Virus record (IMG/VR): IMGVR_UViG_3300050821_003315
From: a virus
DNA length: 64,000 nt
Direction: 5' to 3' (one strand)
Part shown: one piece after another, positions 1-64,000 of the stretch
How the letters are laid out: each line of letters begins with the position of its first letter
How positions within the stretch are numbered: the first letter of the stretch is position 1
Notes under the pieces: generated by a model
Told to the model about the DNA's origin: nothing
The model's database searches: none
What the model saw: the letters and a program-made list of their open reading frames with translations, nothing else
Program-made: the position numbers and the translations under genes

Positions 1-1704
1 AGCGCTCTGTGCTGCAACGAGCGTCATTGTCTTCAACGTAGGCAGCGGGCTGAAGTTGCCAGCTCCTCCTCCACCGCCTCCATATGAATTAGACGCAGGA
101 TTTACACCGTTGCCTGTAGCTACGCCTCCGGTTGTGCCTGTGTATCCTACGGTGAGATTAGATGTGGCAGGAACCGCGGGTACGTTGCCGCCTGCGCCAC
201 CTGCTCCTCCTACACTGCCGGGACTTCCTGTACCACCTACGCCACCGCCACCGCCTGACGCCCCGCCGCCGGCTCCTGTAGTGGGAGGTGTAGGTGTGGG
301 GTTATACACACTGTTAGGCCAGGTTGTGGAGGTAATAGCGCTCGTTGACATCCACAGGTTAGACATTAGTCCGCTGAAGCCATTACTAGGCCCGTTAATG
401 GACGGATTAATGCCGAAGTATGTACTGTTACTATTAACCTGGACAATACTGCCGGTACCCGGAAGTGACGTAGAAGTTGTAGTTGATATTCCTGACGTAT
501 GACTACCGTTATATACGTATATACGCAAAGATGTTGCATCATAACTACAAACAATATAATTCCAGGCATTAGTGTCTAGAGCTGTAGTAAGAGTCAGAAG
601 TTGAGTGCTGTAGGTACCGCCATTAGGCCGTGAAACTTTCAAGTTAACTTGGTTGCTAGTGTTAATCCATACAGAGTAGCCAGGAGATTTCGTAGTTATA
701 GAGTAGTCAAAGGTGGACACGATAGTTCCAGCAGAGACGTTAGTGCCACTGAAGTTACCGCCAGCATCAGCATAAACCCAGCACGAGAATGTCATGCCAG
801 CCACAGATAGACTAGAGTTATTTACTCGGTAGTATGGCATTTCAGTACTACTGGGAGACAGCCAGTTCCAGGCTACGTTAGCTTGGTATAGCTGACCGAT
901 GACAGAACTGGTAGGGACTTGTGCAGGAGTAACAGGACTACTGATATTTCCTAGAGTAGTAGAGTTACTTGTACCTATCGTATTAACTTGCTGGGCGGCG
1001 GTGATACCCGTGTTATCTTGAATAGTGGTGTAGTAAGCAGGGTCGTCATCCATTATGTACCAGTATTTAGTACCCGCAGCCACAGGTGAGAAGTACGGAT
1101 TATCGTCACCTACACCATTAGTGTTGGTACCTCCAGCACCGCCTGCGTATACGGTGGTATTGGTGCTGCCAGTACCGCCAGCACCGCCCTTGCCTACGCT
1201 AGTAATGTCACCGCCTTGACCACCGTGAGCGGTTATACCACCCGACTTCCCTACACCTTGCAGGTCAAATACTGTGTTCTGACCAGTAGTTCCGGGGACG
1301 CCTGAAATGCCATTAGTACCACCATCGCCACACGTGTATGAATATTGCTGGCCGGGTACAACGGGGTAATTCTGCTCCGCAGCATATTCGCCACCGCCGC
1401 CGCCACCGCCGCCGCTAGTAGCGTTACCGCCACCGCCGCCGCCGCCGCCTCCCCAGCATTCAACTTGCACGCTAGAAAGCCCAGTAGGGCATGTCCACGT
1501 TCCGCTAGAAGGGTAGTACGCAGGACTGTAAATGTTAGTAGGAGGCGCAGCCAGGGCTATCATCTCGTAAATAACATTCGTAGTCCATACGGTAATAGGA
1601 CTCGAAGTAGACGCTATATCCGGGAGCAACGCGCTAATGCGATTATTCGCGGATTGCGCTACTGACGCGATATTAGTGGGAGTTATCTTTGGTGTGGGGG
1701 GCAT
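1..1704 (-). CDS. Glycine-rich minor tail / tail fibre protein, 3'-truncated by the window edge (not in ORF track)
   Basis: Manual translation from ATG at 1704 gives MPPTPKITPTNIASVAQSANNR...SGTWTCPTGLSSVQVECWGGGGG, the same glycine-rich module as in the 2300..8173 protein. I translated the first ~90 codons and assume the frame stays open to base 1. Confidence 0.85.
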   Translation of the reverse strand, partial: MPPTPKITPTNIASVAQSANNRISALLPDIASTSSPITVWTTNVIYEMIALAAPPTNIYSPAYYPSSGTWTCPTGLSSVQVECWGGGGGGGGGNATSGGGGGGGGEYAAEQNYPVVPGQQYSYTCGDGGTNGISGVPGTTGQNTVFDLQGVGKSGGITAHGGQGGDITSVGKGGAGGTGSTNTTVYAGGAGGTNTNGVGDDNPYFSPVAAGTKYWYIMDDDPAYYTTIQDNTGITAAQQVNTIGTSNSTTLGNISSPVTPAQVPTSSVIGQLYQANVAWNWLSPSSTEMPYYRVNNSSLSVAGMTFSCWVYADAGGNFSGTNVSAGTIVSTFDYSITTKSPGYSVWINTSNQVNLKVSRPNGGTYSTQLLTLTTALDTNAWNYIVCSYDATSLRIYVYNGSHTSGISTTTSTSLPGTGSIVQVNSNSTYFGINPSINGPSNGFSGLMSNLWMSTSAITSTTWPNSVYNPTPTPPTTGAGGGASGGGGGVGGTGSPGSVGGAGGAGGNVPAVPATSNLTVGYTGTTGGVATGNGVNPASNSYGGGGGGAGNFSPLPTLKTMTLVAAQSA

Positions 1705-1757
1705 TAGAACTTCACCCTATCCGGAATAACTACAGCCCGAGATACGTTTTCAAGAGT

Positions 1758-2303
1758 GTGAGCGAAAATTGGCAGCCTGTGCCAGGCTATGAGGGACTGT
1801 ACGAGGTCAGTGACCTGGGGCATGTCCGTTCCTTTCCGCGAGTCACGCGAAGCGGTGTAAGGGGCGGTAAAATACTAAAGCCTTACCCACGTCGCGACGG
1901 CTATCTAGAAGTCTACCTGTATAAAGAGCCTAGGCGTAAAGTTTCAAAAATTGTGCACCGCCTAGTTCTAGAAGCTTTTATAGGTCCGTGCCCTGAAGGA
2001 CACGAAGCACTTCATGGAGGTAATAGCAAGACCGATAATCGCCTCGAAAATCTGAAATGGGGAACGAGGTCCCAGAACATGGGAGAAGACCGTGTGAGAG
2101 ACAAGCAATCAAATAGAGGCGAGAGAAGTGGCCACGCGAAACTAACGTGGTCAGACGTTTGCGAGATTCGTAAACTAGTTTCCGAAGGGGAATCTCAGCA
2201 TACGCTAGCTAAGCGTTACGGTATAGCCGTACAAACCTTGAACGCTGCCGTCCTCTATAAGACCTGGAGGTATCCTCCAGCACAGTGGCGATGCCCGTGC
2301 TAA
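1758..2303 (+). CDS. NUMOD4 + HNH homing endonuclease with C-terminal HTH
   Basis: ENWQPVPGYEGLYEVSDLGHVRS (NUMOD4); VHRLVLEAF...H..NSKTDNRLENLKW (HNH). Start moved to GTG at 1758. Confidence 0.92.
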   Translation: MSENWQPVPGYEGLYEVSDLGHVRSFPRVTRSGVRGGKILKPYPRRDGYLEVYLYKEPRRKVSKIVHRLVLEAFIGPCPEGHEALHGGNSKTDNRLENLKWGTRSQNMGEDRVRDKQSNRGERSGHAKLTWSDVCEIRKLVSEGESQHTLAKRYGIAVQTLNAAVLYKTWRYPPAQWRCPC

Positions 2304-5300
2304 TACTTAACACGGTCGGTATACCATCTTGGATTATAGCGTACGCCGATATTAGGTGCGCCATAAGTGGAGTAGGCAAGGATGAAATTGTCTCCCGGTG
2401 TAAGGAAGAACGGTCCTCCTGAAAGCACAGCTGAATCCAAGACACTGACGGAACGCTCCGGACCTTGCGGGGAACCAAGCACCGGGCTGATGTCCGTATC
2501 AAAGTCAGGCTCGTCAATGTAGTAGTTTGCGTACTTACCATAGCCGGGGTTAGCGTTGTTAACATTGACTAGAACGGTCTGGCCGGTAGTATCAAGGAAA
2601 AGTATATCCATGAATCGGTCGCCGCTTTCGCTGCTAATTACGCCGTAGGTGTAGAACGGCTCCTGGTTACTGGGGTCGTACTGCTTGATAGGCAGCGGAA
2701 GGTTACCCAGTGAGATTATGCCGTTCACAATATCAGTTGCAGGTGTCACTAGCCGAGTAACTTGCATACTGTAGCCAGGGCCGCCAGCGAATTCATACTG
2801 GGTAACTGTTACAGTAATTCGCCGCGTGATATTAGTTCCGACCGAAGTCGACCAGTTGTAATTAGCCAGGAATACTGCGTAAGTACCGTTGAATTCAGCA
2901 CTGCGCCACGGTATCACAGAGGACATCGTGTATTCCCGGCCGTCTGGTGGGTCTGTGACAGGAATTGGGCTAACAGGATTGAAGGTGTCCGGCGATTCGT
3001 AACCAGGCATGTGTAGAATTAGGTTATCAAATGCTTGCAGCGGCGGCGCGTAAGTTAGCCTTACGCGGCCATTGCCTCCGGAACCACCTAGGTTGATACC
3101 ACCCACACTACTCATTGCACCAGAGCCGCCACCACCAGGGGCACCACCTTGGACGCCCGCAGACGTTGCCTGAGGACCTGTAGCGCCCTGGCCACCGCCG
3201 CCATAGCCTGCGCCTCCGGTGTCAAAACCGGGGAAGCCGTGACCCGATGAGTTCGCTGAAGCGCCACCGCCACCGCCCCACCAAGGCATTGACAAAGATA
3301 CTGCTACTGCACCGATTGCAGCGCTAGCCGTAGTGCTTGCTGTTAGCGTAGAAGCGGCTGCTGTGCCAATATTGTACTGAGCGTTAATCTGCATGTTCAT
3401 TGTGCCTGCGCCACCAGAGTTGTTGATGGCTACGTTAAGGGCACCGGTAGCAGACAGCGTAACAGCGTTACTGCCTGTGGTAAAGCCCGCGTACATGGTG
3501 AAGTCTCCGGCCTTAGTAGGCGCACCGGACGTTAGTGTCACACTAGTAGTGCCGTTAGTGGAGGCCGTACCTCCAGTATCGCAGGCTGTACAGTTAGGAA
3601 TATAGAAAGACCTTACAACATGTGCCTGGTTAACTGTATCAGAGATAGTTATAGTGCCGGGGTTGTGTGTTACAGGGGCTGTAAGTACGGTCAGGAATGC
3701 AGTTGTAGCACCGTTGCTGCCAGTTACCTGCGCAGTGTAGGTGTTACCTCCTACATCCGCAGCGGTTACAGTGCTAGTTCCGGGGCGCTCTACGAATAGA
3801 ACTATTACACCCGTATTCAGCGTCGTAAAGGTAAACCGAGGCGTTATAGTTCCTGAAGTTCCAGTAAACGTGTCGCCCGCTGTAGTAGTAGGCAGGGATA
3901 CCGTAGCTGCACCTTGATTGGCAAGCACGAACGGCAGGGAAATACCGCCCCAAGTAGTGCTGGAGGCCCACGTCATACCGTGACTTCCACGACCACTGGT
4001 GTTCGGAGGAGTAATAGTGGATGTTACTGCGCCGAATAGCGCGCCACCAGAAATAGACCAGCCTAGGTTAGTGTAAAGCTCAGCGTCGTCAGAGCCTGTG
4101 CCTGCGTTACCTGTACTGGAGACGGTCGAACTGTTGCCCCAGAAGCCCCAGTTAAATTCAGTAGTAGTAGCATCAGTATTACCGAGTGTCAAGCTAGCGG
4201 CTGTTCCAGTTCCGGTATTAGTGACGATATTTGCCGTGTTAAGTTCAATAGCGTTATTCATATACCACCAGCTAGCCGCATACTGCTGAGCTGTAGCTGA
4301 CGATATTGTCAGAACTGTCGTACCGTTTGTCACCAAGGCAGCCAGGGGCGTCGTAAAGGCGTACATGTGTCCCGTGCCTATTGCTACGTCAGCCGCTGGC
4401 TGATAGACGTTGCCCGCACTATCCGATACTGTAAGGTCGCTTACAGCAGCCGCTGCGAGGACAACTACCGCACCAATACCGTTAACCGAAGTACCCGTGG
4501 CTGTTACTGTTCCGGTACCAGTACTGTAGCTAAAGGTCGCAGCGAGCTGTCCTGAACTGGAGCTGCCCTGAGTGGCTAGACCATTATTGCCTGTAGCGTT
4601 GGAGTACGGATAACCCTGACCACCGTTGAAGTGTGTGGAGTTAGAAGAACCGGTGCCTCCTGCCGCTCCCGCTGCTGTATTGTTAGCTACGGTACTACCG
4701 CCGTGGGCGGTTACTATAGTGCTCGTTAGGCCAGATGCCCCAAAAGTGGTGTTGCTGCCGTTAACAGGAGAGCCTAGGTTCACCTGGTAAGTAAGCTTTA
4801 CTTCCCCGGTACTTCCGATGCCACCCTTGTAGTTCTTGCCGTTTGAGCTGTAGCCACCGCCACCGCCACCGCCAGGTGTAACACCAGTTCCGGGGAAGCC
4901 GGGAACACTAGCGCCTACGCCGCCATTACCACCACCATTGGTGCCTGTAGCACCAGCGCCACCCGTAAGGTGAGCACCTTGTCCTGTGTTAGTTCCTCTA
5001 ACGCCCGCAGCGCCGTTAACGCCGACACTAGTAGTCCCTGCACCAGCGGCACCACCACCGCCCGCAGACCCCGGAGAAGCGCCTCCTACGCCGCCGTTGT
5101 GGTGCGTAGTGTTAGTCGAACCGTGACCGCCCTTACCGCCACTTGCGCCACCTGTAGCCGGGGATGCGCCTCCGCTAGCACGCACGGTAACAGCATCACC
5201 TATGAACCAGGAGGCAATACCGTCTCGCGCTACTGTAGCCGCCGTGTTTGTGCCTGTGTTAGGTACGCCCGCACGTCCTACCTGAAACTGGTAGGTGTTT

Positions 5301-8173
5301 CCGGGAGTTACTGCTAGTGTTGCTTCTTTAGCGTATTCACCACCGCCGCCTCCACCGCCGCCTGCTGCTCCAGCAGCGCCGCCGCCCCAGCATTCAACCT
5401 GAATAGAGCTAACGTTTGGCGGGCACAGCCAGTGTCCAATTCCTGAAGCAGTCCACGTTTGAACGGTATTGCTTAGCTGACCACCTGAACCGCCCGCTCC
5501 GATGGAGTACGGAATCTTTGTCCCAGGTGTTACGGTAAGAGCAGGTTCCATGGCGTACTCGCCACCGCCACCGCCACCGCCAGCGTAATTAGTACCTGTA
5601 TTGTACGACGAGCCGCCGCCGCCGCCACCCCAGGCTTCAGCTTGAATACTGTAAACGCCCTGCGGTACAGTCCAGGAACCAGATTGCGTGAATTCCTGTA
5701 CTACGTTACCTGGCTGGGACGGTAGCTGAGCTTGTACGGAAATAGGTGAACGCGCCGAACCAGGAGCGCCAAATACATTGAACAGATTAGCGCGAGGTGT
5801 TCCGGGATTATTGTTGATGGTAGTGGGCAGGCCCTGCAACATGCTTAGCCACGCGTGCATCTTAATATAACCGGACGTGCCGCCACTACTGTGGTTAGTG
5901 AAGGTTACGGAGTAGCTGGATACGTTAGCATAATTGAATACATTATTACCCTGCGGAATAGGTACAGTAAGCCTGCTCCAGGTAGGAGCAGATGCGTTCT
6001 TACTCCACTTAACTCCATTAAAGGTCTTACTGAATTTAAGCTTGTTATTAGCGTTGTCTGTCAGAGTCCAGCGGAATACGATAGTGGACTTGAATGTGGG
6101 GTCATAAGCGTAGTCGTAATCATAAGCCTGACCGAACCACCACTGCAAAGAAGTAAGTCCTACAAGATTGAAACCAAGGCTAGACCGGGTGAAGGTAGCA
6201 GCAGGGTAAGGTTGTGTGACAGGACGCGGAGGCATGTAGTGAACAGCGTTACCTACGCCGCCAGGCAAGCTCACATTAGTAGCTGAAGGTGTACGGTAAG
6301 GACCAATGGGAGTAGGTCCAGCGGCTATATCATCAACGTAAACCTGGTAGTTATTGTTACCGGTTGCCGCTATTGCACCAAAATAGAAGTTTGCAGGTGC
6401 TGAACCAGGGCCATTGCCCATTAGCACATTGTTGAAAGTCTTTGATTCTTGCGGTGTGGTACTGTCACCTATATACCATGAAACTGTAGCGCTGCCACTT
6501 ACCGCCGCGTTAACTATATTGGGGCTAAGGCTCATTTCAACGCGTATCCACGTTGCCGTAGAAAGCGCTACACTCATTGCGTATTGAGCACCTGTACCTG
6601 TTACGAAGTTAAGCGTACCGCTAGGGTTAAGGAATACTCTTCCGTCGTCCTGAGTATTGGCGGCGTTATTACACTGCATCAGGCAGACCTGCGTTGCGGC
6701 TGCTGGGAGCGCCGGAAGGTAGTAGTAAGCTCGCATATATGCTGTTTGCGCTGAAAGCGTTGTTGCAATTTCCAGGTAAGCAGCGCCCGCAGATGCGCCT
6801 GAATTGCAAAGAGCAGACAGTGAACCGTGCGCAGCGTGCGCATTTGAGTAGACTGCCGTTCCGGTGCCTGAAGTGTGAGGGCTTGCGTTTGCGGTAACGT
6901 ACGGGTCCGCAGTTGTAGGTGCCAGGTTACCCGTAGAAATCGTAGTGCCACTTGTACTGGTCTCAAAGTCGTGGAACTGATAGTTAAGAGTGGACCAACG
7001 CGTGTCCCATTGCCAGTTAGTGTTTGTTCCAGCTCCGACAAAACCGTCCATAGTAACGGCTCCGGCTGATGCCTGACCATTAATGATATTGCTAGAGAAT
7101 GCTAGGTCTTTAGTGCCATCAATTCCGCTATGCCCGTAAGGCATTGCCTGGAAAGTTAGCGTCATTGTGGTGTAAGCGGTGCCTCCGCTGCCAGCCGTAG
7201 GGTCACGGTTGTAATCGAAGCCGTAAGACACGACTGTAGGCTGCGCCCTGAAGCAGTCAAATACAAGAGGCAAACCATTACTTGCGGGAGTCCATGTTAG
7301 CTTCCAAAGCTGCTGGTCGATGAGGTACATTATGTACTCTCGGGCGGCCTGCACGATTGCTTGGGAAGTTCCTTCAATAAGGATAGGTAGCGTGATAGTC
7401 CTGTTAGAGGCCCTGTAGCCAAAGGGACGTTCACCGTCTAGCAACAGTGACTCAACTACGTCAGACGTAGGCTGCGGTGCCCCTAGGTCATAGGAATTCT
7501 GGAATCCAAAGGCGACGGAGTTAGTAGAAGGAGGAGCAAGAAGTCGGAAGGTAGCGCCTACACCATTACCGTCTATTAGTTCGGGGATATCCGAAGGGAC
7601 ACCTGCGGGTCCTCCGATAAGCTCAACAATGCCACTGATAAGCAGACTGTCGTAGTTACCATCACCAACAGCTAGCGGGGTCCAGTCCCAGCCTAGAATC
7701 GCATTAGCGTTAGACTGGCTCCAAGGCTGGTAACCGTTCGCAAACGCGGCATTCTGATTAATCTCGTAATCGAGGTTGGTGTTATTAGTGTTGTAAAGTC
7801 CTGCCTGGACGACAGACAGTGTGTTAGTGGACGCAGGAGAGCCATTGAATTGGATAGTGAGTGTGGCGTAAGAAGTAGCAGCCGGTGCAGTTCCCGCTGT
7901 TGTGCTAATGGTGTACAGCGTATTAGCTGTCATTGAAGTTTGCGTAGCAGTGACAGTTCCGACCGACACGTTGGAGGAGTTGAAGTAGTTGACTGTGATA
8001 GTAACGCCGGACGCCCAGGTAGCGCTAACGCGACAAATTACCGTGAACTGATAGGTCGTAAAGCTGTCAACATAGATGGGCTGGACGTTCTCAGATACGA
8101 CAGTAGCGTTGGACCCTGACGCGTTAACAGTCAACGCATAGGGGTACTTGGTGCTACCGGTGTATACAGGCAT
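2300..8173 (-). CDS. Giant distal-tail (Dit)-like / minor tail protein with inserted carbohydrate-binding-like and glycine-rich domains
   Basis: Directly downstream of the tape measure. Dit-like N-part (ESLLLDGERPFGYRASNRTITLPILI) and C-terminus (FFLTPGDN...VRYNPRWY). Two W-x-x-P-x-x-V-x-S-I-Q-x-E-x-W-GGGG repeats. Confidence 0.75.
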   Translation of the reverse strand: MPVYTGSTKYPYALTVNASGSNATVVSENVQPIYVDSFTTYQFTVICRVSATWASGVTITVNYFNSSNVSVGTVTATQTSMTANTLYTISTTAGTAPAATSYATLTIQFNGSPASTNTLSVVQAGLYNTNNTNLDYEINQNAAFANGYQPWSQSNANAILGWDWTPLAVGDGNYDSLLISGIVELIGGPAGVPSDIPELIDGNGVGATFRLLAPPSTNSVAFGFQNSYDLGAPQPTSDVVESLLLDGERPFGYRASNRTITLPILIEGTSQAIVQAAREYIMYLIDQQLWKLTWTPASNGLPLVFDCFRAQPTVVSYGFDYNRDPTAGSGGTAYTTMTLTFQAMPYGHSGIDGTKDLAFSSNIINGQASAGAVTMDGFVGAGTNTNWQWDTRWSTLNYQFHDFETSTSGTTISTGNLAPTTADPYVTANASPHTSGTGTAVYSNAHAAHGSLSALCNSGASAGAAYLEIATTLSAQTAYMRAYYYLPALPAAATQVCLMQCNNAANTQDDGRVFLNPSGTLNFVTGTGAQYAMSVALSTATWIRVEMSLSPNIVNAAVSGSATVSWYIGDSTTPQESKTFNNVLMGNGPGSAPANFYFGAIAATGNNNYQVYVDDIAAGPTPIGPYRTPSATNVSLPGGVGNAVHYMPPRPVTQPYPAATFTRSSLGFNLVGLTSLQWWFGQAYDYDYAYDPTFKSTIVFRWTLTDNANNKLKFSKTFNGVKWSKNASAPTWSRLTVPIPQGNNVFNYANVSSYSVTFTNHSSGGTSGYIKMHAWLSMLQGLPTTINNNPGTPRANLFNVFGAPGSARSPISVQAQLPSQPGNVVQEFTQSGSWTVPQGVYSIQAEAWGGGGGGSSYNTGTNYAGGGGGGGEYAMEPALTVTPGTKIPYSIGAGGSGGQLSNTVQTWTASGIGHWLCPPNVSSIQVECWGGGAAGAAGGGGGGGGEYAKEATLAVTPGNTYQFQVGRAGVPNTGTNTAATVARDGIASWFIGDAVTVRASGGASPATGGASGGKGGHGSTNTTHHNGGVGGASPGSAGGGGAAGAGTTSVGVNGAAGVRGTNTGQGAHLTGGAGATGTNGGGNGGVGASVPGFPGTGVTPGGGGGGGYSSNGKNYKGGIGSTGEVKLTYQVNLGSPVNGSNTTFGASGLTSTIVTAHGGSTVANNTAAGAAGGTGSSNSTHFNGGQGYPYSNATGNNGLATQGSSSSGQLAATFSYSTGTGTVTATGTSVNGIGAVVVLAAAAVSDLTVSDSAGNVYQPAADVAIGTGHMYAFTTPLAALVTNGTTVLTISSATAQQYAASWWYMNNAIELNTANIVTNTGTGTAASLTLGNTDATTTEFNWGFWGNSSTVSSTGNAGTGSDDAELYTNLGWSISGGALFGAVTSTITPPNTSGRGSHGMTWASSTTWGGISLPFVLANQGAATVSLPTTTAGDTFTGTSGTITPRFTFTTLNTGVIVLFVERPGTSTVTAADVGGNTYTAQVTGSNGATTAFLTVLTAPVTHNPGTITISDTVNQAHVVRSFYIPNCTACDTGGTASTNGTTSVTLTSGAPTKAGDFTMYAGFTTGSNAVTLSATGALNVAINNSGGAGTMNMQINAQYNIGTAAASTLTASTTASAAIGAVAVSLSMPWWGGGGGASANSSGHGFPGFDTGGAGYGGGGQGATGPQATSAGVQGGAPGGGGSGAMSSVGGINLGGSGGNGRVRLTYAPPLQAFDNLILHMPGYESPDTFNPVSPIPVTDPPDGREYTMSSVIPWRSAEFNGTYAVFLANYNWSTSVGTNITRRITVTVTQYEFAGGPGYSMQVTRLVTPATDIVNGIISLGNLPLPIKQYDPSNQEPFYTYGVISSESGDRFMDILFLDTTGQTVLVNVNNANPGYGKYANYYIDEPDFDTDISPVLGSPQGPERSVSVLDSAVLSGGPFFLTPGDNFILAYSTYGAPNIGVRYNPRWYTDRVKY

Positions 8174-8209
8174 GAAAGTCCCTTCTCAATTCCTATGGCA
8201 CAGTCTAGT

Positions 8210-11200
8210 CTAACGACCGAGCTGCGTAAACCCTGACATCGCAGAATGTCCGGCACCACGTGATTGTGCTTGCGCCATTTGCTGCGGCTGCTGCCGATTA
8301 ATGGTAACTAGCTGCCCTAGCAGTTGAAGCATTGTGTTCGCCTGATACGTTGTCATACCAGGACCGCCTGCTCCTCCACCGTTAGGTGTAGTACCCGGTA
8401 GGATACGCTCAGGCCCACGCTCTCCGAAGGAATAGCGCTTACCCGAAGCACCAATACCAAACACAGGCTCAGGAATAATACCGCCCAGCGCATAACCACG
8501 ACCAGAGCCAAGGCCCATGCCGTTAGTCATCAGACGGTCACCGTACTTGTGCTTGGCGTAATTAATCGCCGCCGCGATATTAGCCATCGGGTCGTCAATA
8601 TTGCTGCTGGTCCCTGGCCAGTGGAAGGACTTGAATGTGGAAGGAATTACCTGAAGTAGTCCCTGAGAAGGGTGTCCTGCCTTGGCGTTGCTGTCCCATA
8701 GGTTTATAGCACTGGGGTTACCGGAACTTTCTGTGCTTATCTGGAATAGAACTTGGTTAAGCAGGCTCTGCGGCTCACCTTCCATAGCCAGGACCTTACT
8801 TACGTCAGGTGCCCAGCGAGTAACATTCTTGCCAAGCGCTGTGTTAACGCCCTTAATAGGCCCTGCCGCTGCGTTAGCGGCTGCTACTTGGGCCAGGATG
8901 TCAGAGTGCGTAGAACCACTTGCAGTCTTCAAAGCAGTCTTGAGCTTAGGGTTGCTAACCACGCCGGTGTAAGCGCGCATGGTCTTCAGCAGCGGGTCGT
9001 CGCCTAGAATGCCAAGGTCTGAAAGTTCCTGTGCGTCTGCCATAAGCGTCTTCAGCTTAGACGGAGCAATTAGCTTGCTCAGTCGACCGTTATCCTTGTG
9101 GTCAAGAATAGCCATCTTCTTGTCGGCAGCTTCAGCCAAGGCAAGGTAATGCTGCGCCTTAGCGATACTTCCAGTCTTAGTGTGAGTAGCGGCACGCTCA
9201 TGTGCAGCTTCTGCTAGCAGGTGCTTCCTTTGTGCCCCTGTGTGTGAGTAAGATACTTGGCTGCGGTCAACGGCAGCCTGGTGTAGCAACTTTTCCTGCT
9301 GATTCTTGCTGTACTTAGGCCGATTAGCCTCAGCCGTGAGCAAGGCCGCCTCGTGCATGAGAGCCTTCTTAGCCGCAGGCTTAATATTTGCGTGAGTAGA
9401 AGCAAACGCATCGTTATTAGCGACAGCAAGTAGCTTCTTACGCTCTGCTGCGGTGTGAGAGAATGCGTGAGCTTGTGCTGTCAGCTTATTAGCCTTATTA
9501 AGGATGCTACGGTCCTTTGCTGTTTTTGTACTGCGAGCATCAGCTTCAGACGTGAACTTATTAGCAGCCGCAATATCAGCAGCTTTCTGCGCGGCTGTGG
9601 GAGCCTTAGTAGTGGCTTGCTTCGTAGAAGCGTCTGCCAACACTAGAGCTTCGTCGTAGTAGTGCACTACCTGCTTTAGCAGATTGTTGTAGGCATTAAT
9701 ATCCTGCGCTTCAGTAGGCTTCTTCTTGAAATGAGGTGCAGGCTTATGAGCAGGTGCGTGCTTAGCCTTTGCTGCTGCCGCTGCCGCAGTCTTGCTGCCA
9801 CCAGCTCCGGCGTCGCCAACAAGGCCACCCTCTCCGAACTTGAAGGTGAAAGCTCCTACGTTGGACTGAGGTCCAGGCATTACAGCGCCGCCACCGAACT
9901 GAGCACCTGCGCCGTAACGCATAATGGTCAGGTTACCGGCCGCCTGTGCGTTGGAGAAGATAGTGCCAGAGTTAGTGCCGTAAGCGGAGAACATCTTGTT
10001 CGGGCCAACACCGAAGCCAACGTGTCCAGGCCACACTAGAACGTCGCCGGGCATAATCTGACTTGGGTTGCTTCCGACAGGGTGAGCACCGGGCAGGCTT
10101 GTGAAGGAGGATGCTGTAGGTCCGTGAGACTTACCACCACCAGTTACAGAAGACCAGGAACCGCCAGGCAATGCCAGACCCAGGTCGTGGCCCAGGACCC
10201 AGGAAGCGAACGAGGAACAGTCCCAACCCGTGGTCGGGTTGGATGCGCCACCCCAGCGGTAAGGGTGGCCTACGTAGCGCTCTGCGTCCGATAGGATGCG
10301 TGAGGAACCGGCCGCTGGGGCGCTACTTACTCCCGCAGCTCCGGGCGCAATCGGACCCATTCCCTTGAAGCCCCGCAGAGAAGCGTAAAGCTGGGTGGCC
10401 AAACCAGGGCGCGTGTCAGAAAGGTGAACGGCGGGACGCTCGAATGCACTGGACCACAAGTCACCAGCGGCAACCGGGTCGGTCATCTTCATCAACTGAC
10501 CCCACGGGCCATTTGCCTTACCGTAACCGACGATTCCGGCCATCTGCACTGCAAGGTCTCGTGAAGCATTACCAGTCGGGCCGTGGTAGCCAGCGGGCAA
10601 GCCAATGTTGTTGCCAGTCCATCCAATAAGGCCGTAACCACCAGAACCTACAGACTCCGGGTTACCCGCAGATTCACCGTAAACAACAGATGCGATACCC
10701 GCAGCCGCAGCAGCCGAAGCTCCTTGAGACATCAAGTACCGACCGATTTGGTTCAGGTTAGCCATGGCATTACCCGAAACTACTCCTCCAGGAATAGCTC
10801 CGCTGCTGCCTGCCATCATGATGGCCGACTGCACAGCCTGAATACTGGAGACTAGTTCACTGGTGACCATCGGTCCTAGCTTTGCTAGCTCGCCGCTTAG
10901 CTTAGCCGGAATAGTTAGCAGCTGACTGCCTTCAACAGGCATTTCGGCTACGTTACCGCCAGTCTGCGTGGTCAGCAGACCACCGGAACCAGCGACAGGA
11001 CTGGTCGTGGCACCTACGATACCGCCGCTAGCGAATCCGGGGATACCCTTACGCTTAGCCTGTGTTGCAAACTCGGCTGCGTGATTCTTCGGGATAACCA
11101 GTTCACCAGGCATGAGCATTGCAGGCACGGAGTCGTGATTTCCCCAACCAGGGACGCTACCGCCGCCAGCAAAGTGTGAAGGTACTAGACCACCTTGTGC

Positions 11201-14200
11201 GAGTCCAAGAGACTTCAGCACACTGCTGCCTAGGTTACCCGCAGCCTTCATGGTGTTAGCGATAGCCGCGCTAACAGTAACCTCAGCGCCAACCTTACCG
11301 CCACCATCCACGTTGGTGTGGACGTGCACGCCGTAGTTACCGGACATCCTCTTAAGGGAGTTCCACATAGCGTCGGCTTCAGTCTTGCTGTAGCCCAACT
11401 TCTGCGCCAAGGTGTTGAATGCCTGGTGAGACATCGTAGCCTTGTGCGTAATCTGGTCAAGGTACTGCTGCTGTAGCGTGCGCCACAGAGCGTCAGCCTT
11501 TACCGTGCTAACGTGCCACGCATTGCTTAGGGCATCGAACTGGCTCTTGTTACGCGAAGCCTTAGCCGTCAGCGTGTCGAAGTACTGCTGGTGCAGCATG
11601 TTCCACAAAGTGTTAGCTTCACCGGTGCTGATGTGCGCAGAACGTGCCCAGGCATCGAATGCGCTCTTGCTTACGCCAGTCTTGCCTGTAAGCGCGTCTA
11701 GGTACTGCTGGCGCATCATTGACCACAGTTGGCTAGCTGCACCTGTGTTGACACCGAACTGGTGAGCTAGCTTTTGCAGCTGACTATTGGTCACTCGCGA
11801 CTTGTTAGACAGCATGTCGAACTGCTGCTGACGGGACTGCGCCCACATTTGTGCGGCGGCGGTATTAGTAATACCGAAACCCTTGGCCAAGCGTATGAAT
11901 GCACTGTAGCTTACGTTAGCCTTGTTGGTCAGCGTGTCCAGATACTGACGGCGCAGCATGCTCCACAGTGCGTTAGCCTGAGTCCGGTTCAAGCCAAGTG
12001 TGTCAGCTAGTCGTCCGAGCTGGCTGTGAGTAATGCCCGCCTTACCCGACAACGCGTCCAGGTACTGCCGGTGCATTACGGCCCACAGTGTCTGTGCCTG
12101 AGTTCCGCTAACTCCGAACTGGTGGGCCAGGGACTGTAGCTGACCTACAGTAATGCGAGACTTGCCAGACAGCATGTCGAACTGCTGCTGGTGTGCTCGT
12201 TCCCACAAAACTACAGCACTAGAAGCTGTAACACCGAACTGGTGGGCTAGCTTCATGAACGCGCCGAGCGTGCCGGCGGCCTTGTTCTTCAGCATGTCTA
12301 GGGAACCGTCGTGGAACTTGTTCCACAGAGCGTCAGCCTGGGTCTTGCTAATGCCGAACTGCCTTGCCAGCTTCTCAAACTCAGTTCGCGTGCCAGCGGT
12401 TTGATGGAGCAGTCCCTGAAGACCGTTTTCCTTAAGCCGACCCCACAGCTTGGTAGCTTCCTGGGCACTCATTCCCATAGATTCACCGAAGTGAACCCAG
12501 GCAGCTCGCGAAGCTGTGACGCTGGTGATGTTAATCTGCGTGGCCTTAGCCACCTGAGCCATGGATAGGGCAGCGGTGCGGTTAGCAGCAGCATTAGCAT
12601 TTGTGGCAGCGTTGTTCTTGATAAGCGCGTCAGCCATCTTAGTGGCTGTAGCCTGGCTAACGCCCATCTGCTCTAGATAGGCTTCCAAGGATTGCCGTGC
12701 CATGCCAACGTTATGCGTTTGCATCAAGAATGCCTGAGCTACAGGTTGTGCAGCCTTCAACATCTGGCCCCAGCCCTGACCACCGACTTGAGAACCAGCC
12801 TTTACCCACGCGAGAGTAGCTTTAGCCAGGTTCTCAAGCTTCGGCCCCATGTTTTCCGCTGCCATGATGGCGTTGGACTCCGCTGTCAGAAGCTGTGAGT
12901 TCATGGTCTGAGAAAGCCGTGCTACGTCCTGGTTAAGGTTAGAGCTAGCAACCGTCAACAAGTTCATCTGCTTGTTAAGGTCACCAGTAGCGTTGGAGGC
13001 ATTACCTGCCCACTTGGTGATTGCCTGGAAGTCAGTAGTACTGCCTGTAAAGCCCCCAGTCTGTGCCAGAGCGCCTAGCATCGACGTAGCGCCCGGATTC
13101 CCCCGGACGCCCGGTACGTTGCCCAGCATGGCTACTGTGTCCTTAGCGGCCCTAGCAGACGCTAGATTAGCGCCCGGAGTGTTACCTGCCAGCGCAGCCT
13201 GAGTCATCAAGGAGTTCATCAGGGTCTCAGCCTGCTGAATCTGCTGTACGTAAGCAGCAAGGGAAGCAGCGCCTGCCTGAGTAACGCCACCGATTACACC
13301 GCCGCTGCCAGTGATAGGCTGGCTAGCGCTTACCTTGCCGTTAGCGAATGTGAAGGTACCGGTGTTGCCCCCAGCACCCCCTGCCGCTCCACCAGACGCG
13401 GCGGACGCGCCGGGAGGCGCTAGCGAAGTAGCTAGCGTGCCCATGCCCTGCTGGAACTGCGCGAACTGCTGTGCGCTGCCCGTAACCATCTGGATGAACT
13501 GTGAGTAAGCCTGCGTAACCTTTTGTACTTCGCCAAGCGTGTTAGAAGTACTTAGGGTCAGAGCGTTCATGGCCGAAGCAGCGCCACCGATGGCAGGGGA
13601 CATCGCCTGGAAGCCCACCAAGGTACCCTGAATCATTACCATGTCCTGCTGCCACGCACCCTTGTTACCGTGCAAAGCAGCAGTCTGGTCAGTAATCAAT
13701 TGCTTGGTGGTGATGCCAGCAGCGTTAAGCAAACCTATAGCAGCCGTCTGGCTGCCCGTCATCTTAGTGACAGCGGCAATACCGGAGTTGTACGCCTGCA
13801 TCTGGCCATTCATGGCGTCGAGGCCGGCCTTCAGGTCCTGGTAGTGCTGAAGGAGAAGTCCTGCGGACTCTCCTGCGGCACGTCCATACCTAGCCTGGAA
13901 CTGCAAGATGTTTGTAGCCTGCTGGAACGTTACATTCGTGCCCCTTAGTGCACGTCCCGCCGCAGTCTGAGTCATCGCGTAATTCATGATGGCTGCCTTA
14001 GCCACATTTACGCGGTCTGAAATCTGGTTATAGCTGTTCTTGGCCGCTGCTAGGTAATCGGCTAGCGGAGCATTTTGTGCCAAGTCTTCTTGTGTCTTGA
14101 CCCAGGACTGCGTTTCGTTGTCAACGTGGTGAATGGCCAGGTACAGCAGTCCTGCACCTACCGCAAGACCAGCCATTACGCCTAGGCCAATAGGTCCAAG

Positions 14201-16660
14201 TCCTGTGAAGGACGAGACCATGCCTAGTAGGCCCTTTCCTGCGCCCTTTGCCATACTGCCCAGGCGAGAAGTAACAGACGAACCTTCGTCTAGGGCCTTC
14301 CAAGCACCCTTAGTCTTGGTACCCATGTTACTGAAGTTACCGATAAGGGAACCCAGGCCACCGCCCAGCTTCTGGAACTTACCCCGAGTATCTTCAGATG
14401 CCGCAGCCGCATCCTTAAGGCCCGCTTCGCCTTCCTTGGTGCGGTCGCTTAGGTTAGTCATGCTGGCGGAAAGGTTAGTCGCCTCCTCTGCGCCATTCTT
14501 CAGCTTTGCGCCCGCAGCGTTAGTAGCTGAAGCTAGGTTGTTGGTGGCCTCCGCAGCCTCACGCTCAGAATCAGCGAAGTCAGCTACCTTAGAACGAGCA
14601 CTAGCAAATCCCTGAAGGAATCCTCCAAGTAGGCTCCGACCTACAGTTGCCAGCAACGTGACCAAGATACCCAGGTAAACTACCGCGCCGTGAAGCTTAA
14701 GGCCAAATCCAACAATTGCCTGGAATAGCGGTGAACCTGTGATGTCTTCAACAATCTTAAGGAATGCTGTTCCAAGACCCAGCAGGATTTCAGCGTAGTG
14801 AGGCACTACCTTACCCAGGTTACCCAAGATTCCCAGGAAGTTACCGATAGCCGTGCCCAGCTCGTAGAACATCTTCGCGCCACCGGACAAGAAGTTGCCG
14901 AAGCCGTTCTTAAGCGCCACAGTGGCACGAGCACCGAGCTTGTCTACAAGCGGATTCATCTGCTTCAGGAAGCCAACGAATGCCCCGGAGCGAGCGTTGA
15001 CCACGTTGATTGCGTCACCAAGAAGCTGCCATACCGCAGGACGAACAGCAGCCTGCATGTTGTCACTAAATAGCTTTGTCTCGCCCTTGAAGTTATTGAG
15101 AGACTTGCCTGTAGCAGCAACAGCCGTTCCCATGTTCTGGAATTGAGTTACAACCGACTTAATGTCAGGAGCTGCGGCTGCACCCCATGCTGCGAATGCG
15201 ATAGTTGCAGGTACCCACACAGCGATTACTTCAAAAATAGCGTCAGCAAGCAAGTGCCAACCGCTAACGAAGCTAAGCAGGTAAGTGTCAAGCTTATTGA
15301 ACATGCCGCCGAACAAGGTGACGTGGCCCATGCCCTTCAGGAAGCCACCTACCGCGCCAGTCATCAAGTTAATACTGTTAGTACCATCCCGGCCAGCACC
15401 TGCTACGGTGTCTCCGAATCGCCCTACTACACCTGTCAGGCCACTCATGTCAGCGAAGACGCTCTTAGTGCCCTGGTCCAGGGTGCCAAATTCGTGGGAC
15501 GCCTTATTAACGACATTCTCAAGAGTCGCGAAATTATTTAGCAGGTTGCTAAGGCTAGCGTGCGGAGACAGGTTGGACATGCGCTCCTGAATAGCTAGAA
15601 CACGCGCCATCAAATCGTCCAGGGCTACCTTAGCCTCAGAGTCACTAACGTTAGCTCGCAGGTTTAGCAGTAGCTGACGCATTCCTTCAGTCTGCGAGAC
15701 TGTCTTAACTAGGAAGTTTTCCACGTCCTGGTCATTAATATCTGCCCGTAGCTTTAGCTTTTCCTGAAGAGCATTAATTAGCGTCTCTTCGCGAGTTAGT
15801 CCTTGCAGCAGCGGATTCATATCCAGCTTGATAACTACAGGCCGCGTCATGTCCTCCATCAGGAGGTCAGCTTCCTTGCGGGCTGCGGCTAGCTTAAGCA
15901 AGAACGGAGTTACGTCTCCGTCCATAGGCATGTTCTTAAGCTGCTTTTGCAGGGTAGCTACTTGGGCAATAGATGTTGCGAACTTGCGCATCATTGATGC
16001 GTCGTCCACGTCCATCGCCATATCCTTAAGGTCGTCCTTAAGGGTGTTCGCCTCACCAATAGCCTTAGCAATCTGAGCCTGAAGCTTAGTGGCGTCTGCG
16101 CCTATGTGCAGGTTACGCAGGTCCTTGGAAAGGTCCTCGAACATACCACGAGCTTGAGCAAGCTTTGCCATCAGCGGAGCAACATCAGCATCTGCCTTGA
16201 GATTCTTAATTTGCTTTTCAAGGCCAGCGACGAATGAGCCAACCGCTCCCAGCTTCTTGAGAGCATTAGCGTCATCAATGTTAAGCTCAGCGCCGCGCAT
16301 GATAGCTGCCTTGAGCTTGTCCAGATAACCCTGCATCACAGCGACCTGACGGTCAGCCTGAGACATGTCCATATTAAACTTAACGGAGGGACGACCTAGC
16401 GCCTTTACGGCAGTTTCAAAGCGTGCTAGTTCGGCTACGGCTTCGGTCGTAACGAACTGGAGGCGCATTGCAGGATTAGCGGCCTTTACGGTAGCCATAA
16501 TCTTGGCTACGGCGCTGTCTACTTGCTTAGTATTAGCGCCAATGTTAAGTTCGGGACGCAATCCTGCCATCTGCGCGCGAATCTTCGCGTCAAGCTGAGA
16601 CCGGAAAGCGTCTGTAATCGGGACAACAGCAACACCGGCTTCACCGAGTATCCGGGTCAC
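8210..16660 (-). CDS. Tape measure protein with C-terminal lysozyme-like, NlpC/P60 and SLT transglycosylase domains
   Basis: 2816 aa, Ala-rich helical protein after the tail chaperone. Motifs YGESAGNP...[8 protein letters not shown], YRWGG...WDCSSF...GHVG and [31 protein letters not shown]. Confidence 0.95.
   Translation of the reverse strand: [2816 protein letters not shown]
11360..12480 (-). repeat. About 9 tandem 40-aa (120 bp) repeats within the tape measure
   Basis: LW....QQYLD.L..K....F..LA..FG unit; DNA motif -actgc- recurs near 11461, 11581, 11701, 11821, 12061 and 12181, with a degenerate copy (-actga-) at 11941. Confidence 0.9.
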
Positions 16661-16692
16661 TATACACCTCCGGGCGGGAATTTAACGTCTAT

Positions 16693-17052
16693 TTACAGTA
16701 TCACAGGGTCCAATGCCAGAGTTAGGAAAGGATATCTCCTGTGCATTTGAATAGCTGGGCGCTCCAAGAATATGGAAGGGTTTGCCAAAGCATTAACCCC
16801 AGCGAAAGGTTTGCCCGCATCATCGTAACCCCACACGGAGTGCACTGATGCGCGTGTAGTACCCGGAGGCCGCACAGCATTAGACCTAGCTGTCCAGTAA
16901 TTCCGGCCCTTCATGACGGGTGCGGCAGCCTTTGCGATAATTGTCATACGCTGGCTCATGTCATACATGTAGCGGCCCACAGGACCATCAGCCTCAGAAA
17001 GGAGAAATTCAATAGCCGCATCGTCAAGCTTTAGCGATACAAAATCCGCCAT
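16693..17052 (-). CDS. HK97 gp10-like neck/tail-completion protein
   Basis: Start ATG 17052 after AAGGAGG; AKAAAPV...GTTRASV...RYPFLTLAL pattern typical of the gp10 family. Confidence 0.6.
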   Translation of the reverse strand: MADFVSLKLDDAAIEFLLSEADGPVGRYMYDMSQRMTIIAKAAAPVMKGRNYWTARSNAVRPPGTTRASVHSVWGYDDAGKPFAGVNALANPSIFLERPAIQMHRRYPFLTLALDPVIL

Positions 17053-17068
17053 TGAATTCCTCCTTTTC

Positions 17069-17473
17069 TTATGAGCGTCCGGACCCCATGAAGTTTCCGG
17101 GAATTTCTTCATCCTTGTCAGCGTACATCCACGCGTTATTCATCATAGCCTGCATTTGCGGGCTGACTTCAACGTTTTCCGTATCAATACCCTGAACCTT
17201 TTGCCAGTGCTGTAGAGCCTGACGGGCTTCCTCTTCCTTGTCCGTCTCCATGCCTATCTTCTCAAGCATGACCATGTACTCGTCACCTTCAACAAGATGG
17301 CCACACTCATTACGGAAGTTATCTTGGATAATGCTGAATACTATGTTGCAGACTTCGCGCGGCGTGAACGAGGCGACGCCTTTACCGTGCTTACGGAGGA
17401 GTTCTCCGTCGATTCTGCGGAAGTTGACGGCGGTGTATCCGAGGAAGAACCGGGCCGCTCGGTAGGGTTTCCC
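17069..17473 (-). CDS. -1 frameshift extension of the tail assembly chaperone (gpGT-like)
   Basis: Slippery heptamer GGGAAAC at 17473..17467. The -1 frame (PYRAARFFLGYTAVNFRRIDGELL...) is open and joins ORF 17069..17275. Confidence 0.85.
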   Translation of the reverse strand, partial: GKPYRAARFFLGYTAVNFRRIDGELLRKHGKGVASFTPREVCNIVFSIIQDNFRNECGHLVEGDEYMVMLEKIGMETDKEEEARQALQHWQKVQGIDTENVEVSPQMQAMMNNAWMYADKDEEIPGNFMGSGRS

Positions 17474-17826
17474 GTAATAGCCTCCATGCAGACATTCACG
17501 AAGTCCAGGACTTCTTCTGCATCCGACTTAATGCGAGTAGCGTGCTTAACCCAGGCAGGGAATTCAGGGGCGTCAACCATGTCCTGGAGGATTGCCCACA
17601 TCGCGCCCATAGCGCCCGAGTCGTCTGTGCTAAGGTCAGCAGCGGCTGCCCAGCGCATGAGGGGAATGATGCCGATTTCGTCGGCAAGCCTATACTCCAC
17701 GCCGTCAAATTCAACGAACTTGGAACCATCGCGTGCAAACGCGGCAGGCTTGCCCTTAGCTCGCGCTTCCTTTTCAGCGGACGCAAGCTGAAGTTGAGTA
17801 AGCTCGTTCTCTTCCGTAGAAGCCAC
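17341..17826 (-). CDS. Tail assembly chaperone (gpG-like)
   Basis: Lies between the major tail and tape measure genes; contains slippery G GGA AAC. Confidence 0.85.
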   Translation of the reverse strand: MASTEENELTQLQLASAEKEARAKGKPAAFARDGSKFVEFDGVEYRLADEIGIIPLMRWAAAADLSTDDSGAMGAMWAILQDMVDAPEFPAWVKHATRIKSDAEEVLDFVNVCMEAITGNPTERPGSSSDTPPSTSAESTENSSVSTVKASPRSRRAKSAT

Positions 17827-17935
17827 TTTAATTTCTCCGAATCATGAAGTACTGGACGTGTCACAGCTTAGTCGGTAGTAGGCTGTTCGTGTCACAATCG
17901 GAGAAGAATTCTGCAAAGCTATTTCGTGGGTGACT

Positions 17936-17980
17936 AAATACAGCCCCAGAGTCGTGTGGCGCGACTCTGGGGCTGTTTGT
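17936..17980 (-). terminator. Intrinsic terminator after major tail gene
   Basis: 14-bp perfect inverted repeat cagccccagagtcg / cgactctggggctg followed by TATTT on the minus strand. Confidence 0.8.
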
Positions 17981-17987
17981 CTCAGGA

Positions 17988-18422
17988 TTAGGTACCGGAA
18001 ACGCCAGATACCGGGTAACGCTGTACGATGGACGCGGCATTCCAGGTGGACTTCATGGTCACAGCCGCTGCCACGCCGCCAGTTACGGCGAAGTCAGGCA
18101 GGATGGTACCGAAGAAGTACTGACCAGGGTTAGCGCCCTGAACACCGATGGTGCTCGGGTACAGGTAGAAGTTACGCGGCTGACCGTCCTTCGCAGCAAT
18201 GTAGGTCTGCGCGGTTGCGGTGTCGTAGAAGCCGCTGAAGTCACCAGAAGCGTCCGGAAGACCGGATACCCAGATGAGGTTGGAGTCGCCAAGTGCCGTC
18301 ACATCGACCTTGGCAACAGTGAAGTTAATTGTCCAGTCGGACACAAATGCCATGGGAGATGCAGCATCGGCGGGGTTTACACCGAGGTACACAATCCCAT
18401 TTCGGCCGTGAATACGCGACAC
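17988..18422 (-). CDS. Major tail (tube) protein
   Basis: SRIHGRNGIVY...DWTINF...VDVTALGD...SGLPDASGDFSGFYD, a tail-tube signature; biased codon usage; terminator downstream. Confidence 0.88.
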   Translation of the reverse strand: MSRIHGRNGIVYLGVNPADAASPMAFVSDWTINFTVAKVDVTALGDSNLIWVSGLPDASGDFSGFYDTATAQTYIAAKDGQPRNFYLYPSTIGVQGANPGQYFFGTILPDFAVTGGVAAAVTMKSTWNAASIVQRYPVSGVSGT

Positions 18423-18535
18423 GGGGTCACCCTCTCGTAACTAGGTACGTTCAGATGGGCCTCGTGAGCATCCGGCGGACACGGCTCCCTCAGATTTAAG
18501 GGTAAGGGAAAAACTCTCCTCGCGCTACCCCAATT

Positions 18536-18697
18536 CTACAAGCGACCCGGCTTAGCTTGACTTTCTTTATCTTGAGTAACCTTAGAAATACCCTCTAGGT
18601 AGCTTTCAGCACATTCTTGAGAGCAAAGGTCCACCTCTTCGTGGACCCCTCGCCAATAAGTGCCGCACTGAGCGCACTCAAGCCAGTCCTTGTGCAT
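18536..18697 (-). CDS. 53-aa Cys-rich (CxxC...CSxxC) putative zinc-binding protein (below ORF-track cutoff)
   Basis: MHKDWLECAQCGTYW...DLCSQECAESYL; TAATG coupling to the upstream gene. Confidence 0.6.
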   Translation of the reverse strand: MHKDWLECAQCGTYWRGVHEEVDLCSQECAESYLEGISKVTQDKESQAKPGRL

Positions 18698-19779
18698 TAG
18701 AAGAAGCCTAGATTATCCATTTCGTTCATCAGCCACTGCCCGTGAGCATCAAAATTCCGGTCAGCAATAGCTTCTCGCGCCTGGTTGCCCAACCCTACTC
18801 GCCTGTCTTCGTCAGCCAGTAGCCAGCGGAGCTTTTCTGTGGCGTCATCAGGGGTTGTGAAGGTAGGCAGGAACGGGAAAGTCTCGTCGCTTTCAGCCCT
18901 AGGGTCACGCAGGAACGGTAGTCCGCAAGCGGCCATTTCTACTTCCCTAGGACCCATGGCCCAGCCATCGTAGTTGTTGTGGCTTTCCCCTTCACGACGA
19001 TAAAGGTTAATTCCTGCACGAGAACCCCGGTATACCCGAGCTGTCTCCGCGTTCTCCACACAGTGGTCAGGGTCGTGGCTCAAGAATTTCCTCAAGGGTG
19101 ACTCAGAATCCATGGTGTCCCAGGCACTACCGCCTAGAGCTACATCCATGCCTGTGAAGTCCATGCGCTCCAGAAACTTAATCCTTGAGGGGAATGCGGT
19201 TCCCACAAAAGCGAAGTCAGACGGGTCCTCGTGCGCCTCGCCAGCGGGCTGCGGATAGTGAACAAGAGGGTGGTAGGCGTGAGGAACATAGTAAGCGGGG
19301 GCTTCCAGAGTCCGCCACTCGGCCAAGTTCATGGGGTCATTGACGAGGTTAAGGTCAGCGAATTGTCCTCGGAGATATTGTTCTCCGTCTTGGTAGGGCG
19401 ACTCCGTGTGAATCAATACTACCTTGCGGCCTCGTAGGCGCATTAGCTCGAACATGCCAGCCGTCGTGTAAAAAGCTGACACGAATATCATGACATCAGG
19501 CATGAAGGTCCACACCGCGTGAGAAAGACCCTGCATGGTTAGCAGCATTGCCTGCTCGTTGTCCAGCGCTGTCTTCACTCTAAACTGGTCACAAGTAGGA
19601 CACGGCCTCTGGTAGTCCCAATCACGAAGCTGAGCCTGCGCATAGAACGACAAGCGGTCATTAGTGTTGTAAGTCGCTACGACCGCCCCTTGACGTTCTA
19701 GGCCATACTTCCAGCCATTGAAAACGTCAGCTACGGAAAAGTCTGGCCCAGGATGAACCAGTAGAATACGCGGTGCCAC
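18697..19779 (-). CDS. CgeB/YkvP-like glycosyltransferase (GT-B fold)
   Basis: DFAFVGT...R...YRGSRAGINLYR...MGPREVEMAACG, a CgeB-type C-terminal domain. Confidence 0.85.
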   Translation of the reverse strand: MAPRILLVHPGPDFSVADVFNGWKYGLERQGAVVATYNTNDRLSFYAQAQLRDWDYQRPCPTCDQFRVKTALDNEQAMLLTMQGLSHAVWTFMPDVMIFVSAFYTTAGMFELMRLRGRKVVLIHTESPYQDGEQYLRGQFADLNLVNDPMNLAEWRTLEAPAYYVPHAYHPLVHYPQPAGEAHEDPSDFAFVGTAFPSRIKFLERMDFTGMDVALGGSAWDTMDSESPLRKFLSHDPDHCVENAETARVYRGSRAGINLYRREGESHNNYDGWAMGPREVEMAACGLPFLRDPRAESDETFPFLPTFTTPDDATEKLRWLLADEDRRVGLGNQAREAIADRNFDAHGQWLMNEMDNLGFF

Positions 19780-19795
19780 TATCCGCTACCTCTCT

Positions 19796-20254
19796 TTACG
19801 CCATTATCTGAACTTCAAGGCGAGCACCGAAGTACTCCACACCACCGTAGGGAAGCCTACCATAATGCCCGACTTGAATAGGCACAGTGCTCATAACTAT
19901 GCCGCCTAGCGTGGGGTCCATCTGAATGGCCATAGGTACGGAAATCTGGTCAGCCGCAGTACCTAGGTCAAGAAAAGCGTCCAGTTGCTGCTGCTCGCGG
20001 TCAGCCGTTGAGCTGTCTGACACCAGAATTAGTACGCAAAGATTAACACAAACGCCAAATTGCATTTGCCCAAGGTCGTTGAAGGTGTCAGCAAAGGTAT
20101 CGCCGTACTTGATGTAGGGACTGCCAGGCAGAATTAGTGCTACAGGCCCTACTCCCTGGTCCAGTGGTTCAGCTTGCGCTCGTAGCTGCGGGTTTACGCA
20201 GTACGTCTGAATCTGGTTAGCTAGCGCTTGGCGGATTTGAGTCAGTGTTGCCAC
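19796..20254 (-). CDS. Tail terminator-like protein
   Basis: MATLTQIRQALANQI...DPTLGG...YGGVEYFGARLEVQI pattern; position in the neck module; GTG at 20254 after GGAGAGGAG. Confidence 0.7.
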   Translation of the reverse strand: MATLTQIRQALANQIQTYCVNPQLRAQAEPLDQGVGPVALILPGSPYIKYGDTFADTFNDLGQMQFGVCVNLCVLILVSDSSTADREQQQLDAFLDLGTAADQISVPMAIQMDPTLGGIVMSTVPIQVGHYGRLPYGGVEYFGARLEVQIMA

Positions 20255-20780
20255 GTTGTATCTCCTCTCCAAGTACTGCTGTCATAGGTGCGGGTGGCGC
20301 AGTGGCTATAGCTGATTTAACGTTAATGGCGCGCAAGATAGCGTGAACATCACTTTGCAGGTCTTCAAGCAAAGCCGTGGCTTCTTTAATCTGCGCTGTC
20401 ATATCGTTGTTCTCAGTAAGAAGCTCGTCCATCTTAGAAGTTTCCGTGTAATGCGCGATAGATTGTTCTGCGGCTACACGGTCAGCTCTCTTAGCTGCGA
20501 TAAGGATTAGTGCTCCTTGCAGGCCAGCCATCATGGATAGTGACAAGTTCAGTAGGATGTAAGGGTAGTGGTCAAATCCGCCATGAAGCACGACGGTGTT
20601 CAACAGCATCCATATTGCCATGAACCCTAGGAAACTGCCAACGAAAGCCCAGGAGCCAAAGGCGTTACGCATAATGTCAGCAGCGCGTTCACCGAAGGTT
20701 AGCTGGTTGTCAGTGCGCACATGAGGGTGCATTCTCCACAGCCCCCGTCCGGTGTAAATACCTTTACCATCGCTACTCAT
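20217..20780 (-). CDS. DUF1003-family membrane protein
   Basis: TFGERAAD...FGSWAF...FDHYPYILLNLSLS...LQGALIL signature. Confidence 0.88.
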   Translation of the reverse strand: MSSDGKGIYTGRGLWRMHPHVRTDNQLTFGERAADIMRNAFGSWAFVGSFLGFMAIWMLLNTVVLHGGFDHYPYILLNLSLSMMAGLQGALILIAAKRADRVAAEQSIAHYTETSKMDELLTENNDMTAQIKEATALLEDLQSDVHAILRAINVKSAIATAPPAPMTAVLGEEIQRGNTDSNPPSAS

Positions 20781-21006
20781 ACTCTGCCTCGTCAGTACCA
20801 TTCACCATGATGGCCAGGAACCACGACTTAACCATGTCGTAAGCTCGGTGCTCCGGAAAACCAGCATCCTGCAACTTGTGATAAAACGTGGCCAGGGCAA
20901 CGCACGTGGAGTCCTGAGGGTCCATCTCACCCATAATGCCCGCCATCAGGTTCTCGGCAATCTGGTTGACTTCCTCAGGGCTTAGCTCGTTGTCGTCATC
21001 TGCCAT
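20773..21006 (-). CDS. Hypothetical protein
   Basis: Acidic ORF overlapping both neighbours. Confidence 0.6.
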   Translation of the reverse strand: MADDDNELSPEEVNQIAENLMAGIMGEMDPQDSTCVALATFYHKLQDAGFPEHRAYDMVKSWFLAIMVNGTDEAEYE

Positions 21007-21881
21007 TTCAATGCCCAAGCTTCCTCTACGTGGTCAGGTACAGGGTAAGATTCACCCCAGGAAGCCATCTTACCATCAGGTAGCAATAGCGCTACATGGT
21101 CGCCGTTGTCGGTAGGAAACGAGATAAGCAGTGCTCCTTCAAGGGGTTCGCCTATTTCCAGCTGTGTATGAGTCTCAAGCTTAACGTTATCCCAAAGCTC
21201 GCCGGACGTAGCGGCTTCCAGAGTTTGCTCAACGTCTTCCCCGCCACCCGCAGCGTGAAGCATCCACACTTGTTCATCCGTTAGGCGCAATCCTGTACTA
21301 ATCCACAGGTGGTTAGCTATGGCGACCGCTATACAGCAGTCATACTTTTCGTCATTGCCTGCGGTAATCCACGGGCCTTCGGACTTCTTGACGCCCACGG
21401 CAGTCTTAGGGCTTGACGGCACTGCGGCTGCTGCGTTAGCTCCTGCCGCTATCTGAGCCGCAGACCTAGCTTTTGTGCGTGCATAGAACGCAGCACTCCC
21501 TGTCTGCCGCTGCATGCTCTTAGACAACCCCCCACGCTTTCCCTGAGCAGCACTGGCATTAATAGCCATAGAACGTACTGCGGCTTTATTAGCCGCTGCT
21601 CTTTCAGCGCTAGCAAATTGGGCAGCGCTTAGACGACCGCCTACTACTTGAGTTCCGGCATTACCTTGAACAGATGCAGGCTGAGGTGCTGTGCCTGGCG
21701 GAAAAGGAGCTACCTTACCGACTTGTTGCCCTAGCTGTTGCAAGAACTTACGATTGGCAGCCTGGTTGTAAGCTTTCATTTGGGACGTGCTGTAGGCAGG
21801 TAGCGCATTAGGCGCTTTTTGCGCAGCAGTCTTCTTAGGCGCAACGAAAGGAGTCTTGGATACTCCTGCTTTAGCTGCCAC
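20982..21881 (-). CDS. Hypothetical protein: basic low-complexity N-terminus plus possible papain-like C-terminal domain
   Basis: Ala/Lys/Gln-rich first ~165 aa, then GNDEKYDCCIAVAIAN...GDHVALL...ASWG. Confidence 0.55.
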   Translation of the reverse strand: MAAKAGVSKTPFVAPKKTAAQKAPNALPAYSTSQMKAYNQAANRKFLQQLGQQVGKVAPFPPGTAPQPASVQGNAGTQVVGGRLSAAQFASAERAAANKAAVRSMAINASAAQGKRGGLSKSMQRQTGSAAFYARTKARSAAQIAAGANAAAAVPSSPKTAVGVKKSEGPWITAGNDEKYDCCIAVAIANHLWISTGLRLTDEQVWMLHAAGGGEDVEQTLEAATSGELWDNVKLETHTQLEIGEPLEGALLISFPTDNGDHVALLLPDGKMASWGESYPVPDHVEEAWALKWQMTTTS

Positions 21882-22135
21882 TAGTCCTCCAAGTGCACGG
21901 TTTCGGGTCCCGAACTGGCAAAGCCGAACGGCATACGAGCTGGTAGCTCATTAACTCCTGCGTGCTCAAAGGGAGGGTAGGCCCGTTCTGCACTAGCGTG
22001 AGGCACTGAATGCGGGTCATGAGCCAAATGCTCTACCTCTTCGCCTTCCTCAAGCTCAACCTCCTCGTCTTCTACCTTTCGGTACGCGGAAGCCATCTCA
22101 AAACGCCGACCAAACATCTCAAGGACGATATGCAT
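21881..22135 (-). CDS. Hypothetical acidic protein
   Basis: ORF coupled to the downstream gene. Confidence 0.55.
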   Translation of the reverse strand: MHIVLEMFGRRFEMASAYRKVEDEEVELEEGEEVEHLAHDPHSVPHASAERAYPPFEHAGVNELPARMPFGFASSGPETVHLED

Positions 22136-22144
22136 GGCCTAATC

Positions 22145-23149
22145 CTACATCCCAACCTTGCGATTACTTCGGATATACGGTCGCAAAAGTTCCACAATCC
22201 AAGAGTTAGAACCAGCCTTGGCTATGCCCAGGTCAGAGACGCCTAGGACACCAAAGGTGGCATCCTTTAGCTTGAAGTATTCAGCCGATAGCATAAGGCA
22301 CGCCTGAGAAATAGCTGGCGGAATGACCGGCCATCCCCACACGCCTGTTACTTTAACTCGGTCCAGATGCGTGAAAGGCCAAATGAACGGGAAGAACTGA
22401 CCGCCGGCGGGAGCACCCTGACTTCCAATCAACACCTGCACCTGGCGATAAGGACGTGGTACACCGAGATAGTTTGAGTTGTACAACTCAAAGCCACGAC
22501 GTAGCTGGTAGTTAACGTTCTGTGTCCAAGAAGTCTCAAACACTCCATCGCCATCGTAGTCTAGCGCAAGAGCACTGACACTTACTATGGGGTCAATGTC
22601 TAGCAACCAGATATCACTAGGTGCGAATGTGCGACTTTCCGTAATCTGGTAGAAGTGCTGAGCGCAGTACTCGTTAATCCAGTTTGTCGCTGCTTGGATA
22701 GCTGTGGTCATCTCATAGTCGCTAGCAGTATCAGTTATGCTGAGGCGCGACTTTAGCTCGTCTAGGCCACAATACCACTGGACCTGAGAAGTACCTGATT
22801 CACTGCTGTAAGGCAGGATTCGGAAGGTATCTGCTTGTACTGTCGTGCCGCCTGGGCCTCCTGTACTTCCCACACCAATCCACATGGCGGACCAAAGGCC
22901 CGTAGGCACAGGATTAGGTGAGTACAGCACTGAGGCTTGCAAGTTGAACTGGTACTGGCCTGTGGCCACTTTACTAATGATGTTGCGGCCTGAGCCACCT
23001 GTGTACGTGTAGCTGGTTTGCAGTCCTTGAGGGTCTGTCGTAACGAGCTGAATAGTTCCAGGGTCTACAGGACTACCACTAGGGTCAGTAAAAGTTATGG
23101 TGATAGGCACCACTGACCCGGACAGGTCATAGTAAACCGCACTTGTCAC
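22145..23149 (-). CDS. Head-to-tail adaptor (gp6/gp15-like) with N-terminal beta-rich extension
   Basis: YCGLDELKSRL...AATNWINEYC...VTGVWGWPVIPPAISQACL...LLRPY adaptor signature. Confidence 0.85.
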   Translation of the reverse strand: MTSAVYYDLSGSVVPITITFTDPSGSPVDPGTIQLVTTDPQGLQTSYTYTGGSGRNIISKVATGQYQFNLQASVLYSPNPVPTGLWSAMWIGVGSTGGPGGTTVQADTFRILPYSSESGTSQVQWYCGLDELKSRLSITDTASDYEMTTAIQAATNWINEYCAQHFYQITESRTFAPSDIWLLDIDPIVSVSALALDYDGDGVFETSWTQNVNYQLRRGFELYNSNYLGVPRPYRQVQVLIGSQGAPAGGQFFPFIWPFTHLDRVKVTGVWGWPVIPPAISQACLMLSAEYFKLKDATFGVLGVSDLGIAKAGSNSWIVELLRPYIRSNRKVGM

Positions 23150-23188
23150 GATGCCTCCTCGTAGCTTTTCTCCTACTCAGAATACACC

Positions 23189-23225
23189 AAAAGCCCTCGG
23201 CCCAGGAGAATCCTGAGCGGAGGGC
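23189..23225 (-). terminator. Intrinsic terminator
   Basis: Minus strand GCCCTC CG CTCAGGA TTC TCCTGGG CC GAGGGC TTTT. Confidence 0.6.
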
Positions 23226-23323
23226 CTATGGCGAGATTTAAAGACCACCTCCTAGGGCGCAGTGATTACTTTTCACAGCTACCACCTCCTCGCCTAGGAG
23301 CTTTCCTTGATGACTTCAGCTTA

Positions 23324-23515
23324 TCAGTGCACTCGCCACATCATTACACATCGGCGCAAAATTGCATCTGTTACGTATAGTCCTAGCGGATGCTGCGTTC
23401 TGCCAAGAGCTTCAGAGACTTGACGCCTGAAATCCGGGAAGCTTTCGTGCTCAATGATATCCAGCCAGCAACGTAGCTCTTCCTGAGACAGCGGCACCCG
23501 CTCTGAAGGACTCAT
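23324..23515 (-). CDS. Hypothetical protein
   Basis: ORF in tandem with neighbours. Confidence 0.45.
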   Translation of the reverse strand: MSPSERVPLSQEELRCWLDIIEHESFPDFRRQVSEALGRTQHPLGLYVTDAILRRCVMMWRVH

Positions 23516-23517
23516 GC

Positions 23518-24054
23518 TTAGCCTACTTTCGCCAGCTCAAGGTCACGCTTCCACAACGACCCTGGAGTCACAAAGCCCGTCCAGCGCTTGTCTGTGAACA
23601 CCTCCACGCCCAGCTTAAGGTAGAAGTCATCAGCAATTTGAGAGCAAATCATATGCCCTGTGTCTGCGATGAAGTGCTCCAAGCCCGGAATCGGCAGGTG
23701 CAACCTGTGAGCAACAAGCGCGTCATAGTCCAGAAAGGAGTACTTAATGCCCTTGTACGTAGCTCCCAGTTTTACGACTGTATCAGTCCAGCCAGGAGTT
23801 GCTGGCTTGCTTCCCAGTAGGTCATAAATGTGCTCACACCAGTAGACGCTGGCGGGCCTGTAGTGCAGTGGCACAATCCTGGCACCGCCTGGTTCAGCTT
23901 CTAGTATCTGACCATTACCTAGGGACACAAAGGCATGCTCAAATAGGCTGAAGCCGTCTCCGTTAAGAAACTGGCCTAGGCGTATGCCTGCACCAACACT
24001 TCCAGAGATTTGCGTCAACCCGATGAGTCCGGGAGCCGGGAAAATGTCGTTCAT
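23518..24054 (-). CDS. Permuted papain-like (YiiX/YaeF, NlpC/P60 superfamily) enzyme
   Basis: His before Cys: FEHAFV...ILEAEPGG...YSFLDY...HMICSQIAD. Confidence 0.75.
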   Translation of the reverse strand: MNDIFPAPGLIGLTQISGSVGAGIRLGQFLNGDGFSLFEHAFVSLGNGQILEAEPGGARIVPLHYRPASVYWCEHIYDLLGSKPATPGWTDTVVKLGATYKGIKYSFLDYDALVAHRLHLPIPGLEHFIADTGHMICSQIADDFYLKLGVEVFTDKRWTGFVTPGSLWKRDLELAKVG

Positions 24055-24079
24055 GCACTCATTGTAAGCGCTTAATCAG

Positions 24080-24610
24080 CTAGTGGATAATCACGCCTGT
24101 GATAATGCTAGCCATAGCTACCAGGAAGGAGATAATTGTCGCTATGAGTAGAAGATTCTCCCGCCTAGTACGGCCTGTTACAGCGTTTGCGACATTACCG
24201 CCTTGAGTTACGTCCAGGCGGCTGCTAAGCCGGAGTTCGAGGTCAGCTATGTGCTTAGAAGTCTCTTCTACTTTCTGCACAAGATATTTTTGCGCTTCAT
24301 CGTACTCACCACGAGGCAAGAAAGTTCGTGCTTGGTCACTAAGCTGACCACGGAACTCATTAACAGACTCAAATCGCTTTTCCGCTGCTGTTTCTGCCTT
24401 GGTAGTGGCTTGTTTTGATGCCTCAAGAGCAGCACTAACTGCTTTTTCGGCAGCCTCAAAGGCAGTACTCATAGCCTCTTGATTAGATGCCTGACGTTCA
24501 TCCAGCAAACGCATCATGTCAGCACGGGCTTGAGCATTAAACCTGTCAGCAGCGTCTATCTTTTCGGCAAGTCGGGCAAGCTCTATTGCGCAGTTATAGT
24601 TATCGCACAC
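24080..24610 (-). CDS. Coiled-coil protein with C-terminal transmembrane helix
   Basis: AEKRFESVNEFRGQLSDQ coiled coil; LLLIATIISFLVAMASIITGVII TM segment. Confidence 0.75.
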   Translation of the reverse strand: MCDNYNCAIELARLAEKIDAADRFNAQARADMMRLLDERQASNQEAMSTAFEAAEKAVSAALEASKQATTKAETAAEKRFESVNEFRGQLSDQARTFLPRGEYDEAQKYLVQKVEETSKHIADLELRLSSRLDVTQGGNVANAVTGRTRRENLLLIATIISFLVAMASIITGVIIH

Positions 24611-24634
24611 ACGTCTAGAGTACGCGAAATAGCT

Positions 24635-25159
24635 TTACTTAACAGTGTACAAAACAGATGACCCTACAGTACGTAGTCCTTCAGGGAACAGCGCATCTAG
24701 AGCCGGCTTAACATCAGGACAGCAGCAGTATTCGTGGTAATCGTGGAACATGATAGTTCCACCCGGCTTCAGCAACGGTAGTGAATTGCGAGCGTCTGCG
24801 GTAACTCCGTCAAAAGCATGCTCACCGTCAATGAATATGAAATCGAACTTGTCAGTAAGCTGCGGTAGCATAACGGTAGAGTCACCCTCCACCACGGTAA
24901 CCTTATCCCTTATACCTTGCTCAATCACATTATTATCCCACTGAGGGTAGCTGCATATGGGCGGGAATAGGTCTACTGATGTTACGTGAGCGGCTGTGCT
25001 AGCAAGAACTGAAGTAGAGAAACCGTAAGCTACTCCTACTTCCATAACGTTCTTGCCCGTAGCTTGCGTACGGAGTTCTTCCGCTTCTTCGTCCAGCAGG
25101 GACGTAAAAATTCCACGATTACCAGGAATCGGGCTGATGTCACGCCATGGCAGGTGCAT
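24635..25159 (-). CDS. Class I SAM-dependent O-methyltransferase (Methyltransf_24-like)
   Basis: VMEVGVAYGFS; FDFIFIDGEH; LKPGGTIMFHDY. Confidence 0.9.
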   Translation of the reverse strand: MHLPWRDISPIPGNRGIFTSLLDEEAEELRTQATGKNVMEVGVAYGFSTSVLASTAAHVTSVDLFPPICSYPQWDNNVIEQGIRDKVTVVEGDSTVMLPQLTDKFDFIFIDGEHAFDGVTADARNSLPLLKPGGTIMFHDYHEYCCCPDVKPALDALFPEGLRTVGSSVLYTVK

Positions 25160-25160
25160 T

Positions 25161-25883
25161 TTAGATATCTCCAGCTAGTTTGGCCCAGTAACGTTCGCCT
25201 GACAAGTGTTCTGCCCAGAACCTTCGCCAGTCGGTAGTGCGTAGACAGTTCCCTCCAGAGTTAGCGACCGCATAACCGGTAGCTGCTTCTATTGGTGAAT
25301 TGCCGCTATTTAGGAGAGGAAAACTTACGCGCTGAAACAGGTCAGTAGTGCAGAAGAATGCTCCTCCGTACTTAAGAGTAGCATTGTAGTACTCACCAGG
25401 CATATCTTCTTGATAGTTGTCCCACCAAGGTGCGCCGCTGCCTATCGCGTAAGCTATGCCGTTAACTATAACATTAGGTCCACTAGTGCTGCCCCCACCA
25501 CTTGCCGATATCTTGTCTAGTCGATGCGGCACTAGATAATTACTGCCCCGTACAACGCTTAGAACACCTGAGTCGTAGTTAAGTAGCTGGTCAGCTTCGG
25601 TGACGTAAACGTGCGTGTATTCCGTGTCCAACCCCAGTTTTTGTGCTTCGGTATTTACTAGGGCCGGGATGTGCCAAGGGTTTTCGTAGTGCACGCGGAT
25701 TATACTGACACTCAGAGCTTCTACGTCCGCTGCGTCTTCTTCACGACCTACTCCCACGTACAGTTCGTCAACAAAGTCCAGAGCATTTTCTACTGTACGA
25801 CGCAAGTACTCAATGCGTTCAGGGGAATTTGTACACTCGGGGCTAGAACCTGCGTAGTAAGGGATTATCCCTACAACTTTCAC
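25161..25883 (-). CDS. Putative GT-A fold glycosyltransferase
   Basis: N-terminal GIIPYY...YLRRTV, VYVTEADQ (DxD-like) and late EHLSG; located in the glyco cluster. Confidence 0.55.
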   Translation of the reverse strand: MKVVGIIPYYAGSSPECTNSPERIEYLRRTVENALDFVDELYVGVGREEDAADVEALSVSIIRVHYENPWHIPALVNTEAQKLGLDTEYTHVYVTEADQLLNYDSGVLSVVRGSNYLVPHRLDKISASGGGSTSGPNVIVNGIAYAIGSGAPWWDNYQEDMPGEYYNATLKYGGAFFCTTDLFQRVSFPLLNSGNSPIEAATGYAVANSGGNCLRTTDWRRFWAEHLSGERYWAKLAGDI

Positions 25884-26542
25884 TCAAGAATCCTCTGACG
25901 CGGACTGTCTGGGTTCGGAGCATCCCTGTACGCCTGGCAAGTAACGTGAGGGTAATGCTTCCAGGTAATACCGTGCGCCATCCAGCGCTGTGCAATATCC
26001 CAATCAATAGTGTCCTGTCCTTCATCTCGCCAATTTACTCGCTCCAGAATTGCTTTGCGGTGAGCTATAGCTGAAGTTGAGATGCCGGAGTATGTAGGTG
26101 GGTCTGTGCCTGAGATGTTAGGGTTGCCTGGGTCGTAAATCATAATTCGCGAATAGGAGAAGCCTGCTTGTGGGTCTTGCTTGAGCATAGCCATGAGAGC
26201 TGACAGGTGATTAGGCAAGTACTCATCGTCGTCGTCCAAGTACGCTACGAAATCTCCTTTAGCTCGCCGTATTCCTTCTAGTCTTGCAAAGTGACCCCAA
26301 CGTGAATTGTCATGATGAGCCGGAAGTTCTGCGTACTCCAACTCGTAGTCTGAATACAGGAAAGCTTTACTGCTTGCCTTGAATAGGCTTCGCAATTCGG
26401 GGTTAGGACCGTCCGCTACGACAACATGCTGAATAGGGCGGTACTCCTGCAAAGCTACGGACAATACTGCCCGTAGCACAGATGCGTCTCTATGCCAGGT
26501 AGGCGTAACTACCGTGATGAGGTCAGCCATTCCTGGTACCAC
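25880..26542 (-). CDS. Family 2 glycosyltransferase
   Basis: ITVVTPTW; VVVADG; AKGDFVAYLDDDDEYLPNHL. Confidence 0.93.
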   Translation of the reverse strand: MVPGMADLITVVTPTWHRDASVLRAVLSVALQEYRPIQHVVVADGPNPELRSLFKASSKAFLYSDYELEYAELPAHHDNSRWGHFARLEGIRRAKGDFVAYLDDDDEYLPNHLSALMAMLKQDPQAGFSYSRIMIYDPGNPNISGTDPPTYSGISTSAIAHRKAILERVNWRDEGQDTIDWDIAQRWMAHGITWKHYPHVTCQAYRDAPNPDSPRQRILE

Positions 26543-27354
26543 TCAATAGTTTCCGTCGCCTTATACGGCCATAGGTTGTTGCACACAGGCTTAGTGGCTA
26601 CTACTACAGCATCCCTCGGCTCCCCACTGCGTCCCGCCACCGTGGTGATAGTTGATGAGGATGTAGGAATCTTCGACAGAATGTCTTGCGCGACCTGGTC
26701 TACGGAAATAGGCACTCCGTTACCTGCTTCTACCACAGTGCCGTAAGGTCCCGCCAGAGCATCTACAAGCGCTACGGCCACGTCATCCACGTAAACGGTA
26801 TCAATTAGCTGCTCACCGGTCCCGCACAGCTCCAGCGGCATGTTAGTTAGTGCCCGCGTCGCGAAGGTGGGGAAGAACTTGTGAACGCTGGCAGTGCCGT
26901 GTGGCGGCCCTACCGGCTGACCTGGCCCATACACGTGATACGCACGCAGGATAGTTACTTCGTGACCAAGCCACTGTGCTCGGGCAAGACCTAGGTCTTC
27001 CGCGCAAGCCTTGGTTAGCGCGTATGGATTAGGCTGGCCTTTATGCCCGGTCCCTACCTGAACTACCGGAATGCCGACTTCAGAAGCGACATCATAAACG
27101 TTGATGGCACCGATGATGTTAACTTCCGCCGCCTTGGCTTCATGGCCGAATAGTTCAGGGGTGCCTAGCATACCAGCCAGGTTGATGATGCCTTGAACGT
27201 CGGTCAATCGCACGATTTCCCGTAGAGCACTGACATCACGGATGTCAGATGAAGGAAGGTCATACGGGATTGCGGTCATGCCGCGCGCAGCTAGCTCATT
27301 GCAAGTAGGCTTCCCGATAAAGCCACTGCTGCCAGTAACGAGAATGTTAGTCAC
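26509..27354 (-). CDS. NAD-dependent nucleotide-sugar epimerase/dehydratase/reductase (extended SDR)
   Basis: ILVTGSSGFIG; PYALTK (YxxxK); VYGPGQ. Confidence 0.92.
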   Translation of the reverse strand: MTNILVTGSSGFIGKPTCNELAARGMTAIPYDLPSSDIRDVSALREIVRLTDVQGIINLAGMLGTPELFGHEAKAAEVNIIGAINVYDVASEVGIPVVQVGTGHKGQPNPYALTKACAEDLGLARAQWLGHEVTILRAYHVYGPGQPVGPPHGTASVHKFFPTFATRALTNMPLELCGTGEQLIDTVYVDDVAVALVDALAGPYGTVVEAGNGVPISVDQVAQDILSKIPTSSSTITTVAGRSGEPRDAVVVATKPVCNNLWPYKATETIEWYQEWLTSSR

Positions 27355-27378
27355 GACTGAAATTCTACCTTATCCACG

Positions 27379-27945
27379 TTAGGGCTTAATCCATGCGCCG
27401 CGCCTGATTTCCCAGTCATCAATGACTATGGGCCAGTTACCCGGTGGGTGAAGTTCCCAGGCACCGCCTGCTAGGATTGCTCCTGACTTCATGTTCTTGT
27501 GAATCATCTCTTCGAGCGCACGCTCTGACGGGATGTCACGGAACGGTCGGTACAGCCAGATGATGTCGTAGTCCTGATACAGGCCAGGAACTTCTAGCGC
27601 GTCTTGAACTAGGATGTCACCTGTCTTCCACTTGCGCGCTTCAGCCGCCATGTCCGCGTCAACTTCAACGCCGTCTGCATCAAGGCCGAACACCTCACTA
27701 GCCAGTGCTACTTTAGTGCCGATGCCACAACCTACGTCAAGAAATGTGAAGCCCTCGGTATAGGTGATGCATTCTGCCAGCATTGCAATGAAGTTAGATG
27801 GCTGGAAGGGCATCCACGGCAGGTACTTGTCGTCGTGACGGTTACCGTGAGTTAGCCACTCAGGCTCCATCTCTTCTACCTGCTGCATGAGACGCCTAAT
27901 ACGCCATGGTCGTGACTCTTCTAGGTCACCGTTTACCAGCCGCAT
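27379..27945 (-). CDS. Class I SAM-dependent methyltransferase
   Basis: FLDVGCGIG; GVEVD; IIWLYRPF. Confidence 0.88.
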   Translation of the reverse strand: MRLVNGDLEESRPWRIRRLMQQVEEMEPEWLTHGNRHDDKYLPWMPFQPSNFIAMLAECITYTEGFTFLDVGCGIGTKVALASEVFGLDADGVEVDADMAAEARKWKTGDILVQDALEVPGLYQDYDIIWLYRPFRDIPSERALEEMIHKNMKSGAILAGGAWELHPPGNWPIVIDDWEIRRGAWIKP

Positions 27946-28088
27946 TAGGCACCCAGCTCATCGTCAGGAATATCGCTGTAGGGCAGCGTTGACTGAAGGG
28001 CCTCTTCTACGCCAGTGAAGTCTTCTTCCGACTCTCCACCTCGGATTTCAGGCTTGGGCTTTACCTTGTTATCAGGATTCTCACACAT
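27945..28088 (-). CDS. 47-aa acidic hypothetical protein (below cutoff)
   Basis: MCENPDNKVKPK...DDELGA; TAATG coupling; TAGGCT -10 box 7 nt upstream. Confidence 0.5.
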   Translation of the reverse strand: MCENPDNKVKPKPEIRGGESEEDFTGVEEALQSTLPYSDIPDDELGA

Positions 28089-28112
28089 GTTTGCGAGCCT
28101 ACCGGGACACCG

Positions 28113-29156
28113 CTAATCAAGCAATAGCCATTCAGGATTATTTACCGTCCAGCTAATGGTGCGCTTCAGGCTCTCTTCGAAAGGCACAGGCGGTTCCCAG
28201 CCTAGTTTTTGTAGCTTTGAAGCGTCTAGGCCGTAATGCGCATCATGTCCCGGTCTAATTGTGTGGGCGTCCACTAGCCTGTACTTCAGTTCGTACCCCG
28301 CATAATCAGCTATCAGTGAAGCCATCTTAAGGTTGGAAAGCCGAGTTTCTGTCGCTACGTTATAGCGGTCTGGCCGACCGGAACGAACGTGCCCTAGGCT
28401 ACCTTGCGCCCAGTGCGGATACATGCCTAGCTTGTTACGCTCTAGCAAAAAGGTGATAGCGTGTGCCAGATTACGCGCATGCAGATAGTGCCTAGAGCCT
28501 GTAGGGTCTACGACAGGTTCATTAGTGGTGTGGATAGGTACCTCTTCACCCGCCATCAGGCTCTTAACGACAAATGGCACAAACTTTTCGGCGTCCTGTC
28601 GCTCACCAATCATGTTCATGCAGTTAAGGAGAATCAGCGGAACGCCGTACGTACGCCAGTAAGAGATGCAAATAGCTTCCTGCGCTGCCTTACTGGCCGA
28701 GTAAGGATTGGAGGGGATAGCGGGTGCCCACTCGGATACGCCTTTAACGCTACGACGCGTGACAGGTCCATACACCTCATCGGTGCTCACCCACACGACA
28801 GCCTTAGGCTTTATCTTTCGTGCCAGCTCCATAGTCTGTAGCGCTACGTTAACGTTGTTTTGGACAAACGGTACAGGGTCATCGATAGACCTGTCTACGT
28901 GGCTCTCTGAGGCGTACGCGATGATGTAGTCAATCTCAGGAAGAGCGTGCATCCAAGGGTAGTTCAGGTCATGAACTATTATTTTCGTGCGCCTGTAGTA
29001 ATCAATACGGTCTTCTAGTACTTGGGTGATACGACTTTCCAAGCCTTTGTGCTCGAAACTGTCTGTAGCGATTACTTCAGCATCCGTACTAGCTAGCACG
29101 TGCTCCAAGAAGTGGTGACCGGCGAAGCCTCCGGCACCTGTAACTAGGTATCTCAT
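28113..29156 (-). CDS. rmlB: dTDP-glucose 4,6-dehydratase
   Basis: LVTGAGGFAG; ASESHVDRSI; VSTDEVYG; PSNPYSASKAA; RPGHDAHY. Confidence 0.9.
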   Translation of the reverse strand: MRYLVTGAGGFAGHHFLEHVLASTDAEVIATDSFEHKGLESRITQVLEDRIDYYRRTKIIVHDLNYPWMHALPEIDYIIAYASESHVDRSIDDPVPFVQNNVNVALQTMELARKIKPKAVVWVSTDEVYGPVTRRSVKGVSEWAPAIPSNPYSASKAAQEAICISYWRTYGVPLILLNCMNMIGERQDAEKFVPFVVKSLMAGEEVPIHTTNEPVVDPTGSRHYLHARNLAHAITFLLERNKLGMYPHWAQGSLGHVRSGRPDRYNVATETRLSNLKMASLIADYAGYELKYRLVDAHTIRPGHDAHYGLDASKLQKLGWEPPVPFEESLKRTISWTVNNPEWLLLD

Positions 29157-29746
29157 TAGCCCTTCTTCCTCAAGCACGCCATGCCGTAAATGTAGCGCAA
29201 TTCAACTACACTATTCACGTCCCCTGCGGATATTTTCTTAGCCCCTTGGTCGGTAAGGTCTTTTTCAGGTTTGAGGTCAGTAATAAAGTCCTTAGCCAGG
29301 TCTACCATACTAGTACCTGCGTAACTAGGGAAGTGCGGATTGTCTACAAGCCCCACAGCCCAGTCTTCTAGTACGTACCAACCTCCGGGCCGCACTACAG
29401 GCCACAGTAGTCGGTACGTTTCCTTGGAGAGCATTCCGTAATGCGAGGCATCATCAATTACCAGGTCGTATCCGTCATTGGAGTAAAACAGCACTCTAGC
29501 GGCTAGAGCTGGGTCACACTGGTCCGTTATTAGAACAGGAATGTCTTGAGGCCACAGTGGCTTATGTGTAGCAGAAATTTCTACCCCACAGATAATGGCC
29601 TCAGGAAACCACTCTTTCCACATCCTCAAGGAATCGCCGCAGTACACTCCTACTTCTAGTATTCGCGGAGCAGGTGCAGCGGAAGCTAGCAGTTCTTTAT
29701 AAGTAGACGCGTAATTAAGTGTTTCTTTATCAGTCTTAACGCCCAT
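29156..29746 (-). CDS. Sugar O-methyltransferase-like (class I SAM)
   Basis: ILEVGVYCGDSLRMWKEWFP; DLVIDDASH; PGGWYVLEDW. Confidence 0.85.
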   Translation of the reverse strand: MGVKTDKETLNYASTYKELLASAAPAPRILEVGVYCGDSLRMWKEWFPEAIICGVEISATHKPLWPQDIPVLITDQCDPALAARVLFYSNDGYDLVIDDASHYGMLSKETYRLLWPVVRPGGWYVLEDWAVGLVDNPHFPSYAGTSMVDLAKDFITDLKPEKDLTDQGAKKISAGDVNSVVELRYIYGMACLRKKG

Positions 29747-30906
29747 TAGGCACCTTCGCGAACCGGACTGAAGGCCCGTACTACACCCGTAATCTTGTCC
29801 ACATCGTCCCAGGCTAGGTCAGGGTACAGCGGCAAGGTAACTAGCTCGCGCCATACCTTTTCTGTGACAGGCAAATTCCGCGCGTTCGGGAAAACGCCCT
29901 TGTAATATGTGATGGGCTTGTAGTGAACGCCCGCTGATACGCCGTGAGCCAGCATGTGGTCAATGAACCTGTCGCGATTCGTGGCGTTAATGCGCACTGT
30001 CATCAGGTGGTTCGATTCATACGGGCTAAAGTCTTCTCGCATCTTAAGCCAGCTTAGGCCGTCAAAACCAGCCTTGTACTGCTTGAGAATCTGGAAGCGA
30101 GCATCGTTCATTTCGTTCAATCGCGATAGTTGAACACGGCCCAGTGCTGCGGCGATGTCGTTAAGGTGAGCTTTCTCGCCGTCAACCGGAATATCGTAAT
30201 CCCAGTTATACCCCTTCTTATTGTCCCGCTCCCACGTAGACCGGTCAATTCCACACCAGCGTAGTGGCTTGAGCTTGGCGTAAGCCAGAGGGTCAGTGGT
30301 GGTTACCATCCCGCCGTCCCCCACAGCAAGGTTCTTTACGGCCTGGAATGACCACGCTGCTGCGTGGCCCACAGTTCCCGCTAGCCGCGTGCCTGCGGCA
30401 TGCGCGCAGTCCTCGATAACCGTAATGCCCTCCGGAAGGGCCGGAGGGAGCGATACGCGCCCTGCGTACCACACGGGGACAATCGCCTTAGGGGCGTCCT
30501 TGCGGCGGGCTGTGGCGCTCTCTAGCGTGTTCAGGGCATCATCCCAGTCAAGGCACATCGTAGTCTCGTCAATATCAGCGAAAACTACCTTGTTCTGGGC
30601 GTGCAACATCGCCTGACCTGTAGATACGAACGTGAGTGCAGGCACTACAACTGTACCCTTCTCAACTCCCAGTGAACGAGCAGCCAATTCTAGTGCGGAA
30701 GTACAGGAATTAACTCCGACCGCGTAGGGAGAAGTAGAGAACTGGTGCCTCGTGCCCGCCGCGTGTGCCTGAACTCGCAAGTACTCTGCAAAGTCCTTTT
30801 CGAAAGCTTCCACTTCCGGACCTAGTGCCCACCAACCGGACTTAAGGACGCGGGTTACCGCTTCAATTTCCCGGTCAGTTACTGACGGCTTGAACAGAGG
30901 TATCAT
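29746..30906 (-). CDS. DegT/DnrJ/EryC1/StrS PLP-dependent sugar aminotransferase
   Basis: VNSCTSALELA; IEDCAHA; WSFQAVKNLAVGDGGM (PLP Lys); LVTLPLYP. Confidence 0.95.
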   Translation of the reverse strand: MIPLFKPSVTDREIEAVTRVLKSGWWALGPEVEAFEKDFAEYLRVQAHAAGTRHQFSTSPYAVGVNSCTSALELAARSLGVEKGTVVVPALTFVSTGQAMLHAQNKVVFADIDETTMCLDWDDALNTLESATARRKDAPKAIVPVWYAGRVSLPPALPEGITVIEDCAHAAGTRLAGTVGHAAAWSFQAVKNLAVGDGGMVTTTDPLAYAKLKPLRWCGIDRSTWERDNKKGYNWDYDIPVDGEKAHLNDIAAALGRVQLSRLNEMNDARFQILKQYKAGFDGLSWLKMREDFSPYESNHLMTVRINATNRDRFIDHMLAHGVSAGVHYKPITYYKGVFPNARNLPVTEKVWRELVTLPLYPDLAWDDVDKITGVVRAFSPVREGA

Positions 30907-31370
30907 GATGTAATCATTTCTGTGTAGGGCAGGTAACGGTGCATGGAAACCATTCCGGGGCGCGGCCTTACGGACACTGTGCGGTTAAAGCCGTTCTTCC
31001 GGTAGAACTCAATGGCCTTATCATTGTCTTGCTTAACGTACAAGAAGAAGTCACCAGGCCCGTAAGCTTTCATGAGCATATTAAGTGCTTGCGACATCAA
31101 ACCTGTACGTGCATATTCTTTGGCCCCGAGCATCACGCGTTGGATTTCGCGCGTATCTGAGCGGATACCGATGGTACCCACAGGAAGAACATCGTCTATG
31201 ATAACTGCATACATGTGGTCCGAAGGGTCCACAATGTAGCTGTCAAACCACTCCTGTTGCATATTACGAGAGATAGGTTGTGTATCTCCGAAGAAATCAG
31301 CGTTCGCATTGCGCCATACTCGAACCACCTCTAGCAGGGCATAGTGCAACTTCTCTAGCTGTACGTCCAT
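30903..31370 (-). CDS. GNAT N-acetyltransferase (PseH-like amino-sugar acetylase)
   Basis: VRVWRN...QQEWF; YARTGLMSQA; NDKAIEFYRKNGF. Confidence 0.85.
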   Translation of the reverse strand: MDVQLEKLHYALLEVVRVWRNANADFFGDTQPISRNMQQEWFDSYIVDPSDHMYAVIIDDVLPVGTIGIRSDTREIQRVMLGAKEYARTGLMSQALNMLMKAYGPGDFFLYVKQDNDKAIEFYRKNGFNRTVSVRPRPGMVSMHRYLPYTEMITS

Positions 31371-32104
31371 TACGCCTTACTCCAAGTAGATACAGGTGTG
31401 AAGCGATGAATAGCTAGCGTTCGGTAGATTGGCTGGAAAGTGTACTTTTCCGCTAGTTTCAGAAGAAACAGGCCGTCAGAGTGACGAGCTACGTCTCCCT
31501 CGAAAGTCTCCGGGAATCTAGGCTTCTCAAGCTGCTCCAAGCATTCCTTGCGATAAATAACCTGGCCGCCATCAATGTACCCATCTATGTTCCAGTTGGT
31601 GGAGTCCTTGCCGCGCGTACCATTAGCTGGAATCATGAAGATAGGCATGCCTTTAACCACACGATGGTCCACCGCGCGGATTCCTTTGAGACCGAACCAA
31701 GCTACTGCCCAGTCTTCGTGGTCGTTAATGTGCTCCGCACAAACCTCAAAGCAGTCTTCCATGAGTAGGTCATCGTCACTAAGGTAAAAAATCCACTTAC
31801 CGTTAGCCTCAGGGTGGTATACGTTAAGTAGCCAGGACGGGACGTACTTAGTCTTCCTGATTTCCTTAGGAACAGTCATCTCCTCATAGTGAAACCGAGG
31901 GTCGGTGAGGATTTCAGGCATGCGCTGCTTGAGCAAGGGACGCGTCGTGGTGTCGGTGCTGTTCTCGATAATCCAGCACTCCCAATCCTGAAACGTCTGG
32001 TTCAGGACGCTCTGAATAGCTTGAACAGCATACGGTCCCTTGTTATGGGACAGCAAGAAGCAGGAGAACAAGGGTGACGTACTCTTACTCACAAGCTCAC
32101 ACAT
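31370..32104 (-). CDS. Family 2 glycosyltransferase (SpsA-like)
   Basis: AIQSVLNQTFQDWE; GKWIFYLSDDDL; IDGGQVIYRK. Confidence 0.9.
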   Translation of the reverse strand: MCELVSKSTSPLFSCFLLSHNKGPYAVQAIQSVLNQTFQDWECWIIENSTDTTTRPLLKQRMPEILTDPRFHYEEMTVPKEIRKTKYVPSWLLNVYHPEANGKWIFYLSDDDLLMEDCFEVCAEHINDHEDWAVAWFGLKGIRAVDHRVVKGMPIFMIPANGTRGKDSTNWNIDGYIDGGQVIYRKECLEQLEKPRFPETFEGDVARHSDGLFLLKLAEKYTFQPIYRTLAIHRFTPVSTWSKA

Positions 32105-33152
32105 TTCTTCCGAAAGTCCAGTTGGCTGGATACAGCTTACTGTATGCGTGTTCCCACCGCGTCCAGTGCTCATCGATAGTGTGCTGTGCCGCAGTGGCCT
32201 TGCCGGCTTCTCCCATCTTGTGTCGCAAGTCATTGTCGCTTGCAAGATTAGACAGGACCTCTAGCCATTCGTGGTCACGCTTAACCAAGAAGCCGTTCTC
32301 ACCGTGGACCACTAGTTCGTTGTACGGAGCGCAGTCACTAGCGACCACCGGAATGCCGCGCGCCATGTACTCCAGAGCTTTAATATAGCTCTTGGACTTA
32401 GCAAACTCGGTATCGATTAGCGGGCAAATCCCGATATCAAAGTCGATGCTCTTGTAGTAGAGGTCTGGCTCATCAGTCACCTTAATCCACGGCTCGTGAA
32501 AAGCACGGTCTCGGGCAACTTTGAAGCTAGGCCGAAAGTCTACACCACCTAGGTAAAGGTCCCACTCCGGGAAACGCTTCAGGAAGCGCCTCACCGAGGG
32601 TGTGGCAAGATGCACATCACGTCCGTGCGAAGCACCCCCTACCCAGCCGACCCGAGGGCGCTTACGCTCAGTACGGGACTGCTTAAGAACGTATGCAGGG
32701 ATAAGGTTTTGCAGTACTACAGTGTTCGGATTGAACTCATCATGAATAGCTTTAAGGCGGTCTGTAGATACGGTGACAAGGTCTGATACTTCACAAGCAG
32801 CTACAACAGCTTCGCGTACGTCAATACGCTGATAGTGCTGGAAGGCTTGCCAGTTTTCTTGTGTTACGTTAAACAGGTCGTCATCGTTCTCGTATACGAG
32901 TCGACTGAACGGAGTGCGTCCCCTGCGCCACACACTAAGACCGTCGTACTTGTTGATTCGCTGCCCTACTACAAGGTCGAAGCCTGAGAAGTTACGAGTA
33001 AGCTCGAACCCCTCTGTTTCGTCGTAAGGCGTGCGCTCGTTGTGAGCTGTAACGAAGGTCACGTCATACCCGTGCTTACGGAACTCTAGCAGAGGCTGGA
33101 TGACTCTGTACCAAGCACAACCGGAGCTGTCATGTATAGCCAATATTCGCAT
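32097..33152 (-). CDS. GT-B (family 4-like) glycosyltransferase
   Basis: SGCAWYRVIQP; YENDDDLF; DIGICPL...KSYIKALEYMARGIPVVASD. Confidence 0.9.
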   Translation of the reverse strand: MRILAIHDSSGCAWYRVIQPLLEFRKHGYDVTFVTAHNERTPYDETEGFELTRNFSGFDLVVGQRINKYDGLSVWRRGRTPFSRLVYENDDDLFNVTQENWQAFQHYQRIDVREAVVAACEVSDLVTVSTDRLKAIHDEFNPNTVVLQNLIPAYVLKQSRTERKRPRVGWVGGASHGRDVHLATPSVRRFLKRFPEWDLYLGGVDFRPSFKVARDRAFHEPWIKVTDEPDLYYKSIDFDIGICPLIDTEFAKSKSYIKALEYMARGIPVVASDCAPYNELVVHGENGFLVKRDHEWLEVLSNLASDNDLRHKMGEAGKATAAQHTIDEHWTRWEHAYSKLYPANWTFGRNV

Positions 33153-33161
33153 GGGGGTAGT

Positions 33162-33359
33162 CTACCGCACCCACCACATGCACTCTTCCTTTGCGGCTGA
33201 AAAAGCTTCACCCCACGTGCGCCGTTCCCCTGATGCTCCGATATCTCCGTAGTGGTCGTGAGCATTGACTACTAGCCGCCACACCCAGTACTCATTCTCT
33301 TTGCGTATCTGAATGCGAATTCTAGATGCTGACCCGTAGCCTGCACGCCAAGGGGACAT
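33162..33359 (-). CDS. Hypothetical protein
   Basis: ORF packed in operon. Confidence 0.5.
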   Translation of the reverse strand: MSPWRAGYGSASRIRIQIRKENEYWVWRLVVNAHDHYGDIGASGERRTWGEAFSAAKEECMWWVR

Positions 33360-33360
33360 T

Positions 33361-33816
33361 TTAACCAGCGCCTCCAGGAAGGAAAACGGTCACCAAGCTA
33401 CCCACAGCTATGATGATGGCAAACAACAGGACAGTACTGCCTACAGAAAGCACGGTTATCTTCTTGCCGCGAGCCTTAGCTCGAATCCAGCCTACGAACA
33501 CCGCGATTACGAATGAGATGACAATCATTAGCACGAACGCAGGTGTACCGCGCATGAACGCAAAGGGAAGAGCGGGTAGGATTGCTCCGATACCTGTAGC
33601 AGCGCCCATAATTGCAGAAGCTGAGAAACCGTTATCACTGTCTGACATGAATTCACTGCCACCCATAGACAGGGCTGAGGTTATAGCTCCCGATACGGCA
33701 GTCAGGAATATGAGGTCTTGGTGTCCAAGAAGGTAAAGTATTACTCCCAGGAGGGACATCATGCCATCGGCCAAACCAAATATGGTAGGCCGGAAGTGGT
33801 CCTGGAAGCGGCTCAT
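33361..33816 (-). CDS. VIT1/CCC1-family Fe/Mn transporter-like membrane protein
   Basis: RPTIFGLADGMMS; ALSMGGSEFMS; GAILPALPF. Confidence 0.82.
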   Translation of the reverse strand: MSRFQDHFRPTIFGLADGMMSLLGVILYLLGHQDLIFLTAVSGAITSALSMGGSEFMSDSDNGFSASAIMGAATGIGAILPALPFAFMRGTPAFVLMIVISFVIAVFVGWIRAKARGKKITVLSVGSTVLLFAIIIAVGSLVTVFLPGGAG

Positions 33817-34061
33817 TAGCGGAGGAACCCCTCCGACAGTACACGCCATTCACCGGTCTCGTTTACCCAGACCGCCACACTGTGGCAGCCTGGGCATTCG
33901 ATTGACGGTACTGGGTACTGGGTGCGGGGCAGGAGAACCCACCCGATGTTACTGGAAGCGAAGGTCACTATTTCCGTGCGCACACTGCCATTACGGCAAC
34001 GATGCGCGAAGCTCGTGCCCTCTATGCGCGATAGTGCCCTCGCGGTAGCGTCGATACTCAC
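33816..34061 (-). CDS. Hypothetical protein with HxC/CxxC
   Basis: FAHRC...PSIECPGCH. Confidence 0.55.
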   Translation of the reverse strand: MSIDATARALSRIEGTSFAHRCRNGSVRTEIVTFASSNIGWVLLPRTQYPVPSIECPGCHSVAVWVNETGEWRVLSEGFLR

Positions 34062-34080
34062 GGGGCATCAATCTCTAGAC

Positions 34081-34329
34081 CTAGGTCTGCTTCCAAGGGC
34101 CAGGGCCGTCCGGGAATCCGCCAGTTGCGTCTCCGTTAGCGCCCGCTGCACCTGAGCAGTGGTCTACCTTGACCCACTTATTGGCGGCAGAATCATTCTG
34201 TCGCGCATCAGTTGCGTCGTAGTGATACTCGTTTAGCTCGTGGTCAGGCGTGCCCATGCACACATCCGGGCCGTCTTCTAGGTGGTCGTGCTCCATTGGG
34301 TGCTCAGTAGGACCCCAGTTGCTAGCCAT
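34081..34329 (-). CDS. Hypothetical acidic protein
   Basis: ATG 34329 after GGAAGGA; overlaps upstream stop. Confidence 0.6.
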   Translation of the reverse strand: MASNWGPTEHPMEHDHLEDGPDVCMGTPDHELNEYHYDATDARQNDSAANKWVKVDHCSGAAGANGDATGGFPDGPGPWKQT

Positions 34330-34585
34330 TGGTGCATTCCTTCCATTCAAGAGTAGGCGCGGCATAGTCACTGCCCCGTCCAGCACGCTCCATTACTGTA
34401 GCGCGTGGGTCGTGTGTTACAGGAGTGTCCTGAATGCCAGGGTCGTCTTGCTCTTCCTTGGCGGGCAACGGGTCTACCGGTTCACTGCCCGGTGCCTTCA
34501 TGGACCACTTTTCAGCTTCAGTGTTAACAGTATTACCGGCTGCCATGGAACTTCCCGCGACTAGCGAGTGCTCAGCCATCGGCAT
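34322..34585 (-). CDS. Hypothetical acidic protein
   Basis: ATG 34585 downstream of GAAGGA. Confidence 0.55.
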   Translation of the reverse strand: MPMAEHSLVAGSSMAAGNTVNTEAEKWSMKAPGSEPVDPLPAKEEQDDPGIQDTPVTHDPRATVMERAGRGSDYAAPTLEWKECTNG

Positions 34586-34589
34586 GTTG

Positions 34590-34808
34590 CTAAGGTCCTT
34601 CACCTGTGTTCGCCTCCTCAGGCGGCTCGCCAGTATCTTGGTCATCAGGAACGGCGTCATCATCGGCACCGTCAGGAACAACGTCCTCGTCCGGGTCTTC
34701 TGGCGGTATGCCTGTTACGAGAACGTCATCCTTTATCAAGCTGCTCTGGGCACGCGGGCTACCGTAAACCGGCATCGATGCCCAGGGCACGCTTGACAAA
34801 TCTCTCAT
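34590..34808 (-). CDS. Hypothetical very acidic protein
   Basis: D/E/P-rich, 72 aa. Confidence 0.6.
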   Translation of the reverse strand: MRDLSSVPWASMPVYGSPRAQSSLIKDDVLVTGIPPEDPDEDVVPDGADDDAVPDDQDTGEPPEEANTGEGP

Positions 34809-34818
34809 CAGCTAAGCC

Positions 34819-35358
34819 TTACGGCTTTACCGCACGTCCGCCACGCAGAGTACGGCCAGAGCCTGCACCTGTGCTGGTCGGGCGGTTGCCCTCAAGACCG
34901 GGAAGGGTGGGTCCGCCTGCGTAGCCGTCAGTGTTGGCCTGGGACCAATCGCCCATGCCGTCCACGTGACCCTGTGCAGTTGCCTCACGGAAAGGTCCGC
35001 CATCAAGGTAACCGGGAGGCGTGTAGGTAACACTGTCACCACCAGCTGCGTTAACTACGCCCTGAGTACCAGGCGAGCCAGTTTCAGCTGTGTCGTTCGG
35101 ACCAAGACCGGAGAAGTCTTCGTCAAGCTGACCAGGCATGTTGGTGGCATCAGCCGATGCGTCAGTCGCACTAGAACCAGCAGTACCGGGAGCACCGGTA
35201 CCCTGAGGCAATGCAACACCGAATAGGTCAGCGGGGTACTGACCGGGCTGGTCGGTAACATCCTCGCCGCCACCGCGACCAGCGCGGCCAACTATCTGCT
35301 CACGGGCAGGCACCGTGGTCGAAGCCAGCGCCTGACCTTCCTTAGGGTTAACAGCCAT
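34819..35358 (-). CDS. Gly/Asp/Thr-rich low-complexity protein
   Basis: RBS GAAAGGTG; codon bias like the capsid gene. Confidence 0.75.
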   Translation of the reverse strand: MAVNPKEGQALASTTVPAREQIVGRAGRGGGEDVTDQPGQYPADLFGVALPQGTGAPGTAGSSATDASADATNMPGQLDEDFSGLGPNDTAETGSPGTQGVVNAAGGDSVTYTPPGYLDGGPFREATAQGHVDGMGDWSQANTDGYAGGPTLPGLEGNRPTSTGAGSGRTLRGGRAVKP

Positions 35359-35405
35359 TTTTATTACACCTTTCGTTACGGTGCCGTCTTATTCAGTGTA
35401 AGCCA

Positions 35406-35903
35406 TTAAAGGCGTCCACCATAGCGGCTCTGTAGGTCTGCCTTGGTCAAAGATGATGCATCATCAGCATCGTGTCCCTGAGATACCGCATAAGTAACCC
35501 AGTCTGCCTTGGAAGCGTAGGGAGCAGGCTTCGTAACTTCCTCAACTGCTTCGTCTGCTGTGTCTTCTTCAGCCACAACTTCCTCGGTAGGCTCCTCGAC
35601 GTTTTCCTCAACTACAGGCTCTACATCTGCGGATACTTTAGGTGAAGAAACAGGCTGACCACCATGGTATTCGCGCTCAATTGGCTCATCGAGAGGAACT
35701 ACCTCAGAATCAACCTTCGGCTGGGAAAGGTTAGCTGCTTCCTCGTCAGAGGTGTACACAGCTTCTTTAATGCGGGTTAGTGCTTCGCCTTCCCACTCGG
35801 GAACGCTAAAAGGCTCACCAGGCGTCGGCCACTCACGGTTGTCATAACGCGAGCCATTGCGCTGGCTGATGAGCTTAATCCATACACGACGCTCGTCGCT
35901 CAT
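35406..35903 (-). CDS. Capsid-adjacent protein with C-terminal helix-extension-helix-like motif
   Basis: PAPYASKADWVTYAV...LTKADLQSRYG, a motif I recognise downstream of actinophage capsid genes. Confidence 0.7.
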   Translation of the reverse strand: MSDERRVWIKLISQRNGSRYDNREWPTPGEPFSVPEWEGEALTRIKEAVYTSDEEAANLSQPKVDSEVVPLDEPIEREYHGGQPVSSPKVSADVEPVVEENVEEPTEEVVAEEDTADEAVEEVTKPAPYASKADWVTYAVSQGHDADDASSLTKADLQSRYGGRL

Positions 35904-35926
35904 TTTCTCTCCTAAGTGTTGACGAT

Positions 35927-35965
35927 GAAAAAGCCGGTAGCCGATAACCGGCTACCGGCTTTTTC
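35927..35965. terminator. Bidirectional intrinsic terminator after capsid gene
   Basis: gaaaaagccggtagccg ataac cggctaccggctttttc. Confidence 0.9.
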
Positions 35966-35980
35966 TCAAGGTCCCGCAGG

Positions 35981-37258
35981 TTAGCTTGCGCCACCCTTGA
36001 ACATCTTGATAGCGTTGGTGTCTACCAGTGTACCGTCACCACGGAGTAGTGCACGGAAGGTCACTAGGTCAGAACCGAACGCGAAGTCGTCGCTACGCTC
36101 GAATCGCACTCCACCGACAAGGCGGATGAAGTACTGAGCGAAGTCACCGAAAGCGATGGACAGCGCGCTCGTGCCGATTGCCGGCATGTACGGGTCTGCA
36201 ACTAGGGGCTTGCCCAGAAGCAGGTCCGGTGCGCCGAGAACCGCAGAGGGCTCCCAGACCGGGCGACCGTTGTTGTCGGTCAGCTTACGGAAGCTGCCCA
36301 CGGTCTTGTCAGCAGCGAGCCAGTAGCAGCTACGGGACTGACGGTAAGGAGCGATAACGGAGTACTCCATGTCAACCAGGTTGGCGTATGTTGCGCCACC
36401 GGTTGCCACGCCGTTACCGGAGATAGCGGAGGTCAGGCCACCCGTGACAGCCGGGGTTGCGCCCGCGAGGGACGTAAGACCACCGGAGATGCCGTTGGTG
36501 CCGTTAACCAGGGAGGTACCGAAGGAGTTACCAAGTGCACGACCAGCGCTCATTGCGAGGTAGCCGAGCAGGTCAACCGCAGTGTCGTCAATCAGTTCGC
36601 GAGCGACCTGAATCAGGACACCGAACTTCTGCGCACCCAGAGTGGTGAGCGTGAAGGTCGGGTCAGCGGTCGGAAGGCTTGCGTTCTGACCAGCGGACGT
36701 TGCCGTGGTGTGAGTCAGAGCCTTCGGAATCTGGAGGGTCTCGCCACCACCAGTGTTAAGGACCGTAGGTCCACACTGCATGATGCCGGAAACTTCAATC
36801 AGGTACGCAATGAGCTGGTCGTAGAAGTCAGTCGGGATGATACCGGAAGCGTTAGTTCCAGCACCCGCGCCTGCCGTGGTCAGAACACGGTAGTTAACCG
36901 GTCCTGCTGCCTGACGGCGAACTTCGAAGACAGACTTGCTGCCCTCTTCGCCACGTGCCCAACGGCGCAGCTCTTCTACGTACTGCGTGCCGCCCGCCTG
37001 CTGCGTGCTGCGCTCTGCCTTACGGCCACTCAGCTCGTCGTAAGCGTCGTCGGCCTCCTTGGCGCGCTTCTCAGTGTCGAGAACAGCCTTGAGGCGAGTG
37101 TCAATGTTGCCAAGCTCCTCCTGAAGAGCCTCCCACTTACCCTGCTCGTCCGGGGTAAAAGAGCGGTTCTCCTCAGCAGCGCTTTCTGCAATGCCCTTGG
37201 CCTCGTTCCAGACGTTCATACGCCGGTCACGGAGCCGCTTTGCGACTTCAGATGCCAC
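35981..37258 (-). CDS. Major capsid protein, HK97 fold
   Basis: Coiled-coil delta domain; ARELIDD; KLTDNNGRPVW; LLGKPLV; FGDFAQY. Start GTG 37258 after AGAAAGG. Confidence 0.96.
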   Translation of the reverse strand: MASEVAKRLRDRRMNVWNEAKGIAESAAEENRSFTPDEQGKWEALQEELGNIDTRLKAVLDTEKRAKEADDAYDELSGRKAERSTQQAGGTQYVEELRRWARGEEGSKSVFEVRRQAAGPVNYRVLTTAGAGAGTNASGIIPTDFYDQLIAYLIEVSGIMQCGPTVLNTGGGETLQIPKALTHTTATSAGQNASLPTADPTFTLTTLGAQKFGVLIQVARELIDDTAVDLLGYLAMSAGRALGNSFGTSLVNGTNGISGGLTSLAGATPAVTGGLTSAISGNGVATGGATYANLVDMEYSVIAPYRQSRSCYWLAADKTVGSFRKLTDNNGRPVWEPSAVLGAPDLLLGKPLVADPYMPAIGTSALSIAFGDFAQYFIRLVGGVRFERSDDFAFGSDLVTFRALLRGDGTLVDTNAIKMFKGGAS

Positions 37259-37395
37259 TAGCTTAACCTTTCTAGGTTTTAACTGGCACCGGCTCCGTCT
37301 ACCCAGATGGCGAGTATGGCCACGGCATGTCACTATCCATAATACAGATGGACGGCGTATTGACAATACCTAATCGTGAAACTAGGTGTATTTTT

Positions 37396-38031
37396 CTAAA
37401 GTTCCGGAGGTGAGAACGTCACAAGTACGTTCTTTTCTGGGTCAACGGGGACCGAAGGGTGGTAGTGAACTGTAAGAGCGTCAACAGACGCGTACTTAAC
37501 GCCCGCCTTAAGCCACGACAACACCAGTTCCCAGTCTTCGGCAGGATGTGCAGGACCCCAAGAGGCCGTATCAAGAAGTTCCCGGCGATGCATAAGCATA
37601 GATGTCTGAACACGACCGTGCGCGGGAGGTCCGTCCCCTATACGTACAGTCCCTTTAGTCATGTGCACTTCTGCTCGCGTGTAAGCAAATTGTGCTTCTT
37701 CATCTTCTAGTAGCGCAGATATTAGTACCTGAAGATGATTAGGCTCCCAGAGGTCGTCGTCGTCCAGGTAAGCGATGAAATCTCCGCGAGCTATATTCAA
37801 TCCGTAAGGACGAGCATGATGTCCCCAATGTTTCTCGGAATCATGCTGTGTTAGTTCCACGTAGCGCACGCTGTCTGGCCAGTTGTACTGACTTAGCATT
37901 AGGTCAGGTCCGTCTGAAATAATGATGTGCTCATGAGGCACCTGTTGCGCTTGAACTGTAGGCAAACACTTATGCAGCAGCGTGTCATGCCGTTGCCACG
38001 TCGGGGTTATCACGGATACTAGGGGCCTCAT
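37396..38031 (-). CDS. Family 2 glycosyltransferase
   Basis: VSVITPTW; ARGDFIAYLDDDDLWEPNHL; paralogue of 25880..26542. Confidence 0.93.
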   Translation of the reverse strand: MRPLVSVITPTWQRHDTLLHKCLPTVQAQQVPHEHIIISDGPDLMLSQYNWPDSVRYVELTQHDSEKHWGHHARPYGLNIARGDFIAYLDDDDLWEPNHLQVLISALLEDEEAQFAYTRAEVHMTKGTVRIGDGPPAHGRVQTSMLMHRRELLDTASWGPAHPAEDWELVLSWLKAGVKYASVDALTVHYHPSVPVDPEKNVLVTFSPPEL

Positions 38032-38042
38032 GAGCAAATCCT

Positions 38043-38333
38043 CTAACAAGTAGCGGCGTTAGCGACAATCATCCAGCAAAGAATATCTACTGTGTAACTG
38101 TTTCCGCCACTTTGATTAGCTACCGAAGCTTGAAAACGCCACTTCGTGGCATCCGTAGGGTGCGGACCATCTGCTGACATGAAGGCGCTTCCACTACCCA
38201 GTTCAGAAGACGTAATCTGAATACCGGACGACACAACTATAGTGTTAGCAGGGATGTCTACGTCCACAATTGAAGACGATGTGATAGTGGCGGTCTGGGT
38301 TACGGTCTGGATACCGAGGCCAATATCTGCCAT
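38043..38333 (-). CDS. Small beta-rich hypothetical protein (possible virion component)
   Basis: Thr/Ser/Val-rich, 96 aa, between protease and capsid. Confidence 0.55.
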   Translation of the reverse strand: MADIGLGIQTVTQTATITSSSIVDVDIPANTIVVSSGIQITSSELGSGSAFMSADGPHPTDATKWRFQASVANQSGGNSYTVDILCWMIVANAATC

Positions 38334-38345
38334 GTTAAACTCCAA

Positions 38346-38379
38346 AGGCTAGGTTACGGTTTTTACCGTAACCTAGCCT
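38346..38379 (-). terminator. Hairpin / probable terminator after protease gene
   Basis: aggctaggttacggt tttt accgtaacctagcct perfect inverted repeat. Confidence 0.7.
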
Positions 38380-38398
38380 ATCAGAAGTTAAAACTTCC

Positions 38399-39451
38399 TT
38401 AGAAGTCTTCGCCTGCCCACGGGTCACGCATGTTCTCTAGGGCCGCAAGCATAGCCTGAGCACCGGACATACGCGGCTTCTGGGACCGCTTCTCGCCACC
38501 GTCCATCTTGCTAATCTTCGGGCCGTAAGAACGGTCAGAGCGCTTGAAGAACTCAACCGCACGACCCTCGTCTAGGTAAGAACGAACTTCGTCGGTGTCA
38601 GCCTGGACCCACTGCGCCAGGGACTCAAGGGCACCTGCCATTGCCCGCTCCTGCATCATGGAACGAGAGCCAGCAGTTGCGTCCGGGTAAGCCGGGTCGA
38701 GAACGGGTGCAACGTCCACCAGTTCAACGGAGTGCAGAGTACGCAGCGGGTAGTTGTACTCGCTCAGGCCCCACTCGTCACCACCGGGGTAAACCCGGAA
38801 TGCGAAGGAGCTGTGGCGAACGTCTCCACGCTGAACATACTCAAGAACATCCGCCCGAGAGTTCGGCGGGATAACGTCGTACAGGAGGCCCTGTCCATCG
38901 AGGTGCAGCTCAAGGGTCCGCGCATGCGTGGTGCCCAGAAGCTGGTCGTCCTTGTGGTTGTAGCGGCAGACAACGTTCGGCCAGCCGTTAGCCTTGGACT
39001 CATCGAAAGCAGTAGAGCGAACCTGCTCGTGGAAGCCGCCCAGCTTGCGAGACATCTTGTTGAAGACGCTTGCATAACCGTAAATGTGCTTCGCGTTGGG
39101 GTCACCAAAGGCAGCAGAGCTACGGATTTCCGGGGGGAACTGAACGAAACGACGCTCAGGAGATGCCGCGTAGTCAGTGATATCGTCACCGAATAGCGAA
39201 CGCTGGTGGCCGTCAACGGTAACACCGAACTTACGGCAGGCCGCAAGAATCTTCGGCATGGCCTTCTTGCCATACTCGGATTGCGGGGCACGGGCCAGAG
39301 CGTTACGGGCGTGAGCCGCATCGTGAACCGGAAAATGCCGGTAGCCGCGAGGTGTGGTCTTCCCAGTGGAGTCCTTGCGGCCCCCTGGCTCAATGTAAGC
39401 GAAAGCGGAGTCAGGAAGGTTGTTCTCTTCCTGGGTACCAAGAACAGCCAT
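38399..39451 (-). CDS. HK97-family prohead protease with N-terminal accessory domain
   Basis: GYASVFN...YNH...GLLYD...SSFAF...ELVDVAPVLDPAYPD; N-terminal LPDSAFAY...FPVHDAAHARNALAR domain. Confidence 0.95.
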   Translation of the reverse strand: MAVLGTQEENNLPDSAFAYIEPGGRKDSTGKTTPRGYRHFPVHDAAHARNALARAPQSEYGKKAMPKILAACRKFGVTVDGHQRSLFGDDITDYAASPERRFVQFPPEIRSSAAFGDPNAKHIYGYASVFNKMSRKLGGFHEQVRSTAFDESKANGWPNVVCRYNHKDDQLLGTTHARTLELHLDGQGLLYDVIPPNSRADVLEYVQRGDVRHSSFAFRVYPGGDEWGLSEYNYPLRTLHSVELVDVAPVLDPAYPDATAGSRSMMQERAMAGALESLAQWVQADTDEVRSYLDEGRAVEFFKRSDRSYGPKISKMDGGEKRSQKPRMSGAQAMLAALENMRDPWAGEDF

Positions 39452-39552
39452 TTAACTGACCCTTTCCTTAGGCTGCCAGACAGGGTTCTGCTGACCCTCT
39501 TCATCATAATGGTAGGTTATACAAGGCCGCTGGACAATACTCATTTTACGTG

Positions 39553-41100
39553 CTATCCAATACGGTCTAGAACAAGGTCCTTGACTTTGCTCTGTTGGCG
39601 GGAAGCTACTAGCGGGTCTTGGGGAATCCAAGGCCCTACATATTCAGGGTGCTTATCCAGTATTACAGCACGTTCTGATATACGTCGTAGCTGTACTTCA
39701 GCCTCTGTGCTACCACGGTTAGTGGCACTTACCAGGCTTGCATAGTACGAACCTGCATCTTGCACCTGAGGTGGTTTTGGCTGCATAAGGTTCGGGTGCT
39801 CCTTGGCATATTGCTCAAGGCGCGTTGCCGCAATGTCCATTTCGAACTCTACGGAACTCAAGATTGACTTCGGAATGACACCTGCGCGAGCTGCCATTTC
39901 CTGCATCAAGGCGAGGGGCAGTGCCTCTTCGCCAATCTTCTTCGGAAGCGGCGGCAAGTCCATTAGCTCACGAATCTCGTCAGCCGTGCGGACACCAATC
40001 TGGCGCTCCTGAACGTACATTTCCATACGCGTCTTCGGGTCTGTGTCCAGCAACGCGTCAGTGTAGAACTTAGTGAAGCGCTTCTTGGGCAAGCAGTTGA
40101 AGAATGCGTACTCCATTCGCTTAAGCCACGGGCGCAAAGCCTCGATAATCTGCAATGCATCCTGAGACTGGCTGCTGTAATGCAGCCCGCCAGCCGGAAG
40201 TCCTCCAACACGAGCCGCAGGCACGTTGTACACAGCAGCTATTTGCGTGGCGGAAAGCTGCATGGCCTCAATGAACTGGGCTTCATTCGGCGGAACGGTA
40301 ATGGGCTTGTAGTCCCAGTCCCGGCCAACTACAAGAGGCTCACGACGACGCTGTGTACGAACAAGCTGGTCACGAACTTCATCAGCCTGGGCTTTGTCAA
40401 TCTCAATTTCAGAGTTCTTGAACACGCCCGGAGGGAAACCGCCGCCCATGAACCAGTCAGTACCATACTTTTGCGTCATCTTCCCTGTGAGGATAGTGTC
40501 CGCGAATGCACGCAAAGGAGAGATACCCTCGATACGTCCTGCGATGGGAACAGCCTTTAGATGGAACAGTTCGTGCTGCCAATTGTCAATCTGACGGCCG
40601 TAGAGGAAGACACGAGCGCGAAGAGGGTTCCAGGGCTGCTGTTCGTCATCTTCTACGTAAATGTCGTCAGGCGGAATCCATTCAATGCCTGTGGGATATT
40701 CGTAGTCATCCCTGTTCGTAATGAAGCCCCACGCGTTGCCCTGGAGCAGCAACGACACCATACAGGTAGCAATCCAGTCGAACGGAGTGCCTACTTGCGA
40801 GGGCTGGTCAAACAGGGTCGGTCCCATCCATCGGCTGTGTCGCCAGTCTCCGTTATTGTCCCGGTAGTTCTGGTACACGCGAATGGGCAGGCTGGCAGCA
40901 TTGTCAGACAGCAGCTTAATGGCAGAGTAAAGGGCCGGCAGGCCCATAGCGTCGTCTACACCATAAAACTGGCGTGTAGGGTGCACTGGGCCACCGGCGT
41001 CAAAACGCCAGTACGGATTATCCCAAGGACGCCACGGCACGCCACCAATGACGCGCTGCTCTTCGTCCCGGAAGCTCCGGAGATTTTCTAGATAGCCCAT
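39553..41100 (-). CDS. Portal protein, HK97 family
   Basis: LLLQGNAW; GISPL; EAQFIE...QIAAVYNVPA; TADEIRELMDLPPL. Confidence 0.95.
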   Translation of the reverse strand: MGYLENLRSFRDEEQRVIGGVPWRPWDNPYWRFDAGGPVHPTRQFYGVDDAMGLPALYSAIKLLSDNAASLPIRVYQNYRDNNGDWRHSRWMGPTLFDQPSQVGTPFDWIATCMVSLLLQGNAWGFITNRDDYEYPTGIEWIPPDDIYVEDDEQQPWNPLRARVFLYGRQIDNWQHELFHLKAVPIAGRIEGISPLRAFADTILTGKMTQKYGTDWFMGGGFPPGVFKNSEIEIDKAQADEVRDQLVRTQRRREPLVVGRDWDYKPITVPPNEAQFIEAMQLSATQIAAVYNVPAARVGGLPAGGLHYSSQSQDALQIIEALRPWLKRMEYAFFNCLPKKRFTKFYTDALLDTDPKTRMEMYVQERQIGVRTADEIRELMDLPPLPKKIGEEALPLALMQEMAARAGVIPKSILSSVEFEMDIAATRLEQYAKEHPNLMQPKPPQVQDAGSYYASLVSATNRGSTEAEVQLRRISERAVILDKHPEYVGPWIPQDPLVASRQQSKVKDLVLDRIG

Positions 41101-41124
41101 GCATATCAGAGTACAGGCATTTTA

Positions 41125-41460
41125 CTACTGAATAAAGGTTCCTGGGAAGGTTCCGGGAGAACTGTTAGGCGGAATTGCGTGAGGAGGGCCTGTCGGGGCT
41201 TGCAAATCAGCTTTCTTAACGCTCTTTATTCCAGCACCTTTACAAAAACCGTACGCCAAAGCAGTCCAGCAGTTAAGGCCAACTCTAGTTATCAGGCCAA
41301 TACCCCAGCCCACGGCTGTTACGGCCTTGAGAACACTTACGGATATTACGCCTGCTACCCAGCCAATTACTGACAGCGTGCCGAGCGCTGCGGTGGCGGC
41401 TACTCGCTTAGGACGAGCATGAACCACCTTGTCCTGGATTTCGGCTACTGTAGTCGTCAT
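41125..41460 (-). CDS. Hypothetical membrane protein
   Basis: Hydrophobic helices; between terminase and portal. Confidence 0.65.
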   Translation of the reverse strand: MTTTVAEIQDKVVHARPKRVAATAALGTLSVIGWVAGVISVSVLKAVTAVGWGIGLITRVGLNCWTALAYGFCKGAGIKSVKKADLQAPTGPPHAIPPNSSPGTFPGTFIQ

Positions 41461-41738
41461 TAAGCCACTGCTCCTCTCAGCGGTGCAGGCACGAACATGC
41501 CGTGATACCTCTCTACATCAGTACGCTGACTTAGCCACCACGCTCCGGCTTCTCGAATTTCGGTAGCTAGTTCTCGGTACATTTGCGCGGAATCATCATA
41601 ACCAAGTAGGACTTCAGACTGCGCAACACGCTCACAGCAAAGTGCCGCTTCGTGAGTCCGCTGCTGAAGGTACCAATGCTCGTTACCCTCCGCTGGACCT
41701 TTAACGCTTGCGTCAGAATCCATCCATAGTTGCGACAT
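41460..41738 (-). CDS. Hypothetical protein
   Basis: Translationally coupled ORF. Confidence 0.55.
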   Translation of the reverse strand: MSQLWMDSDASVKGPAEGNEHWYLQQRTHEAALCCERVAQSEVLLGYDDSAQMYRELATEIREAGAWWLSQRTDVERYHGMFVPAPLRGAVA

Positions 41739-41952
41739 GCTTTTTGTGCCCTTTCTTCATTGCCGTCAAGCATACAGCGACACTGCCTGCACTGATTAGC
41801 AAGAAGCCGTACTGATGCGTGACTATATCGTAGTACGTCCAAGGGACTTGAACGGCAATACTAAGACAGCCTGCTACACACGAATGGCCTCGCAAGGCGA
41901 ATGCCAAAATCAGTACGTTCAAGGCACCGAGGATGAAAGACCAGATAATCAT
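41713..41952 (-). CDS. Small 3-TM membrane protein
   Basis: QVPWTYY..VTHQYGFL hydrophobic pattern. Confidence 0.6.
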   Translation of the reverse strand: MIIWSFILGALNVLILAFALRGHSCVAGCLSIAVQVPWTYYDIVTHQYGFLLISAGSVAVCLTAMKKGHKKHVATMDGF

Positions 41953-43637
41953 TACGCAATTGACTTCATTACGTCGTAGCTACGGCGCTTCTGGTGCAAG
42001 CCCCATGCAGCCAAAGTTGCGGAAGTTACGGGGGAGATATCACAGTTACTGTTGGTGCGCGACCACGCTTTACCGCCGTCACCCGTTGTACGTGTGTCAG
42101 CACTGCCCATAGCTTTCCAGATAGCAGAACCATTCGGGCTATTTTCACCTAGGTGAACTATCTGCTTTTCTTTTACCGAGTTCCGGAAGTGAGCAAACGC
42201 CGCAGCTTCGTGTGTAGGTCCTGCCACCATGACTTCGATGCCGTTGGCGATGGCTTCGTCCTTGAGGTCCGCAGCGGCTCCGGTGGACGGTATGGCTATA
42301 GCCGCAGGGCGGTGAGTCTTGATTAGCTCCTTGAGCCGTGGGATAGCCCAGGCGGTCCCCTGACGGTAGCAGTCAGCGGGCATCTCGATAACCGTGACTT
42401 CCTTGCGACCGTCCTTCATGAGCCACGCTGCGGTGATTGTGGCGGCGTTACCGTCCGGCTCTACGTCCAGGCCGAACACGATAGGCTTGGTAGCTCCACC
42501 GGGGTCGGCGCAGGTACGTTCACGCCAGGAGTCTTCGCTTATCACGAGCCAGGGTGACTCGGCTACAGGCCACTCTCCGACGCCTAGTCGCTCTCGGTCA
42601 AAGCCGACAGGAGCCATGCCCTTGAATTCAACGTTGTTCGTGAAGTCGTAACTAAGTCGCTTACCGAAAGCAGGGTTAGCCTTGGCCCAGTTCCGTGGGT
42701 CATCACGGTCGTCATGCCTATTGCACACAATGTAGTGGTTAGCCTTACGGCCTCGCTGCTCATCTCGCGGGCACGTTGCAAGGTGCGGGTCAATACTCCA
42801 GTCTGCACCAAACAAAGACTTCTCGTCGTGCTCAATACGGCGGTGAATTTTAGCTAGCTGGTAGGAGTCCTTCATACCCGAAGAACCCATGTAGAACATC
42901 TGTGAGTTAGGCACCGAGGACATCGTAGGCACAGAGGCTTCTACTTGCTCTTCAGTAAGAATCATTGCCTCGTCGTATACCAGGCAGTTACAGGTAAAAC
43001 CACGGCCGGCTGAGCGAGAACGCGCCAGGAACTTCAGTTCAGGAGCAACGTCACGGTAAACATACTTCTTGTCAGACCCCATGATTAGGGAACGACGACG
43101 TATTAGCTTGATACCCTCTTCACCGTGAGAGGTTCGTACCTCTTTGACACGGCGGGAAAGGCTGGCGTTACCTTCAATCGTGCGCCGTACGCGCTCGAAA
43201 TGCACACGGGAAGTCTTGAATTCGTGAGCCGTGTGGATAATCATCTCTTCTTTAAGTACGAAGAGTCCTGCCAGCTCTCGTACTTCTAGGATGGTGCCCT
43301 TGCCATTCTGGCGTGTGCAGATAACACACGCCTCCATGGCGGCCCACTTACCGTTCGGCTTAACTCCGTTAGCCTCGGTTATACACCATTCTTGCCACTC
43401 GTCTAGTTCATACCCAATACCTCGACTCCAGTCGAGCATGTCTCGGGAAACGTATTCGCCGCACCCGATGGTTGGATAGTTAGGATTAGCACATGAGTGA
43501 CAACCATCTTGCTTAGTTCGGTGCCTAGGTGGGGCTGTCCACAATCTTGGCCGTTGCGCGCCAATAAGCTCATCGACGCCAATGGTCGTGCCATCGGGCA
43601 GTTCGATGAGCTCTTCTTCACAATAGGGGCTAGCCAC
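41952..43637 (-). CDS. terL: Terminase large subunit
   Basis: Walker A TRQNGKG; HTAHEFKTS; Walker B LVYDEA; nuclease FGLDV and DISPV. Confidence 0.96.
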   Translation of the reverse strand: MASPYCEEELIELPDGTTIGVDELIGAQRPRLWTAPPRHRTKQDGCHSCANPNYPTIGCGEYVSRDMLDWSRGIGYELDEWQEWCITEANGVKPNGKWAAMEACVICTRQNGKGTILEVRELAGLFVLKEEMIIHTAHEFKTSRVHFERVRRTIEGNASLSRRVKEVRTSHGEEGIKLIRRRSLIMGSDKKYVYRDVAPELKFLARSRSAGRGFTCNCLVYDEAMILTEEQVEASVPTMSSVPNSQMFYMGSSGMKDSYQLAKIHRRIEHDEKSLFGADWSIDPHLATCPRDEQRGRKANHYIVCNRHDDRDDPRNWAKANPAFGKRLSYDFTNNVEFKGMAPVGFDRERLGVGEWPVAESPWLVISEDSWRERTCADPGGATKPIVFGLDVEPDGNAATITAAWLMKDGRKEVTVIEMPADCYRQGTAWAIPRLKELIKTHRPAAIAIPSTGAAADLKDEAIANGIEVMVAGPTHEAAAFAHFRNSVKEKQIVHLGENSPNGSAIWKAMGSADTRTTGDGGKAWSRTNSNCDISPVTSATLAAWGLHQKRRSYDVMKSIA

Positions 43638-43646
43638 GCCCCCAGT

Positions 43647-43937
43647 TTACTTAAGGTTACGCGGAATGTCTGTACTAAAAGGGGTTTCAATACCCTCTTC
43701 GCTAACCAGCTGACCAACCATTTCGCCAGCTTCAAAGTCAGTCCAGCCAGCATCGGTCATAATGCGGGTATATGTTCCGGCCTTAGCCATGCTCTGAACT
43801 TGCTCCGGACGAGCCATGACGCGTACAACGTGAATCTTGCCATCACGAACGTACCGAATTAGCTGACGGTGAGGAAGCAAGCCCGCCGCAGGCACACGGT
43901 AGGCTTCAGTAGTAAGGGCCTTGGGAAGTTCACTCAT
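43647..43937 (-). CDS. Hypothetical protein
   Basis: Leaderless -10 TAAGCT upstream. Confidence 0.6.
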   Translation of the reverse strand: MSELPKALTTEAYRVPAAGLLPHRQLIRYVRDGKIHVVRVMARPEQVQSMAKAGTYTRIMTDAGWTDFEAGEMVGQLVSEEGIETPFSTDIPRNLK

Positions 43938-44119
43938 GCCTTGCAGCTTACCACTACTTGCGATATCGCTGGCGCAATACCCATTCCTCGAACTCCCTAA
44001 CAGCTCCGCGCGCTATAGGGTGCGCGTCTGGGTCACAGTACGAGCAACCCTCTACGCCACGCTTTGCATAGTACAACACCATTTCCCACTGTTCTTCGCT
44101 AAGAGCGTACTTGTCAGGT

Positions 44120-44416
44120 TTACGGAACATCGGGCCTCCGAAGTCGCGTTACTGTACGGCCTAGTCGCTCATCAAATCCTTCTACAGCACAGAACGTACC
44201 TTCAATAATGCGGTTGAACGCCCAGTTAGCTTCCGACTTGCACCGTTCTACGGATGGTGTCATCCCGCCATTAACTGGCTCATCGCCTTTAAGCAACTTC
44301 CAGTACCACAATTCTGGGTCAACATCGGAAGCTGCTAGCTGCCACCAGATAACTTTGTACTCGTAGTTAATGCGCCACTCTCCACTACGGCTACCTTCAG
44401 GAATACGGTAGCTCAA
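44120..44416 (-). CDS. Hypothetical protein
   Basis: RBS GGAGGAGG upstream of TTG. Confidence 0.55.
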   Translation of the reverse strand: MSYRIPEGSRSGEWRINYEYKVIWWQLAASDVDPELWYWKLLKGDEPVNGGMTPSVERCKSEANWAFNRIIEGTFCAVEGFDERLGRTVTRLRRPDVP

Positions 44417-44924
44417 GGAATTCCTCCTCCGTCATAGCACAATCAGCGTCACGGTAGCACTTAACCGTCACCCATCCGGTCTTCTGCGTTTCCATATACT
44501 CGACCTTAACGTACTTATGGAAGTGCCGCCACGTGGCCATCACGTCAGGGAAGCTCAACAACAAAATGCCGATAGTGTCTTGATACCAACCGGTTGGGCG
44601 GCGGTCTATATCCGCTAGTTCCGGTGCGGTGTTTTCTTCCTTGTTAAACTTAGTCTTAAGCTGGGCAATAGCGTGTGGTGTGCGCCCTAGTATTTCCCCC
44701 AGCAGCTTTGTGCTTTCCCCCCTGTTTTCCCTGACGAACGCAATGTCCTCAGGTGTCCAGGCCAGTCCCTTACCTCGTCTAATAGACGGTGCAATCTGCC
44801 AGCGTCTCGCTTCGATAGCGCTCTTAGTTCGCCCTAGCTTGTCGGCTAGTACAGAGGTCTCCAAGCTAGGGTTGTCTTTAATTATCTGAATTTCTTCTTC
44901 TGTCCAAGGTCTGCCTACGGGCAT
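44397..44924 (-). CDS. Tandem Myb/SANT-like HTH DNA-binding protein
   Basis: Two WT.E(E/D)I...N...L...LGRT..AI repeats. Confidence 0.75.
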   Translation of the reverse strand: MPVGRPWTEEEIQIIKDNPSLETSVLADKLGRTKSAIEARRWQIAPSIRRGKGLAWTPEDIAFVRENRGESTKLLGEILGRTPHAIAQLKTKFNKEENTAPELADIDRRPTGWYQDTIGILLLSFPDVMATWRHFHKYVKVEYMETQKTGWVTVKCYRDADCAMTEEEFLELPYS

Positions 44925-45196
44925 TAATTAATCGCCTTAATCGTAGTACGCGTACGGTGCGGAATCCTGCTGTACTGTGCAAACAAAATGATAGGGTCGT
45001 ATTGTTCAGGTATAACGCCAAACAAATGTGCGGTAAGCGTGCCCCATGAAACGATAGTTATTACGCGTCCGATAGGCTTTCGTGATGCATCATTAAATAC
45101 TTCACTCATAGTGATGTGGTCGAAAGCTTCAGCCGCTAGTACTACCAATCCAACTGCTACCCAGCCACGCCAGCCAGCCTTGCCAGGGATTTTCAT
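44924..45196 (-). CDS. Small membrane protein of actinophage type
   Basis: GWVAV...TMSE...LTAHLFGVIPEQYDP. Confidence 0.6.
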   Translation of the reverse strand: MKIPGKAGWRGWVAVGLVVLAAEAFDHITMSEVFNDASRKPIGRVITIVSWGTLTAHLFGVIPEQYDPIILFAQYSRIPHRTRTTIKAIN

Positions 45197-46035
45197 CGCA
45201 CGTGCTCCCTCATGTGCTCTAGGGCCGACATTAGCCCGGTTTCCATAAAAGCCTCTCTCCAGCCAGCATAGGTGTCTTCTGGATTGAGGCCCGTTATTTC
45301 GGTGAAAAGCTCATCAACAATCTCGCGCGGCTTAGGTGGCGTAGGCTCATACCTAATCTCAGGGCCAGTGTACTCACTCCATACACACGTCCATTGCAAG
45401 TATTCGTAGCCGAGCTGTTCACACAGCTGTTCAATCTCGTTATCAGCTTGCGTAATGGCGTCATTAAGTCCAGGAGCTTCAGGTCGGCCGTATTTAAGGT
45501 CTGAACACAGCGCCTTAATCATGTGCTCGCGCTCTATTATCAGCTTGCGGTACCTGACGTGAGGACCATCGATTACGGGTGACCCGTAAACCTCTTGATA
45601 AGTTCGCGCTTCCCACGAATCCAAGGGTTTAGCCCCGGTAGTGCGCGTACTGCCCCCAAAATACCGGGCATTCCAGGCAGGGTCAGCACACAACGGAGGA
45701 TGGAGGCCGCTGGGAACGCAGTCAGTGTCCGTCAGAGCGCTGGGATATGTCGGTATGTACTCAGGTTCGGCACTGCCAAGCGCAGTAACTTCTACTGCGC
45801 CCATGCGATGAGGTGGAATGCTGTGTAGCATTGTAATCTGCTTGTCTAGATACTCTAGGTACTCATACACGTTCTTATAAGTACTTAGCTCGTTAGACGG
45901 TACAGCGCTAGCGCGCGCCTGAAAGCTGTCCAAGGTGTTCTTGAGCGTGCGCCACACCTCTAGCCGCTTGTCGCGGAGCGCTTGTATCTCGCGGGTGCGC
46001 AGTTCGTCCCTGAGTCGGCTGCTAACGGCGTCCAT
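45193..46035 (-). CDS. Hypothetical protein
   Basis: 280-aa ORF in operon. Confidence 0.65.
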   Translation of the reverse strand: MDAVSSRLRDELRTREIQALRDKRLEVWRTLKNTLDSFQARASAVPSNELSTYKNVYEYLEYLDKQITMLHSIPPHRMGAVEVTALGSAEPEYIPTYPSALTDTDCVPSGLHPPLCADPAWNARYFGGSTRTTGAKPLDSWEARTYQEVYGSPVIDGPHVRYRKLIIEREHMIKALCSDLKYGRPEAPGLNDAITQADNEIEQLCEQLGYEYLQWTCVWSEYTGPEIRYEPTPPKPREIVDELFTEITGLNPEDTYAGWREAFMETGLMSALEHMREHVR

Positions 46036-46069
46036 GCGGAGGTTAACACTCCTTGGGCGTTGGGTATTC

Positions 46070-46348
46070 CTACGCGGCTGCCAGGGCTACGCGCACCTCT
46101 TGCCAGGGGAACTTGCCGATGTTGACGCGTTCTATGTCAGCCATCAGCTCTCGTGCGCGCTGTGGTCGGGGATGGTTGTCCGCCATCCGGTATGCTAGCT
46201 CAGGGTTGACCTCTACATGCATGCCTGTGAACTGAGGAGTAAGCGCGCCGTAGTAGCCGAAGCCGGGAACACGTCGACCCCACAGGCCAAGGCTCCAGGA
46301 CTCGTCACTGACGTTGTACTTCTGCATCATGTTAGCGGGCGTAGTCAC
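46070..46348 (-). CDS. Hypothetical protein
   Basis: RBS GGGAGG upstream. Confidence 0.6.
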   Translation of the reverse strand: MTTPANMMQKYNVSDESWSLGLWGRRVPGFGYYGALTPQFTGMHVEVNPELAYRMADNHPRPQRARELMADIERVNIGKFPWQEVRVALAAA

Positions 46349-46489
46349 TTTGCCTCCCGAATCGACTGAATCTTGTCCACGTAACCTGCACGCATCATGA
46401 TACTAGCAAGGTTACGAGCTTCTACTTCTGATGACGCCTTAACTATACTCACTATGTAGAATGTCTTTAGCGGCTCAGGTTCCGGCTTA

Positions 46490-46912
46490 CTAACGGTCAC
46501 GGTCTTCGTCATACCTGAACCGTTCCTCTCGGCGCTTGGCCATCAGGTCAGTCTCGTCCTCATCACCCAACGGTGGGTACAAGGCCCTCAACTGCATATA
46601 GCTCTGCCTTATTTCCTTGATGAACGGGGCCACGTCCCGCGCTGCTACCTCACCCATGTCTAGCTGACGAGCCATGTACAGCATCGACTGTGCTAGAGAA
46701 CCCTCGCGTACCTCAGGAGGAAACTCGTCCAGGTTTGACAGTACTGAGGTCACCATAGGGCCGCTATCAGGCGGTAGTTCCTCGGCTATCTGACCGCACT
46801 GCTGGCATACGTACATGCCCTTACGCACAGCGTACATAGGCTCTCCGGTGATGACGGGTGCGCCACACTTACCGCAAGAGCCGTCTCGCTTAGCCTCAAA
46901 CCATGAACCCAT
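46490..46912 (-). CDS. Probable terminase small subunit with N-terminal Zn ribbon
   Basis: CxxC...CxxC, then LAQSMLYMARQLD...KEIRQSYMQL...DLMAKRREER as in actinophage TerS. Confidence 0.65.
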   Translation of the reverse strand: MGSWFEAKRDGSCGKCGAPVITGEPMYAVRKGMYVCQQCGQIAEELPPDSGPMVTSVLSNLDEFPPEVREGSLAQSMLYMARQLDMGEVAARDVAPFIKEIRQSYMQLRALYPPLGDEDETDLMAKRREERFRYDEDRDR

Positions 46913-47048
46913 TTACTTCACCCGCTTCTTATGAACCTTCTCGTTAATGATAAGGCTAATAGCGGATTCAGATACTTCAAAGGCACGTGCTATCGAAGCT
47001 TGACTGTAGCCAATCTTTTTAAGCAAGCGAATGTGCTGAACATCCAGG

Positions 47049-47393
47049 TCAGAAAGCTTCTTGACGGGCACGCCTATTACCTATCTCAGTAAGGAACTCC
47101 CCAATCCAGTCTCCGGTCAAATACAGTCTAGTCCATTCAAGGTTAACGCTGCCCAAGGACGTGTAAACACGATAATCACCGTAACAGCCGTTAGGCAAGA
47201 AATCAGTAACTTTATCTGACCCTAGCTGCTCGAATACCGTCTTCTCAAAATCGCTAAACGGCACGTTCTCTAGATAACACTCAACGTAGTTGTGAGTCAT
47301 GCCTATAGCCATTCCGTCATCCCAGACAGTCTGAACGGGACGGTTAACGTTGTAGCTAACGCTCCGTGAAAGCCACTCCTGAGGGACTGACAT
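47049..47393 (-). CDS. Hypothetical protein
   Basis: RBS AGGAG upstream. Confidence 0.6.
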   Translation of the reverse strand: MSVPQEWLSRSVSYNVNRPVQTVWDDGMAIGMTHNYVECYLENVPFSDFEKTVFEQLGSDKVTDFLPNGCYGDYRVYTSLGSVNLEWTRLYLTGDWIGEFLTEIGNRRARQEAF

Positions 47394-47606
47394 ACTACTC
47401 CTAGGGAAGTGCGGACACTGTCCCCGTAAGTCTATAGCTGAGCTGGGCGTGTGCGTTCCGCGAGAATTTTCCCGAGCATGTCGTACAGCTCGAAAGCGTC
47501 AGCCTCCGTCAGGTGCCACGGGTGGTTCTGCGGGTGCCGCAGGATGACCTTGACAGGGGGGTAAATCGGCTCAGGCTCGCTCACGGTGATGGTGAACGGA
47601 TTTCCG

Positions 47607-47810
47607 TTACTTACCAACGCAGTTTTCTCCACTTCCGCAGTCAGAGCACAGCACGCCATCACCGCTCGGTGACGTTGTGAGGTATGCACCCTCATGGATG
47701 CTACCACCACAACTCTCACACGAAAGGTAGGGGTGTGCCACGCGCCAGGAACTCACAAGCTCATGGTACCCTCGGAATACCTCGCAGGCTCTAGTTGTTG
47801 GAGTAGTCAT
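47607..47810 (-). CDS. Small CxxC...CxxC protein
   Basis: LSCESC...LCSDC. Confidence 0.4.
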   Translation of the reverse strand: MTTPTTRACEVFRGYHELVSSWRVAHPYLSCESCGGSIHEGAYLTTSPSGDGVLCSDCGSGENCVGK

Positions 47811-48318
47811 GCCAGAATCTGTGCACCACCCTGCCCACTACGGTGGGGAAGACAATCCGTACGAAGCTATTAAAGTAATTGAAGCCTGGGAACTAGGCTT
47901 CTGCCTAGGCAATACGGTTAAGTATATTTCGCGGGCAGGGAAGAAAGACCCCGAGGCTGTGCTGCAAGATTTGGAGAAGGCTTCCTGGTACCTCAAACGC
48001 GAAATTGAGAATCGCAAGAAAGAACCGGAGGCTGCTATAGGTGTCAAAGACGTGGGTGTTCGCGCGGTGTATGTTCAATATAAGCCCGGAGGCGGGGACC
48101 TTTTCACAGAGAAGCTAGCGTCAATTCAAATCGCAGGCAGTGACCTCGCGCAAACAGTAGCTGACTGTGCCGCCAAGCAAATGAACCTGTCAGGAAAATA
48201 CACGCTAGTTCTTTTGCATAAAGGACGCGCTACGCCTTATGCGCCACACTCAATCATGAAGTATTCATGGGGTTATCTTGATGACGGTGCGGAACTTAAG
48301 CTGGTGAAAGATGTCTGA
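47809..48318 (+). CDS. DUF3310 (SaV / T7 gp1.7 nucleotide-kinase-like) domain protein
   Basis: VHHPAHY...EAIKVIE...FCLGNTVKYISRAGKK...DLEKASWYL. Confidence 0.9.
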   Translation: MPESVHHPAHYGGEDNPYEAIKVIEAWELGFCLGNTVKYISRAGKKDPEAVLQDLEKASWYLKREIENRKKEPEAAIGVKDVGVRAVYVQYKPGGGDLFTEKLASIQIAGSDLAQTVADCAAKQMNLSGKYTLVLLHKGRATPYAPHSIMKYSWGYLDDGAELKLVKDV

Positions 48319-48907
48319 TTACGTAACTCACGATTCTGGCTCCATGAGCGAGTATGAAGATGGCATGCGCCGAGACGACACCACAGGCAAGCCGATGTTC
48401 TCGCTTATGTTCCCCAAGGGTGTTCCCTACGAGGAACAAATGATTACGCGCTTGGCAGCGCTGTATGCTCGCGGAGCAGAGAAATACGGAGCCAGGAACC
48501 ACGAGAAGTCTTCTACTGAAGAATCCCTGGCACATCACGAGGATGCATTCCTTCGTCACGTTTTTAAGTTCCTCACGGGGGTAGAAGATGGTGAGGACCA
48601 TGGCGCAGCAGTGCTGTGGAATGCAATTGCCATTGATTTGACGCGGCGTAATATCAAGGCAAAGCAAGAACAACACGCTGCATCCCAAGAGTTTCCGCTG
48701 TCAGATAGTGACACGGTAGAAGAAGCCTACAAAAAGATGGTGGACGCCTATGCAGCACAATCCGGTATAGCTACGGGACTCCTAGCCCCTTCGCTGCACG
48801 ATTGGTGGTTCAATCCTAGTACGGGTCACTGGGAGCGCGTAAGGCATAAGGCTTTCTGTGCATCAAAAAATAACTACAAGTCAGCAACGTGTGACTGTAA
48901 GGAGTGA
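48311..48907 (+). CDS. dATP/dGTP diphosphohydrolase-like (DUF5664) protein
   Basis: GMRRDDTTGKP...GAEKYGARN...AFLRH...EDHGAAVLWN. Confidence 0.8.
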   Translation: MSDYVTHDSGSMSEYEDGMRRDDTTGKPMFSLMFPKGVPYEEQMITRLAALYARGAEKYGARNHEKSSTEESLAHHEDAFLRHVFKFLTGVEDGEDHGAAVLWNAIAIDLTRRNIKAKQEQHAASQEFPLSDSDTVEEAYKKMVDAYAAQSGIATGLLAPSLHDWWFNPSTGHWERVRHKAFCASKNNYKSATCDCKE

Positions 48908-48910
48908 GTC

Positions 48911-49084
48911 ATGGCCATGAAGGACGAGTTCGAGAAGCTGCGTTACGCTGCTGACCTACTTAAGTCAGGTACACCTGTGGAGAAACAAGCAGCCCTAGAG
49001 CACGTTGAGCATATTTTGCGCACTAGTACAAGCACTACGTTGCTAACTGAAGCTAAGCGCATAAAGCGCCGGGAGGTTAAGTGA
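48911..49084 (+). CDS. 57-aa hypothetical protein (below cutoff)
   Basis: RBS AAGGAG; GTGA overlap with next gene. Confidence 0.55.
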   Translation: MAMKDEFEKLRYAADLLKSGTPVEKQAALEHVEHILRTSTSTTLLTEAKRIKRREVK

Positions 49085-49503
49085 ATCTAGGTTTCACAGG
49101 CACCCGAAATGGCATGACACGAGAGCAAATGCAAACCCTTCAGCGCATAGTCCAGGCTATAGCGCCAGCTAGGTTTCATCACGGTGCCTGTGTTGGCGCT
49201 GACGAACAAGCTGTAGTAGCCGTGAGGTATTTCTTGCCTCCGGAAGGTGTCGTAGCGTATCCACCTGATGACGACAAGCTAATTTCTCCTGAAGCTATCA
49301 GGTTGTCTGGTGTCGTACGCCCTCCGGAGCCATACCTGAAGCGGAATATGGCTATCGTCAGAGCGTCCTGGGTCCTGGTGGCCACACCGGAACAATCTGA
49401 AGAGCAGATGCGTTCTGGTACTTGGACGACAATTCGTTACGGGCGAGCAGCGAAGCACCCTGTGTTCATCATCCGACCCAACGGTCTCATAGAGGTTCAG
49501 TGA
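49081..49503 (+). CDS. SLOG (DprA/YspA-like) nucleotide-binding protein
   Basis: GFTGTR; HHGACVGAD; YLKRNMAIV; RSGTWTTIRY. Confidence 0.8.
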   Translation: MNLGFTGTRNGMTREQMQTLQRIVQAIAPARFHHGACVGADEQAVVAVRYFLPPEGVVAYPPDDDKLISPEAIRLSGVVRPPEPYLKRNMAIVRASWVLVATPEQSEEQMRSGTWTTIRYGRAAKHPVFIIRPNGLIEVQ

Positions 49504-49931
49504 AAATCTATCTAGCCAATAAGATGGCAGGGCTTCCGGAGTTTAACTTCCCGTGGTTCGACGCTGCGGCAACTTCGTTGCGCAGCATTCCTTTGGTTAC
49601 GGAAGTATTCAATCCGGCTGAAGAGGACCGTAAGTACGGTTTCGACGCGAAGGGTCTGGCAGGTAACGAGGATGAGGCTATAGCGCGCGGATTCGACCGT
49701 AGGCGCACTCTAGGACTGGACTGGGCCTGGATTGCGGCTAACAGTGATGGGTGCGCTGTAGGTCCCGATTGGCACCGCTCAATGGGTACTAAGTCTGAGA
49801 TAGCGTGCCATCAAGCGCTCGGACTTCCTGTGTGGCTATTCACGGAATTCATCCAAAACTGGGATACCTCTAACCTTTATGAGCTAGTTATTCCGGAGCT
49901 AATTACTCTGGGTAGTACACTGGTTACATGA
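49500..49931 (+). CDS. DUF4406 / nucleoside 2-deoxyribosyltransferase-like protein
   Basis: KIYLANKMAGLPEFNFPWF...VFNPAE...WHRSMGTKSE. Confidence 0.82.
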   Translation: MKIYLANKMAGLPEFNFPWFDAAATSLRSIPLVTEVFNPAEEDRKYGFDAKGLAGNEDEAIARGFDRRRTLGLDWAWIAANSDGCAVGPDWHRSMGTKSEIACHQALGLPVWLFTEFIQNWDTSNLYELVIPELITLGSTLVT

Positions 49932-50494
49932 TTATTCCCGGACTAGCTCTAGCAGCAAGCATGTTTAATCCGACAGGCTGGGAGGGTTACTCCTGGCCTG
50001 TCAGCACATCCAAGGTTTCAGCCCAGTTCACGATACCCACTGTGCGGCCCCCAAACGGCGCTGTAGCGTTCTGGGCGGGTCTTGGCAAGGGGAACCCAGG
50101 CATCCAGCAGGACGGCGTTGAGTGTGCCGAACTGAACGGTTTCGGCGGGTGCAGTCCGTGGTATGAGATGTGGCCAGCCGCAGCTCAGGCACTTCCGGGC
50201 ACCGTAAAGGCCGGCGACCACATGAAGTTCTCTGTAGCGCACACAGGTGACGATTACGTCCTGCAAGTGTTTGACCTTACACGGCACTGGACTGACACCG
50301 TACACACGGAATACGGTTCACACGAGAACAGCGGAGAAGCCATTGCTGAGGCGTTTGGGCAACCTCTACCGGGCTTCACGGCAGCATCCTTCACCCACAC
50401 ATCCGGGGTGCTCCAGCAGCTTTATAAGTTCCCGTTCTCCGGAACGTCCATAATCAAGGACTCGTCCACGTCGTTTACAGTTCACAAGCTTTAA
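49928..50494 (+). CDS. Secreted G1-family glutamic peptidase (eqolisin-like)
   Basis: Hydrophobic N-terminus; WEGY; VSAQFTIP; FWAGLG; IQQDG (catalytic Q); WYEMWP; SGEAIAE (catalytic E). Confidence 0.8.
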   Translation: MIIPGLALAASMFNPTGWEGYSWPVSTSKVSAQFTIPTVRPPNGAVAFWAGLGKGNPGIQQDGVECAELNGFGGCSPWYEMWPAAAQALPGTVKAGDHMKFSVAHTGDDYVLQVFDLTRHWTDTVHTEYGSHENSGEAIAEAFGQPLPGFTAASFTHTSGVLQQLYKFPFSGTSIIKDSSTSFTVHKL

Positions 50495-50495
50495 A

Positions 50496-50576
50496 TGGAC
50501 TAGCAGGGAATCGAACCCTGGTGCTACTAGCTTCCGACGTTGCGGCTTTATCTAGCAGACGAGACCAACCTAGCCC
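50496..50576 (-). ncRNA. 81-nt tmRNA tRNA-like-domain (TLD)-only RNA with G3.U70 alanine identity
   Basis: GGGCTAG / CTAGTCC-A acceptor; stemless D loop GTTGGTCTCGT; helix CTGCTAG/CTAGTAG; 3-nt connector CAC; T arm CAGGG TTCGATT CCCTG. Confidence 0.65.
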
Positions 50577-50611
50577 AAGTTCAAGTGTAACTCAATCAGT
50601 GATAAGCGAAG

Positions 50612-50680
50612 TGCCCTCGCCCGGAGTCGAACCGGGTAGCCAAGCTTAGGAGGCTCGGCGCTGCGTCCGTCAGCGGGGGC
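50612..50680 (-). tRNA. tRNA-Arg(CCT), compact 69-nt form
   Basis: CCGAGC CTCCTAA GCTTGG; T loop TTCGACT. Confidence 0.75.
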
Positions 50681-50684
50681 AAAG

Positions 50685-50757
50685 AGGGGCATGTGGGAGT
50701 CGAACCCACGACTTCCGGGTTGCAGCCGGAATCCCGAAAACCATCGAGACATGCCCC
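50685..50757 (-). tRNA. tRNA-Cys(GCA)
   Basis: TCCGG CTGCAAC CCGGA; U73. Confidence 0.88.
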
Positions 50758-50758
50758 A

Positions 50759-50830
50759 TGGTGCTTCTATCCGGAGTCGAACCGGACAACCAACCTTCGG
50801 AGGGTCGGCGGAAGTTCCCCTACTAGAAGC
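50759..50830 (-). tRNA. tRNA-Arg(CCG), compact form, CCA encoded
   Basis: CCGACC CTCCGAA GGTTGG. Confidence 0.75.
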
Positions 50831-50834
50831 ACAG

Positions 50835-50910
50835 TGACCCCACAGGGATTTGAACCCTGAAAACTCCTGCTTGAAAGGCAGGTGACTTTAACCAATTTGT
50901 CCATGGGGCC
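50835..50910 (-). tRNA. tRNA-Glu(TTC)
   Basis: CCTGC CTTTCAA GCAGG. Confidence 0.92.
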
Positions 50911-50941
50911 TTGCAACTACAGTGTACACGGTTGCGCGCAG

Positions 50942-51015
50942 TGACCCTACAGGGACTTGAACCCTGAAACTCCACCTTGAGAGGGTGGCGACTTTACCTA
51001 TTTGTCTATAGGGCC
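50942..51015 (-). tRNA. tRNA-Glu(CTC)
   Basis: CCACC CTCTCAA GGTGG. Confidence 0.93.
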
Positions 51016-51018
51016 ATA

Positions 51019-51330
51019 CTAAATTTCTGCACCTGATTCAGGATAAGGACCTACTAGGTCATTTGAATCAAGAACAGGGTCTAGGAACTTGGCTATGATA
51101 GCTAGCCTGCTCCAGGTTATGAGGAATTTTCGTCCCGCGTAGTCTCCGTCAGAAACATTAATGCTGAGTCCTGACGGAAGTATCGCGCAATCTTCTTTCT
51201 TGAAGGACATATTATCTAGTTCGCGGGAGTGAGTTACAATTCGGATGCGAGTTACATCCTCATCGTTCCACCACGGAGGGTACAAGTAGGCGTTAGCCAA
51301 ATCGTTTTCCCTAATTACTCCGCGAGACAT
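51019..51330 (-). CDS. Hypothetical protein inside tRNA array
   Basis: RBS GGAGG and TAAGCT -10 upstream. Confidence 0.6.
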   Translation of the reverse strand: MSRGVIRENDLANAYLYPPWWNDEDVTRIRIVTHSRELDNMSFKKEDCAILPSGLSINVSDGDYAGRKFLITWSRLAIIAKFLDPVLDSNDLVGPYPESGAEI

Positions 51331-51365
51331 AAGCTGCTACCTCCAAGGTTTCAGCTTATCACGTT

Positions 51366-51437
51366 TGGCGCGGCACCAGGGAGTCTAACCCTGCCTAGGA
51401 ATTTAGAAGATTCCCGCCCGAATACGTCGGCTGCCGC
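51366..51437 (-). tRNA. tRNA-Arg(TCT), compact form with TTAGACT T loop, CCA encoded
   Basis: GGGAAT CTTCTAA ATTCCT; D arm CCGA CGTAT TCGG. Confidence 0.7.
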
Positions 51438-51441
51438 GTAG

Positions 51442-51514
51442 TGCCTCCCCAGAGACTCGAACTCTGATACACGGGGTAAAAGCCCGTTGTCCTACGCTAT
51501 TGAACGAAGGAGGC
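51442..51514 (-). tRNA. tRNA-Lys(TTT)
   Basis: ACGGG CTTTTAC CCCGT. Confidence 0.9.
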
Positions 51515-51518
51515 AAAG

Positions 51519-51590
51519 TAGGGTCGCAGGGAATTGAACCCTGTTAGCATGTGTATAAGACATGCGTCCTAACCAGTGAACGACGACCCC
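51519..51590 (-). tRNA. tRNA-Ile(TAT)
   Basis: CATGT CTTATAC ACATG. Confidence 0.88.
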
Positions 51591-51591
51591 G

Positions 51592-51665
51592 TAGCTCACC
51601 TGGGAATTGAACCCAGCACGTCTATCTTATCAGGATAGTTCCACCCACCAGGTGGACTGTGAGCC
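51592..51665 (-). tRNA. tRNA-Ile(GAT)
   Basis: CTATC CTGATAA GATAG; extended D stem. Confidence 0.85.
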
Positions 51666-51669
51666 AAAG

Positions 51670-51750
51670 CGGAAGATTGAGGTGCCGACCCCCGCACCTT
51701 TCGGTGCATCCGGGTTCAAACCGGATTGCCAGGCCGCTGGCTAACCTTCC
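51670..51750 (-). tRNA. tRNA-Ser(TGA), atypical T arm
   Basis: TCCGG TTTGAAC CCGGA; variable arm GCACC GAAA GGTGC; T loop GTCGGCA. Confidence 0.7.
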
Positions 51751-51823
51751 ACGATGTCGCTTTTGTTCAGCCAAGCTGACGGCACGGCAGGGTGCCCTGA
51801 ACGCGATAGTGACCATCGCAGCG

Positions 51824-51907
51824 CGGAAGACAGAGTACTCGAAACCCAGTCCTGACGGACCCATCTGCTTTCGAAACAGCGCCCGCAGCCTTACGGGTTT
51901 ATCTTCC
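51824..51907 (-). tRNA. tRNA-Ser(CGA)
   Basis: CTGT TTCGAAA GCAG; long variable arm; G73. Confidence 0.8.
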
Positions 51908-51911
51908 AACG

Positions 51912-51996
51912 CGGAGAGCGGAGAACTCGAATCCCAGCGCCTTACGACGCCCAGCTCGTTTCCAGCGAGTGCCCAGCCCTGCCAGGTTCACTCTCC
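51912..51996 (-). tRNA. tRNA-Ser(GGA)
   Basis: CTCG CTGGAAA CGAG; long variable arm; G73. Confidence 0.83.
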
Positions 51997-52007
51997 ATGT
52001 TACTGCG

Positions 52008-52082
52008 TAGCCGCCGTGGGACTCGAACCCACAACCTCAGGCACCTAAAGCCTGCGCCTCTGCCAAATTGGGCTAGGCGGCC
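52008..52082 (-). tRNA. tRNA-Leu(TAG), short variable loop
   Basis: CAGGC TTTAGGT GCCTG. Confidence 0.9.
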
Positions 52083-52152
52083 ATACTGCCCCGTTAATCC
52101 TCATCATACAGGCCCTGTACACAGGCTGAGGTGCGTGGAGGCTTACGCAGTG

Positions 52153-52237
52153 CGGAAGATTGAGAACTCGAATCCCAGTGCATCTCTACACCGCACTCGT
52201 TAGCAGCGAGGCCCAGAACCTATCTGGTTAATCTTCC
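52153..52237 (-). tRNA. tRNA-Ser(GCT)
   Basis: CTCG CTGCTAA CGAG; long variable arm. Confidence 0.83.
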
Positions 52238-52246
52238 AAGGGGGTT

Positions 52247-52319
52247 TCTGTGACGGACTTAAAGGCTTTATCCTACAGCGTACTCGCTGCCCGGACGCCT
52301 AAACCGGGACTTCCACAGA
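52247..52319 (-). ncRNA. Circularly permuted tRNA-like RNA (T arm - closed acceptor - D arm)
   Basis: TCTGTG GAAGT CCCGG TTTAGGCGT CCGGG CAGCG AGTA CGCTG TA GGAT AAAGCCTTTAA GTCC GT CACAGA. Confidence 0.55.
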
Positions 52320-52322
52320 CCG

Positions 52323-52397
52323 TGCCGCTCCGGGGATTCGAACCCCGAACATCTGGCTTCTGAGGCCAGCGCCTCTACCTAATTGGACTAGAGCGGC
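52323..52397 (-). tRNA. tRNA-Leu(CAG), short variable loop
   Basis: CTGGC CTCAGAA GCCAG. Confidence 0.92.
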
Positions 52398-52416
52398 ATA
52401 AGCTCTTTCGAGCCAG

Positions 52417-52488
52417 AGTGGATGACGGGATTCGAACCCGCAACCATCACCTTGGCAAGGTGATACGCTACCGTTGCGCCACATCCAC
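52417..52488 (-). tRNA. tRNA-Gly(GCC)
   Basis: TCACC TTGCCAA GGTGA. Confidence 0.95.
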
Positions 52489-52506
52489 ATAGTGCTTTTC
52501 GCACAG

Positions 52507-52579
52507 AGCCTTGACCGAGATTCGAACTCGGGACCTCATCCGTACCAAGGATGTGCTCTTCCGCTGGAGCTATCAAGGC
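52507..52579 (-). tRNA. tRNA-Thr(GGT)
   Basis: CATCC TTGGTAC GGATG. Confidence 0.94.
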
Positions 52580-52583
52580 AAAG

Positions 52584-52654
52584 CTGCGGTACAAGGATTC
52601 GAACCTCGATAGACGGGACCAAAACCCGTCGTCCTGCCGTTAGACGATACCGCA
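52584..52654 (-). tRNA. tRNA-Gln(TTG)
   Basis: ACGGG TTTTGGT CCCGT; U1-A72. Confidence 0.93.
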
Positions 52655-52667
52655 TTAACGTACTACG

Positions 52668-52739
52668 AGCCTCGTGCAGGATTTGAACCCGCGACCTTCG
52701 CCTTACAAGGGCACTGCTCTTCCACTGAGCTAACGAGGC
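52668..52739 (-). tRNA. tRNA-Thr(TGT)
   Basis: GCC CTTGTAA GGC. Confidence 0.9.
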
Positions 52740-52751
52740 ATTGTTACTGCG

Positions 52752-52836
52752 TGCGCGAAGAGGGACTTGAACCCTCACGACTCTTCCGAGTCACTGGACT
52801 CTCATTCCAGCGTGTCTGCCATTTCACCATCCGCGC
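52752..52836 (-). tRNA. tRNA-Leu(GAG), long variable arm
   Basis: CTGGA ATGAGAG TCCAG. Confidence 0.92.
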
Positions 52837-52855
52837 ATAGTTCCTTTCGGAACAG

Positions 52856-52923
52856 AGCCTCATCGGAGAATTGAACTCCGCGACATCCCCGTACGAAGGG
52901 GCTGTGTACCCAGTACATGAGGC
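52856..52923 (-). tRNA. tRNA-Thr(CGT), compact 68-nt form
   Basis: CCCC TTCGTAC GGGG; D arm GTAC TGG GTAC directly after the acceptor strand. Confidence 0.7.
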
Positions 52924-52927
52924 AAAG

Positions 52928-52998
52928 CTCCGGGGCAGAGATTCGAACTCCAATTAATAGGTTCAGAGCCTATCGTCCTGCCGTTAGACGACCCCGGA
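52928..52998 (-). tRNA. tRNA-Gln(CTG)
   Basis: ATAGG CTCTGAA CCTAT. Confidence 0.93.
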
Positions 52999-53015
52999 AT
53001 AGCGCTTTCGCGCAG

Positions 53016-53093
53016 TGCCGAATGAGGGAATCGAACCCCCGGTGCCAAAGGCAACAGTTTTACAGACTGCTTCCACTCCACGTGGTATCCGGC
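53016..53093 (-). tRNA. tRNA-Tyr(GTA), shortened D arm
   Basis: GCAGT CTGTAAA ACTGT; variable arm GCC TTT GGC. Confidence 0.82.
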
Positions 53094-53094
53094 A

Positions 53095-53170
53095 TGGTGT
53101 GACCGCTGGGAATTGAACCCAGATGGCTAGTTTCACAAACTAGCGTGTTAACCATTACACCACGGTCACC
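53095..53170 (-). tRNA. tRNA-His(GTG), CCA encoded
   Basis: CTAGT TTGTGAA ACTAG. Confidence 0.92.
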
Positions 53171-53171
53171 G

Positions 53172-53243
53172 TAGGCGATGAGGGATTCGAACCCCCGACT
53201 TTCTCTTTGTAAGAGAGATGCTCTTCCACTGAACTAATCGCCC
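53172..53243 (-). tRNA. tRNA-Val(TAC)
   Basis: TCTCT CTTACAA AGAGA. Confidence 0.95.
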
Positions 53244-53262
53244 ATAGCGCATTTCTGCGCAG

Positions 53263-53336
53263 TGCACTAGGAGGGATTCGAACCCCCAAGTCTCTTGATT
53301 CGTAGTCAAGTGCATTATCCGTTTTGCTACTAGTGC
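53263..53336 (-). tRNA. tRNA-Arg(ACG), canonical
   Basis: CTTGA CTACGAA TCAAG. Confidence 0.93.
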
Positions 53337-53337
53337 G

Positions 53338-53412
53338 CGACCCTAACGGGATTTGAACCCGTAACCTCCGCCGTGACAGGGCGGTGCTCTGACCAAGTTG
53401 AGCTATAGAGCC
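53338..53412 (-). tRNA. tRNA-Asp(GTC)
   Basis: CCGCC CTGTCAC GGCGG. Confidence 0.96.
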
Positions 53413-53431
53413 ATATCCTCTTGCGAGGAAG

Positions 53432-53503
53432 CTCCTGTGATAGGATTCGAACCTATAACCAAGCGGTTAACAGCCGCCTACTCTGCCGTTGAGCTACACA
53501 GGA
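53432..53503 (-). tRNA. tRNA-Asn(GTT)
   Basis: GGCGG CTGTTAA CCGCT. Confidence 0.95.
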
Positions 53504-53540
53504 TTAGCGCTTTCGCGCGGGTACACCTTAAGTATACCAG

Positions 53541-53611
53541 TACCTAGGGAGGGAATCGAACCCTCGTGTCTGGCTTATGAGACCAGTGTTCTTCCATTGA
53601 ACTACCCAGGC
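53541..53611 (-). tRNA. tRNA-Met(CAT), elongator (Ile2 not excluded)
   Basis: CTGGT CTCATAA GCCAG. Confidence 0.88.
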
Positions 53612-53614
53612 AAG

Positions 53615-53691
53615 TGGGGGCGCGTCCCGGATTTGAACCGGGGTTCTCCAGATTATGGGCCTGGCGAGATACCGAACTTCTCCAACGCGCA
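53615..53691 (-). tRNA. Initiator-like tRNA(CAT), atypical
   Basis: U1xC72 mismatch; fMet-like D arm GGAGAAGTTCGGTATCTCG; CCAGG CCCATAA TCTGG. Confidence 0.75.
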
Positions 53692-53692
53692 G

Positions 53693-53767
53693 TGCCCGAC
53701 CGGGGACTCGAACCCCGAACATCCGGTGTTTGAAACCGGCGACTCTACCTAATTGGCCTAGTCGGGC
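53693..53767 (-). tRNA. tRNA-Leu(CAA), short variable loop
   Basis: CCGGT TTCAAAC ACCGG. Confidence 0.92.
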
Positions 53768-53774
53768 AAACCTT

Positions 53775-53975
53775 CTAAAAGTGTCCCACAATCCTCCAGA
53801 TAGTCTGACTGTGGTAACGCTCGCAACGCAAGAACCAGTAACTGTGATACACAGCCCTTGTACCGAGTCGCGAACAGGAAGTGTTCGGAGCCGGGTGAGA
53901 CTGCGATGCTAGGGCTGAACCGCTGCCCAGTGCTATCGCTGCAATCGTGAACAAGGCTACAAGTAGTTTCTTCAT
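53775..53975 (-). CDS. Small secreted protein inside tRNA array
   Basis: MKKLLVALFTIAAIALGSGSALA signal peptide; two Cys; TAAACT -10 box 6 nt upstream (leaderless). Confidence 0.75.
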   Translation of the reverse strand: MKKLLVALFTIAAIALGSGSALASQSHPAPNTSCSRLGTRAVYHSYWFLRCERYHSQTIWRIVGHF

Positions 53976-53991
53976 GATTACAGTTTAGCAG

Positions 53992-54063
53992 TACCCCGCC
54001 AGGGATTCGAACCCTGACAACGCTGGGTAAGAGCCAGCTGCACTACCGTTATGCTAACGGGGC
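53992..54063 (-). tRNA. tRNA-Lys(CTT)
   Basis: GCTGG CTCTTAC CCAGC. Confidence 0.94.
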
Positions 54064-54067
54064 AAAG

Positions 54068-54139
54068 AGCGAGTGACGGGATTCGAACCCGCAGTGCCAC
54101 TTTGGAAGAGTGGGAGTTTAACCATTAACCAACACTCGC
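54068..54139 (-). tRNA. tRNA-Gly(TCC)
   Basis: CCACT CTTCCAA AGTGG. Confidence 0.9.
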
Positions 54140-54156
54140 ATAGCGCTTTCGCGCAG

Positions 54157-54228
54157 TGGCTCCCAGAAGACTTGAACTTCTTTATCTTGGGCTTCAACCA
54201 AGTGCTCTACCATATGAGCTAGAGAGCC
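54157..54228 (-). tRNA. tRNA-Phe(GAA)
   Basis: CTTGG TTGAAGC CCAAG. Confidence 0.9.
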
Positions 54229-54247
54229 ATAACCCTTTATAGGGCAG

Positions 54248-54318
54248 TCGGGATGCGGAGAATCGAACTCCGTCTGCATGCTCCCAAAGCATGCGCGCTA
54301 CCAGTACGCTACACCCCG
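54248..54318 (-). tRNA. tRNA-Pro(TGG)
   Basis: CATGC TTTGGGA GCATG. Confidence 0.93.
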
Positions 54319-54380
54319 TGGAGCCCGGTTTATTTTGGTTGCTCCGGAAATCACGGCAACTCGTTCATCATTGAACTACG

Positions 54381-54455
54381 TCAGAGTGGTGGGATTCGAA
54401 CCCACGACCTCCTGCATCCCGAGCAGGCACGCTAACCAAGCTGCGCTACACCCTG
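54381..54455 (-). tRNA. tRNA-Pro(GGG)
   Basis: CCTGC TCGGGAT GCAGG (C33). Confidence 0.9.
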
Positions 54456-54484
54456 ATACAGCCACCGCTTGCAATCAGTGGCCT

Positions 54485-54577
54485 AAGTTACATTCGCCGC
54501 TCTGCCATTAAGCTACAGTGCCGTGGGAGCTACCCTTGCACTGACCGGAGTCGAACCGGCACCTGTTTCTGTAACTT
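54485..54577 (-). ncRNA. YrlA-type bacterial Y RNA (permuted tRNA mimic)
   Basis: AAGTTACA...T arm GCCGG TTCGACT CCGGT - CAGTGC/GCACTG closed acceptor - TA - D arm GCTT AATGGCA GAGC - GGCGAATG motif - TGTAACTT closing stem. Confidence 0.75.
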
Positions 54578-54579
54578 TG

Positions 54580-54654
54580 TCTGGACGGGAGGATTTGAAC
54601 CTCCGACCTCCGCAATCCGAATGCGGCACGCTGACCAAGCTGCGCTACGCCCAG
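54580..54654 (-). tRNA. tRNA-Pro(CGG)
   Basis: CCGCA TTCGGAT TGCGG. Confidence 0.93.
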
Positions 54655-54740
54655 TTAAAGCACGGTGTGCTATGCTCCCTACACCATCCTGCCCCTGTTG
54701 GGACGGGTGCCGATTCCAACGGCGACCTCCGTGAACTAAC
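54655..54740 (-). ncRNA. Circularly permuted tRNA-like RNA
   Basis: CACGG AGGTC GCCG TTGGAAT CGGC A CCCGTCCC AACA GGGGCAGG A TG GTGT AGGGAGCATA GCAC A CCGTG. Confidence 0.65.
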
Positions 54741-54836
54741 GCCGGGTATGCTCCCTCCATACAACACCGGGCAACTCCACGCACTCTCATGCGCTTCACC
54801 GTCACCCAGGCAGGATTCGAACCTGCGCCTCCCAGC
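54741..54836 (-). ncRNA. Circularly permuted tRNA-like RNA with extended acceptor hairpin
   Basis: GCTGG GAGGC GCAGG TTCGAAT CCTGC CTGGGTGAC...GCGCAT GAGA GTGCGT...GTTGCCCGG TGTT GTATG GAGGGAG CATAC CCGGC. Confidence 0.65.
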
Positions 54837-54839
54837 AAG

Positions 54840-54914
54840 TGGACCATGTCGGATTCGAACCGACAACCTTCACCGTGCAAAGGTGTTGCTCTACCAGATT
54901 GGAGCTAATGGCCC
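54840..54914 (-). tRNA. tRNA-Ala(TGC)
   Basis: CACC TTTGCAC GGTG; G3.U70. Confidence 0.94.
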
Positions 54915-54995
54915 ATGGTGACCTGAACAAGGAAATGCGTCTAGCTATTCCCGGAAGCCGGGATTCTAGGCACACGCCCCTATTCAGGTCATCTT

Positions 54996-55047
54996 GCTTA
55001 TCACTGTTGAGTTATCAAATAACAGGACACTCGCCGTAGCGAAGTCC
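54996..55047 (-). promoter_or_regulatory. rrn-type boxB hairpin + boxA antitermination element
   Basis: GGAC TTCGC TACG GCGA GT GTCC hairpin then TGTTATTTGATAACTCAACAGTG, resembling the actinobacterial rrn leader boxA. Confidence 0.65.
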
Positions 55048-55050
55048 GTG

Positions 55051-55121
55051 CAGGCCACCAGAGAGTCGAACTCTGTCTAAGAGGGTTGGAGCCTCGTGTG
55101 CTTCCGGTACACCAGTGACCT
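55051..55121 (-). tRNA. tRNA-Trp(CCA)
   Basis: GAGG CTCCAAC CCTC; G73. Confidence 0.9.
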
Positions 55122-55162
55122 ATACTTTTTTCTTATTTAGTTGTTTTGCGCTTGTACCCTCT

Positions 55163-55202
55163 AACAACGAAGACCGCCTCCGGTTTATTCCGGGGCGGTC
55201 TC
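55163..55202 (-). terminator. Intrinsic terminator / attenuator hairpin upstream of tRNA array
   Basis: GAGACCGCCCCGG AATAAA CCGGAGGCGGTC TTCGTTGTT. Confidence 0.7.
55166..55191 (-). promoter_or_regulatory. SigR/SigH-type ECF promoter (GGAAT-N18-GTT)
   Basis: GGAAT at 55191..55187 and GTT at 55168..55166, with exactly 18 nt between. Confidence 0.5.
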
Positions 55203-55224
55203 TCGATTTTCCGAGATTGTGCCC

Positions 55225-55332
55225 CTAACCAGGGTTACCCAGCTTCGGCATGCTGAAGGCAGCGCGGATGACCCGCTGGCAGTGCCAGTAGGCTCGTCCG
55301 GTGCCGCTCAGTGCGGAGGTCTTCGTCATCAT
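55225..55332 (-). CDS. 35-aa leaderless upstream ORF (putative leader peptide)
   Basis: MMTKTSALSGTGRAYWHCQRVIRAAFSMPKLGNPG; extended -10 TGG-TAAGGT ends 6 nt before the ATG. Confidence 0.6.
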   Translation of the reverse strand: MMTKTSALSGTGRAYWHCQRVIRAAFSMPKLGNPG

Positions 55333-55387
55333 GCTTCTACCTTACCACGCTCTCCGAGTGCTCAAACCATCTTGAGCAAAAATCTTG

Positions 55388-55579
55388 TCAGAAGTTGTAC
55401 GGGTCGTTCAGGTACTGCTGGATGACAGTGTAGATGCCGGGGTCGTCGCCCTTAATCTGGGCGGGTTGCCCGTTCATGTCTACCATCACGTCGTAAGTAC
55501 CCGGACCCTTGTTGTCCAGCTTAACTATCTGTGCTTTACGAAGCACGTCTTTAAGTGCTTCTAGTGCTTCCGTCCTCAT
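55388..55579 (-). CDS. Hypothetical protein
   Basis: ORF in operon. Confidence 0.6.
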   Translation of the reverse strand: MRTEALEALKDVLRKAQIVKLDNKGPGTYDVMVDMNGQPAQIKGDDPGIYTVIQQYLNDPYNF

Positions 55580-55581
55580 GA

Positions 55582-55842
55582 TTAGTACTGCGGGAGTTGC
55601 GCTACAGGCATCGCTATGCCCGGAAGCAGCGGCATTGTCGAGACGGGAGCGTACAGCGTCCCTAGCTGGTCGCGCAGCGCTGCCAGGAGTCCGGGGTTAC
55701 CCCGCCAGTTGAAAGGCATACCGTCTTGAGCCAGCGGCTGTGCTGTGGCCCACAGGGCCTCGTCCAGCGTCATCCACAGGTCGCGAGCGTCCTGGTCGGA
55801 CAGAGTGAGACTTACTGTGGACTTGCGCGTGATTTCTACCAT
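55582..55842 (-). CDS. Hypothetical protein
   Basis: ORF in operon. Confidence 0.6.
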   Translation of the reverse strand: MVEITRKSTVSLTLSDQDARDLWMTLDEALWATAQPLAQDGMPFNWRGNPGLLAALRDQLGTLYAPVSTMPLLPGIAMPVAQLPQY

Positions 55843-55847
55843 GTCCC

Positions 55848-56417
55848 CTACCTATCCCACGAGTCGGTCTTGTCGTAGTCCAACGTCCACATGGCATGAG
55901 CTATTCCCGCGCCCTTGATGGCCCTCATGCAGCCACCACACGGCTCACCACTCACCCGCTGGCGATTGAATGCCCGACCGTCACGAAGTTCGTATGTAAT
56001 AGCCGTAATATAAATCGAGGCACCTTCGCACTTATCACGGTCGGCGTACAGGAGTGCATTTAGCTCAGCATGTACGGCGATACACGACCCTGCGCCAGTG
56101 TCATAGCTGGAACCGGGTTCCACCGAAGACTTGCACGGCCATCCGATAGTATTGCACGTGCCACAGCCTTTTGAATCAAAGTCATTATGGTTGCTGTACA
56201 AGACCTTGTAGTGCTGACCGCGCGGGCAGTCTCCCTCAAGGCAAGAACCTTCACCCGAGGGCGCTCCGTTGTAGCCCGTCGCGACAATGCGGTTATCCTT
56301 CGCGATGACAGCCCCGACGTTGCGCCGCGTGCAGTCCGCTCGCTCGCTGACAGTCTCAGCCAGGTCGAGAAAGTACTCAGGCCAGTCAGGCCGCTTCCAG
56401 AATTTCCACGTCGTCAT
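55848..56417 (-). CDS. dCMP deaminase
   Basis: RADCTRRNVGAVI...ATGYNG; VHAELNAL; PCGGC. Confidence 0.93.
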   Translation of the reverse strand: MTTWKFWKRPDWPEYFLDLAETVSERADCTRRNVGAVIAKDNRIVATGYNGAPSGEGSCLEGDCPRGQHYKVLYSNHNDFDSKGCGTCNTIGWPCKSSVEPGSSYDTGAGSCIAVHAELNALLYADRDKCEGASIYITAITYELRDGRAFNRQRVSGEPCGGCMRAIKGAGIAHAMWTLDYDKTDSWDR

Positions 56418-56468
56418 TACCCCTCCAACACCCAGTGCGTTTCGCTTATTCCGGCTAGCCTTTTATAC

Positions 56469-57239
56469 ATGATTCTGTATAAGATATTCACGATAGTAAT
56501 CGGGCTTATAGCCGGACTGTTCATGCTCCCTGCGCCTGCGGCTATAGCTTCTACTGCGCCGAACCAGAAGTGCCCGCCGAACGGGACTAACTGGTCATCT
56601 AGCGAGCAGTGGACTACTCGGTCGTTCACGGGAACTGATGGCAGCACGTATTCCCTTAACGCTAATCAATGGGGAACAGATAGTTCCGACAAGTTCACTA
56701 TGTTCACTACGACCACTAAGGGAGAGTGGGGCTTTTGCGCTAACTCTAACCCTAATGGTGGCTGGCCTTACGCTAACGAGGAAAAAGACTACAACGGTAA
56801 GTCTGTAAGCTCTATTAAGACGCTTGTCAGCACTTACGGTTTTAGCGTTCCCAGTAACTACGGTCAGTGGAATGTAGCCTACGACATCGGCATCAACGGC
56901 GAAGTAGCTAACGGTGCTCACGAGGTAATGTTCTGGGTGTACACACATGGGCAGAGCACAGGCAGTACGCCAGAAGGAACCATCACCGTCGATGGTCAGA
57001 AGTGGGACCTGTCTGGTTGCACAACTTGCAGGCGTGTTGACCTCGTACTACCGAAGAACAGTACGTCAGGCACTCTTCACATAGCGGATTTGCTTCATGC
57101 GCTTCAAAAGGATTCTCGCACACGAGGCACAGTTCCACCGAGCGCACAGCTTTACGGCGTACAATTCGGGTCGGAAGTGCACGGTACGCAAGGTCACACA
57201 CTAACATTTCTCTACCAGAAGTACACGCTTACTCCCTAA
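56469..57239 (+). CDS. Secreted GH12 glycoside hydrolase (endo-beta-glucanase-like)
   Basis: Signal peptide from ATG 56469; NANQWG; WNVAYDI; HEVMFW (nucleophile E); VQFGSEV (acid/base E). Confidence 0.82.
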   Translation: MILYKIFTIVIGLIAGLFMLPAPAAIASTAPNQKCPPNGTNWSSSEQWTTRSFTGTDGSTYSLNANQWGTDSSDKFTMFTTTTKGEWGFCANSNPNGGWPYANEEKDYNGKSVSSIKTLVSTYGFSVPSNYGQWNVAYDIGINGEVANGAHEVMFWVYTHGQSTGSTPEGTITVDGQKWDLSGCTTCRRVDLVLPKNSTSGTLHIADLLHALQKDSRTRGTVPPSAQLYGVQFGSEVHGTQGHTLTFLYQKYTLTP

Positions 57240-57493
57240 ACGCGCTGCCAGTTTGTGATTAGCGTCCCACAAGGGATGTGATTCACGGCCTTATCCTGAA
57301 AGTACGGCAGGCATTCATAGCATACGAAACGGGGCCGTGTTGACCTATTACACGTATCACAATTCACGATAACGCGAGCTACGGAGGGGTTACCGCAAAC
57401 GGTAACCCCTTCCTCGTCGTATAGCTCACAAGGCGGCGCACCCTCTAGGTCAATACCCTCAAGAAAATGCACTAGGGAAGTAGCGTCAGCCAT
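57236..57493 (-). CDS. Cys-rich hypothetical protein
   Basis: Multiple CxxC motifs. Confidence 0.6.
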   Translation of the reverse strand: MADATSLVHFLEGIDLEGAPPCELYDEEGVTVCGNPSVARVIVNCDTCNRSTRPRFVCYECLPYFQDKAVNHIPCGTLITNWQRV

Positions 57494-57496
57494 CTT

Positions 57497-57757
57497 TTAG
57501 TCCTTAAGCCACGTGTTGTTACTACGGCGGATACTAGTAAACATGCTAGCTGGTACCTTGTGTCCCGCGTAGCAGTGCAACTTAAGGTGCTGGTCGATGA
57601 ACTTGCAGTAGTGGAACACCGGGTCGGGTTCTACCTTCTTGCCGTTCTCATCTTCAGGAACGAACTTGCATCCGACGCACTGTAGCACCTTGGAGGTGTT
57701 CTGAACGACTTCCAACAAGTAAACATCGGACTTTTCCCCGCACAGAACGTAGGTCAT
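57497..57757 (-). CDS. Hypothetical protein (CxxC, HxxxH)
   Basis: SDVY...CVGC...HLKLH...GHKVP. Confidence 0.6.
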   Translation of the reverse strand: MTYVLCGEKSDVYLLEVVQNTSKVLQCVGCKFVPEDENGKKVEPDPVFHYCKFIDQHLKLHCYAGHKVPASMFTSIRRSNNTWLKD

Positions 57758-58011
57758 GAACTCACCTGGTGCTTCGTAACGCGAACGCTATCACCTTCGC
57801 AACTGTAAGTGGCAAAGAAAATCCAGCCATCATCCAGCATGCTCTGAGTAAGCTCATAAACTTCGATATTTTCGGGGCAGTGGCGACTACCTGTTTTAAG
57901 CTCTCTATCGGCATACTCGATAGCGTCTATTGCGTCAGCGAACACTTTAATATCCGGGTCGGCGTGTCGGTCTTGAACTAGCACCACGTAAACGTCAATC
58001 ATTCTTCCCAC
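57754..58011 (-). CDS. Hypothetical protein
   Basis: ORF downstream of rtcB. Confidence 0.6.
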   Translation of the reverse strand: MGRMIDVYVVLVQDRHADPDIKVFADAIDAIEYADRELKTGSRHCPENIEVYELTQSMLDDGWIFFATYSCEGDSVRVTKHQVSS

Positions 58012-58020
58012 CCTTACGTT

Positions 58021-59205
58021 CTAGCCCTTATAATTAAAAACCTGCTGGATTTCAGTAACTACTTCGCACAAGTCAGCTTGGTCGGCCATGACACCGTGGA
58101 TGTCCTTGTACGCCAAGGGGGCCTCGTCTATGAGCGCATCAACGCGGTCAGCGTTCCAAGTTATTCCCGCGCGAGCCATGTGAGCGACAAACGAATCGCG
58201 GTCGAGTTCACGCTTTGCCCTGGAACGACTCATCTTGCGGCCGGCTCCGTGAGAGCTGCTGTTGAAAGACTCCGCGCTGCCCAGGCCACGAGTGATGAAC
58301 GTGCTCGTACCCATAGAGCCAGGGACTACACCTAGGTCACCTACATCAGCCTTAATGGCTCCCTTACGGGTAATCCACAACTCCTTGTCGCCATGAGTCT
58401 CGCGTGCGGTGTAGTTGTGGTGGCAGTTGATGACTTCAACGATACCATCATCAATAGTTTCCCACACCTCAGGCATGCCTACAACCTCGAACAAGGACTT
58501 CAGCAAGGCATCGTTCATCGCCTGACGGTTACCGTAAGCGTAATTCTGTGCCCACACAAGGTCGCGCATGTACTCCTGGAACTCAGGTGTACCTTCAAGG
58601 AAGTAAGCCAGGTCAGGGTCTTCGAGGCTAACTGAAAGTTGCTTCATCAGCCCCTTTGCCTTTTTAATGTGGCCACTGGCTAGCTGGTTGCCGATGCCAC
58701 GACTTCCCGAGTGAAGTACCGTCCACACGAATCCGTTAGGGTCGAGTCCCACCTCAACGAAGTGGTTTCCGGAACCTAGCGACCCGAACTGAGAGCACAG
58801 CGTGTGCTCTTGAGCTGATGTTAGGTCCAGCGACTCCCACTCAGGAATCTTGCTAAGGTCAATGTTATCGTTAGCGTGCCCCGCGCCTACACCTGCCGGG
58901 ATTCGCTGCTCAATCAGCGACATCAGCGGGCTAAGGTCATCGGGCAAGTCGTGTGCCGTGTAGCCTGTTTCGGTTGCAATCATGCCACAGCCGATGTCCA
59001 CCCCTACCGCAGCAGGGATGATTGCCCCGTTGGTCGGGATTACCGAGCCTACGGTAGCGCCCATACCGATGTGAGCATCGGGCATCAGGGCAACATGGCC
59101 CTCCACGAACGGCAAACGGGACGCGCGAGCAGCCTGCTCAAGCGTGTCACCTTCGATGTCTGTTGCCCAGTAGAGCAACCGGTTCTTCCCGTACTGCTGC
59201 GGCAT
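58021..59205 (-). CDS. rtcB: RtcB RNA ligase
   Basis: MPDAHIG; VGVDIGCGM; GSGNHFVE; LHSGSRG; CHHNY; RKGA; HGAGR; DEAPLAYK. Confidence 0.97.
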   Translation of the reverse strand: MPQQYGKNRLLYWATDIEGDTLEQAARASRLPFVEGHVALMPDAHIGMGATVGSVIPTNGAIIPAAVGVDIGCGMIATETGYTAHDLPDDLSPLMSLIEQRIPAGVGAGHANDNIDLSKIPEWESLDLTSAQEHTLCSQFGSLGSGNHFVEVGLDPNGFVWTVLHSGSRGIGNQLASGHIKKAKGLMKQLSVSLEDPDLAYFLEGTPEFQEYMRDLVWAQNYAYGNRQAMNDALLKSLFEVVGMPEVWETIDDGIVEVINCHHNYTARETHGDKELWITRKGAIKADVGDLGVVPGSMGTSTFITRGLGSAESFNSSSHGAGRKMSRSRAKRELDRDSFVAHMARAGITWNADRVDALIDEAPLAYKDIHGVMADQADLCEVVTEIQQVFNYKG

Positions 59206-59392
59206 GGGTACCTCTTTTTCTTGCTGTTATCGCCTAGGGGTCGCCTCACCCCTCACAACACAGCATGGTGGCCAACTATTCCCGCTACGAATAACTGTCT
59301 ATAGCTTCTGAACTTGCTAGGCCCTTTCTTTAGTACACGCATAACCTGTACGCTAAGGTGAGTACACTGCCGCGTGCCTTGAGAGGTTCCCT

Positions 59393-60403
59393 ATGACTAC
59401 CGCGTACAACAACCCGCTTCGTGCTTGTAATCCTGTGCCCGGTCGCATTGACCAAGGCGTTGACTACACTTGCAGTGGCCCGGCATACGCACTAGGTCCG
59501 TCTATCATTACGGTAGCTACAGCTAACTCCGGTTGGCCTGGCGGCGGTGCAGTTGTAGGAAAGCTAACTAGCGGACCTCTCGCAGGACACTCCTGGTACA
59601 TCACCGAAGACATCGCACCCGCCGTTAGCGTAGGGGACAGTGTAACTTCTAACACCATTGTCGGTTACATAGGCACTAATGGTGCTCCTGGCCCGTGGAT
59701 TGAAACCGGATGGGCCGCAGTAGGTGGCGGCGACGGCACCTTGGCTACTCAGCGCGGAGATGCTGACCCTAACACGGGCACTGGTGAGTGGTCCACCGCA
59801 GAAGGTTACGACTACTCCAAACTGCTTGCTTACCTAGGCTGCGCCCCTGGGTTCCTTTCCACTAGTCCGCACGGCTCAAACCCGTTCGACAGCGTAGCCC
59901 TAATGCGCGGCGGTAACGGCAAGCCCACCAACGTAGTTCTCCAGCCCGGTTCTTCGGGTCCCGATGTAGTCTTTTTGCAGCAAGACCTGAACACCTGGCA
60001 CGCCAGTCCTGTACTCACTACTGACGGAAGTTTCGGGCCTAACACTGAAGCAGCTCTTAAGGCGTGGGAGACAGCTCACCATATGAGGGCTACAGGCAAA
60101 ACTGACAGCTACCGATGGACACTTCTGAATCACAAGCCGACAGACCCGCTGCCAGCACCGGGAAGCCTTGTTGACACGCTAAATGGTCTACTAGTCACAC
60201 TAGCTTGGGGGCCTGCTTACGCCCTTCAGTATCACGTGCAGGTTATGCACTACCACGGCAGCAGTGTATTCGGTACACCAGTACTAGATGAGGTTGTCAG
60301 TGTGCAAAGCGTGACTAACCTTACGCTGCCCGGTGGTGGCCAGTACGCATGGCGTGTGCAAGCCGTCCCTAACGGTACGTGGTCTCACTGGAAGGTGTTC
60401 TAA
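59393..60403 (+). CDS. Cell-wall-binding protein: degenerate M23-like domain + PG_binding_1 + FN3-like domain
   Basis: RIDQGVDY...VSVGDSV...IVG...WIETGW; LQPGSSGPDVVFLQ...DGSFGPNTEAALKAWE; YAWRVQAV. Confidence 0.7.
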   Translation: MTTAYNNPLRACNPVPGRIDQGVDYTCSGPAYALGPSIITVATANSGWPGGGAVVGKLTSGPLAGHSWYITEDIAPAVSVGDSVTSNTIVGYIGTNGAPGPWIETGWAAVGGGDGTLATQRGDADPNTGTGEWSTAEGYDYSKLLAYLGCAPGFLSTSPHGSNPFDSVALMRGGNGKPTNVVLQPGSSGPDVVFLQQDLNTWHASPVLTTDGSFGPNTEAALKAWETAHHMRATGKTDSYRWTLLNHKPTDPLPAPGSLVDTLNGLLVTLAWGPAYALQYHVQVMHYHGSSVFGTPVLDEVVSVQSVTNLTLPGGGQYAWRVQAVPNGTWSHWKVF

Positions 60404-60563
60404 TCCCAGGCCATAAGCGGGTTGTCCAGTGTAACGTGCTTCAGCAGTGTGTCGTATGCTTCACGGTCTCCGCTGTTCACGAACTTTTCACGCGCATAAA
60501 ACCAGTCCAGCGTGCCTGAATCCATGCACATAGGGTTGAGAAGGAACGGTGATGAGTAAGTGC

Positions 60564-60785
60564 TTACTTGTCTTCGAGTTCGCAACCGTGCTCCTCATCT
60601 GGGCAGCAGAAGTGGAAGTCTCGTAGTGTACGCGTAGTCTTGCACATCGACCAGAAGTGCCCCTGATGACTATTCCCGGTATGATGCCCGCAACGAGCGC
60701 ACACTAGGCAACGACACTGCCCGTTAAACATCGTAGGTGCACCGCCGTACTGCACAGCATCACACTCAGAAAGCATCAGTAACAT
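60564..60785 (-). CDS. Cys/His-rich small protein
   Basis: CRCLVCARCGHH...HFCCP. Confidence 0.55.
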   Translation of the reverse strand: MLLMLSECDAVQYGGAPTMFNGQCRCLVCARCGHHTGNSHQGHFWSMCKTTRTLRDFHFCCPDEEHGCELEDK

Positions 60786-60921
60786 TCCTTCAGAAACTCA
60801 TCTATCTCATCAAGCAGGTCAAGCTTCGCCAGGAGGTCCACGTCTCGCGGGGTACCGTCAAGCATGCTCCGTAGTTCAGACCGCTTGTCGTTCAGAAAAC
60901 CGATGAGGTCCTTAAACAGGC

Positions 60922-61263
60922 TCATAGTGCCGCAATCGCGGACTTTGCCTCAGCAATCTGAACTGGAACTTCCTCATACTTGTCGTAACGAGTAGGGGTG
61001 TAACGACCAGCAAACACGTCTAGCAGCTCGTAAGCCCGGTTCTTGTCAACCGGGCCTAGAAGGTCGTCTCGGCTTGTGAACGTCTCGAACGGAGACGGGC
61101 ATGAGCAGCCCCGGTCTTCGCCGTAGTACAACTCACCTGTAGCGATGTCCTGCCAGAACACGAGCATGTCGAACTCGTAGCTCAGGTACGGGTTTACCTG
61201 GGTTACAGTCTTCAGCCCGAACTTCTCCGGCTCCATGTATACGTCTGCTTCGTTCCATCCCAT
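60922..61263 (-). CDS. Conserved actinophage hypothetical protein
   Basis: SYEFD...DRGCSCPSPFE; leaderless TAGGCT -10 before ATG 61263. Confidence 0.7.
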   Translation of the reverse strand: MGWNEADVYMEPEKFGLKTVTQVNPYLSYEFDMLVFWQDIATGELYYGEDRGCSCPSPFETFTSRDDLLGPVDKNRAYELLDVFAGRYTPTRYDKYEEVPVQIAEAKSAIAAL

Positions 61264-61326
61264 GCCAGACAGCCTACCACCTGTGGTAGAGTTGCCCTGA
61301 CAGTCACCTGGAGAAGGGAATGTAAG

Positions 61327-61812
61327 ATGCGCTGGATGATTTGGCCCCGGCAGTACGGCAAGACGCATCAGATACTTAAGTGGTGGGCGGAAGACCCGGA
61401 GAACCGAGTAGTCCTATGCCAAAACGAAGAAATCGCTCGTCATCACCGCCGTACAGCCCTAGAAACTATTGTCGGAACGTTCCCTAATCGGTGGGTGCCT
61501 GACAATCCACTACACGTATCTAGTGCTTTTATTCAATTCACTCGTGCCAACATCATGTCTTACAGGAGCTGGCGTAACGCATCACGCGGTCGCACAAGTC
61601 AGCAAATAGCCCTAGACGGTGACACGCTAGTAATCCGCGCCTTGGAAGACACTTTCTGTCATGGCACACACGAACTCGCGATAATAGCCGAAGCAGGCCG
61701 CAATGAAGAGCCGGACCCGTGTATCGAAAATCAGGCGAGTATTCGTCACGAAGAAATCCGTCAGCAATACGGGCATATACACCCGGGAGGCTGGGACCCC
61801 GGCGTTTGCTAA
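61327..61812 (+). CDS. Small P-loop protein resembling a terminase ATPase fragment
   Basis: N-terminal WPRQYGKT. Confidence 0.55.
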   Translation: MRWMIWPRQYGKTHQILKWWAEDPENRVVLCQNEEIARHHRRTALETIVGTFPNRWVPDNPLHVSSAFIQFTRANIMSYRSWRNASRGRTSQQIALDGDTLVIRALEDTFCHGTHELAIIAEAGRNEEPDPCIENQASIRHEEIRQQYGHIHPGGWDPGVC

Positions 61813-62121
61813 TTACTTATCGCTCTTGCTCTGCTTAGCAGCCTTTAGCCGCTCCCATTCGGCCACGGCCTCGCCTGACGCCTGGACAACTTCCGGGTGC
61901 ACGTGGCCGTGGCCTATTTTTTCGCCCGGATGCTGCCAGCGCTTAACGCTGTTGATTGCGGTAGCAATCGCCTGAGACTCATCCATGCCGTTACGCTGGA
62001 GTGCAGCGGCAATGTTCTCAACGTAGTCGGGTAGGTGCTCGACGGGGTGAGTCCGCTTCCACAACGGAGCCGGACCTAGTTCGGTATGCGTACTTGCTAG
62101 ACGCTCAGTTTCTTCACTCAT
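61813..62121 (-). CDS. Hypothetical protein of actinophage type
   Basis: LPDYVENIA.AL...ESQAIATAINSVKRW...AVAEWERLK. Confidence 0.7.
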   Translation of the reverse strand: MSEETERLASTHTELGPAPLWKRTHPVEHLPDYVENIAAALQRNGMDESQAIATAINSVKRWQHPGEKIGHGHVHPEVVQASGEAVAEWERLKAAKQSKSDK

Positions 62122-62125
62122 GCTT

Positions 62126-62401
62126 CTACGCTAGCAAGTTTTCGGGCGGTATGGTGCCCTTGGCCAGCGACCACATACTAAGCCTAACGTGATACCTAAG
62201 CCAGAAAGCGTCTCCGTTATGCGTAGCGAAAGACACGAATCTACTCTCGTACGAATCCGCGTTGTGTATCTCGATTGACCTCAGGATAAGGTGCTGAGCT
62301 ACTTCCCACTCCAGTCCTAGCTTGCCAAGAGCGTGAAAAGCCTGGTTCTGTGTTAGGTAGGCTGCGCCACCTAGTAGTTTGTCGAAGCTCATTCCTACCA
62401 T
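62126..62401 (-). CDS. Hypothetical protein
   Basis: ORF in operon. Confidence 0.5.
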   Translation of the reverse strand: MVGMSFDKLLGGAAYLTQNQAFHALGKLGLEWEVAQHLILRSIEIHNADSYESRFVSFATHNGDAFWLRYHVRLSMWSLAKGTIPPENLLA

Positions 62402-62402
62402 T

Positions 62403-62747
62403 CTAGAACATCAGGCGGCTGACTCCAGGGGGCAGGTAGTCTTCCACGCGTACAGGGTCAGGTTCTGTCATGGACGGCGGGTCTTGTGCTCGCATGCGAG
62501 TAACTATCTGGGCGCTAGACTCGTTCATGTAAGCAATGAAAGCTTCCAGCTTGGTGTGACCCCACGTGTGGTGCGTAATCTTCCACACGCTAGGTTCTGT
62601 CTCTTCCTTAACCAGGCAATAGAACATCTCGCCTAGCGCCGGCACAGTGACCTTTCTAAACTCTATACGGTTGTTTCCCTGCGTATAGAACTCTTCCTTC
62701 GAATCGTCCCAGCGTCCTTCGAACAGAAAGGTAGGCTCGTTAGTCAC
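62403..62747 (-). CDS. Hypothetical protein
   Basis: RBS GAAGGAG. Confidence 0.6.
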   Translation of the reverse strand: MTNEPTFLFEGRWDDSKEEFYTQGNNRIEFRKVTVPALGEMFYCLVKEETEPSVWKITHHTWGHTKLEAFIAYMNESSAQIVTRMRAQDPPSMTEPDPVRVEDYLPPGVSRLMF

Positions 62748-63058
62748 GGTACTCCTTCGGAGGAAGCTCAGCCAGTGGTACTAGATACGGCCTAATCCTA
62801 GCAGCATGCTGTTCCCCGTGCGGACACGCGGTAATGAACCTGCTGTTTTCACTGTTGGTGGCGAATCGGTGCAATCGCATAGCGTTACCTTCAGCCTCAC
62901 CGTACATCTGCACAAAATCGATACGATACACGAACTGCTTCAAATCAGGAATGCCTAGTCCTTCAAGCCAAGCCCAGCGTTCAGGAGTAACCGGTGCTTC
63001 CCACGTGAACAGTTCTTCTGCCACGTCGTCTTCTGTCAGAAACTTCAAATCGCTCATG
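62740..63058 (-). CDS. Hypothetical protein
   Basis: Start at MSDLKF (approximately 63058) after a TAAGCT -10 box. Confidence 0.55.
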
Positions 63059-63118
63059 GGCGCAAGCTTAGCCGTTATGGTAAGTTTGAGCAAACACGCT
63101 AACACACAGGAGTTAAAA

Positions 63119-63751
63119 ATGAACACATACGAGGTAACCTACCAGGCTATTAGTCCGTCTTTTCGTAACACCGAAATCGAAGTACCTGCGGACAAGGCGA
63201 CTGAGATTCGAGAAGAACTCGCCAAGTCTCTTAAGGCACGACAGCCTGTGGTTTACGGCCGAGATTGGTATTACGATTCAGTAGCGGTCAAGGACACCAT
63301 GATTGTAGAGGGCGACCATTACTCCGTAAGCAACAACGGAACGGCGCACTTCTACGAGGGCCAGAGCACAGCTCCTAGCACTTCCGTCCTAAACGTAATC
63401 CACGTACGCAAGCTGCCGACCAGTGAGCCTCTTCCTCTGCATCTTGTATCGCAAATGTCTTCTGCCACAGGCACAGTCCCCTCCACGACTATGAAGGCTG
63501 TAGCCCAGGAGATGAATAAGGCCGTAGCCAAAGCAGCCGAAGACACCAGCTCTAAGAAGCTGACGTGGGCGCAGGCACGAAAAGAATTTGAAGACCTGCT
63601 TAATATACTGTCCACCAATCCTGCGTGGAAGCGCATGATGTTCCAGGTTTGTGTTGCTAAGGGCAGCGAGCGAATCGAACTACGCCCTGCATACCCAACG
63701 ACTGGCGATTACGCCAACGTAAAAGCTCCTAAATACGAATCAGAGCGCTAA
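63119..63751 (+). CDS. Hypothetical protein
   Basis: ATG 63119 after CAGGAG; the upstream part of the tracked ORF overlaps a minus-strand gene. Confidence 0.65.
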   Translation: MNTYEVTYQAISPSFRNTEIEVPADKATEIREELAKSLKARQPVVYGRDWYYDSVAVKDTMIVEGDHYSVSNNGTAHFYEGQSTAPSTSVLNVIHVRKLPTSEPLPLHLVSQMSSATGTVPSTTMKAVAQEMNKAVAKAAEDTSSKKLTWAQARKEFEDLLNILSTNPAWKRMMFQVCVAKGSERIELRPAYPTTGDYANVKAPKYESER

Positions 63752-63760
63752 AAAGCTCTT

Positions 63761-63834
63761 AAAACCACCAGAAACTGCTCAGAACTGCGAAATCACACAA
63801 TTTTGCACCGTCTGAGCAGTTTTTTGGTGTTTTT
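63761..63834. repeat. Long imperfect inverted repeat in AT-rich non-coding region
   Basis: aaaaccaccagaaactgctcaga ... tctgagcagttttttggtgttttt. Confidence 0.75.
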
Positions 63835-64000
63835 AACATAAAACCCAGTAAAATCAGCGTTTTTTGAGTGTGATATCACATTTTTGTGTTCACAACTTTT
63901 GGCTTTTTAAACGTGGGGAGAGAATTGCGTCAAACCACCGTCCCGCGTAGCTGTCCCATAAAAAAACCGACCATGGCTGACGGTAGTCGACCATCCTCAT

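Follow-up and report, generated by a model that had tools for sequence, protein, structure and literature searches.

Gene content and layout of the locus

The locus lies in the genome (163.5 kb) of an uncultured soil phage, of which a stretch of 64,000 nt, hereafter the window, was analysed (Table 1). About 13 genes for the making, transfer or methylation of sugars are interleaved with capsid and tail genes, all on the minus strand, in accord with the co-orientation of sugar and structural genes that an earlier note on this DNA had claimed. The structural genes flanking this island encode TerL, portal, S78 protease, HK97 capsid, connector, adaptor, tail terminator, major tail protein and tape measure, the last bearing domains of the lysozyme, NlpC/P60 and SLT types; a search for a LysB-type cutinase gave no match. 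The island is bounded by the portal and capsid genes on one side and by the tail-tube and tape-measure genes on the other, and the head-tail joining region is interrupted by about 13 kb of sugar genes. These genes are tightly packed, with intergenic gaps in the module mostly between −65 and +50 nt. Promoter and terminator scans returned sites no more often than in shuffled sequences; the phage promoter motif GGAATA-N17-GTT has 9 sites in the window and none between 1,749 and 46,044, and a hairpin with a T-run (35953-35932) lies 3' of the gene for the major capsid protein (MCP).

Table 1. Features of the head-tail module and the sugar genes within it
Feature	Coordinates	Strand	Evidence and remarks
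Tape measure	8210-16660	-	
Major tail (tube) protein (MTP), 144 aa, candidate acceptor	17988-18422	-	C-terminus ...RYPVSGVSGT; between tail terminator and chaperones/TMP
GT1_E, CgeB-family GT-B glycosyltransferase	18697-19779	-	PF13524 Glyco_trans_1_2, 52.8 bits vs cut-off 25, residues 201-340
Tail terminator	19796-20272	-	Interleaved with island; neck/tail-joining genes 19796-23149, PHROG 442 and 17840
DUF1003 membrane protein	20217-20801	-	PF06210
ORF in neck/tail-joining stretch	20982-21881	-	Ends in TTTS
Head-tail adaptor	22145-23149	-	As for tail terminator
Swappable four-gene cassette	24635-27354	-	Reductase/epimerase, GT2_D, candidate-GT ORF 25161-25883, MT24_b
MT24_b, methyltransferase	24635-25159	-	PF13578, 76.9 bits
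GT2_D, GT2	25880-26542	-	PF00535, 63 bits; in cassette
Short-chain reductase/epimerase (4-ketoreductase/epimerase)	26509-27354	-	Pfam
MT25, SAM methyltransferase, island core gene	27379-27945	-	PF13649, 29.2 bits
RmlB-like NDP-hexose 4,6-dehydratase	28113-29177	-	PF16363/PF01370; TIGR01181 dTDP-glucose 4,6-dehydratase 205 bits, below equivalog cut-off
MT24_a, probable SAM methyltransferase	29156-29746	-	PF13578, 24.8 bits vs 26.3 cut-off
DegT/PseC/WecE-type PLP sugar aminotransferase	29746-30906	-	PF01041, 263 bits
GNAT N-acetyltransferase, weakly PseH-like	30903-31370	-	PF00583; TIGR03585 27 bits, below cut-off
GT2_C, family 2 glycosyltransferase	31370-32245	-	PF00535, 44.8 bits
GT1_B, GT-B (GT4-like) glycosyltransferase, island core gene	32097-33152	-	PF13692/PF00534
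VIT1-like 4-TM membrane protein, inside module	33361-33849	-	PF01988, 38.4 bits; four hydrophobic segments
Conserved Gly/Thr/Ser/Pro-rich protein, probably disordered	34819-35358	-	After capsid and connector genes
HK97-fold MCP, candidate acceptor	35981-37366	-	PF05065, 184 bits; C-terminus ...FKGGAS
GT2_A, soluble GT-A (family 2) glycosyltransferase	37396-38049	-	PF00535, 47.8 bits; directly upstream of capsid gene

Five of the six glycosyltransferases (GTs) proposed in the earlier note score above the Pfam cut-offs. The two placements it had singled out are as described: GT2_A, which overlaps the upstream ORF by 7 nt, ends 29 nt ahead of the MCP gene, and GT1_E lies between the tail terminator gene and the major tail gene. 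The true start of GT2_C is probably near 32104. The sixth gene (25161-25883) could not be verified as a GT. It has no Pfam or NCBIfam match, only 2 homologues among 5.8 billion proteins and an AlphaFold model too poor to use (pLDDT of 40). The only hints are a conserved HVYVTEAD motif and the presence of PF00535 in some clusters of its language-model neighbourhood, and we treat it as a candidate GT. A search for transmembrane segments in all GTs and sugar enzymes of the island found none.

The four nucleotide-sugar enzymes expected from the first inspection are a 4,6-dehydratase, an aminotransferase, an N-acetyltransferase and a reductase. The first three complete a set for NDP-4-acetamido-4,6-dideoxyhexose at the family level only, all matches falling below equivalog cut-offs, including those of the aminotransferase to PseC, ArnB and WecE types; the aminotransferase has no homologue in cultured actinophages. 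The GNAT enzyme would N-acetylate the amino sugar. An RmlA-type nucleotidyltransferase (PF00483, NTP_transferase) is absent according to a whole-genome search in which the control was positive in 14 of 14 genomes. As for the three methyltransferases claimed, two exceed the Pfam cut-off; MT24_a scores just below it but is conserved in relatives.

The module includes three membrane proteins in all. The four-segment protein matches VIT1 and neither GtrA nor Wzx. Among the island proteins, we found no Pfam families of polyprenyl-phosphate (lipid-carrier) GTs, flippases, polymerases or GT-C enzymes, and the genome as a whole lacks lipid-carrier and flippase machinery; away from the island, it encodes a membrane-type processive GT2 beside a GH5/ricin hydrolase.

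Conservation and variability among related phages

Sugar genes are retained at the same position in uncultured viral contigs related through the capsid (at least 49, the MCP having 49 related viral loci) or through the tail tube (at least 129). The capsid gene and the tail terminator lie about 15-21 kb apart both here and in 5 of 5 large relatives. All five large relatives share GT1_B (49-94% identity), GT1_E and MT25; homologues of GT2_A occur within relatives' islands at 44-49% identity. The clade has no cultured member, and the best MCP match among cultured phages reaches 31% identity. The closest cultured homologues of GT1_B come from Streptomyces and Arthrobacter phages (31% identity to gp5 of Streptomyces phage Zuko).

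GT1_E has 1718 homologues, the best 120 of which are all 49-70% identical and all carry PF13524, many of them being named CgeB by JGI; about 50 residues are conserved at 97% or more, and there is no match among 50,697 cultured phage records. A GT1_E homologue is located just upstream of the tail-tube gene in approximately 68 of 80 close loci, and five exceptions that were checked all have one elsewhere on the record. The two genes also adjoin each other in all 13 loci of the group with 52-60% MTP identity and in the single compact phage analysed, whose MCP is only 31% identical.

This pairing bears on the alternative, already raised in the earlier note, that the products act on the host surface. 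Under this scenario, the island remodels a host envelope glycoconjugate (a cell-wall polysaccharide, a teichoic-acid-like polymer or a glycolipid with methylated deoxysugars) during infection, blocking superinfection or aiding release, and its position among structural genes is a historical accident. Actinobacterial surface glycolipids and wall polymers are also built in the cytoplasm by soluble GTs, O-methyltransferases and acetyltransferases, so that the enzyme classes fit, and the three membrane proteins of the module and the separate processive GT2 beside the hydrolase could be taken as additional support. However, the lack of lipid-carrier and flippase genes weakens this explanation, and so does the association of GT1_E with the tail tube across very distant phages, which it leaves unaccounted for; moreover, the island lacks a polymerase and a GT-C enzyme, its four-segment protein matches VIT1 rather than GtrA, and an envelope change made from a late operon just before lysis would have little obvious value. 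We consider this alternative unlikely.

In contrast to the conserved core, island content is hypervariable. The four-gene cassette is missing from a phage with a 98% identical capsid, the segment 24624-27377 is replaced by an HNH-like ORF in an 84%-identical relative (G001), and the trio of MT24_b, reductase and GT2_D recurs in two further loci (L034 and L047). Given that relatives exchange sugar-tailoring genes, the island behaves like a variable 'serotype' locus of the particle surface.

One relative encodes a dCMP deaminase inside its island, and phages are known whose GTs hypermodify DNA with a variety of glycans (bioRxiv 10.1101/2023.12.21.572611); both would suit enzymes that glycosylate phage DNA or a small molecule, for example, a host anti-phage metabolite. 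Nevertheless, a thymidylate-synthase-like hydroxymethylase (PF00303) and a C5 DNA methylase (PF00145) are absent from the 163.5-kb genome in searches whose controls worked, the methyltransferases belong to small-molecule/O-methyl classes, and the genes form part of the virion module instead of a replication or early module, which makes this possibility highly improbable in our estimation. Tet_JBP (PF12851) had no match in the genome either, though its control was also silent.

Candidate acceptors and known systems

The identity of the tail-tube protein is supported by matches to PHROG major tail protein families in 28 of 28 relatives. Its C-terminus reads RYPxxG[IVL]xG[S/T] in 78 of 79 close loci, the last residue varying solely between Ser and Thr, and endings of the form G.?[ST] occur in only 4.5% of the ORFs of this phage. 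Secondary accounts citing Freeman 2023 report that the C-termini of the capsid and tail-tube proteins of mycobacteriophages Che8 and Corndog carry glycans (PMC12619734, PMC12363180); these termini are TGS, DGS, VGS and GDS, compared, as a sequence proxy, with GGAS in the MCP and SGT in the MTP here. The tag is common but not universal among relatives. One MCP subclade ends in KGG or QGGA yet retains the sugar genes, and 8 of the 13 tail-tube proteins in the 52-60% group lack a terminal Ser/Thr despite an adjacent GT1_E; hence, a terminal Ser/Thr is dispensable for keeping these genes. An internal Ser/Thr at position 131 of the tail-tube protein is a candidate acceptor, although only a lead.

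The incomplete distribution of terminal tags in both proteins would also fit GTs that act on other virion or assembly proteins, namely, the disordered protein beside the capsid gene (34819-35358), the Ser/Thr-rich distal tail protein of 1957 aa (22% Ser+Thr) or the ORF at 20982-21881. The first of these has no Pfam or PHROG match, is 38-52% identical in most relatives (some, among them G004 and a few of the shorter contigs, gave no match) and is possibly an extra acceptor or a decoration protein. Yet no GT shows a specific link to any of these candidates, whereas GT1_E strictly adjoins the MTP gene and the MTP terminus varies within the clade between Ser and Thr only, both of which favour the tube protein. 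We therefore view substitution of these proteins for the capsid and tail tube as decidedly unlikely.

O-glycosylation of mycobacteriophage virions is described for Che8 (gp108-110), Corndog (gp35-38) and Myrna (Freeman et al. 2023, Cell Host Microbe, as summarised in PMC12363180, PMC12619734 and PMC4351075). Contrary to the earlier note, which placed the Che8 GTs in the structural operon, gp108-110 are encoded at the right end of the genome, outside that operon and some 50 kb away from the capsid gene; the comparison fits Corndog instead, where an O-methyltransferase and three GTs lie within the structural operon (PMC4351075). Phage-encoded soluble GTs and Gly-x-Ser/Thr ends on capsid and tail-tube proteins are common to the present phage, Che8 and Corndog, and the O-methyltransferase and operon location are shared with Corndog. 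The host is probably actinobacterial, as for phages of this type. However, neither the GTs nor the methyltransferases are detectably similar in sequence: BLASTP of the island GTs against Che8 gp108-110 and Corndog gp36-38 gave a best E-value of 0.001 over 27 residues, the rest being noise, so the system is analogous to that of Che8 and Corndog but stands outside their gene families. The present phage further differs in its own nucleotide-sugar pathway, its three methyltransferases, the strong variation in content among close relatives and the extent to which sugar genes split the head-tail region.

Other parallels are found in bacteria. In B. subtilis, CgeB glycosylates CgeA, a hexameric protein of the spore crust, at Thr112, and the glycan is then extended by other GTs (PMC13577073). 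GT1_E belongs to the same Pfam family as CgeB-type enzymes, a relation at the family level only. The target of CgeB is a hexameric surface protein whose gene is next door and whose exposed Thr receives the first sugar; the GT1_E gene similarly neighbours that of a tube protein that forms hexamers, with more GT genes in the same island. Acceptor, donor sugar and biological setting are different in the two cases. The translationally coupled row of RmlB-like dehydratase, WecE/PseC-type aminotransferase and N-acetyltransferase resembles the pathways for ECA, O-antigen and flagellin sugars in its three families. Unlike bacterial NDP-4-amino-4,6-dideoxyhexose pathways, it shows sub-equivalog scores, comes without an RmlA-type nucleotidyltransferase and is embedded in a phage virion operon. 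The serotype-converting Gtr cassettes (GtrA flippase, GtrB, GtrC) likewise consist of phage-encoded sugar-modifying genes including a GT2 enzyme, but are membrane-bound, lipid-carrier-dependent and prophage-expressed, in contrast to the soluble GTs of the island, which has neither GtrA nor GT-C.

A putative virion-glycosylation system

The best-fitting reading, which we consider probable, is that the island encodes a late, cytoplasmic virion-glycosylation system. The position of the genes, the solubility of the enzymes, the conservation across a large clade and the Gly-x-Ser/Thr ends of capsid and tail tube all agree with the virion glycosylation originally proposed; the non-universal tag, the three membrane proteins of the module and the dissimilarity of the GTs to the proven Che8 and Corndog enzymes agree less well. 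That the glycan would be much more elaborate than in known phages, and methylated, is a fair extrapolation from gene content.

The identities, order, conservation and variability of the genes and the solubility of the enzymes are direct observations; the timing, acceptors, sugars and purpose of such a system we infer as follows. Given the lack of a phage nucleotidyltransferase, a host NDP-hexose, probably dTDP-glucose, would serve as the starting donor, and the RmlB-like dehydratase would convert it to NDP-4-keto-6-deoxyhexose. One branch would run through the aminotransferase and the GNAT enzyme, in that order, to an NDP-4-acetamido-4,6-dideoxyhexose; in the other, which depends on the optional cassette, the reductase would produce an NDP-6-deoxyhexose to be transferred by GT2_D. 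Soluble GT-A and GT-B enzymes would attach and extend an O-linked oligosaccharide on freshly synthesised virion subunits, either ahead of particle assembly or while it proceeds, and the three SAM methyltransferases would O-methylate its sugars. The most likely primer of the hexameric tail-tube protein is GT1_E, whose gene accompanies the tail-tube gene even in distant phages; for the capsid protein, GT1_B, GT2_A or both are the most likely enzymes.

A broader proposal is more tentative and, in our view, somewhat less likely than not: a large, wholly uncultured clade of soil actinophages may build strain-variable tail-tube and capsid glycans similar to the sugars of antibiotics (deoxyhexoses with amino, N-acyl and O-methyl groups and, in relatives, C-methyl groups) through phage-encoded nucleotide-sugar pathways, with a previously unrecognised CgeB-like family of more than 1,700 members as the dedicated tail-tube glycosyltransferase and the island as a fast-evolving 'serotype' locus.

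To our knowledge, glycosylation of phage particles has been shown only in a few cultured mycobacteriophages, where it is discussed mainly as antibody shielding. If the present reading is correct, particle glycosylation extends to a large soil clade with enzymes unrelated to the known ones, and the phage makes its own exotic sugars, with gene content shifting between near-identical phages. Such differences suggest diversifying selection on virion surfaces outside animal hosts and lead one to ask what it is in soil that 'sees' phage particles; a 'serotype' locus would imply a selective agent there that recognises phage surfaces. The pair of GT1_E and tail-tube genes would provide a simple two-protein laboratory system for phage protein glycosylation.

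Sugar genes within the head-tail module

We consider it fairly probable that the sugar genes interleaved with the head-tail module of this phage serve virion glycosylation. The window corresponds, in reverse complement, to the first 63.9 kb of a 163.5-kb IMG/VR record (CheckV completeness, 100%), and a megablast search of cultured phages with the 24-kb region returned zero matches, that is, no DNA-level likeness to any cultured phage; the top cultured capsid match reaches 31% identity. All the genes concerned lie on the minus strand, mostly with overlaps or gaps of less than 50 nt between them, and were assigned from Pfam (curated cut-offs), NCBIfam and PHROG matches. As the earlier note had it, the sugar genes are co-oriented with the structural genes, and gene order places one glycosyltransferase, GT2_A, directly before the capsid gene and another, GT1_E, upstream of the major tail gene. 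All four nucleotide-sugar enzymes counted there exceed the curated Pfam cut-offs, as do five of the six proposed glycosyltransferases and two of the three methyltransferases. The third methyltransferase, MT24_a, falls 1.5 bits short and has homologues in relatives; the sixth transferase, ORF 25161, matches no family.

Features of the head-tail module in transcription order (window coordinates)
Feature	Coordinates	Strand	Remark
TerL	41952-43637	-	
Portal	39553-41100	-	
S78 prohead protease	38399-39451	-	followed by a 100-aa ORF
GT2_A	37396-38049	-	
HK97-type capsid protein	35981-37366	-	
Connector	35406-35903	-	
Probably disordered 179-aa protein	34819-35358	-	conserved; followed by small ORFs
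VIT1-like protein	33361-33849	-	membrane protein, 4 TM
GT1_B	32097-33152	-	
GT2_C	31370-32245	-	
GNAT	30903-31370	-	
DegT aminotransferase	29746-30906	-	
MT24_a	29156-29746	-	
RmlB-like 4,6-dehydratase	28113-29177	-	
MT25	27379-27945	-	
Reductase/epimerase	26509-27354	-	
GT2_D	25880-26542	-	
ORF 25161	25161-25883	-	
MT24_b	24635-25159	-	two ORFs without assignment lie between this gene and the head-tail adaptor
Coiled-coil protein	24080-24610	-	membrane protein, C-terminal anchor
Head-tail adaptor	22145-23149	-	followed by more neck ORFs
299-aa neck-region protein	20982-21881	-	
DUF1003 protein	20217-20801	-	membrane protein, 2 TM; among the neck ORFs
Tail terminator	19796-20272	-	
GT1_E	18697-19779	-	between tail terminator and major tail protein
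Major tail (tube) protein	17988-18422	-	followed by chaperone candidates
Tape measure	8210-16660	-	2816 aa

ORF 25161 has two homologues only, and a Pfam search with all three at E values up to 10 gave nothing useful; the AlphaFold2 model built from these 3 sequences is unusable (pLDDT 40.3). Two features are leads only: a conserved HVYVTEAD motif and language-model neighbours that are in part annotated as GT2. The module further encodes three membrane proteins (see table) and a tape measure of 2816 aa with three peptidoglycan-hydrolase domains (tail lysozyme, NlpC/P60 and SLT); this protein implies a very long non-contractile tail. A LysB-type cutinase was searched for in the phage and not found.

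Promoter-like and terminator-like sites are no commoner in the structural and sugar block than in shuffled sequence. The sole strong terminator-like site in the module is a GC-rich hairpin with a T-run (35953-35932, minus strand), 28 nt past the capsid stop codon; it may serve as an attenuator, boosting capsid mRNA over the downstream genes. The promoter-like motif GGAATA-N17-GTT occurs 9 times in the window, where chance would give about 1, and none of these sites falls between 1,749 and 46,044, the stretch that holds the structural block. The motif therefore says nothing on co-regulation inside the block, and the virion and sugar genes appear to be driven by another promoter class.

Conservation and turnover of the island among relatives

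With the capsid protein as query, 49 loci of uncultured viruses were recovered, sharing 50-98% identity. Five large relatives (completeness 97-100% for four, 81% for the fifth) have 15-21 kb between capsid gene and tail terminator, as does this phage, and the recurrence of this spacing in all five implies that an expanded head-tail junction characterizes the clade. All five encode GT1_B, GT1_E and MT25, and most encode a GT2_A-like gene. The islands of two of them, G002 and G003, encode a TylC3-type sugar C-methyltransferase, a B12-binding radical-SAM enzyme, a GT17-like protein and a further epimerase, with a UDP-glucose dehydrogenase adjoining GT1_E additionally in G003; the G004 island encodes an RGP/GT75-like protein. 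A dCMP/cytidine deaminase gene also lies inside the latter (L059:12650-13192).

The relative G001 (capsid 98% identical; collinear, with about 84% nucleotide identity), lacks exactly window positions 24624-27377, comprising the reductase, GT2_D, ORF 25161 and MT24_b, and has an HNH-like ORF in their place, as well as an additional methyltransferase beside the dehydratase. Because the trio of MT24_b, the reductase and GT2_D recurs in more distant loci, it seems to move as a module.

GT1_E, the tail-tube gene and candidate acceptors

GT1_E matches the CgeB-type family of Pfam (PF13524) and has 1718 homologues in a set of 5.8 billion proteins; a search of 50,697 records of cultured phages found none. 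About 50 residues, spread over both halves of the protein, show conservation of 97% or higher, a pattern that fits an active enzyme. The tail-tube query found 129 uncultured viral loci, of which 80 were kept; in approximately 68 of these 80 close loci, a GT1_E homologue lies directly upstream of the tail-tube gene, and five records without it there carry a homologue elsewhere. The pairing extends to 13/13 loci of the group with 52-60% tail-tube identity and to a compact phage with a 31% identical capsid protein and a head-tail module of otherwise normal size. No GT1_E-like gene was detected within 8 kb of the tail-tube gene in the 10 loci of a more distant tail-tube group. Genomic context was read for a minority of the 411 representatives of the tail-tube family; the representative P0145 had no relatives in a scan of viral contigs.

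In Bacillus subtilis, CgeB has been reported to initiate the glycan of the hexameric crust protein CgeA by adding a sugar to Thr112; extension by other transferases has been proposed (PMC13577073). A tail-tube protein, too, is a ring-forming surface protein, here encoded beside a transferase gene; the likeness holds at the family level only. Sequence and profile searches of the PDB with GT1_E and the tube protein returned nothing, and the AlphaFold2 model of the latter (28-sequence alignment) has a pLDDT of 38.6.

Two papers place the glycans of the phages Che8, Corndog and Myrna on the C-terminal ends of the capsid and tail-tube proteins (PMC12619734, PMC12363180, citing Freeman et al. 2023). 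In Che8 and Corndog, these four proteins have the ends TGS, DGS, VGS and GDS; here, the capsid protein ends in GGAS and the tube protein in SGVSGT, and only 4.5% of the ORFs of this phage end in G.?[ST]. In the close clade, 78/79 tube proteins end in RYPxxG[IVL]xG[S/T], with only Ser or Thr at the last position; most distant members of the family end about eight residues earlier. One capsid subclade ends in KGG or QGGA with sugar genes still present, GT1_B being among those kept by the KGG enders. No transferase tracks the capsid Ser/Thr end cleanly: the relative G005 has the GGAS end and no GT2_A orthologue. The C-terminal tags lend limited support to virion glycosylation. The terminal Ser/Thr of the tube protein as a necessary acceptor of GT1_E is weakened by the 52-60% group, in which 8/13 tube proteins lack it despite the adjacent GT1_E. 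At tube residue 131, the two groups with GT1_E have Ser or Thr and the group lacking it has Gly, a contrast confounded by phylogeny.

The probably disordered protein encoded after the capsid and connector genes is rich in Gly, Thr, Ser and Pro and is conserved, at 38-52% identity, in most relatives; it may be either a decoration protein or one more acceptor of glycans. The 299-aa neck-region protein has an Ala/Gln-rich N-terminal half and ends in QMTTTS, identically in G001; its homologues in other relatives end in TVTSQ or TWES. Two distant tail-tube relatives, P0128 and P0136, carry acidic repeat tails ending in NEDGS that resemble the SDGS end of the Che8 tail-tube protein and may be another type of tag.

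Alternative targets and known systems

The earlier note placed the Che8 glycosyltransferase genes in the structural operon; this proved incorrect, as gp108-110 lie at 56-58.7 kb of the 59.5-kb genome and the capsid gene at 5 kb. [quoted passage not shown] Neither the Che8 and Corndog transferases nor the Corndog methyltransferase resembles the sugar-island proteins here. Compared with mycobacteriophage virion glycosylation, this phage encodes sugar synthesis of its own and several methyltransferases, and its island varies by whole cassettes. By analogy, the system is taken to work like its mycobacteriophage counterpart, outside the gene families of the latter.

The cultured homologues closest to GT1_B are found in Streptomyces and Arthrobacter phages; a DegT homologue is absent from cultured actinophages. 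No nucleotidyltransferase was found in the genome; the pathway must therefore begin with an NDP-hexose supplied by the host.

Remodelling of the host envelope by the same enzymes is disfavoured on several grounds: hydrophobic segments occur in 0 of the transferases and sugar enzymes, lipid-carrier transferase, flippase and polymerase families are absent from the island proteins, and the 4-TM protein matches VIT1 rather than GtrA. Moreover, any role in cell-surface polysaccharides would be more readily assigned to a separate locus outside the window (117.8-120.9 kb of the genome; L157:16807-19867). There, a 474-aa processive-type GT2 (Glyco_trans_2_3) has as its immediate neighbour a 537-aa GH5 cellulase carrying a ricin-type lectin domain, possibly an exopolysaccharide synthase/hydrolase pair apart from the virion island. 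Against glycosylation of DNA stands the absence from the genome of a thymidylate-synthase-like hydroxymethylase and of a C5 DNA methylase; a Tet_JBP search of the genome was negative, with the control silent too.

Virion glycosylation thus remains our preferred reading. Elsewhere in the genome (105.8-107.3 kb; L157:4834-6279), a NamH/CMAH-like protein combines metallo-beta-lactamase-fold and Rieske domains; speculatively, this enzyme might hydroxylate the N-acetyl group of the island's predicted amino sugar to N-glycolyl.

Follow-up and report, generated by a model that had tools for sequence, protein, structure and literature searches.

A proposed host-like tRNA operon with a candidate stall-sensing attenuator and bypass promoters in a soil actinophage

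Gene content of the tRNA array and its surroundings

The window analysed here is a 64,000-nt stretch (IMG/VR record IMGVR_UViG_3300050821_003315) of the 163.5-kb genome of a soil actinophage, a virus of actinomycete bacteria. A profile match to SsgA in the phage genome indicates a filamentous actinomycete host. Conservation was compared in four lineages, namely the window, L002, L028 and L030, two of which are close to each other. All features lie on the minus strand unless stated otherwise.

The array comprises 39 tRNA genes, which together cover all 20 amino acids, most of them without an encoded CCA. ARAGORN detected 35 at default settings; three Ser genes missed at default (Ser-GCU, 52153-52237; Ser-GGA, 51912-51996; Ser-CGA, 51824-51907) were recovered at a relaxed score, and Arg-UCU (51366-51437), also missed at default, by its fold. 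tRNA-Trp(CCA) at 55050-55121 opens the array in each of the four lineages and is followed by 38 further genes within 50611-54914, the same numbers as in a preliminary description of this DNA. That description also proposed an untranslated transcript of ~4.6 kb, which does not agree with two ORFs inside the array: a 66-aa ORF with a signal-peptide-like start (53775-53975), kept in four lineages, and a 103-aa ORF (51019-51330), absent from L002.

Four permuted tRNA-like modules are interleaved with the tRNAs. Module 1 (54740-54837), with closing stem, T arm, acceptor-like hairpin and D arm, occurs in each of the four lineages and shows compensatory changes. Module 2 (54661-54733) also occurs in L002 and L030, module 3 (54487-54575) has counterparts in L030 and L028, and module 4 (52248-52318), with a degenerate T loop, is also found in L002. 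Like the YrlA Y RNAs (RF02553; PMC4201824), they are circularly permuted, with the T arm before the D arm and an anticodon-like closing stem. In contrast to YrlA, they are present in four copies, end at the closing stem without the long Ro60-binding stem, and score far under the Rfam cut-off; module 3, the best of the four, reached 30.2 bits (E 0.0014) against a gathering cut-off of 69. A profile search found no Ro60 (TROVE) gene in the phage genome or its relative.

At 50496-50576, directly after the array, a TLD-only mini-tmRNA matches the tmRNA model with an E value of 2.5e-9 and about 300 positions missing. It has an acceptor stem with G3-U70, A73, a stemless D loop and a T arm, and lacks a tag frame. 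The DS6A TLD-only tmRNA is likewise about 80 nt long, with predicted alanine identity, a T arm and no tag frame (PMC4131195); the phage RNA differs from it in sequence and in its position next to a tRNA array. Similar-sized TLD-like elements occur in 45 viral contigs, and the closest relative carries a different TLD RNA sequence on the opposite strand, 4.9 kb beyond its array. No SmpB gene was found in the phage genome by profile search. The tRNAs, the permuted modules and this tag-less tmRNA head all lie where the preliminary description had placed them.

An intact rtcB RNA ligase gene (58021-59205; Pfam RtcB PF01139, E 5e-111) encodes the motifs DAH, DIGCG, GNHF, HHN and HGAGR and occupies the same place in L002, L028 and L030. 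The gene itself was correctly identified; its proposed continuity with the array was not borne out, since a plus-strand gene and two promoters lie between them. The plus-strand gene (about 56469-57239) would encode a secreted protein, GH12-like by its relative: it shares 60% identity with an L028 gene marked PF01670, and its own product had no Pfam match. A dCMP deaminase gene assigned by Pfam (55848-56417) has a promoter of the GGAATA-N17-GTT class described below at 56427-56452, and a further copy of the motif lies at 55882-55907. rtcB has its own copy at 59257-59282. Judged by this gene order, rtcB is a syntenic neighbour that is probably not controlled by the attenuator.

The leader, its promoters and the boxA-like stalk

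A putative housekeeping-sigma-like promoter (55339-55366; -35 TTTGAG, -10 TAAGGT), kept in four lineages, precedes the array. Its -10 element lies six bases upstream of the ATG of a 35-codon uORF (55225-55332), which points to a leaderless start, as had been proposed. The uORF has 34-35 codons and 18-19 amino-acid types across the four lineages (18 types in the window), and its start, stop and frame are kept in all of them, in which the DNA identity of rtcB to the window copy is 73-89%. L030 carries an in-frame 3-nt deletion, and five codons show synonymous third-position changes. Such breadth is rare: at least 18 types in 35 codons are found in 5% of phage ORF windows, and at least 19 types in 34 codons in 0.8%. 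The core codons 8-22 are nearly invariant at the DNA level, and the same codon is used at 16 of the 21 invariant uORF residues versus 71 of 268 in rtcB (p 8e-6). This constraint may be structural, since the core can also fold into a long hairpin. Searches of GTDB genomes and of protein representatives gave no sequence relative.

The uORF is followed by an intrinsic-terminator-like hairpin (55163-55202), the attenuator hairpin of the preliminary description, with compensatory changes in its lower stem. Instead of a clean run of U residues it has a GU-rich tail, and a simple terminator scan made no call at this hairpin. A candidate anti-terminator (55194-55225) pairs GGGGC at the uORF stop codon with GCCCC of the terminator 5' arm and thereby closes a small hairpin (55201-55216); this hairpin, like the terminator, covaries across lineages, and TAGGGGC at the stop is invariant in all four. 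Nascent folds of all four lineages contain the anti-terminator, and masking the stop region abolishes it, while most equilibrium folds favour the terminator. Pairing of the terminator 5' arm gave fractions of 0.04-0.32 in a shuffle control, a weak control in which only one lineage was clearly above the shuffles. From these folds and their conservation, we infer that the uORF and terminator behave like a whiB7-type attenuator and form a candidate switch. The whiB7/wblC attenuator has the same elements, namely a short uORF of broad amino-acid content, a competing anti-terminator and an intrinsic terminator, and ribosome stalling on its uORF leads to transcription read-through (PMC10274678). Unlike whiB7/wblC, the phage leader precedes a tRNA array instead of a WhiB7 gene and has bypass promoters downstream. 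A profile search found no WhiB in the phage genome; the leader would thus work like a whiB7 leader without being one.

The motif GGAATA-N17-GTT occurs in 25 copies in the phage genome, compared with 0-5 for other spacings. Ten copies lie exactly 9 nt upstream of a start codon, and the genome of a relative has 27 matches to a slightly looser version. One copy lies inside the terminator (55166-55191), with a predicted start at ~55156, past the terminator; in L030 its spacer is one base shorter. Another (54926-54951) lies in the 3' arm of a long hairpin (54917-54993), with a predicted start at 54916, two bases before tRNA-Ala and downstream of boxA; transcripts from it would leave out boxA and the 5' strand of the stalk. 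Both boxes of this copy are kept in four lineages and its spacer diverges. The positions of these two copies suggest that they bypass the attenuator. The motif has the exact consensus and spacing of SigR (Streptomyces) and SigH (mycobacteria) promoters, the Streptomyces SigR consensus being GGAAT-N18-GTT (PMC2375139). Thus, the hairpin does contain the SigR/SigH-type promoter noted earlier, but this promoter is not special to the leader: unlike SigR/SigH promoters, the motif is used phage-wide, often for leaderless genes, and it heads the deaminase and many other phage genes. No phage ECF sigma factor exceeded the cut-off of a profile search, which a divergent one could escape, and a host stress sigma factor may therefore read the motif.

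Between tRNA-Trp and tRNA-Ala lies a boxA-like strand combined with the 5' strand of a processing stalk (54994-55024), which matches actinobacterial rrn leaders and is unique in the phage genome. The boxB proposed together with it is a generic hairpin (55025-55047) that varies between lineages, its sequence differing in two relatives. The predicted complement of the boxA strand is present at 50587-50610, directly after the last tRNA and 4.4 kb downstream. The stalk has 11 + 8 pairs around a bulge in the window and 20 perfect pairs in L002; in both, this leader-trailer duplex outranks 30 shuffles and every other duplex within 7 kb. The pattern TGTT-N-TTTGA-N-AACTCAACAG finds actinobacterial rrn leaders: 59 of its 120 matches precede the start of a 16S gene, 59 are located at the ends of contigs and 2 elsewhere. 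The window and L002 agree with the commonest boxA-stalk forms of hosts at 20 of 21 positions, the exception being one central base, and the phage trailer is similar to the partner strand that follows 16S in the host. The boxA of L028 has drifted, the 5' half differs in L028 and L030, and the stalk half is the best-conserved part of the strand across lineages. No rRNA gene was found in the window. The boxA-stalk sequence is nearly identical to that of an actinobacterial rrn leader, which likewise has a partner strand past the enclosed RNA; the difference is that the rrn leader encloses 16S rRNA, while the phage stalk starts after the first tRNA and encloses 38 tRNA genes. Antitermination at rrn boxA provides a mechanistic precedent (PMC8632103).

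The preliminary description had named two outcomes that would speak against it: regulatory elements not conserved in relatives, and transcription from internal promoters regardless of the uORF and boxA. All four lineages retain the uORF, terminator and boxA-like strand, which show compensatory changes and an in-frame indel, and the one relative in which the array end is covered also retains the complementary strand; the elements are thus conserved. The second outcome is nearly reached, given the two GGAATA-N17-GTT copies past the terminator, one of them also past boxA. In one soil metatranscriptome (n=1), contigs identical to the window cover seven leader and array parts, and one of them spans the uORF, terminator and tRNA-Trp; these contigs report presence, not strand or level.

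Related arrays in cultured phages

Phages can use tRNAs to counter anticodon nucleases (PMC10264068). The cluster C mycobacteriophages Myrna, Phabba, ScoobyDoobyDoo and Issimir carry ~30 tRNAs in one block (PMC10264068), and only single tRNAs of their arrays align with the window array. Unlike the window phage, the tested cluster C phages encode Ro60, and Phabba has a full tmRNA. A permuted module is also present in ScoobyDoobyDoo and Issimir. In Myrna, Phabba and ScoobyDoobyDoo, a conserved leaderless uORF of 24-25 codons lies ahead of the array, and a boxA-like motif after the third tRNA has a distal partner with C-G to T-A compensation. In Gordonia phage Sixama, a boxA-like motif follows the first tRNA and has a partner of 14 bp. 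The Myrnaviruses and Sixama retain the core TTGA-N-AACT, most of which lies outside their paired part. This layout is unannotated in the cultured Myrnaviruses.

Proposed mechanism and alternatives

We propose, with a probability of roughly 0.55, that the locus is a tRNA operon that mimics the host and combines an attenuator sensing ribosome stalls with a bypass promoter; it would be a stable-RNA operon built on the host rRNA-operon plan and fed by two routes. On the first route, the housekeeping-type promoter would give a leaderless message whose 35 codons sample nearly all amino acids. A ribosome reaching the uORF stop would cover GGGGC, so that the terminator forms and transcription ends. 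An earlier stall, caused by a cut or uncharged tRNA or by a drug, would leave GGGGC free to trap the terminator 5' arm, allowing read-through as at whiB7/wblC; ribosome stalling would thus probably cause more array tRNA to be made. On the second route, the two SigR/SigH-type promoter copies would start past the terminator and place the array under the general programme of the phage as well. Through the boxA copy, the 4.4-kb RNA, most of it untranslated, would acquire the Nus antitermination complex of the host. The stalk would form as in pre-16S RNA, by pairing with the strand behind the last tRNA, and host nucleases would release the tRNAs and permuted mimics. The product would be a near-complete replacement tRNA set, with rtcB, the TLD RNA and the permuted modules as neighbouring cargo of one translation region.

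Alternatively, the phage-wide promoters may mainly drive a programmed array, with the uORF unit as a separate small gene or structured RNA that has an insulating terminator. The two promoter copies past the uORF, the conservation of the one before tRNA-Ala, the dominance of the terminator in equilibrium folds, the weak anti-terminator control and the hairpin in the uORF core are consistent with this less probable explanation. However, it does not account for an invariant GGGGC placed exactly at the stop and complementary to the terminator arm, nor for the unusual amino-acid breadth, and a leaderless uORF before the array recurs in the unrelated Myrnaviruses, one of which has no GGAATR-N17-GTT site. 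It is improbable that the boxA-like strand serves only as a processing or folding stalk, a double-strand nuclease site taken from an rRNA leader without antitermination. The divergent 5' half in L028 and L030, the better-kept stalk half and the covarying partner strand speak for such a limited role. Against it, the window and L002 retain nearly all positions of the host forms, and Myrnaviruses and Sixama share the TTGA-N-AACT core although it is mostly unpaired there.

The preliminary description combined all parts into a single rescue system, with tRNAs, decoys, the TLD RNA and RtcB induced together by the attenuator and a stress sigma factor of the host. All the parts do exist, rtcB is syntenic in four lineages and shares its promoter class with the array, and the SigR consensus together with the ECF search agrees with a host factor. 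Nevertheless, we consider this integration unlikely, and it is unsupported for rtcB, the SigR-type promoter, the permuted RNAs and the TLD RNA. The promoter class serves many other genes, an opposite-strand gene separates rtcB, and relatives of rtcB are spread over 694 phage records, including many from small phages. The TLD RNA is not enclosed by the stalk, its counterpart in the relative differs in sequence, strand and distance, and the DS6A-type RNA is reported to inhibit tmRNA instead of supporting rescue (PMC4131195). Ro60 and SmpB were, moreover, not found in the profile searches.

Why phages carry tRNA arrays is an old question, with codon compensation and defence from host tRNA nucleases as the proposed answers. 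In the literature collection searched, no paper described phage tRNA clusters under boxA antitermination. As a speculative generalization, the arrays of tRNA-rich actinophages may be run as inducible pseudo-rRNA operons. Their pan-amino-acid leader would sense when any host tRNA is lost, delivery and processing of the RNA would rely on host Nus factors and a 16S-type stalk, the permuted Ro-less modules would serve as decoys that offer tRNA nucleases no anticodon, and the phage genome would be driven by a host oxidative-stress sigma factor in place of a phage one. The unannotated layout in Myrna, Phabba and ScoobyDoobyDoo, cultured phages of M. smegmatis, makes the model testable now. If it is true, a leader opened by stalling would let the phage respond to tRNA loss, and boxA together with a stalk of the 16S type would account for the processing of kilobases of untranslated phage RNA and for its escape from Rho.

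The array and its rRNA-type leader

The window is the reverse complement of bases 1–63933 of a 163.5-kb virus genome rated complete (G000). The genome has genes for portal, capsid and SsgA-family proteins and uses TTA at 0.3 per 1000 codons, which indicates a tailed phage whose host is a filamentous actinomycete; the SsgA-family protein is encoded at G000:133995–134456 (L018:10995–11456, minus strand; Pfam E 7e-23). When the array was compared by BLAST with 50,697 phages, single tRNAs were the only matches, and no close cultured phage was found. The same region occurs in three related lineages, L002 (whole array), L028 and L030 (both ending inside it), with 89%, 73% and 76% DNA identity to the window in rtcB, respectively.

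ARAGORN identified 35 minus-strand tRNAs (50611–55121). To these are added three Ser genes and an Arg-UCU gene whose arms are unusual, for a total of 39 that covers all 20 amino acids, in agreement with the tRNA-Trp plus 38 others of the preliminary description. tRNA-Leu(UAA) is absent from the array, which agrees with the near absence of TTA codons. A tRNA-Ile with a UAU anticodon (51518–51590) is also annotated in the Gordonia phage Sixama; the D arm is shortened in a tRNA-Thr(CGU) (52855–52923) that also occurs in L002 and L030.

A boxA-like motif, unique in the genome, follows tRNA-Trp. A pattern based on this motif matched almost only actinobacteria among GTDB genomes; 59 of the 120 matches lay before a 16S start, 59 at contig ends and 2 elsewhere. 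The phage partner strand stands directly after the last tRNA, 4.4 kb from the motif, and the host partner strand 3' of 16S resembles this trailer. Leader and trailer form 11 plus 8 pairs in the window and 20 perfect pairs in L002, both better than 30 of 30 shuffles, confirming that a complement of the boxA strand follows the array; in L028 the sequence of the 5' half of boxA has diverged. Because of the rrn-leader matches, the trailer likeness and the pairing of the partner strand, the phage leader is, judged by sequence, a copy of the host boxA and pre-16S processing stalk. By analogy with the Nus-dependent antitermination at rrn boxA (PMC8632103), we infer that the array transcript would be antiterminated in the same way.

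Pattern matches at L004, L005, L020, L021 and L024–L026 lacked a tRNA array and were rejected, and those at L022, L023 and L027 were repeats of the L002 phage. Cluster K mycobacteriophages carry the same motif intergenically near the right genome end (L009:11531, L011:12877, L012:1038, L013:6686), with a small hairpin before it and a ribosome-binding motif just after. Between stalk and tRNA-Ala lies a long hairpin (54917–54993; region z-score −6.9), whose 3' arm contains the second GGAATA promoter.

Probable attenuator, promoters and hints of expression

The leader begins with a 35-codon uORF (55225–55332, minus strand) with a −10 box six bases ahead of its ATG. Its start, stop and frame are common to all four lineages, the window included; one deletion occurs, in frame, and in five codons only the third base varies. 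The peptide contains 18 or 19 of the 20 amino acids, values reached by 5% and 0.8% of comparable phage-gene windows. Invariant residues kept an unchanged codon in 16 of 21 cases, versus 71 of 268 in rtcB (p 8e-6), which means that either codon identity or RNA structure is under selection; the two are inseparable here. Behind the stop codon come an invariant GGGC, a small hairpin with covariation and then a GC-rich hairpin, in which two pairs are compensatory and whose tail is GU-rich.

In nascent-RNA folds of all four lineages, the stop region traps the terminator 5' arm, which is released when this region is masked as it would be by a terminating ribosome; equilibrium folds mostly favour the terminator. 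These folds appear to obey the same logic as the whiB7 attenuator, in which the uORF is sensitive to many amino acids (PMC10274678). The proposed uORF attenuator is supported by frame, hairpins and covariation in four lineages, although arm pairing in shuffled sequence was nearly as good as the real one in three of the four. The expected synteny was also found, as uORF, terminator hairpin and boxA-like strand recur in the related lineages. No WhiB gene was found in the genome and no uORF relative in GTDB genomes; the sole uORF match among protein representatives was a repeat artefact.

The promoter within the terminator, which matches the SigR consensus (PMC2375139), had been read as part of a stress-gated array. 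The motif is not peculiar to the leader: GGAATA-N17-GTT occurs 25 times in the genome, versus 0–5 times at other spacings, and ten of the 25 copies lie exactly nine bases ahead of a start codon. A slightly looser pattern gave 27 matches in a relative's genome (G001) and 15 in Issimir, where the copies have the form GGAATG-N17-GTT and are all on the plus strand; the GGAATR-type class is absent from ScoobyDoobyDoo and Sixama. The motif therefore reads as a phage-wide promoter class. Searches of the genome yielded no phage ECF sigma factor, so a host stress sigma factor possibly reads the class. The presence of the class in G000, G001 and Issimir together with this negative result may reflect a hijacked host stress sigma factor; a literature search on SigH-type phage promoters returned nothing relevant.

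With the nine-base spacing, the terminator copy is predicted to start transcription just past the terminator, and a second copy, present in four lineages, two bases ahead of tRNA-Ala and downstream of boxA. Both would bypass the attenuator. These two predicted starts come close to the situation that would speak against the preliminary model, with internal promoters driving the array regardless of uORF and boxA.

The richest RNA matches were in soil metatranscriptomes. Contigs of one soil RNA run, X1, were identical to the window over seven leader and array parts, one of them (55044–55316) covering uORF, terminator and tRNA-Trp. Since contigs give presence only and the library may contain DNA, they are a weak hint of leader and array transcription. 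Runs X2–X4 contained mostly relatives or small shares, and the missing rtcB cover in X1 is not informative.

Elements in and around the array

Four array spacers carry permuted tRNA-like modules in the order closing stem, T arm, acceptor-like hairpin and D arm, as described earlier, with the T arm preceding the D arm in each. Module 1 is present in all four lineages, and paired changes are seen in three of its stems (closing, T and acceptor). The YrlA module has the same permuted arrangement (PMC4201824); unlike YrlA Y RNA, the phage modules lack the Ro60-binding stem, and no Ro60 gene was found in the window's genome or its relative's. Their best Rfam score was 30.2 against a cut-off of 69 bits. 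MAFFT gave no structural alignment; a module descriptor, with few and low-scoring false calls, found module 1 and the L028 form of module 3 and missed modules 2–4 in the window. Unannotated modules of this kind were also seen in the arrays of ScoobyDoobyDoo (L153:9089–9162) and Issimir (L154:11508–11589), and close to the Ro gene of Alone3 (L158:3724–3794). The idea that RtcB joins the modules into real tRNAs was dropped because the acceptor-like stems range between 6 and 9 pairs in length, the discriminator is not fixed and RNase P ends are not known to be RtcB substrates.

The array transcript had been called untranslated, which is contradicted by ORFs inside it. A 66-aa ORF (53775–53975, minus strand), secreted-looking and present in four lineages, has two invariant Cys and three invariant His; no homologue was found beyond these lineages, and searches with the protein added no lineage. 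A 103-aa ORF is confined to the window. The L030 array carries nuclease-like insertions; of three ORFs between its tRNA genes (8638–9072, 9803–10192, 10369–11013), one is marked PD-(D/E)XK and one has its own GGAATA-N17-GTT promoter at 9766.

Spacers of the relatives are also occupied by 60–250-nt non-tRNA inserts, at L002:10191–10277, 10351–10443, 11832–11894, 12052–12126, 12292–12374 and 13802–13988, L030:8217–8470 and L028:10984–11229. The window has short spacers at those places, such as a GCGC-GAAA-GCGC hairpin (54154, 53518, 53013). The L002 inserts had no Rfam match. Such spacers may be interchangeable small-RNA slots.

Standing of the readings and cultured counterparts

We read this region as a genuine and conserved tRNA operon that mimics the host, probably has a stall-sensing attenuator and is also served by bypass promoters, at a probability of roughly 55%. 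That the operon is purely programmed seems unlikely; the predicted bypass promoters and the close shuffle control speak for this reading, the amino-acid breadth of the uORF and the recurrence of the layout in Myrnaviruses against it. A stalk that serves without antitermination is very improbable; the leader–trailer pairing fits it, and the likeness of the boxA strand to host rrn leaders speaks against it.

The fully integrated rescue unit of the preliminary description is quite improbable, as the promoter class is phage-wide, rtcB is separated and the TLD RNA, a tRNA-like-only tmRNA head, lies outside the stalk. The rtcB gene is intact and syntenic, with relatives in 694 phage records, but it lies upstream of the switch with its own promoter and an intervening opposite-strand gene, and its grouping with the array as one unit is not supported. 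The 81-nt TLD RNA, 3' of the array, matches the tmRNA model at its two ends (E 2.5e-9) and lacks about 300 of the model's positions; it carries G3-U70 and A73. The L002 genome has a different TLD RNA, which is encoded on the other strand, 4.9 kb past the array. RNAs of this type have been described from DS6A, and a molecule like it is reported to inhibit tmRNA, perhaps through titration of SmpB (PMC4131195); similar-sized elements occur in 45 viral contigs. Neither full tmRNA nor SmpB was found in the genome, and the permuted-tmRNA calls by ARAGORN within the array were relaxed-scoring artefacts.

In ScoobyDoobyDoo, Phabba and Myrna, a leaderless 24–25-codon uORF and hairpins precede the first tRNA, a boxA-like motif lies 3' of the third tRNA and its partner strand is distal. 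A C-G stalk pair in ScoobyDoobyDoo is T-A in Phabba and Myrna. The Myrnavirus uORF, motif and partner (L153:8376–8900 and 11798; L209:365–1280 and 4945; L210:413–960 and 4273) are unannotated in their records. These uORFs and that of the window have an RA-x-Y..WH-like stretch in common. In Sixama a boxA-like motif lies 3' of the first tRNA, and its partner, of 14 bp, is 6.3 kb off; these elements too lack annotation, as does the Issimir ORF. A leaderless ORF precedes the array in Issimir (19 codons) and was not seen in BRock, Alone3 or Atuin. The layout is not universal among tRNA-array phages, since none of these four arrays showed a boxA-like motif.

Each mechanism is already known from bacteria, and a literature search for boxA or such mechanisms on phage tRNA arrays returned nothing relevant. 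The element added here is the occurrence of a probable attenuator and an rRNA-style leader together on one actinophage array, compared here with host rrn leaders, and ScoobyDoobyDoo, Phabba and Myrna provide culturable counterparts of this layout.

Follow-up and report, generated by a model that had tools for sequence, protein, structure and literature searches.

Trans-translation is the main ribosome-rescue pathway of bacteria; several pathogens cannot live without it, and drugs are aimed at it. Its RNA, the canonical tmRNA (RF00023), joins a tRNA-like domain (TLD) and the base of helix P2 to a core of about 300 nt with pseudoknots, a resume codon, a tag open reading frame (ORF) and a stop. 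Reduced forms with these parts missing have been recorded in two settings. The first is a phage: an entry 'Mycobacterium phage DS6A (TLD only)' appears in the database papers on tmRNA (PMC4131195, PMC11915505), and both cite Mao et al. 2009 as having first seen the kind in DS6A. From the same study these papers relate that a molecule reduced to the TLD acts as a strong inhibitor of tmRNA in E. coli, perhaps via titration of SmpB (PMC4131195, PMC11915505), and one of them adds that the inhibition by the TLD-only construct is independent of its chargeability (PMC4131195). Two kinds of action, tag-free rescue and service as a decoy for trans-translation, are both discussed for the TLD-only kind (PMC4131195, PMC11915505).

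The second setting is organellar: CDS-less tmRNAs occur in the mitochondria of jakobids (Jacob et al. 2004, RF02544) and, at a size of about 65 bp, in the plastids of Mallomonadaceae (PMC11915505). Like the element reported here, these are reduced to the TLD, have no tag reading frame and are presumed partners of SmpB; they differ in being products of reductive evolution in organelles and a separate lineage, and we set them beside the element by description. By these accounts (Mao 2009; Hudson 2014; the 2025 database paper) the kind is already known from DS6A and from the organellar CDS-less tmRNAs. An earlier note on the present locus, made from the letters of the DNA, therefore implied too much novelty, since knowledge of the kind goes back to Mao et al. 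2009 (cited through PMC4131195 and PMC11915505). Our search of the full-text literature, with subscription journals outside its coverage, found no description of a phage family beyond DS6A: one phage example is named in the searched literature, while sequence data show hundreds.

The element lies in a 163,509-bp IMG/VR virus record (IMGVR_UViG_3300050821_003315), which CheckV rates as 100% complete. What we call the window is the whole stretch of 64,000 nucleotides that was analysed, which corresponds to the initial 63.9 kb of this record read on the opposite strand. The host of the phage is probably an actinobacterium, because its large terminase resembles those of Rhodococcus, Arthrobacter and Mycobacterium phages (about 33% identity). 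The mini-tmRNA is found 34 nt downstream of tRNA-Arg(CCU), the last member of a large tRNA array, on the same strand and at the 3' end of the array; it is the 36th small RNA gene of this tRNA operon. From the other side it is approached by a convergent gene for a Peptidase_A4 protein, whose stop codon is about 1-2 nt from the 3' end of the mini-tmRNA (Table 1); genes of this peptidase family are uncommon in phages. Elsewhere the phage encodes the RNA ligase RtcB and a 117-aa protein with an RF-1 domain (54.5-55.4 bits) and the motif GPGGQ (GPGGQHQN). This protein is similar to peptidyl-tRNA hydrolases of the ArfB/ICT1 type. We found neither an SmpB gene nor a CCA-adding enzyme in the phage, no tyrosine or serine integrase in its complete genome, and no second mini-tmRNA copy or full-length tmRNA elsewhere in that genome.

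Table 1. Features of the mini-tmRNA, its genomic neighbours and two related copies. Positions refer to the window unless another record is named.
Feature	Position	Strand	Basis or remark
Whole mini-tmRNA gene, 81 nt, tRNA-like domain only	50496..50576	-	RF00023 end to end, family models, fold
Acceptor 5' strand GGGCUAG, RNA positions 1-7	50570..50576	-	Pairs 7/7 with 50497-50503, includes G3.U70
D-loop analogue GUUGGUCUCGUC, RNA positions 8-19, without D stem	50558..50569	-	UCGUC variant of the tmRNA motif GG..UCGAC
P2 helix 5' strand UGCUAG, RNA positions 20-25, at the site of the tRNA anticodon arm	50552..50557	-	Pairs with 50525-50530
Apical module: A-rich bulge AUAAAG, mini-hairpin CCG-CAACGU-CGG, AAG	50531..50551	-	Fits family motif AAAnCC-hairpin-GGA
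P2 helix 3' strand CUAGUA, RNA positions 47-52	50525..50530	-	Fold, R2 alignment
Connector GCAC, RNA positions 53-56, counterpart of bacterial tmRNA GGAC	50521..50524	-	DS6A also GCAC
T arm CAGGG-UUCGAUU-CCCUG, RNA positions 57-73	50504..50520	-	Fold; T-stem pairs covary in the family
Acceptor 3' strand CUAGUCC and discriminator A, then UUU	50496..50503	-	CCA not encoded
Peptidase_A4 gene (G1 glutamic peptidase family)	49928-50494	+	Convergent on the mini-tmRNA
Array of 35 tRNA genes	50611..55121	-	ARAGORN, Rfam
RtcB RNA ligase gene, upstream of the tRNA array	58021-59205	-	PF01139, 372 bits
RF-1/GGQ-domain protein, 117 aa	G000:C1:103417-103770 = L135:1918-2271, outside the window	-	PF00472
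Related-phage mini-tmRNA	L011:6581-6659 in IMGVR_UViG_3300050821_003907	+	Junction of Peptidase_A4 gene and tRNA array
BRock mini-tmRNA	KX925554.1 97143-97220 (L134:3001-3078)	-	Between tRNA-Val and tRNA-Cys, in a tRNA array

The minimum-free-energy fold of the element (-27.6 kcal/mol) reproduces the layout of Table 1 exactly, with a 7-bp acceptor stem, no D stem, a long helix and a T arm; its fold-energy z-score of -1.47 is not significant taken alone. All the parts that the earlier note had read from the letters are found by this fold where it had placed them, on the minus strand at 50496-50576. The 7-bp helix capped by a 21-nt loop that it had described holds for the helix and for the size of the cap: with the C19-G53 pair counted in, C19-G25 pairs with C47-G53 over 7 bp, the cap is 21 nt and the connector is then CAC. 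The cap, however, is not a plain loop, being structured by a conserved A-rich bulge and a 3-bp mini-hairpin.

The alanine identity elements G3.U70 and A73 are present. Where the canonical tmRNA has the D-loop motif GG..UUCGAC together with a GGAC connector, the element has GGUCUCGUC together with GCAC, its D loop differing from GGnUUCGAC at two positions. The element contains no resume codon with an in-frame stop, no tag ORF and no pseudoknots, and ARAGORN finds no tmRNA or tag in it. Read from the GCA that is conserved in its family, it is open to the 3' end; the 3' strand of P2 contains its sole stops, UAG UAG, in a frame that lacks a GCN start and is not conserved in the family. Encoded CCA is near-absent among the phage's own tRNA genes, and its absence from the mini-tmRNA is therefore normal.

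The Infernal comparison of tmRNA with tRNA models that the earlier note had proposed comes out on the side of tmRNA. When RF00023 is run against the whole phage genome, the element aligns end to end, from model position 1 to 374 in only 84 nt (34.5 bits, E 2e-13), and is the top match in the 163.5-kb phage, the real tRNAs scoring about 15-21 bits on the same model. On the tRNA model RF00005 it reaches 16.2 bits (E 0.12), under the cut-off of 29, as against 30-70 bits for the real tRNAs of the phage. Its fold has neither the D stem nor the 7-nt anticodon loop of a tRNA cloverleaf, and at this place ARAGORN makes no tRNA or tmRNA call. Since its RF00023 score is below the gathering score of 47, the element is unreported at the gathering threshold, and standard annotation (ARAGORN, and Rfam at that threshold) misses it. 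For the window, the practical gain of the analysis is the annotation of an RNA gene that standard tools missed.

Two covariance models made from the phage family described below give higher scores. R1, the model of the first-scan set with the window element included, scores the element at 71.7 bits, mid-range among the 62-93 bits of the members, with tRNAs at 31 bits or less. R2, made from 62 second-scan sequences with the window element excluded, aligns it end to end with every helix paired at 63.7 bits (E 8e-17); on this model DS6A scores 53.6, the Streptomyces phage BRock 78.8, the related phage G001 72.2 and the best window tRNA 24.5 bits. As judged by these sequence comparisons, the element is a real RNA gene, a TLD-only tmRNA of the DS6A kind, far beyond chance. 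The TLD architecture of tmRNA, which the earlier note had recognised in it, is thus upheld: the element has the 'TLD only' layout of DS6A and fits into a covarying phage family.

This family consists of TLD-only phage RNAs of 75-90 nt, and two pattern scans of IMG/VR yielded about 150 distinct members. The first scan, with a pattern made of the shared loop and the T loop, gave at least 118 loci, about 100 of which are 77-82-nt RNAs of TLD-only design; the first set comprises 80 distinct sequences, with the window element, DS6A and G001 counted in. The second, independent scan looked for GGTTTCGAC ... GGTTCGATTCC at TLD-only spacing, a pattern that the window element does not match, and gave 119 loci, which add about 67 distinct members to those of the first set. 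The nearest family relative of the window element is 80% identical to it.

When the first set is aligned by fitting to the model, 93% of the paired cells are complementary, versus 66% after shuffling. The covariation score is 0.635, a value that was never reached in 500 shuffles; shuffled alignments give 0.143 and slid controls lie at 0.08-0.12. Two-sided changes are seen among the 80 members in 7/7 P2 pairs, 4/5 T-stem pairs and 4/7 acceptor pairs. No member departs from the acceptor pairs G1-C72 and G2-C71, and 78/80 keep G3.U70; all 80 end in ...CCA, and the discriminator A73 is therefore constant. The apical hairpin is uninformative in this set, where it was fixed by the search pattern. 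In the second set the covariation is repeated and two-sided changes are also found in two of the three apical-hairpin pairs. Both alignments were pattern-seeded and model-fitted, and because of the seeding by sequence patterns the invariance of the pattern columns is meaningless; despite the seeding and the fitting, the size of the difference from the shuffled and slid controls makes an explanation without structure untenable.

The D loop and the connector vary together. UCGAC occurs with GGAC in 27 distinct members, UCGAU with AGAC in 7, and UCGUC with GCAC, the combination of the window element, in 6. Because this last combination recurs jointly in 6 distinct members, the departures of the element from the consensus are not decay. 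To judge from these co-occurrences, changes across the junction of D loop and connector are correlated; in TLD-SmpB crystal structures this is the junction that faces SmpB.

Within the family, 22 of 79 loci have a tRNA within 300 nt, in every such case on the same strand, and about 49 loci are without a nearby tRNA. No conserved in-frame tag ORF was found across the family members. When a far larger collection of bacterial genomes was scanned with the same loop pattern, there were 2 convincing and 1 doubtful cases among the at least 120 matches listed. The family is strongly phage-enriched, because 2 convincing bacterial matches stand against about 100 of at least 118 viral ones, the counts from both scans being lower bounds and not frequencies.

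A different tandem arrangement came up beside these members. At L176:13719-13985 (IMGVR_UViG_3300010429_000303) there are three tandem units of about 88 nt, 90 nt apart, and similar ones are found at L151 and L177. Each of the L176 units has GGTTTCGAC and GGTTCGATTCC and is without a pairing acceptor stem: these constitute a separate repeated tRNA-like element.

The junction at which the window element sits is also occupied in a relative. G001, a 181-kb IMG/VR contig, has a homologue of the neighbouring Peptidase_A4 gene with 90% protein identity, and right after this gene it carries an 82-nt TLD-only tmRNA that is over the Rfam cut-off, at 61.5 and 52.9 bits. Its alignment runs through the acceptor stem, GG-UUCGAC, P2, a deletion of about 302 positions, GGAC and the T arm. 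The G001 copy is near the family consensus, belongs to a different lineage (acceptor GGGGCCG) and is on the strand opposite to that of the window's copy; between it and tRNA-Arg(CCU) lie extra genes amounting to about 5 kb. The flanking tRNA-Arg and peptidase gene are conserved between the two phages, yet lineage and strand of the mini-tmRNAs differ, and so we take the two to be non-orthologous RNAs at one junction. The difference suggests that the junction is a hot spot at which one copy was replaced or the two were inserted independently. Closer relatives of the locus did not turn up: a megablast of the locus against isolated phages gave no match, an exact 19-mer is absent from IMG/VR, and blastn of the element alone matched only T-arm-sized pieces.

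The DS6A element, which we located at JN698994 28478-28560 (tmRNA Website tmID 11587 / Phage__Mycobacterium.9), is the closest described counterpart. Both RNAs are phage-borne and about 80 nt long, with G3.U70 and A73, a stemless D loop and a P2 helix; they share the apical core AAAnCCGCA..CGG, the GCAC connector and the T loop UUCGAUU, and have neither a tag ORF nor an encoded CCA. RF00023 aligns to both end to end but below its cut-off (43.2 bits for DS6A, 34.5 for the window element). They differ in sequence, with about 55-60% identity, in the D loop (UCGAC in DS6A, UCGUC in the window) and in the apical loop (4 nt in DS6A, 6 nt in the window). The settings also differ: the DS6A copy is standalone in a 60-kb temperate phage, whereas the window copy comes last after an array of 35 tRNAs, and its 163-kb phage has no integrase.

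Further copies are present in cultured Streptomyces phages, namely BRock, LuckySocke, GiJojo and Alone3 (records KX925554, OR725497, PP725410 and OR725492). In GenBank these are unannotated or lie under an overlapping 'hypothetical protein' CDS. They are nearer to the family consensus than the window element, with UUUGAC or UUCGAC and a GGAC connector. The Streptomyces phage Patelgo, on the other hand, has a full-length phage tmRNA with the tag ANSNFALAA, unlike the TLD-only copy of the window.

Compared with canonical tmRNA, the tRNA-like domain and the base of P2 of the window element align position for position and the alanine identity elements are common to both; the whole of the core is absent. 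The apical consensus of the family, AAAGCCGCA, also occurs in E. coli tmRNA before the resume region (GTAAAAAGCCGCAAAAAATAGTC, then GCA) and resembles the A-rich context of resume codons, e.g. AATAGAT, then GCA, in Patelgo; both resemblances may be homology or coincidence. The window element is a new, somewhat diverged member of the TLD-only phage tmRNAs. Particular to it are the UCGUC/GCAC subclass, the 6-nt apical loop, the position at the end of a tRNA operon and a relative with an inverted, non-orthologous copy at the same junction.

We consider it likely that the locus is a functional gene for a tag-less mini-tmRNA of the DS6A type, putatively competing with the host tmRNA. Its anatomy, its homology and the selection on its structure are demonstrated by the comparisons above, while its life cycle and action are predicted. 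It would share the transcript of the tRNA operon, be cut to size by RNase P and 3' nucleases of the host, receive its CCA from the host enzyme, be charged with alanine by the host alanyl-tRNA synthetase (AlaRS) and be bound by the host SmpB. It may then compete with the host tmRNA for SmpB, EF-Tu and stalled ribosomes; non-stop nascent chains would go untagged for degradation, and trans-translation in the infected host would be damped. Competition with the host tmRNA for SmpB and stalled ribosomes is the action we consider likeliest. Charging by AlaRS, and hence delivery by EF-Tu, appears to be under selection in addition to the binding of SmpB, because acceptor pairs 4-7 vary freely around a constant G3.U70 and A73. 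Such strict conservation of alanine identity, though the inhibition in E. coli needs no chargeability, suggests something beyond simple titration of SmpB. The repeated retention by phages of a minimal tmRNA head suggests a natural way to disable or bypass trans-translation, and the unannotated copies in cultured Streptomyces phages make the function directly testable.

An alternative action is productive rescue without tagging, which the earlier note had offered beside a decoy of trans-translation. Here the alanylated mini-tmRNA and SmpB would enter stalled ribosomes and take over the nascent chain, and a GGQ hydrolase would release it without a degron; candidates are ArfB or Pth of the host and the 117-aa phage protein with the RF-1 domain. 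If true, the phage would gain ribosome-recycling capacity in place of an inhibitor. The covariation of acceptor pairs 4-7 around a fixed alanine identity, which points to selection on charging, is consistent with this reading. So is the presence in one phage of a GGQ/RF-1-domain protein, RtcB and 35 tRNAs, a set for the maintenance of translation, and so are the CDS-less mitochondrial tmRNAs, which are found together with SmpB and whose presumed task is to deal with incomplete mRNAs (PMC11915505). However, among 25 other records with a mini-tmRNA the RF-1-domain gene is found in 3 and RtcB in 3, and since each is in only 3/25 other carriers neither is a required partner. DS6A also has RtcB. 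Moreover, the RNA has no template for a restart, release after the transfer is hypothetical, and inhibition is the sole experimental outcome that the database papers, citing Mao et al. 2009, report for the TLD-only kind. On balance we hold productive rescue to be unlikely.

A wider form of the same idea would make the mini-tmRNA more than a sponge for SmpB, namely an alanine-charged, ribosome-active factor whose conserved apical module has a role of its own, acting with the GGQ protein, RtcB and the tRNAs in a phage-run kit for tag-free rescue and RNA repair. This we regard as doubtful; if true, the kit would keep translation running in large phages when host defences cut RNAs.

Much less probable still is an action outside SmpB and trans-translation, with the RNA as a tRNA-like decoy or cofactor, for example a bait for RNases or tRNA-targeting nucleases of the host, an antagonist of defence sensors with SmpB-like domains, or a primer. 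The location in a tRNA array with RtcB upstream would fit such a role, as would the conserved apical hairpin, which is without a known counterpart in TLD-SmpB recognition, and the existence of CoCoNuT defence systems with SmpB-like domains (PMC11090510). All the conserved features, however, are those parts of tmRNA that face SmpB, AlaRS and EF-Tu, and anticodon nucleases would have no anticodon loop to act upon; the RNase decoy proposed in the earlier note found no support.

Scarcely credible, finally, is a decayed tRNA (a pseudo-tRNA-Ala) at the end of the array or an attP fragment of a tmRNA-integrating phage: adjacent tRNAs, the weak RF00005 match of 16.2 bits and the use of tmRNA genes as attB by some phages speak for it, but the family covaries with compensatory changes, the element reaches 63.7 bits on R2 with both halves of the TLD there and pairing 7/7, and the attP version is removed by the lack of any tyrosine or serine integrase among the genes of the complete genome.

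Against all of these, the tag-less mini-tmRNA competing with host tmRNA is the reading we prefer. Two other structural readings of the element were considered and rejected. Weak Rfam matches to permuted and two-piece tmRNAs (tmRNA_permuted 16.6, beta_tmRNA 14.5 bits) pair the acceptor 3' strand with downstream sequence; we discard them because the acceptor stem in its unpermuted form is fully paired (7/7) and what lies downstream is the antisense of the peptidase gene. A hidden tag ORF, GCA UGA after AAAnCC, is present in a minority of the family members and absent from most of them and from the window element.

The tRNA array itself is interrupted by several gaps of 120-420 nt, and five of its ARAGORN tRNAs, all on the minus strand, have no RF00005 match at E <= 1: Arg-CCU 50611-50680, Arg-CCG 50759-50830, Ile-GAU 51591-51665, Ser-UGA 51669-51750 and Thr-CGU 52855-52923. 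These five are possibly non-canonical scaffolds.

Follow-up and report, generated by a model that had tools for sequence, protein, structure and literature searches.

Complementary leader and trailer strands resembling those of actinobacterial rrn operons enclose the tRNA array of an uncultured soil phage

The tRNA cluster of phage T4 is made as a polycistronic precursor that is cut by host ribonucleases (RNase P, RNase E and RNase III), and the array discussed here would resemble it in being such a precursor for host RNases; we know of no long-range helix bracketing the whole T4 cluster and of no rrn-like leader described for it. To our knowledge, the expression and maturation of phage clusters of at least 30 tRNAs are largely unstudied. 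In rrn operons, complementary leader and trailer sequences surround a long untranslated, highly structured RNA; in E. coli a leader-trailer helix of more than 17 bp is the critical element for 16S rRNA, and such helices are cut by RNase III (PMC10250234). The combination of a hairpin and a boxA in a phage transcript, acting with host Nus factors, is known from the nut sites of phage lambda (PMC10250234). These work with protein N; in them boxA is followed by boxB, and no closing helix is known. An rrn-type boxA also stands before CRISPR arrays and other long non-coding RNAs, where it was proposed to keep the polymerase processive against Rho (Stringer et al., 2020, PMC7665894, as cited in PMC7862264); a leader-trailer helix is not described for them.

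The uncultured soil phage considered here has a genome of 163 kb with 35 tRNA genes, 34 of which are bracketed by two short sequences lying 4.4 kb apart on the minus strand, i.e., in the tRNA sense, as do all the features described below; the window is the whole 64-kb stretch of this genome that was analysed. The locus starts with a promoter-like site, P1 (GGAATA-N17-GTT with SigR/SigH-type spacing, 55166..55191), which overlaps a GC hairpin, is conserved in relatives and would drive transcription from upstream of tRNA-Trp(CCA) (55050..55121), a gene whose position is identical in all relatives. Directly after this tRNA comes hairpin 1 (GGACTTCGCTACGGCGAGTGTCC, 55025..55047), followed by TGTTATTTGATAACTCAACAGTGATAAGC (55024-54996), which comprises the boxA-like TGTTATTTGATAA (55012..55024) and the leader (5') strand TAACTCAACAGTGATAAGC (54996..55014), the latter supported by complementarity, duplex scan and covariation. 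The long, conserved hairpin 2 (54919..54991), situated between the leader strand and tRNA-Ala, holds a second promoter-like GGAATA-N17-GTT site, P2 (54926..54951), just before tRNA-Ala, with a core, CCGGGAATAGCT, invariant in relatives; eight sites of this type were found in the window against 0.29 expected. The enclosed tRNA genes, from Ala-TGC to Arg-CCT, occupy 50611..54914, and the trailer (3') strand GCTTATCACTG-A-TTGAGTTA (50588..50607) begins 3 nt past tRNA-Arg(CCT). The initial annotation, which had placed the hairpin, the leader and the trailer correctly, regarded the leader as heading the array. This has to be amended: since tRNA-Trp (55121-55050) precedes the leader element, the bracket encloses 34 tRNAs (54914-50611), and since the bracket also includes P2, situated past the leader strand and ahead of tRNA-Ala, transcripts starting at P2 lack the leader strand.

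Within the window, TAACTCAACAGTGATAAGC (55014-54996) is complementary to GCTTATCACTGATTGAGTTA (50607-50588) over 19 bp with one bulged A, exactly as had been annotated. A duplex scan of the whole 64-kb tRNA-sense strand returned the leader and the trailer as reciprocal best partners (-28.1 and -28.8 kcal/mol, z = -6.4), the runner-up duplex, inside tRNA-Asn, following at a small margin (-26.6). This alternative partner, at 53506, was rejected, as it is the 5' half of tRNA-Asn and forms an interrupted duplex. The window abounds in exact inverted 11-mers, of which 788 pairs were counted. The rrn-leader pattern TTTGANAACTCAAYAGTG occurs a single time in the 163-kb genome. No Rfam family covers the leader or the trailer.

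Three relatives, G001 and the lineages represented by the contigs L037/L038 and L035/L039, keep a helix of 17-20 bp at both corresponding places. In G001 it is a perfect 20-bp helix; L037/L038 shows the compensatory changes T-A to C-G and A-T to G-C, and L035/L039 the compensatory change A-T to G-C together with one G·G mismatch. Over the relatives this adds up to three base pairs with full compensation and two U·G wobbles. The comparison covers four lineages, of which two are closely similar; for the two distant relatives, the 5' and 3' array ends come from different contigs, which were paired by sample and synteny rather than by assembly. Read in the tRNA sense, the two one-sided transitions leave a U·G pair; on the other strand they would be A·C. 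The cognate duplexes (-27.5 to -32.1 kcal/mol) are far stronger than those of shuffled sequences (-6 to -9), and the divergent leaders prefer their own trailers (-32.1 versus -23.0 to -27.2, and -28.0 versus -19.0 to -26.1). Thus the search for compensatory changes between the strands in related phages, which had been named as the way to check the annotation, gave three double changes and best pairing between cognate strands across the four lineages; as both sides changed together, the pairing is real. The trailer follows tRNA-Arg(CCT) by 2-5 nt in G001, L038 and L039, and the sequence just outside it diverges completely among lineages. The leader strand stays unpaired in the consensus fold of the Trp-Ala spacer, with a co-varying hairpin on either side: hairpin 1 (-13.3 kcal/mol) recurs in each of the four lineages in a different sequence, two of its five consensus pairs being changed on both sides, and hairpin 2 accounts for 26 of the 31 consensus pairs, six of which are changed on both sides. 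Judged by sequence comparison, the conservation with compensatory changes in relatives is the decisive support beyond chance, and this conservation, the compensatory changes and the wobbles confined to the tRNA sense argue for an RNA leader-trailer helix over chance complementarity.

Beyond the trailer the lineages differ. Just outside the bracket the window has a tRNA-like element without a tRNA call (50495..50570), and tRNA-like RNA is also found after the trailer in L039, in which the T arm and an anticodon-like arm of this element are conserved; it is absent from the corresponding place in G001 and L038, where ORFs follow, the trailer of L038 ending about 10 nt ahead of the ORF start.

Comparison with actinobacterial rrn operons shows that both strands of the phage bracket match the genuine 16S leader-trailer helix, and therefore the analogy to rrn operons that was drawn initially is real. 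In four genuine actinobacterial rrn operons (L040, L084, L102 and L103) the core motif lies 137-193 nt before 16S and pairs with ITS1 in a helix of 35-45 bp containing AACTCAACAGTG / CACTGTTGGGT, so that the phage helix is a short copy of both host-type 16S processing strands; genuine 16S trailers carry CACACTGTTGGGT. The phage leader and an Aeromicrobium 16S leader have in common an exact 18-mer, of which the boxA-like TGTTATTTGATAA forms part; TTTGATAACTCAACAGTG is identical to a genuine 16S leader. The core motif was detected in 28 of the 301 sampled Actinomycetes genomes, with 1-4 copies in each, and a control pattern in none. The previously noted 20/23 match of the phage leader to TGTTGTTTGAGAACTCAATAGTG is correct, and the exact 23-mer is present in the actinobacterial genome L101 and in L006. 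In L101 the 23-mer runs into a scaffold gap and not into a visible 16S gene.

The likeness to rrn operons concerns the core shared on both strands (AACTCAACAGTG / CACTGTTG[A/G]GTT), the boxA adjoining the leader strand, the conserved hairpins beside the leader and the maintenance of the helix by covariation, in addition to the general arrangement of complementary strands around a long structured RNA. The differences are as follows. The phage helix encloses 34 tRNAs and no rRNA; at 17-20 bp it is about half as long as the 35-45 bp of its counterparts, its copy in the window is bulged, and boxA itself lies outside it. Unlike in rrn operons, a tRNA precedes the leader, and a promoter-like site follows boxA and the 5' strand. 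BoxA is not kept in all relatives.

As to boxA, TGTTATTTGATAA matches actinobacterial boxA versions in 11 of 13 positions in the window, G001 and L019, whereas the homologous site matches in only 8-9 of 13 in the two more distant lineages (L037, AGCATATTGATAA, 8/13; L035, AGCAAATTGACAG), and near their leaders no alternative boxA was found, the best candidates elsewhere (9-10/13) being at background level. By sequence, then, the boxA of the window fits the host-group consensus and its conservation among relatives fails, being confined to one branch; recruitment of NusB/NusE by boxA is accordingly plausible for the branch of the window only. Neither RNase III nor NusB genes were found in the phage, so host factors would be needed. 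Hairpin 1, which had been called boxB, is boxB-like in being a conserved hairpin that precedes boxA. A lambda-type nut site was rejected, because the hairpin lies upstream of boxA; this is the rrn order, and the boxA is of the host rrn type. With the boxA-CRISPR arrays the locus shares a boxA ahead of a long untranslated array, and in the phage it is the helix, not boxA, that is the conserved part. In the window lineage hairpin 1 is followed by TGTTATTT; a U-tract after this hairpin is absent in L035 and L037.

Other bracketed arrays were sought in several collections. When the leader was compared by blastn with 50,697 phage records, no cultured relative appeared; the hits were tRNAs and, in cluster K3 mycobacteriophages, a 22/23 match in a non-tRNA context. 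Pattern scans of IMG/VR recovered G001 as the sole family relative; an unrelated tRNA-rich phage from such a scan (L105) shows no clear bracket at the ends available, and four IMG/VR contigs with an rrn-type boxA (L002, L004, L007 and L008) have no complementary partner within the DNA examined. A metagenome scan with RtcB yielded the G001-like L019 and distant RtcB loci without an array. The P0006 contig (L100) proved to be a different temperate phage that has no array. The array of the Myrna-like mycobacteriophage ScoobyDoobyDoo has no comparable leader-trailer pairing or boxA, and BRock was set aside as a comparison, since its tRNAs are scattered among genes. In the literature searched, no description of an rRNA-style helix around a phage tRNA array was found.

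The explanation that we consider moderately probable is an rrn-derived RNA leader-trailer helix which closes the block of 34 tRNAs for processing by host RNase III, boxA being an added, lineage-specific layer. We suppose that in transcripts begun upstream of the leader, at P1 or further upstream, the 17-20 bp helix closes around the 4.4-kb block; in sequence, its two strands are an abridged version of the 16S pre-rRNA leader-trailer helix found in actinobacteria, the presumed hosts. Most likely, host RNase III would recognise and cut it. The cut would free the tRNA block from tRNA-Trp and the upstream RNA, separate it from the following RNA (tRNA-like RNA here, protein genes in two relatives) and give exonucleases entry next to the last tRNA. 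In the lineage of the window an rrn-type boxA is joined directly to the leader strand and may in addition recruit NusB/NusE. These factors would sustain processive transcription of the long untranslated RNA and keep the leader close to the polymerase until the trailer has been made; this layer, if it operates, is not conserved across the phage family. The observation made initially is thus confirmed, and its interpretation, that antitermination by NusB/NusE and processing by RNase III are co-opted to express the array like an rRNA, is partly supported: the long-range, conserved and co-varying stem and the rrn likeness of both strands speak for it, while the lack of an rrn-like boxA in L035 and L037 and the position of P2 inside the bracket speak against it.

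The same two facts, P2 inside the bracket and a boxA unconserved in L035 and L037, would also suit a helix that is real and has another job, such as protection of the ends of the long precursor against exonucleases, marking of transcripts that read through from upstream operons or control of the following RNA or gene. Most array transcripts would then come from P2, and the U-run after hairpin 1 would be the tail of a leaky tRNA-Trp terminator, in agreement with hairpin 1 (-13.3 kcal/mol) and the TGTTATTT behind it in this lineage; the variable content after the trailer, where the window and L039 have tRNA-like RNA and G001 and L038 have ORFs (about 10 nt off in L038), would fit a role in controlling what follows. 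We regard this as rather unlikely. The leaky terminator fails in L035 and L037, where the hairpin has no U-tract after it, and the exact 18-mer in common with a genuine 16S leader, like the 11/13 match to boxA, is far beyond chance. In addition, both strands of a known RNase III-type helix are reproduced.

A different kind of explanation dispenses with RNA: the strands could be a DNA-level inverted repeat at which a recombinase or transposase binds or makes its crossover, or they could delimit a mobile tRNA cassette, gene conversion keeping the two alike. It agrees with this that inverted repeats stand precisely at the borders of a block whose outer flanks differ between relatives, and covariation alone cannot separate concerted evolution of DNA arms from RNA pairing. 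However, every lineage has the array in one and the same orientation relative to RtcB and the downstream genes, without any sign of inversion. The one-sided transitions, both of them, yield U·G when read in the tRNA sense, the sole ORF seen inside the array of a relative is by inspection a putative HNH-type endonuclease, and the sequence corresponds to an RNA helix known from rrn operons. On this evidence we hold a DNA-level function to be improbable. Still more improbable, in our judgement, is chance complementarity or a functionless relic of a captured rrn fragment: the small margin over the next duplex in the window alone (-28.1 versus -26.6) and the abundance of inverted 11-mers lend it some weight, whereas the three compensatory changes, the best pairing of cognate strands in independent lineages and the conserved position amid diverging flanks contradict it.

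The cis-element is simple and testable, consisting of two 20-nt strands; it also provides a clue to the host, the closest leader being that of Aeromicrobium-type Nocardioidaceae, and it may guide the design of constructs in which long arrays of tRNAs or other non-coding RNAs are to be expressed in actinobacteria. More generally, and as a tentative and rather doubtful proposal, the tRNA arrays of large phages may have been remodelled into small-scale rRNA operons repeatedly, in lineages unrelated to each other, here through sequence-level mimicry of the host 16S precursor by a closing helix and, in one branch, a boxA. In that case the host machinery specific for rRNA (rrnTAC and RNase III) would transcribe, loop and cut the array, which might then be regulated in the manner of rRNA or vie with host pre-16S for these factors during infection. 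A conserved rRNA-style closing helix would mean that the phage borrows the rRNA processing route of the cell, and perhaps its rRNA transcription complex, to produce parts for translation.

The window, taken from the reverse strand of an IMG/VR virus record of 163.5 kb, carries 35 tRNA genes in one run on its minus strand (55121-50611). Two nucleotides past tRNA-Trp a boxB-like hairpin begins (hairpin 1, 55047-55025, minus strand), directly followed by TGTTATTTGATAACTCAACAGTGATAAGC (55024-54996, minus strand). The trailer GCTTATCACTGATTGAGTTA (50607-50588, minus strand), located three nucleotides past the last tRNA, Arg-CCT, is complementary to 55014-54996 except for one bulged A. Both sequences read exactly as in the initial annotation, and the two strands do flank tRNAs, as it proposed; however, tRNA-Trp lies upstream of the leader, and therefore 34 tRNAs are bracketed. 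On the tRNA-sense strand of the window, leader and trailer are reciprocal best duplex partners (-28.1 and -28.8 kcal/mol, z = -6.4). Because the next-best duplex, located within tRNA-Asn, is close (-26.6), the window by itself is only suggestive of non-chance pairing.

That the pairing exceeds chance is settled by comparison with the sequences of relatives, the set comprising four lineages. In G001, a 181-kb relative with 92% identical RtcB, the pair is a perfect 20 bp (AACTCAACAGTGATAAGCAA and TTGCTTATCACTGTTGAGTT) at positions as in the window; in the G001-like contig L019 only the 5' side is present. More distant phages were reached via RtcB (L035/L036, 78%; L037, 82%). The 3' ends of their arrays lie on further contigs from the respective samples, located through downstream genes: L039, assigned to L035, and L038, assigned to L037. 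These assignments are not assembled joins; they rest on a shared sample, on synteny and on contig ends that complement each other. Compensatory changes, which the initial annotation suggested looking for, are present in both contig pairs. Compared with the window, L037 (...CAGCGGTAAGC) and L038 (GCTTACCGCTG...) differ at two pairs, each with both partners replaced so that pairing is kept (T-A to C-G, A-T to G-C); a further U·G is contributed by L038. In L035 (...AGCTGAATAG...) and L039 (...CTGTTGAGCT) one pair is changed in this way (A-T to G-C), and the helix also has a U·G and a single G·G mismatch. The two U·G wobbles are pairs in the tRNA sense only, and the cognate trailer is the best pairing partner for each divergent leader. 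When the Trp-Ala spacer is folded as a consensus, the leader strand stays single-stranded, flanked by two hairpins that co-vary too (8 of 31 consensus pairs changed on both sides). Immediately outside the trailer the lineages share no common sequence: a tRNA-like element is found there in the window and L039, and ORFs in G001 and L038.

That this motif belongs to rrn leaders, as the initial annotation stated, holds. A search of prokaryote genomes, with each species represented once (596 Gb), found the exact 18-mer TTTGATAACTCAACAGTG in Aeromicrobium genomes, 137-143 nt upstream of the 16S 5' end in the two loci reaching 16S; about 35 of the 59 matches of this search are expected by chance, and only those in rrn context were taken as evidence. 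In four genuine operons (Aeromicrobium and two Actinomycetes genomes) the motif supplies the 5' strand of a leader-trailer helix of 35-45 bp, in which boxA is also included and ITS1 provides the closing strand about 170 nt past 16S (...CACACTGTTGGGT...). Of 301 Actinomycetes genomes sampled, 28 contain the pattern TTTGANAACTCAAYAGTG, in 1-4 copies each (control pattern, 0). Judging by its sequence, the phage helix therefore copies the host-type 16S helix on both strands, at half the length.

As to boxA, the window (55024-55012), G001 and L019 have TGTTATTTGA(T/C)AA, matching actinobacterial boxA versions at 11 of 13 positions, versus AGCATATTGATAA in L037 and AGCAAATTGACAG in L035 at the homologous site, with no better boxA found nearby in these two. 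In this branch the boxA of the initial annotation is therefore genuine as far as sequence goes, the match being far beyond chance, but it is not kept in L037 and L035 and does not count among the conserved features of the bracket. The same U-rich stretch, coming after hairpin 1, could in this branch also act as the tail of a weak terminator.

A second departure from the picture in the initial annotation is the promoter-like pattern GGAATA-N17-GTT, which is strongly enriched in the window, with 8 sites (1723, 46070, 47774, 54951, 55191, 55907, 56452, 59282) against 0.29 expected; its spacing is of the SigR/SigH type. Two sites on the minus strand, P1 (55191-55166, before tRNA-Trp) and P2 (54951-54926, between the leader strand and tRNA-Ala), have their -35-like element within or beside a small hairpin. 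As P2 is inside the bracket, a share of transcripts would be without the leader strand.

Several other elements accompany the array. The tRNA-like RNA after the trailer (window 50495-50570, L039 about 11655-11735, both minus strand), is not called by ARAGORN; its acceptor-like stem is 7 bp long, its T arm is canonical, and another 7-bp stem, carrying a 21-nt loop, takes the place of the anticodon arm. It is kept in one distant relative, L039, where a few pairs are compensated, and neither G001 nor L038 has it at the corresponding place. A sub-threshold match to Rfam YrlA (Y RNA-like) at 54485-54577 (minus strand; 30 bits versus a gathering score of 69, E = 0.002) falls between two tRNA-Pro genes, in a spacer that measures only 60 nt in G001; an RtcB gene is found 3.5 kb upstream. 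In L039 the tRNA order is rearranged relative to the window, and an ORF between array tRNAs (12125-12817, minus strand) appears HNH endonuclease-like from its translation. Protein genes begin shortly past the trailer strand in two relatives (L038 12548, minus strand; L016 about 1604, plus strand), and therefore the array may be co-transcribed with mRNAs there; one of these proteins has a putative lipoprotein-like N-terminus (MKKILFAIAGTALLAGCG).

Literature searches returned no account of a phage tRNA array with a leader-trailer helix or boxA, and the one cultured Myrna-like mycobacteriophage examined is without such a bracket. An rrn-boxA-like sequence, ATTTGAAAACTCAACAGTGATAA, identical to the phage leader at 22 of 23 positions, is found in Mycobacterium phage Keshu (L009 2501-2523) and other cluster K3 phages, where it is intergenic, occurs once per genome and directly precedes the start-associated sequence (GGGATAGGAGCCC) of gene 92. 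The full rrn-type motif TGTT.TTTGA.AACTCAA[CT]AGTG also occurs in four IMG/VR viral contigs (L002 1885, L004 11324, L007 6820 and L008 2324, the last two on the minus strand), with no rRNA gene and no complementary partner within the contig DNA examined.

The phage encodes neither RNase III nor NusB. Nus factors may be recruited by the boxA of the window/G001/L019 branch, a role that has been proposed for other long non-coding arrays (PMC7665894, as cited in PMC7862264). Transcripts from P1 or from further upstream would carry both strands. At the level of sequence, the comparisons show a conserved, co-varying helix of RNA type that encloses the block of tRNAs and mimics the processing helix of 16S; host RNase III would cut it by analogy with rrn leader-trailer helices, which are cut by this enzyme (PMC10250234).
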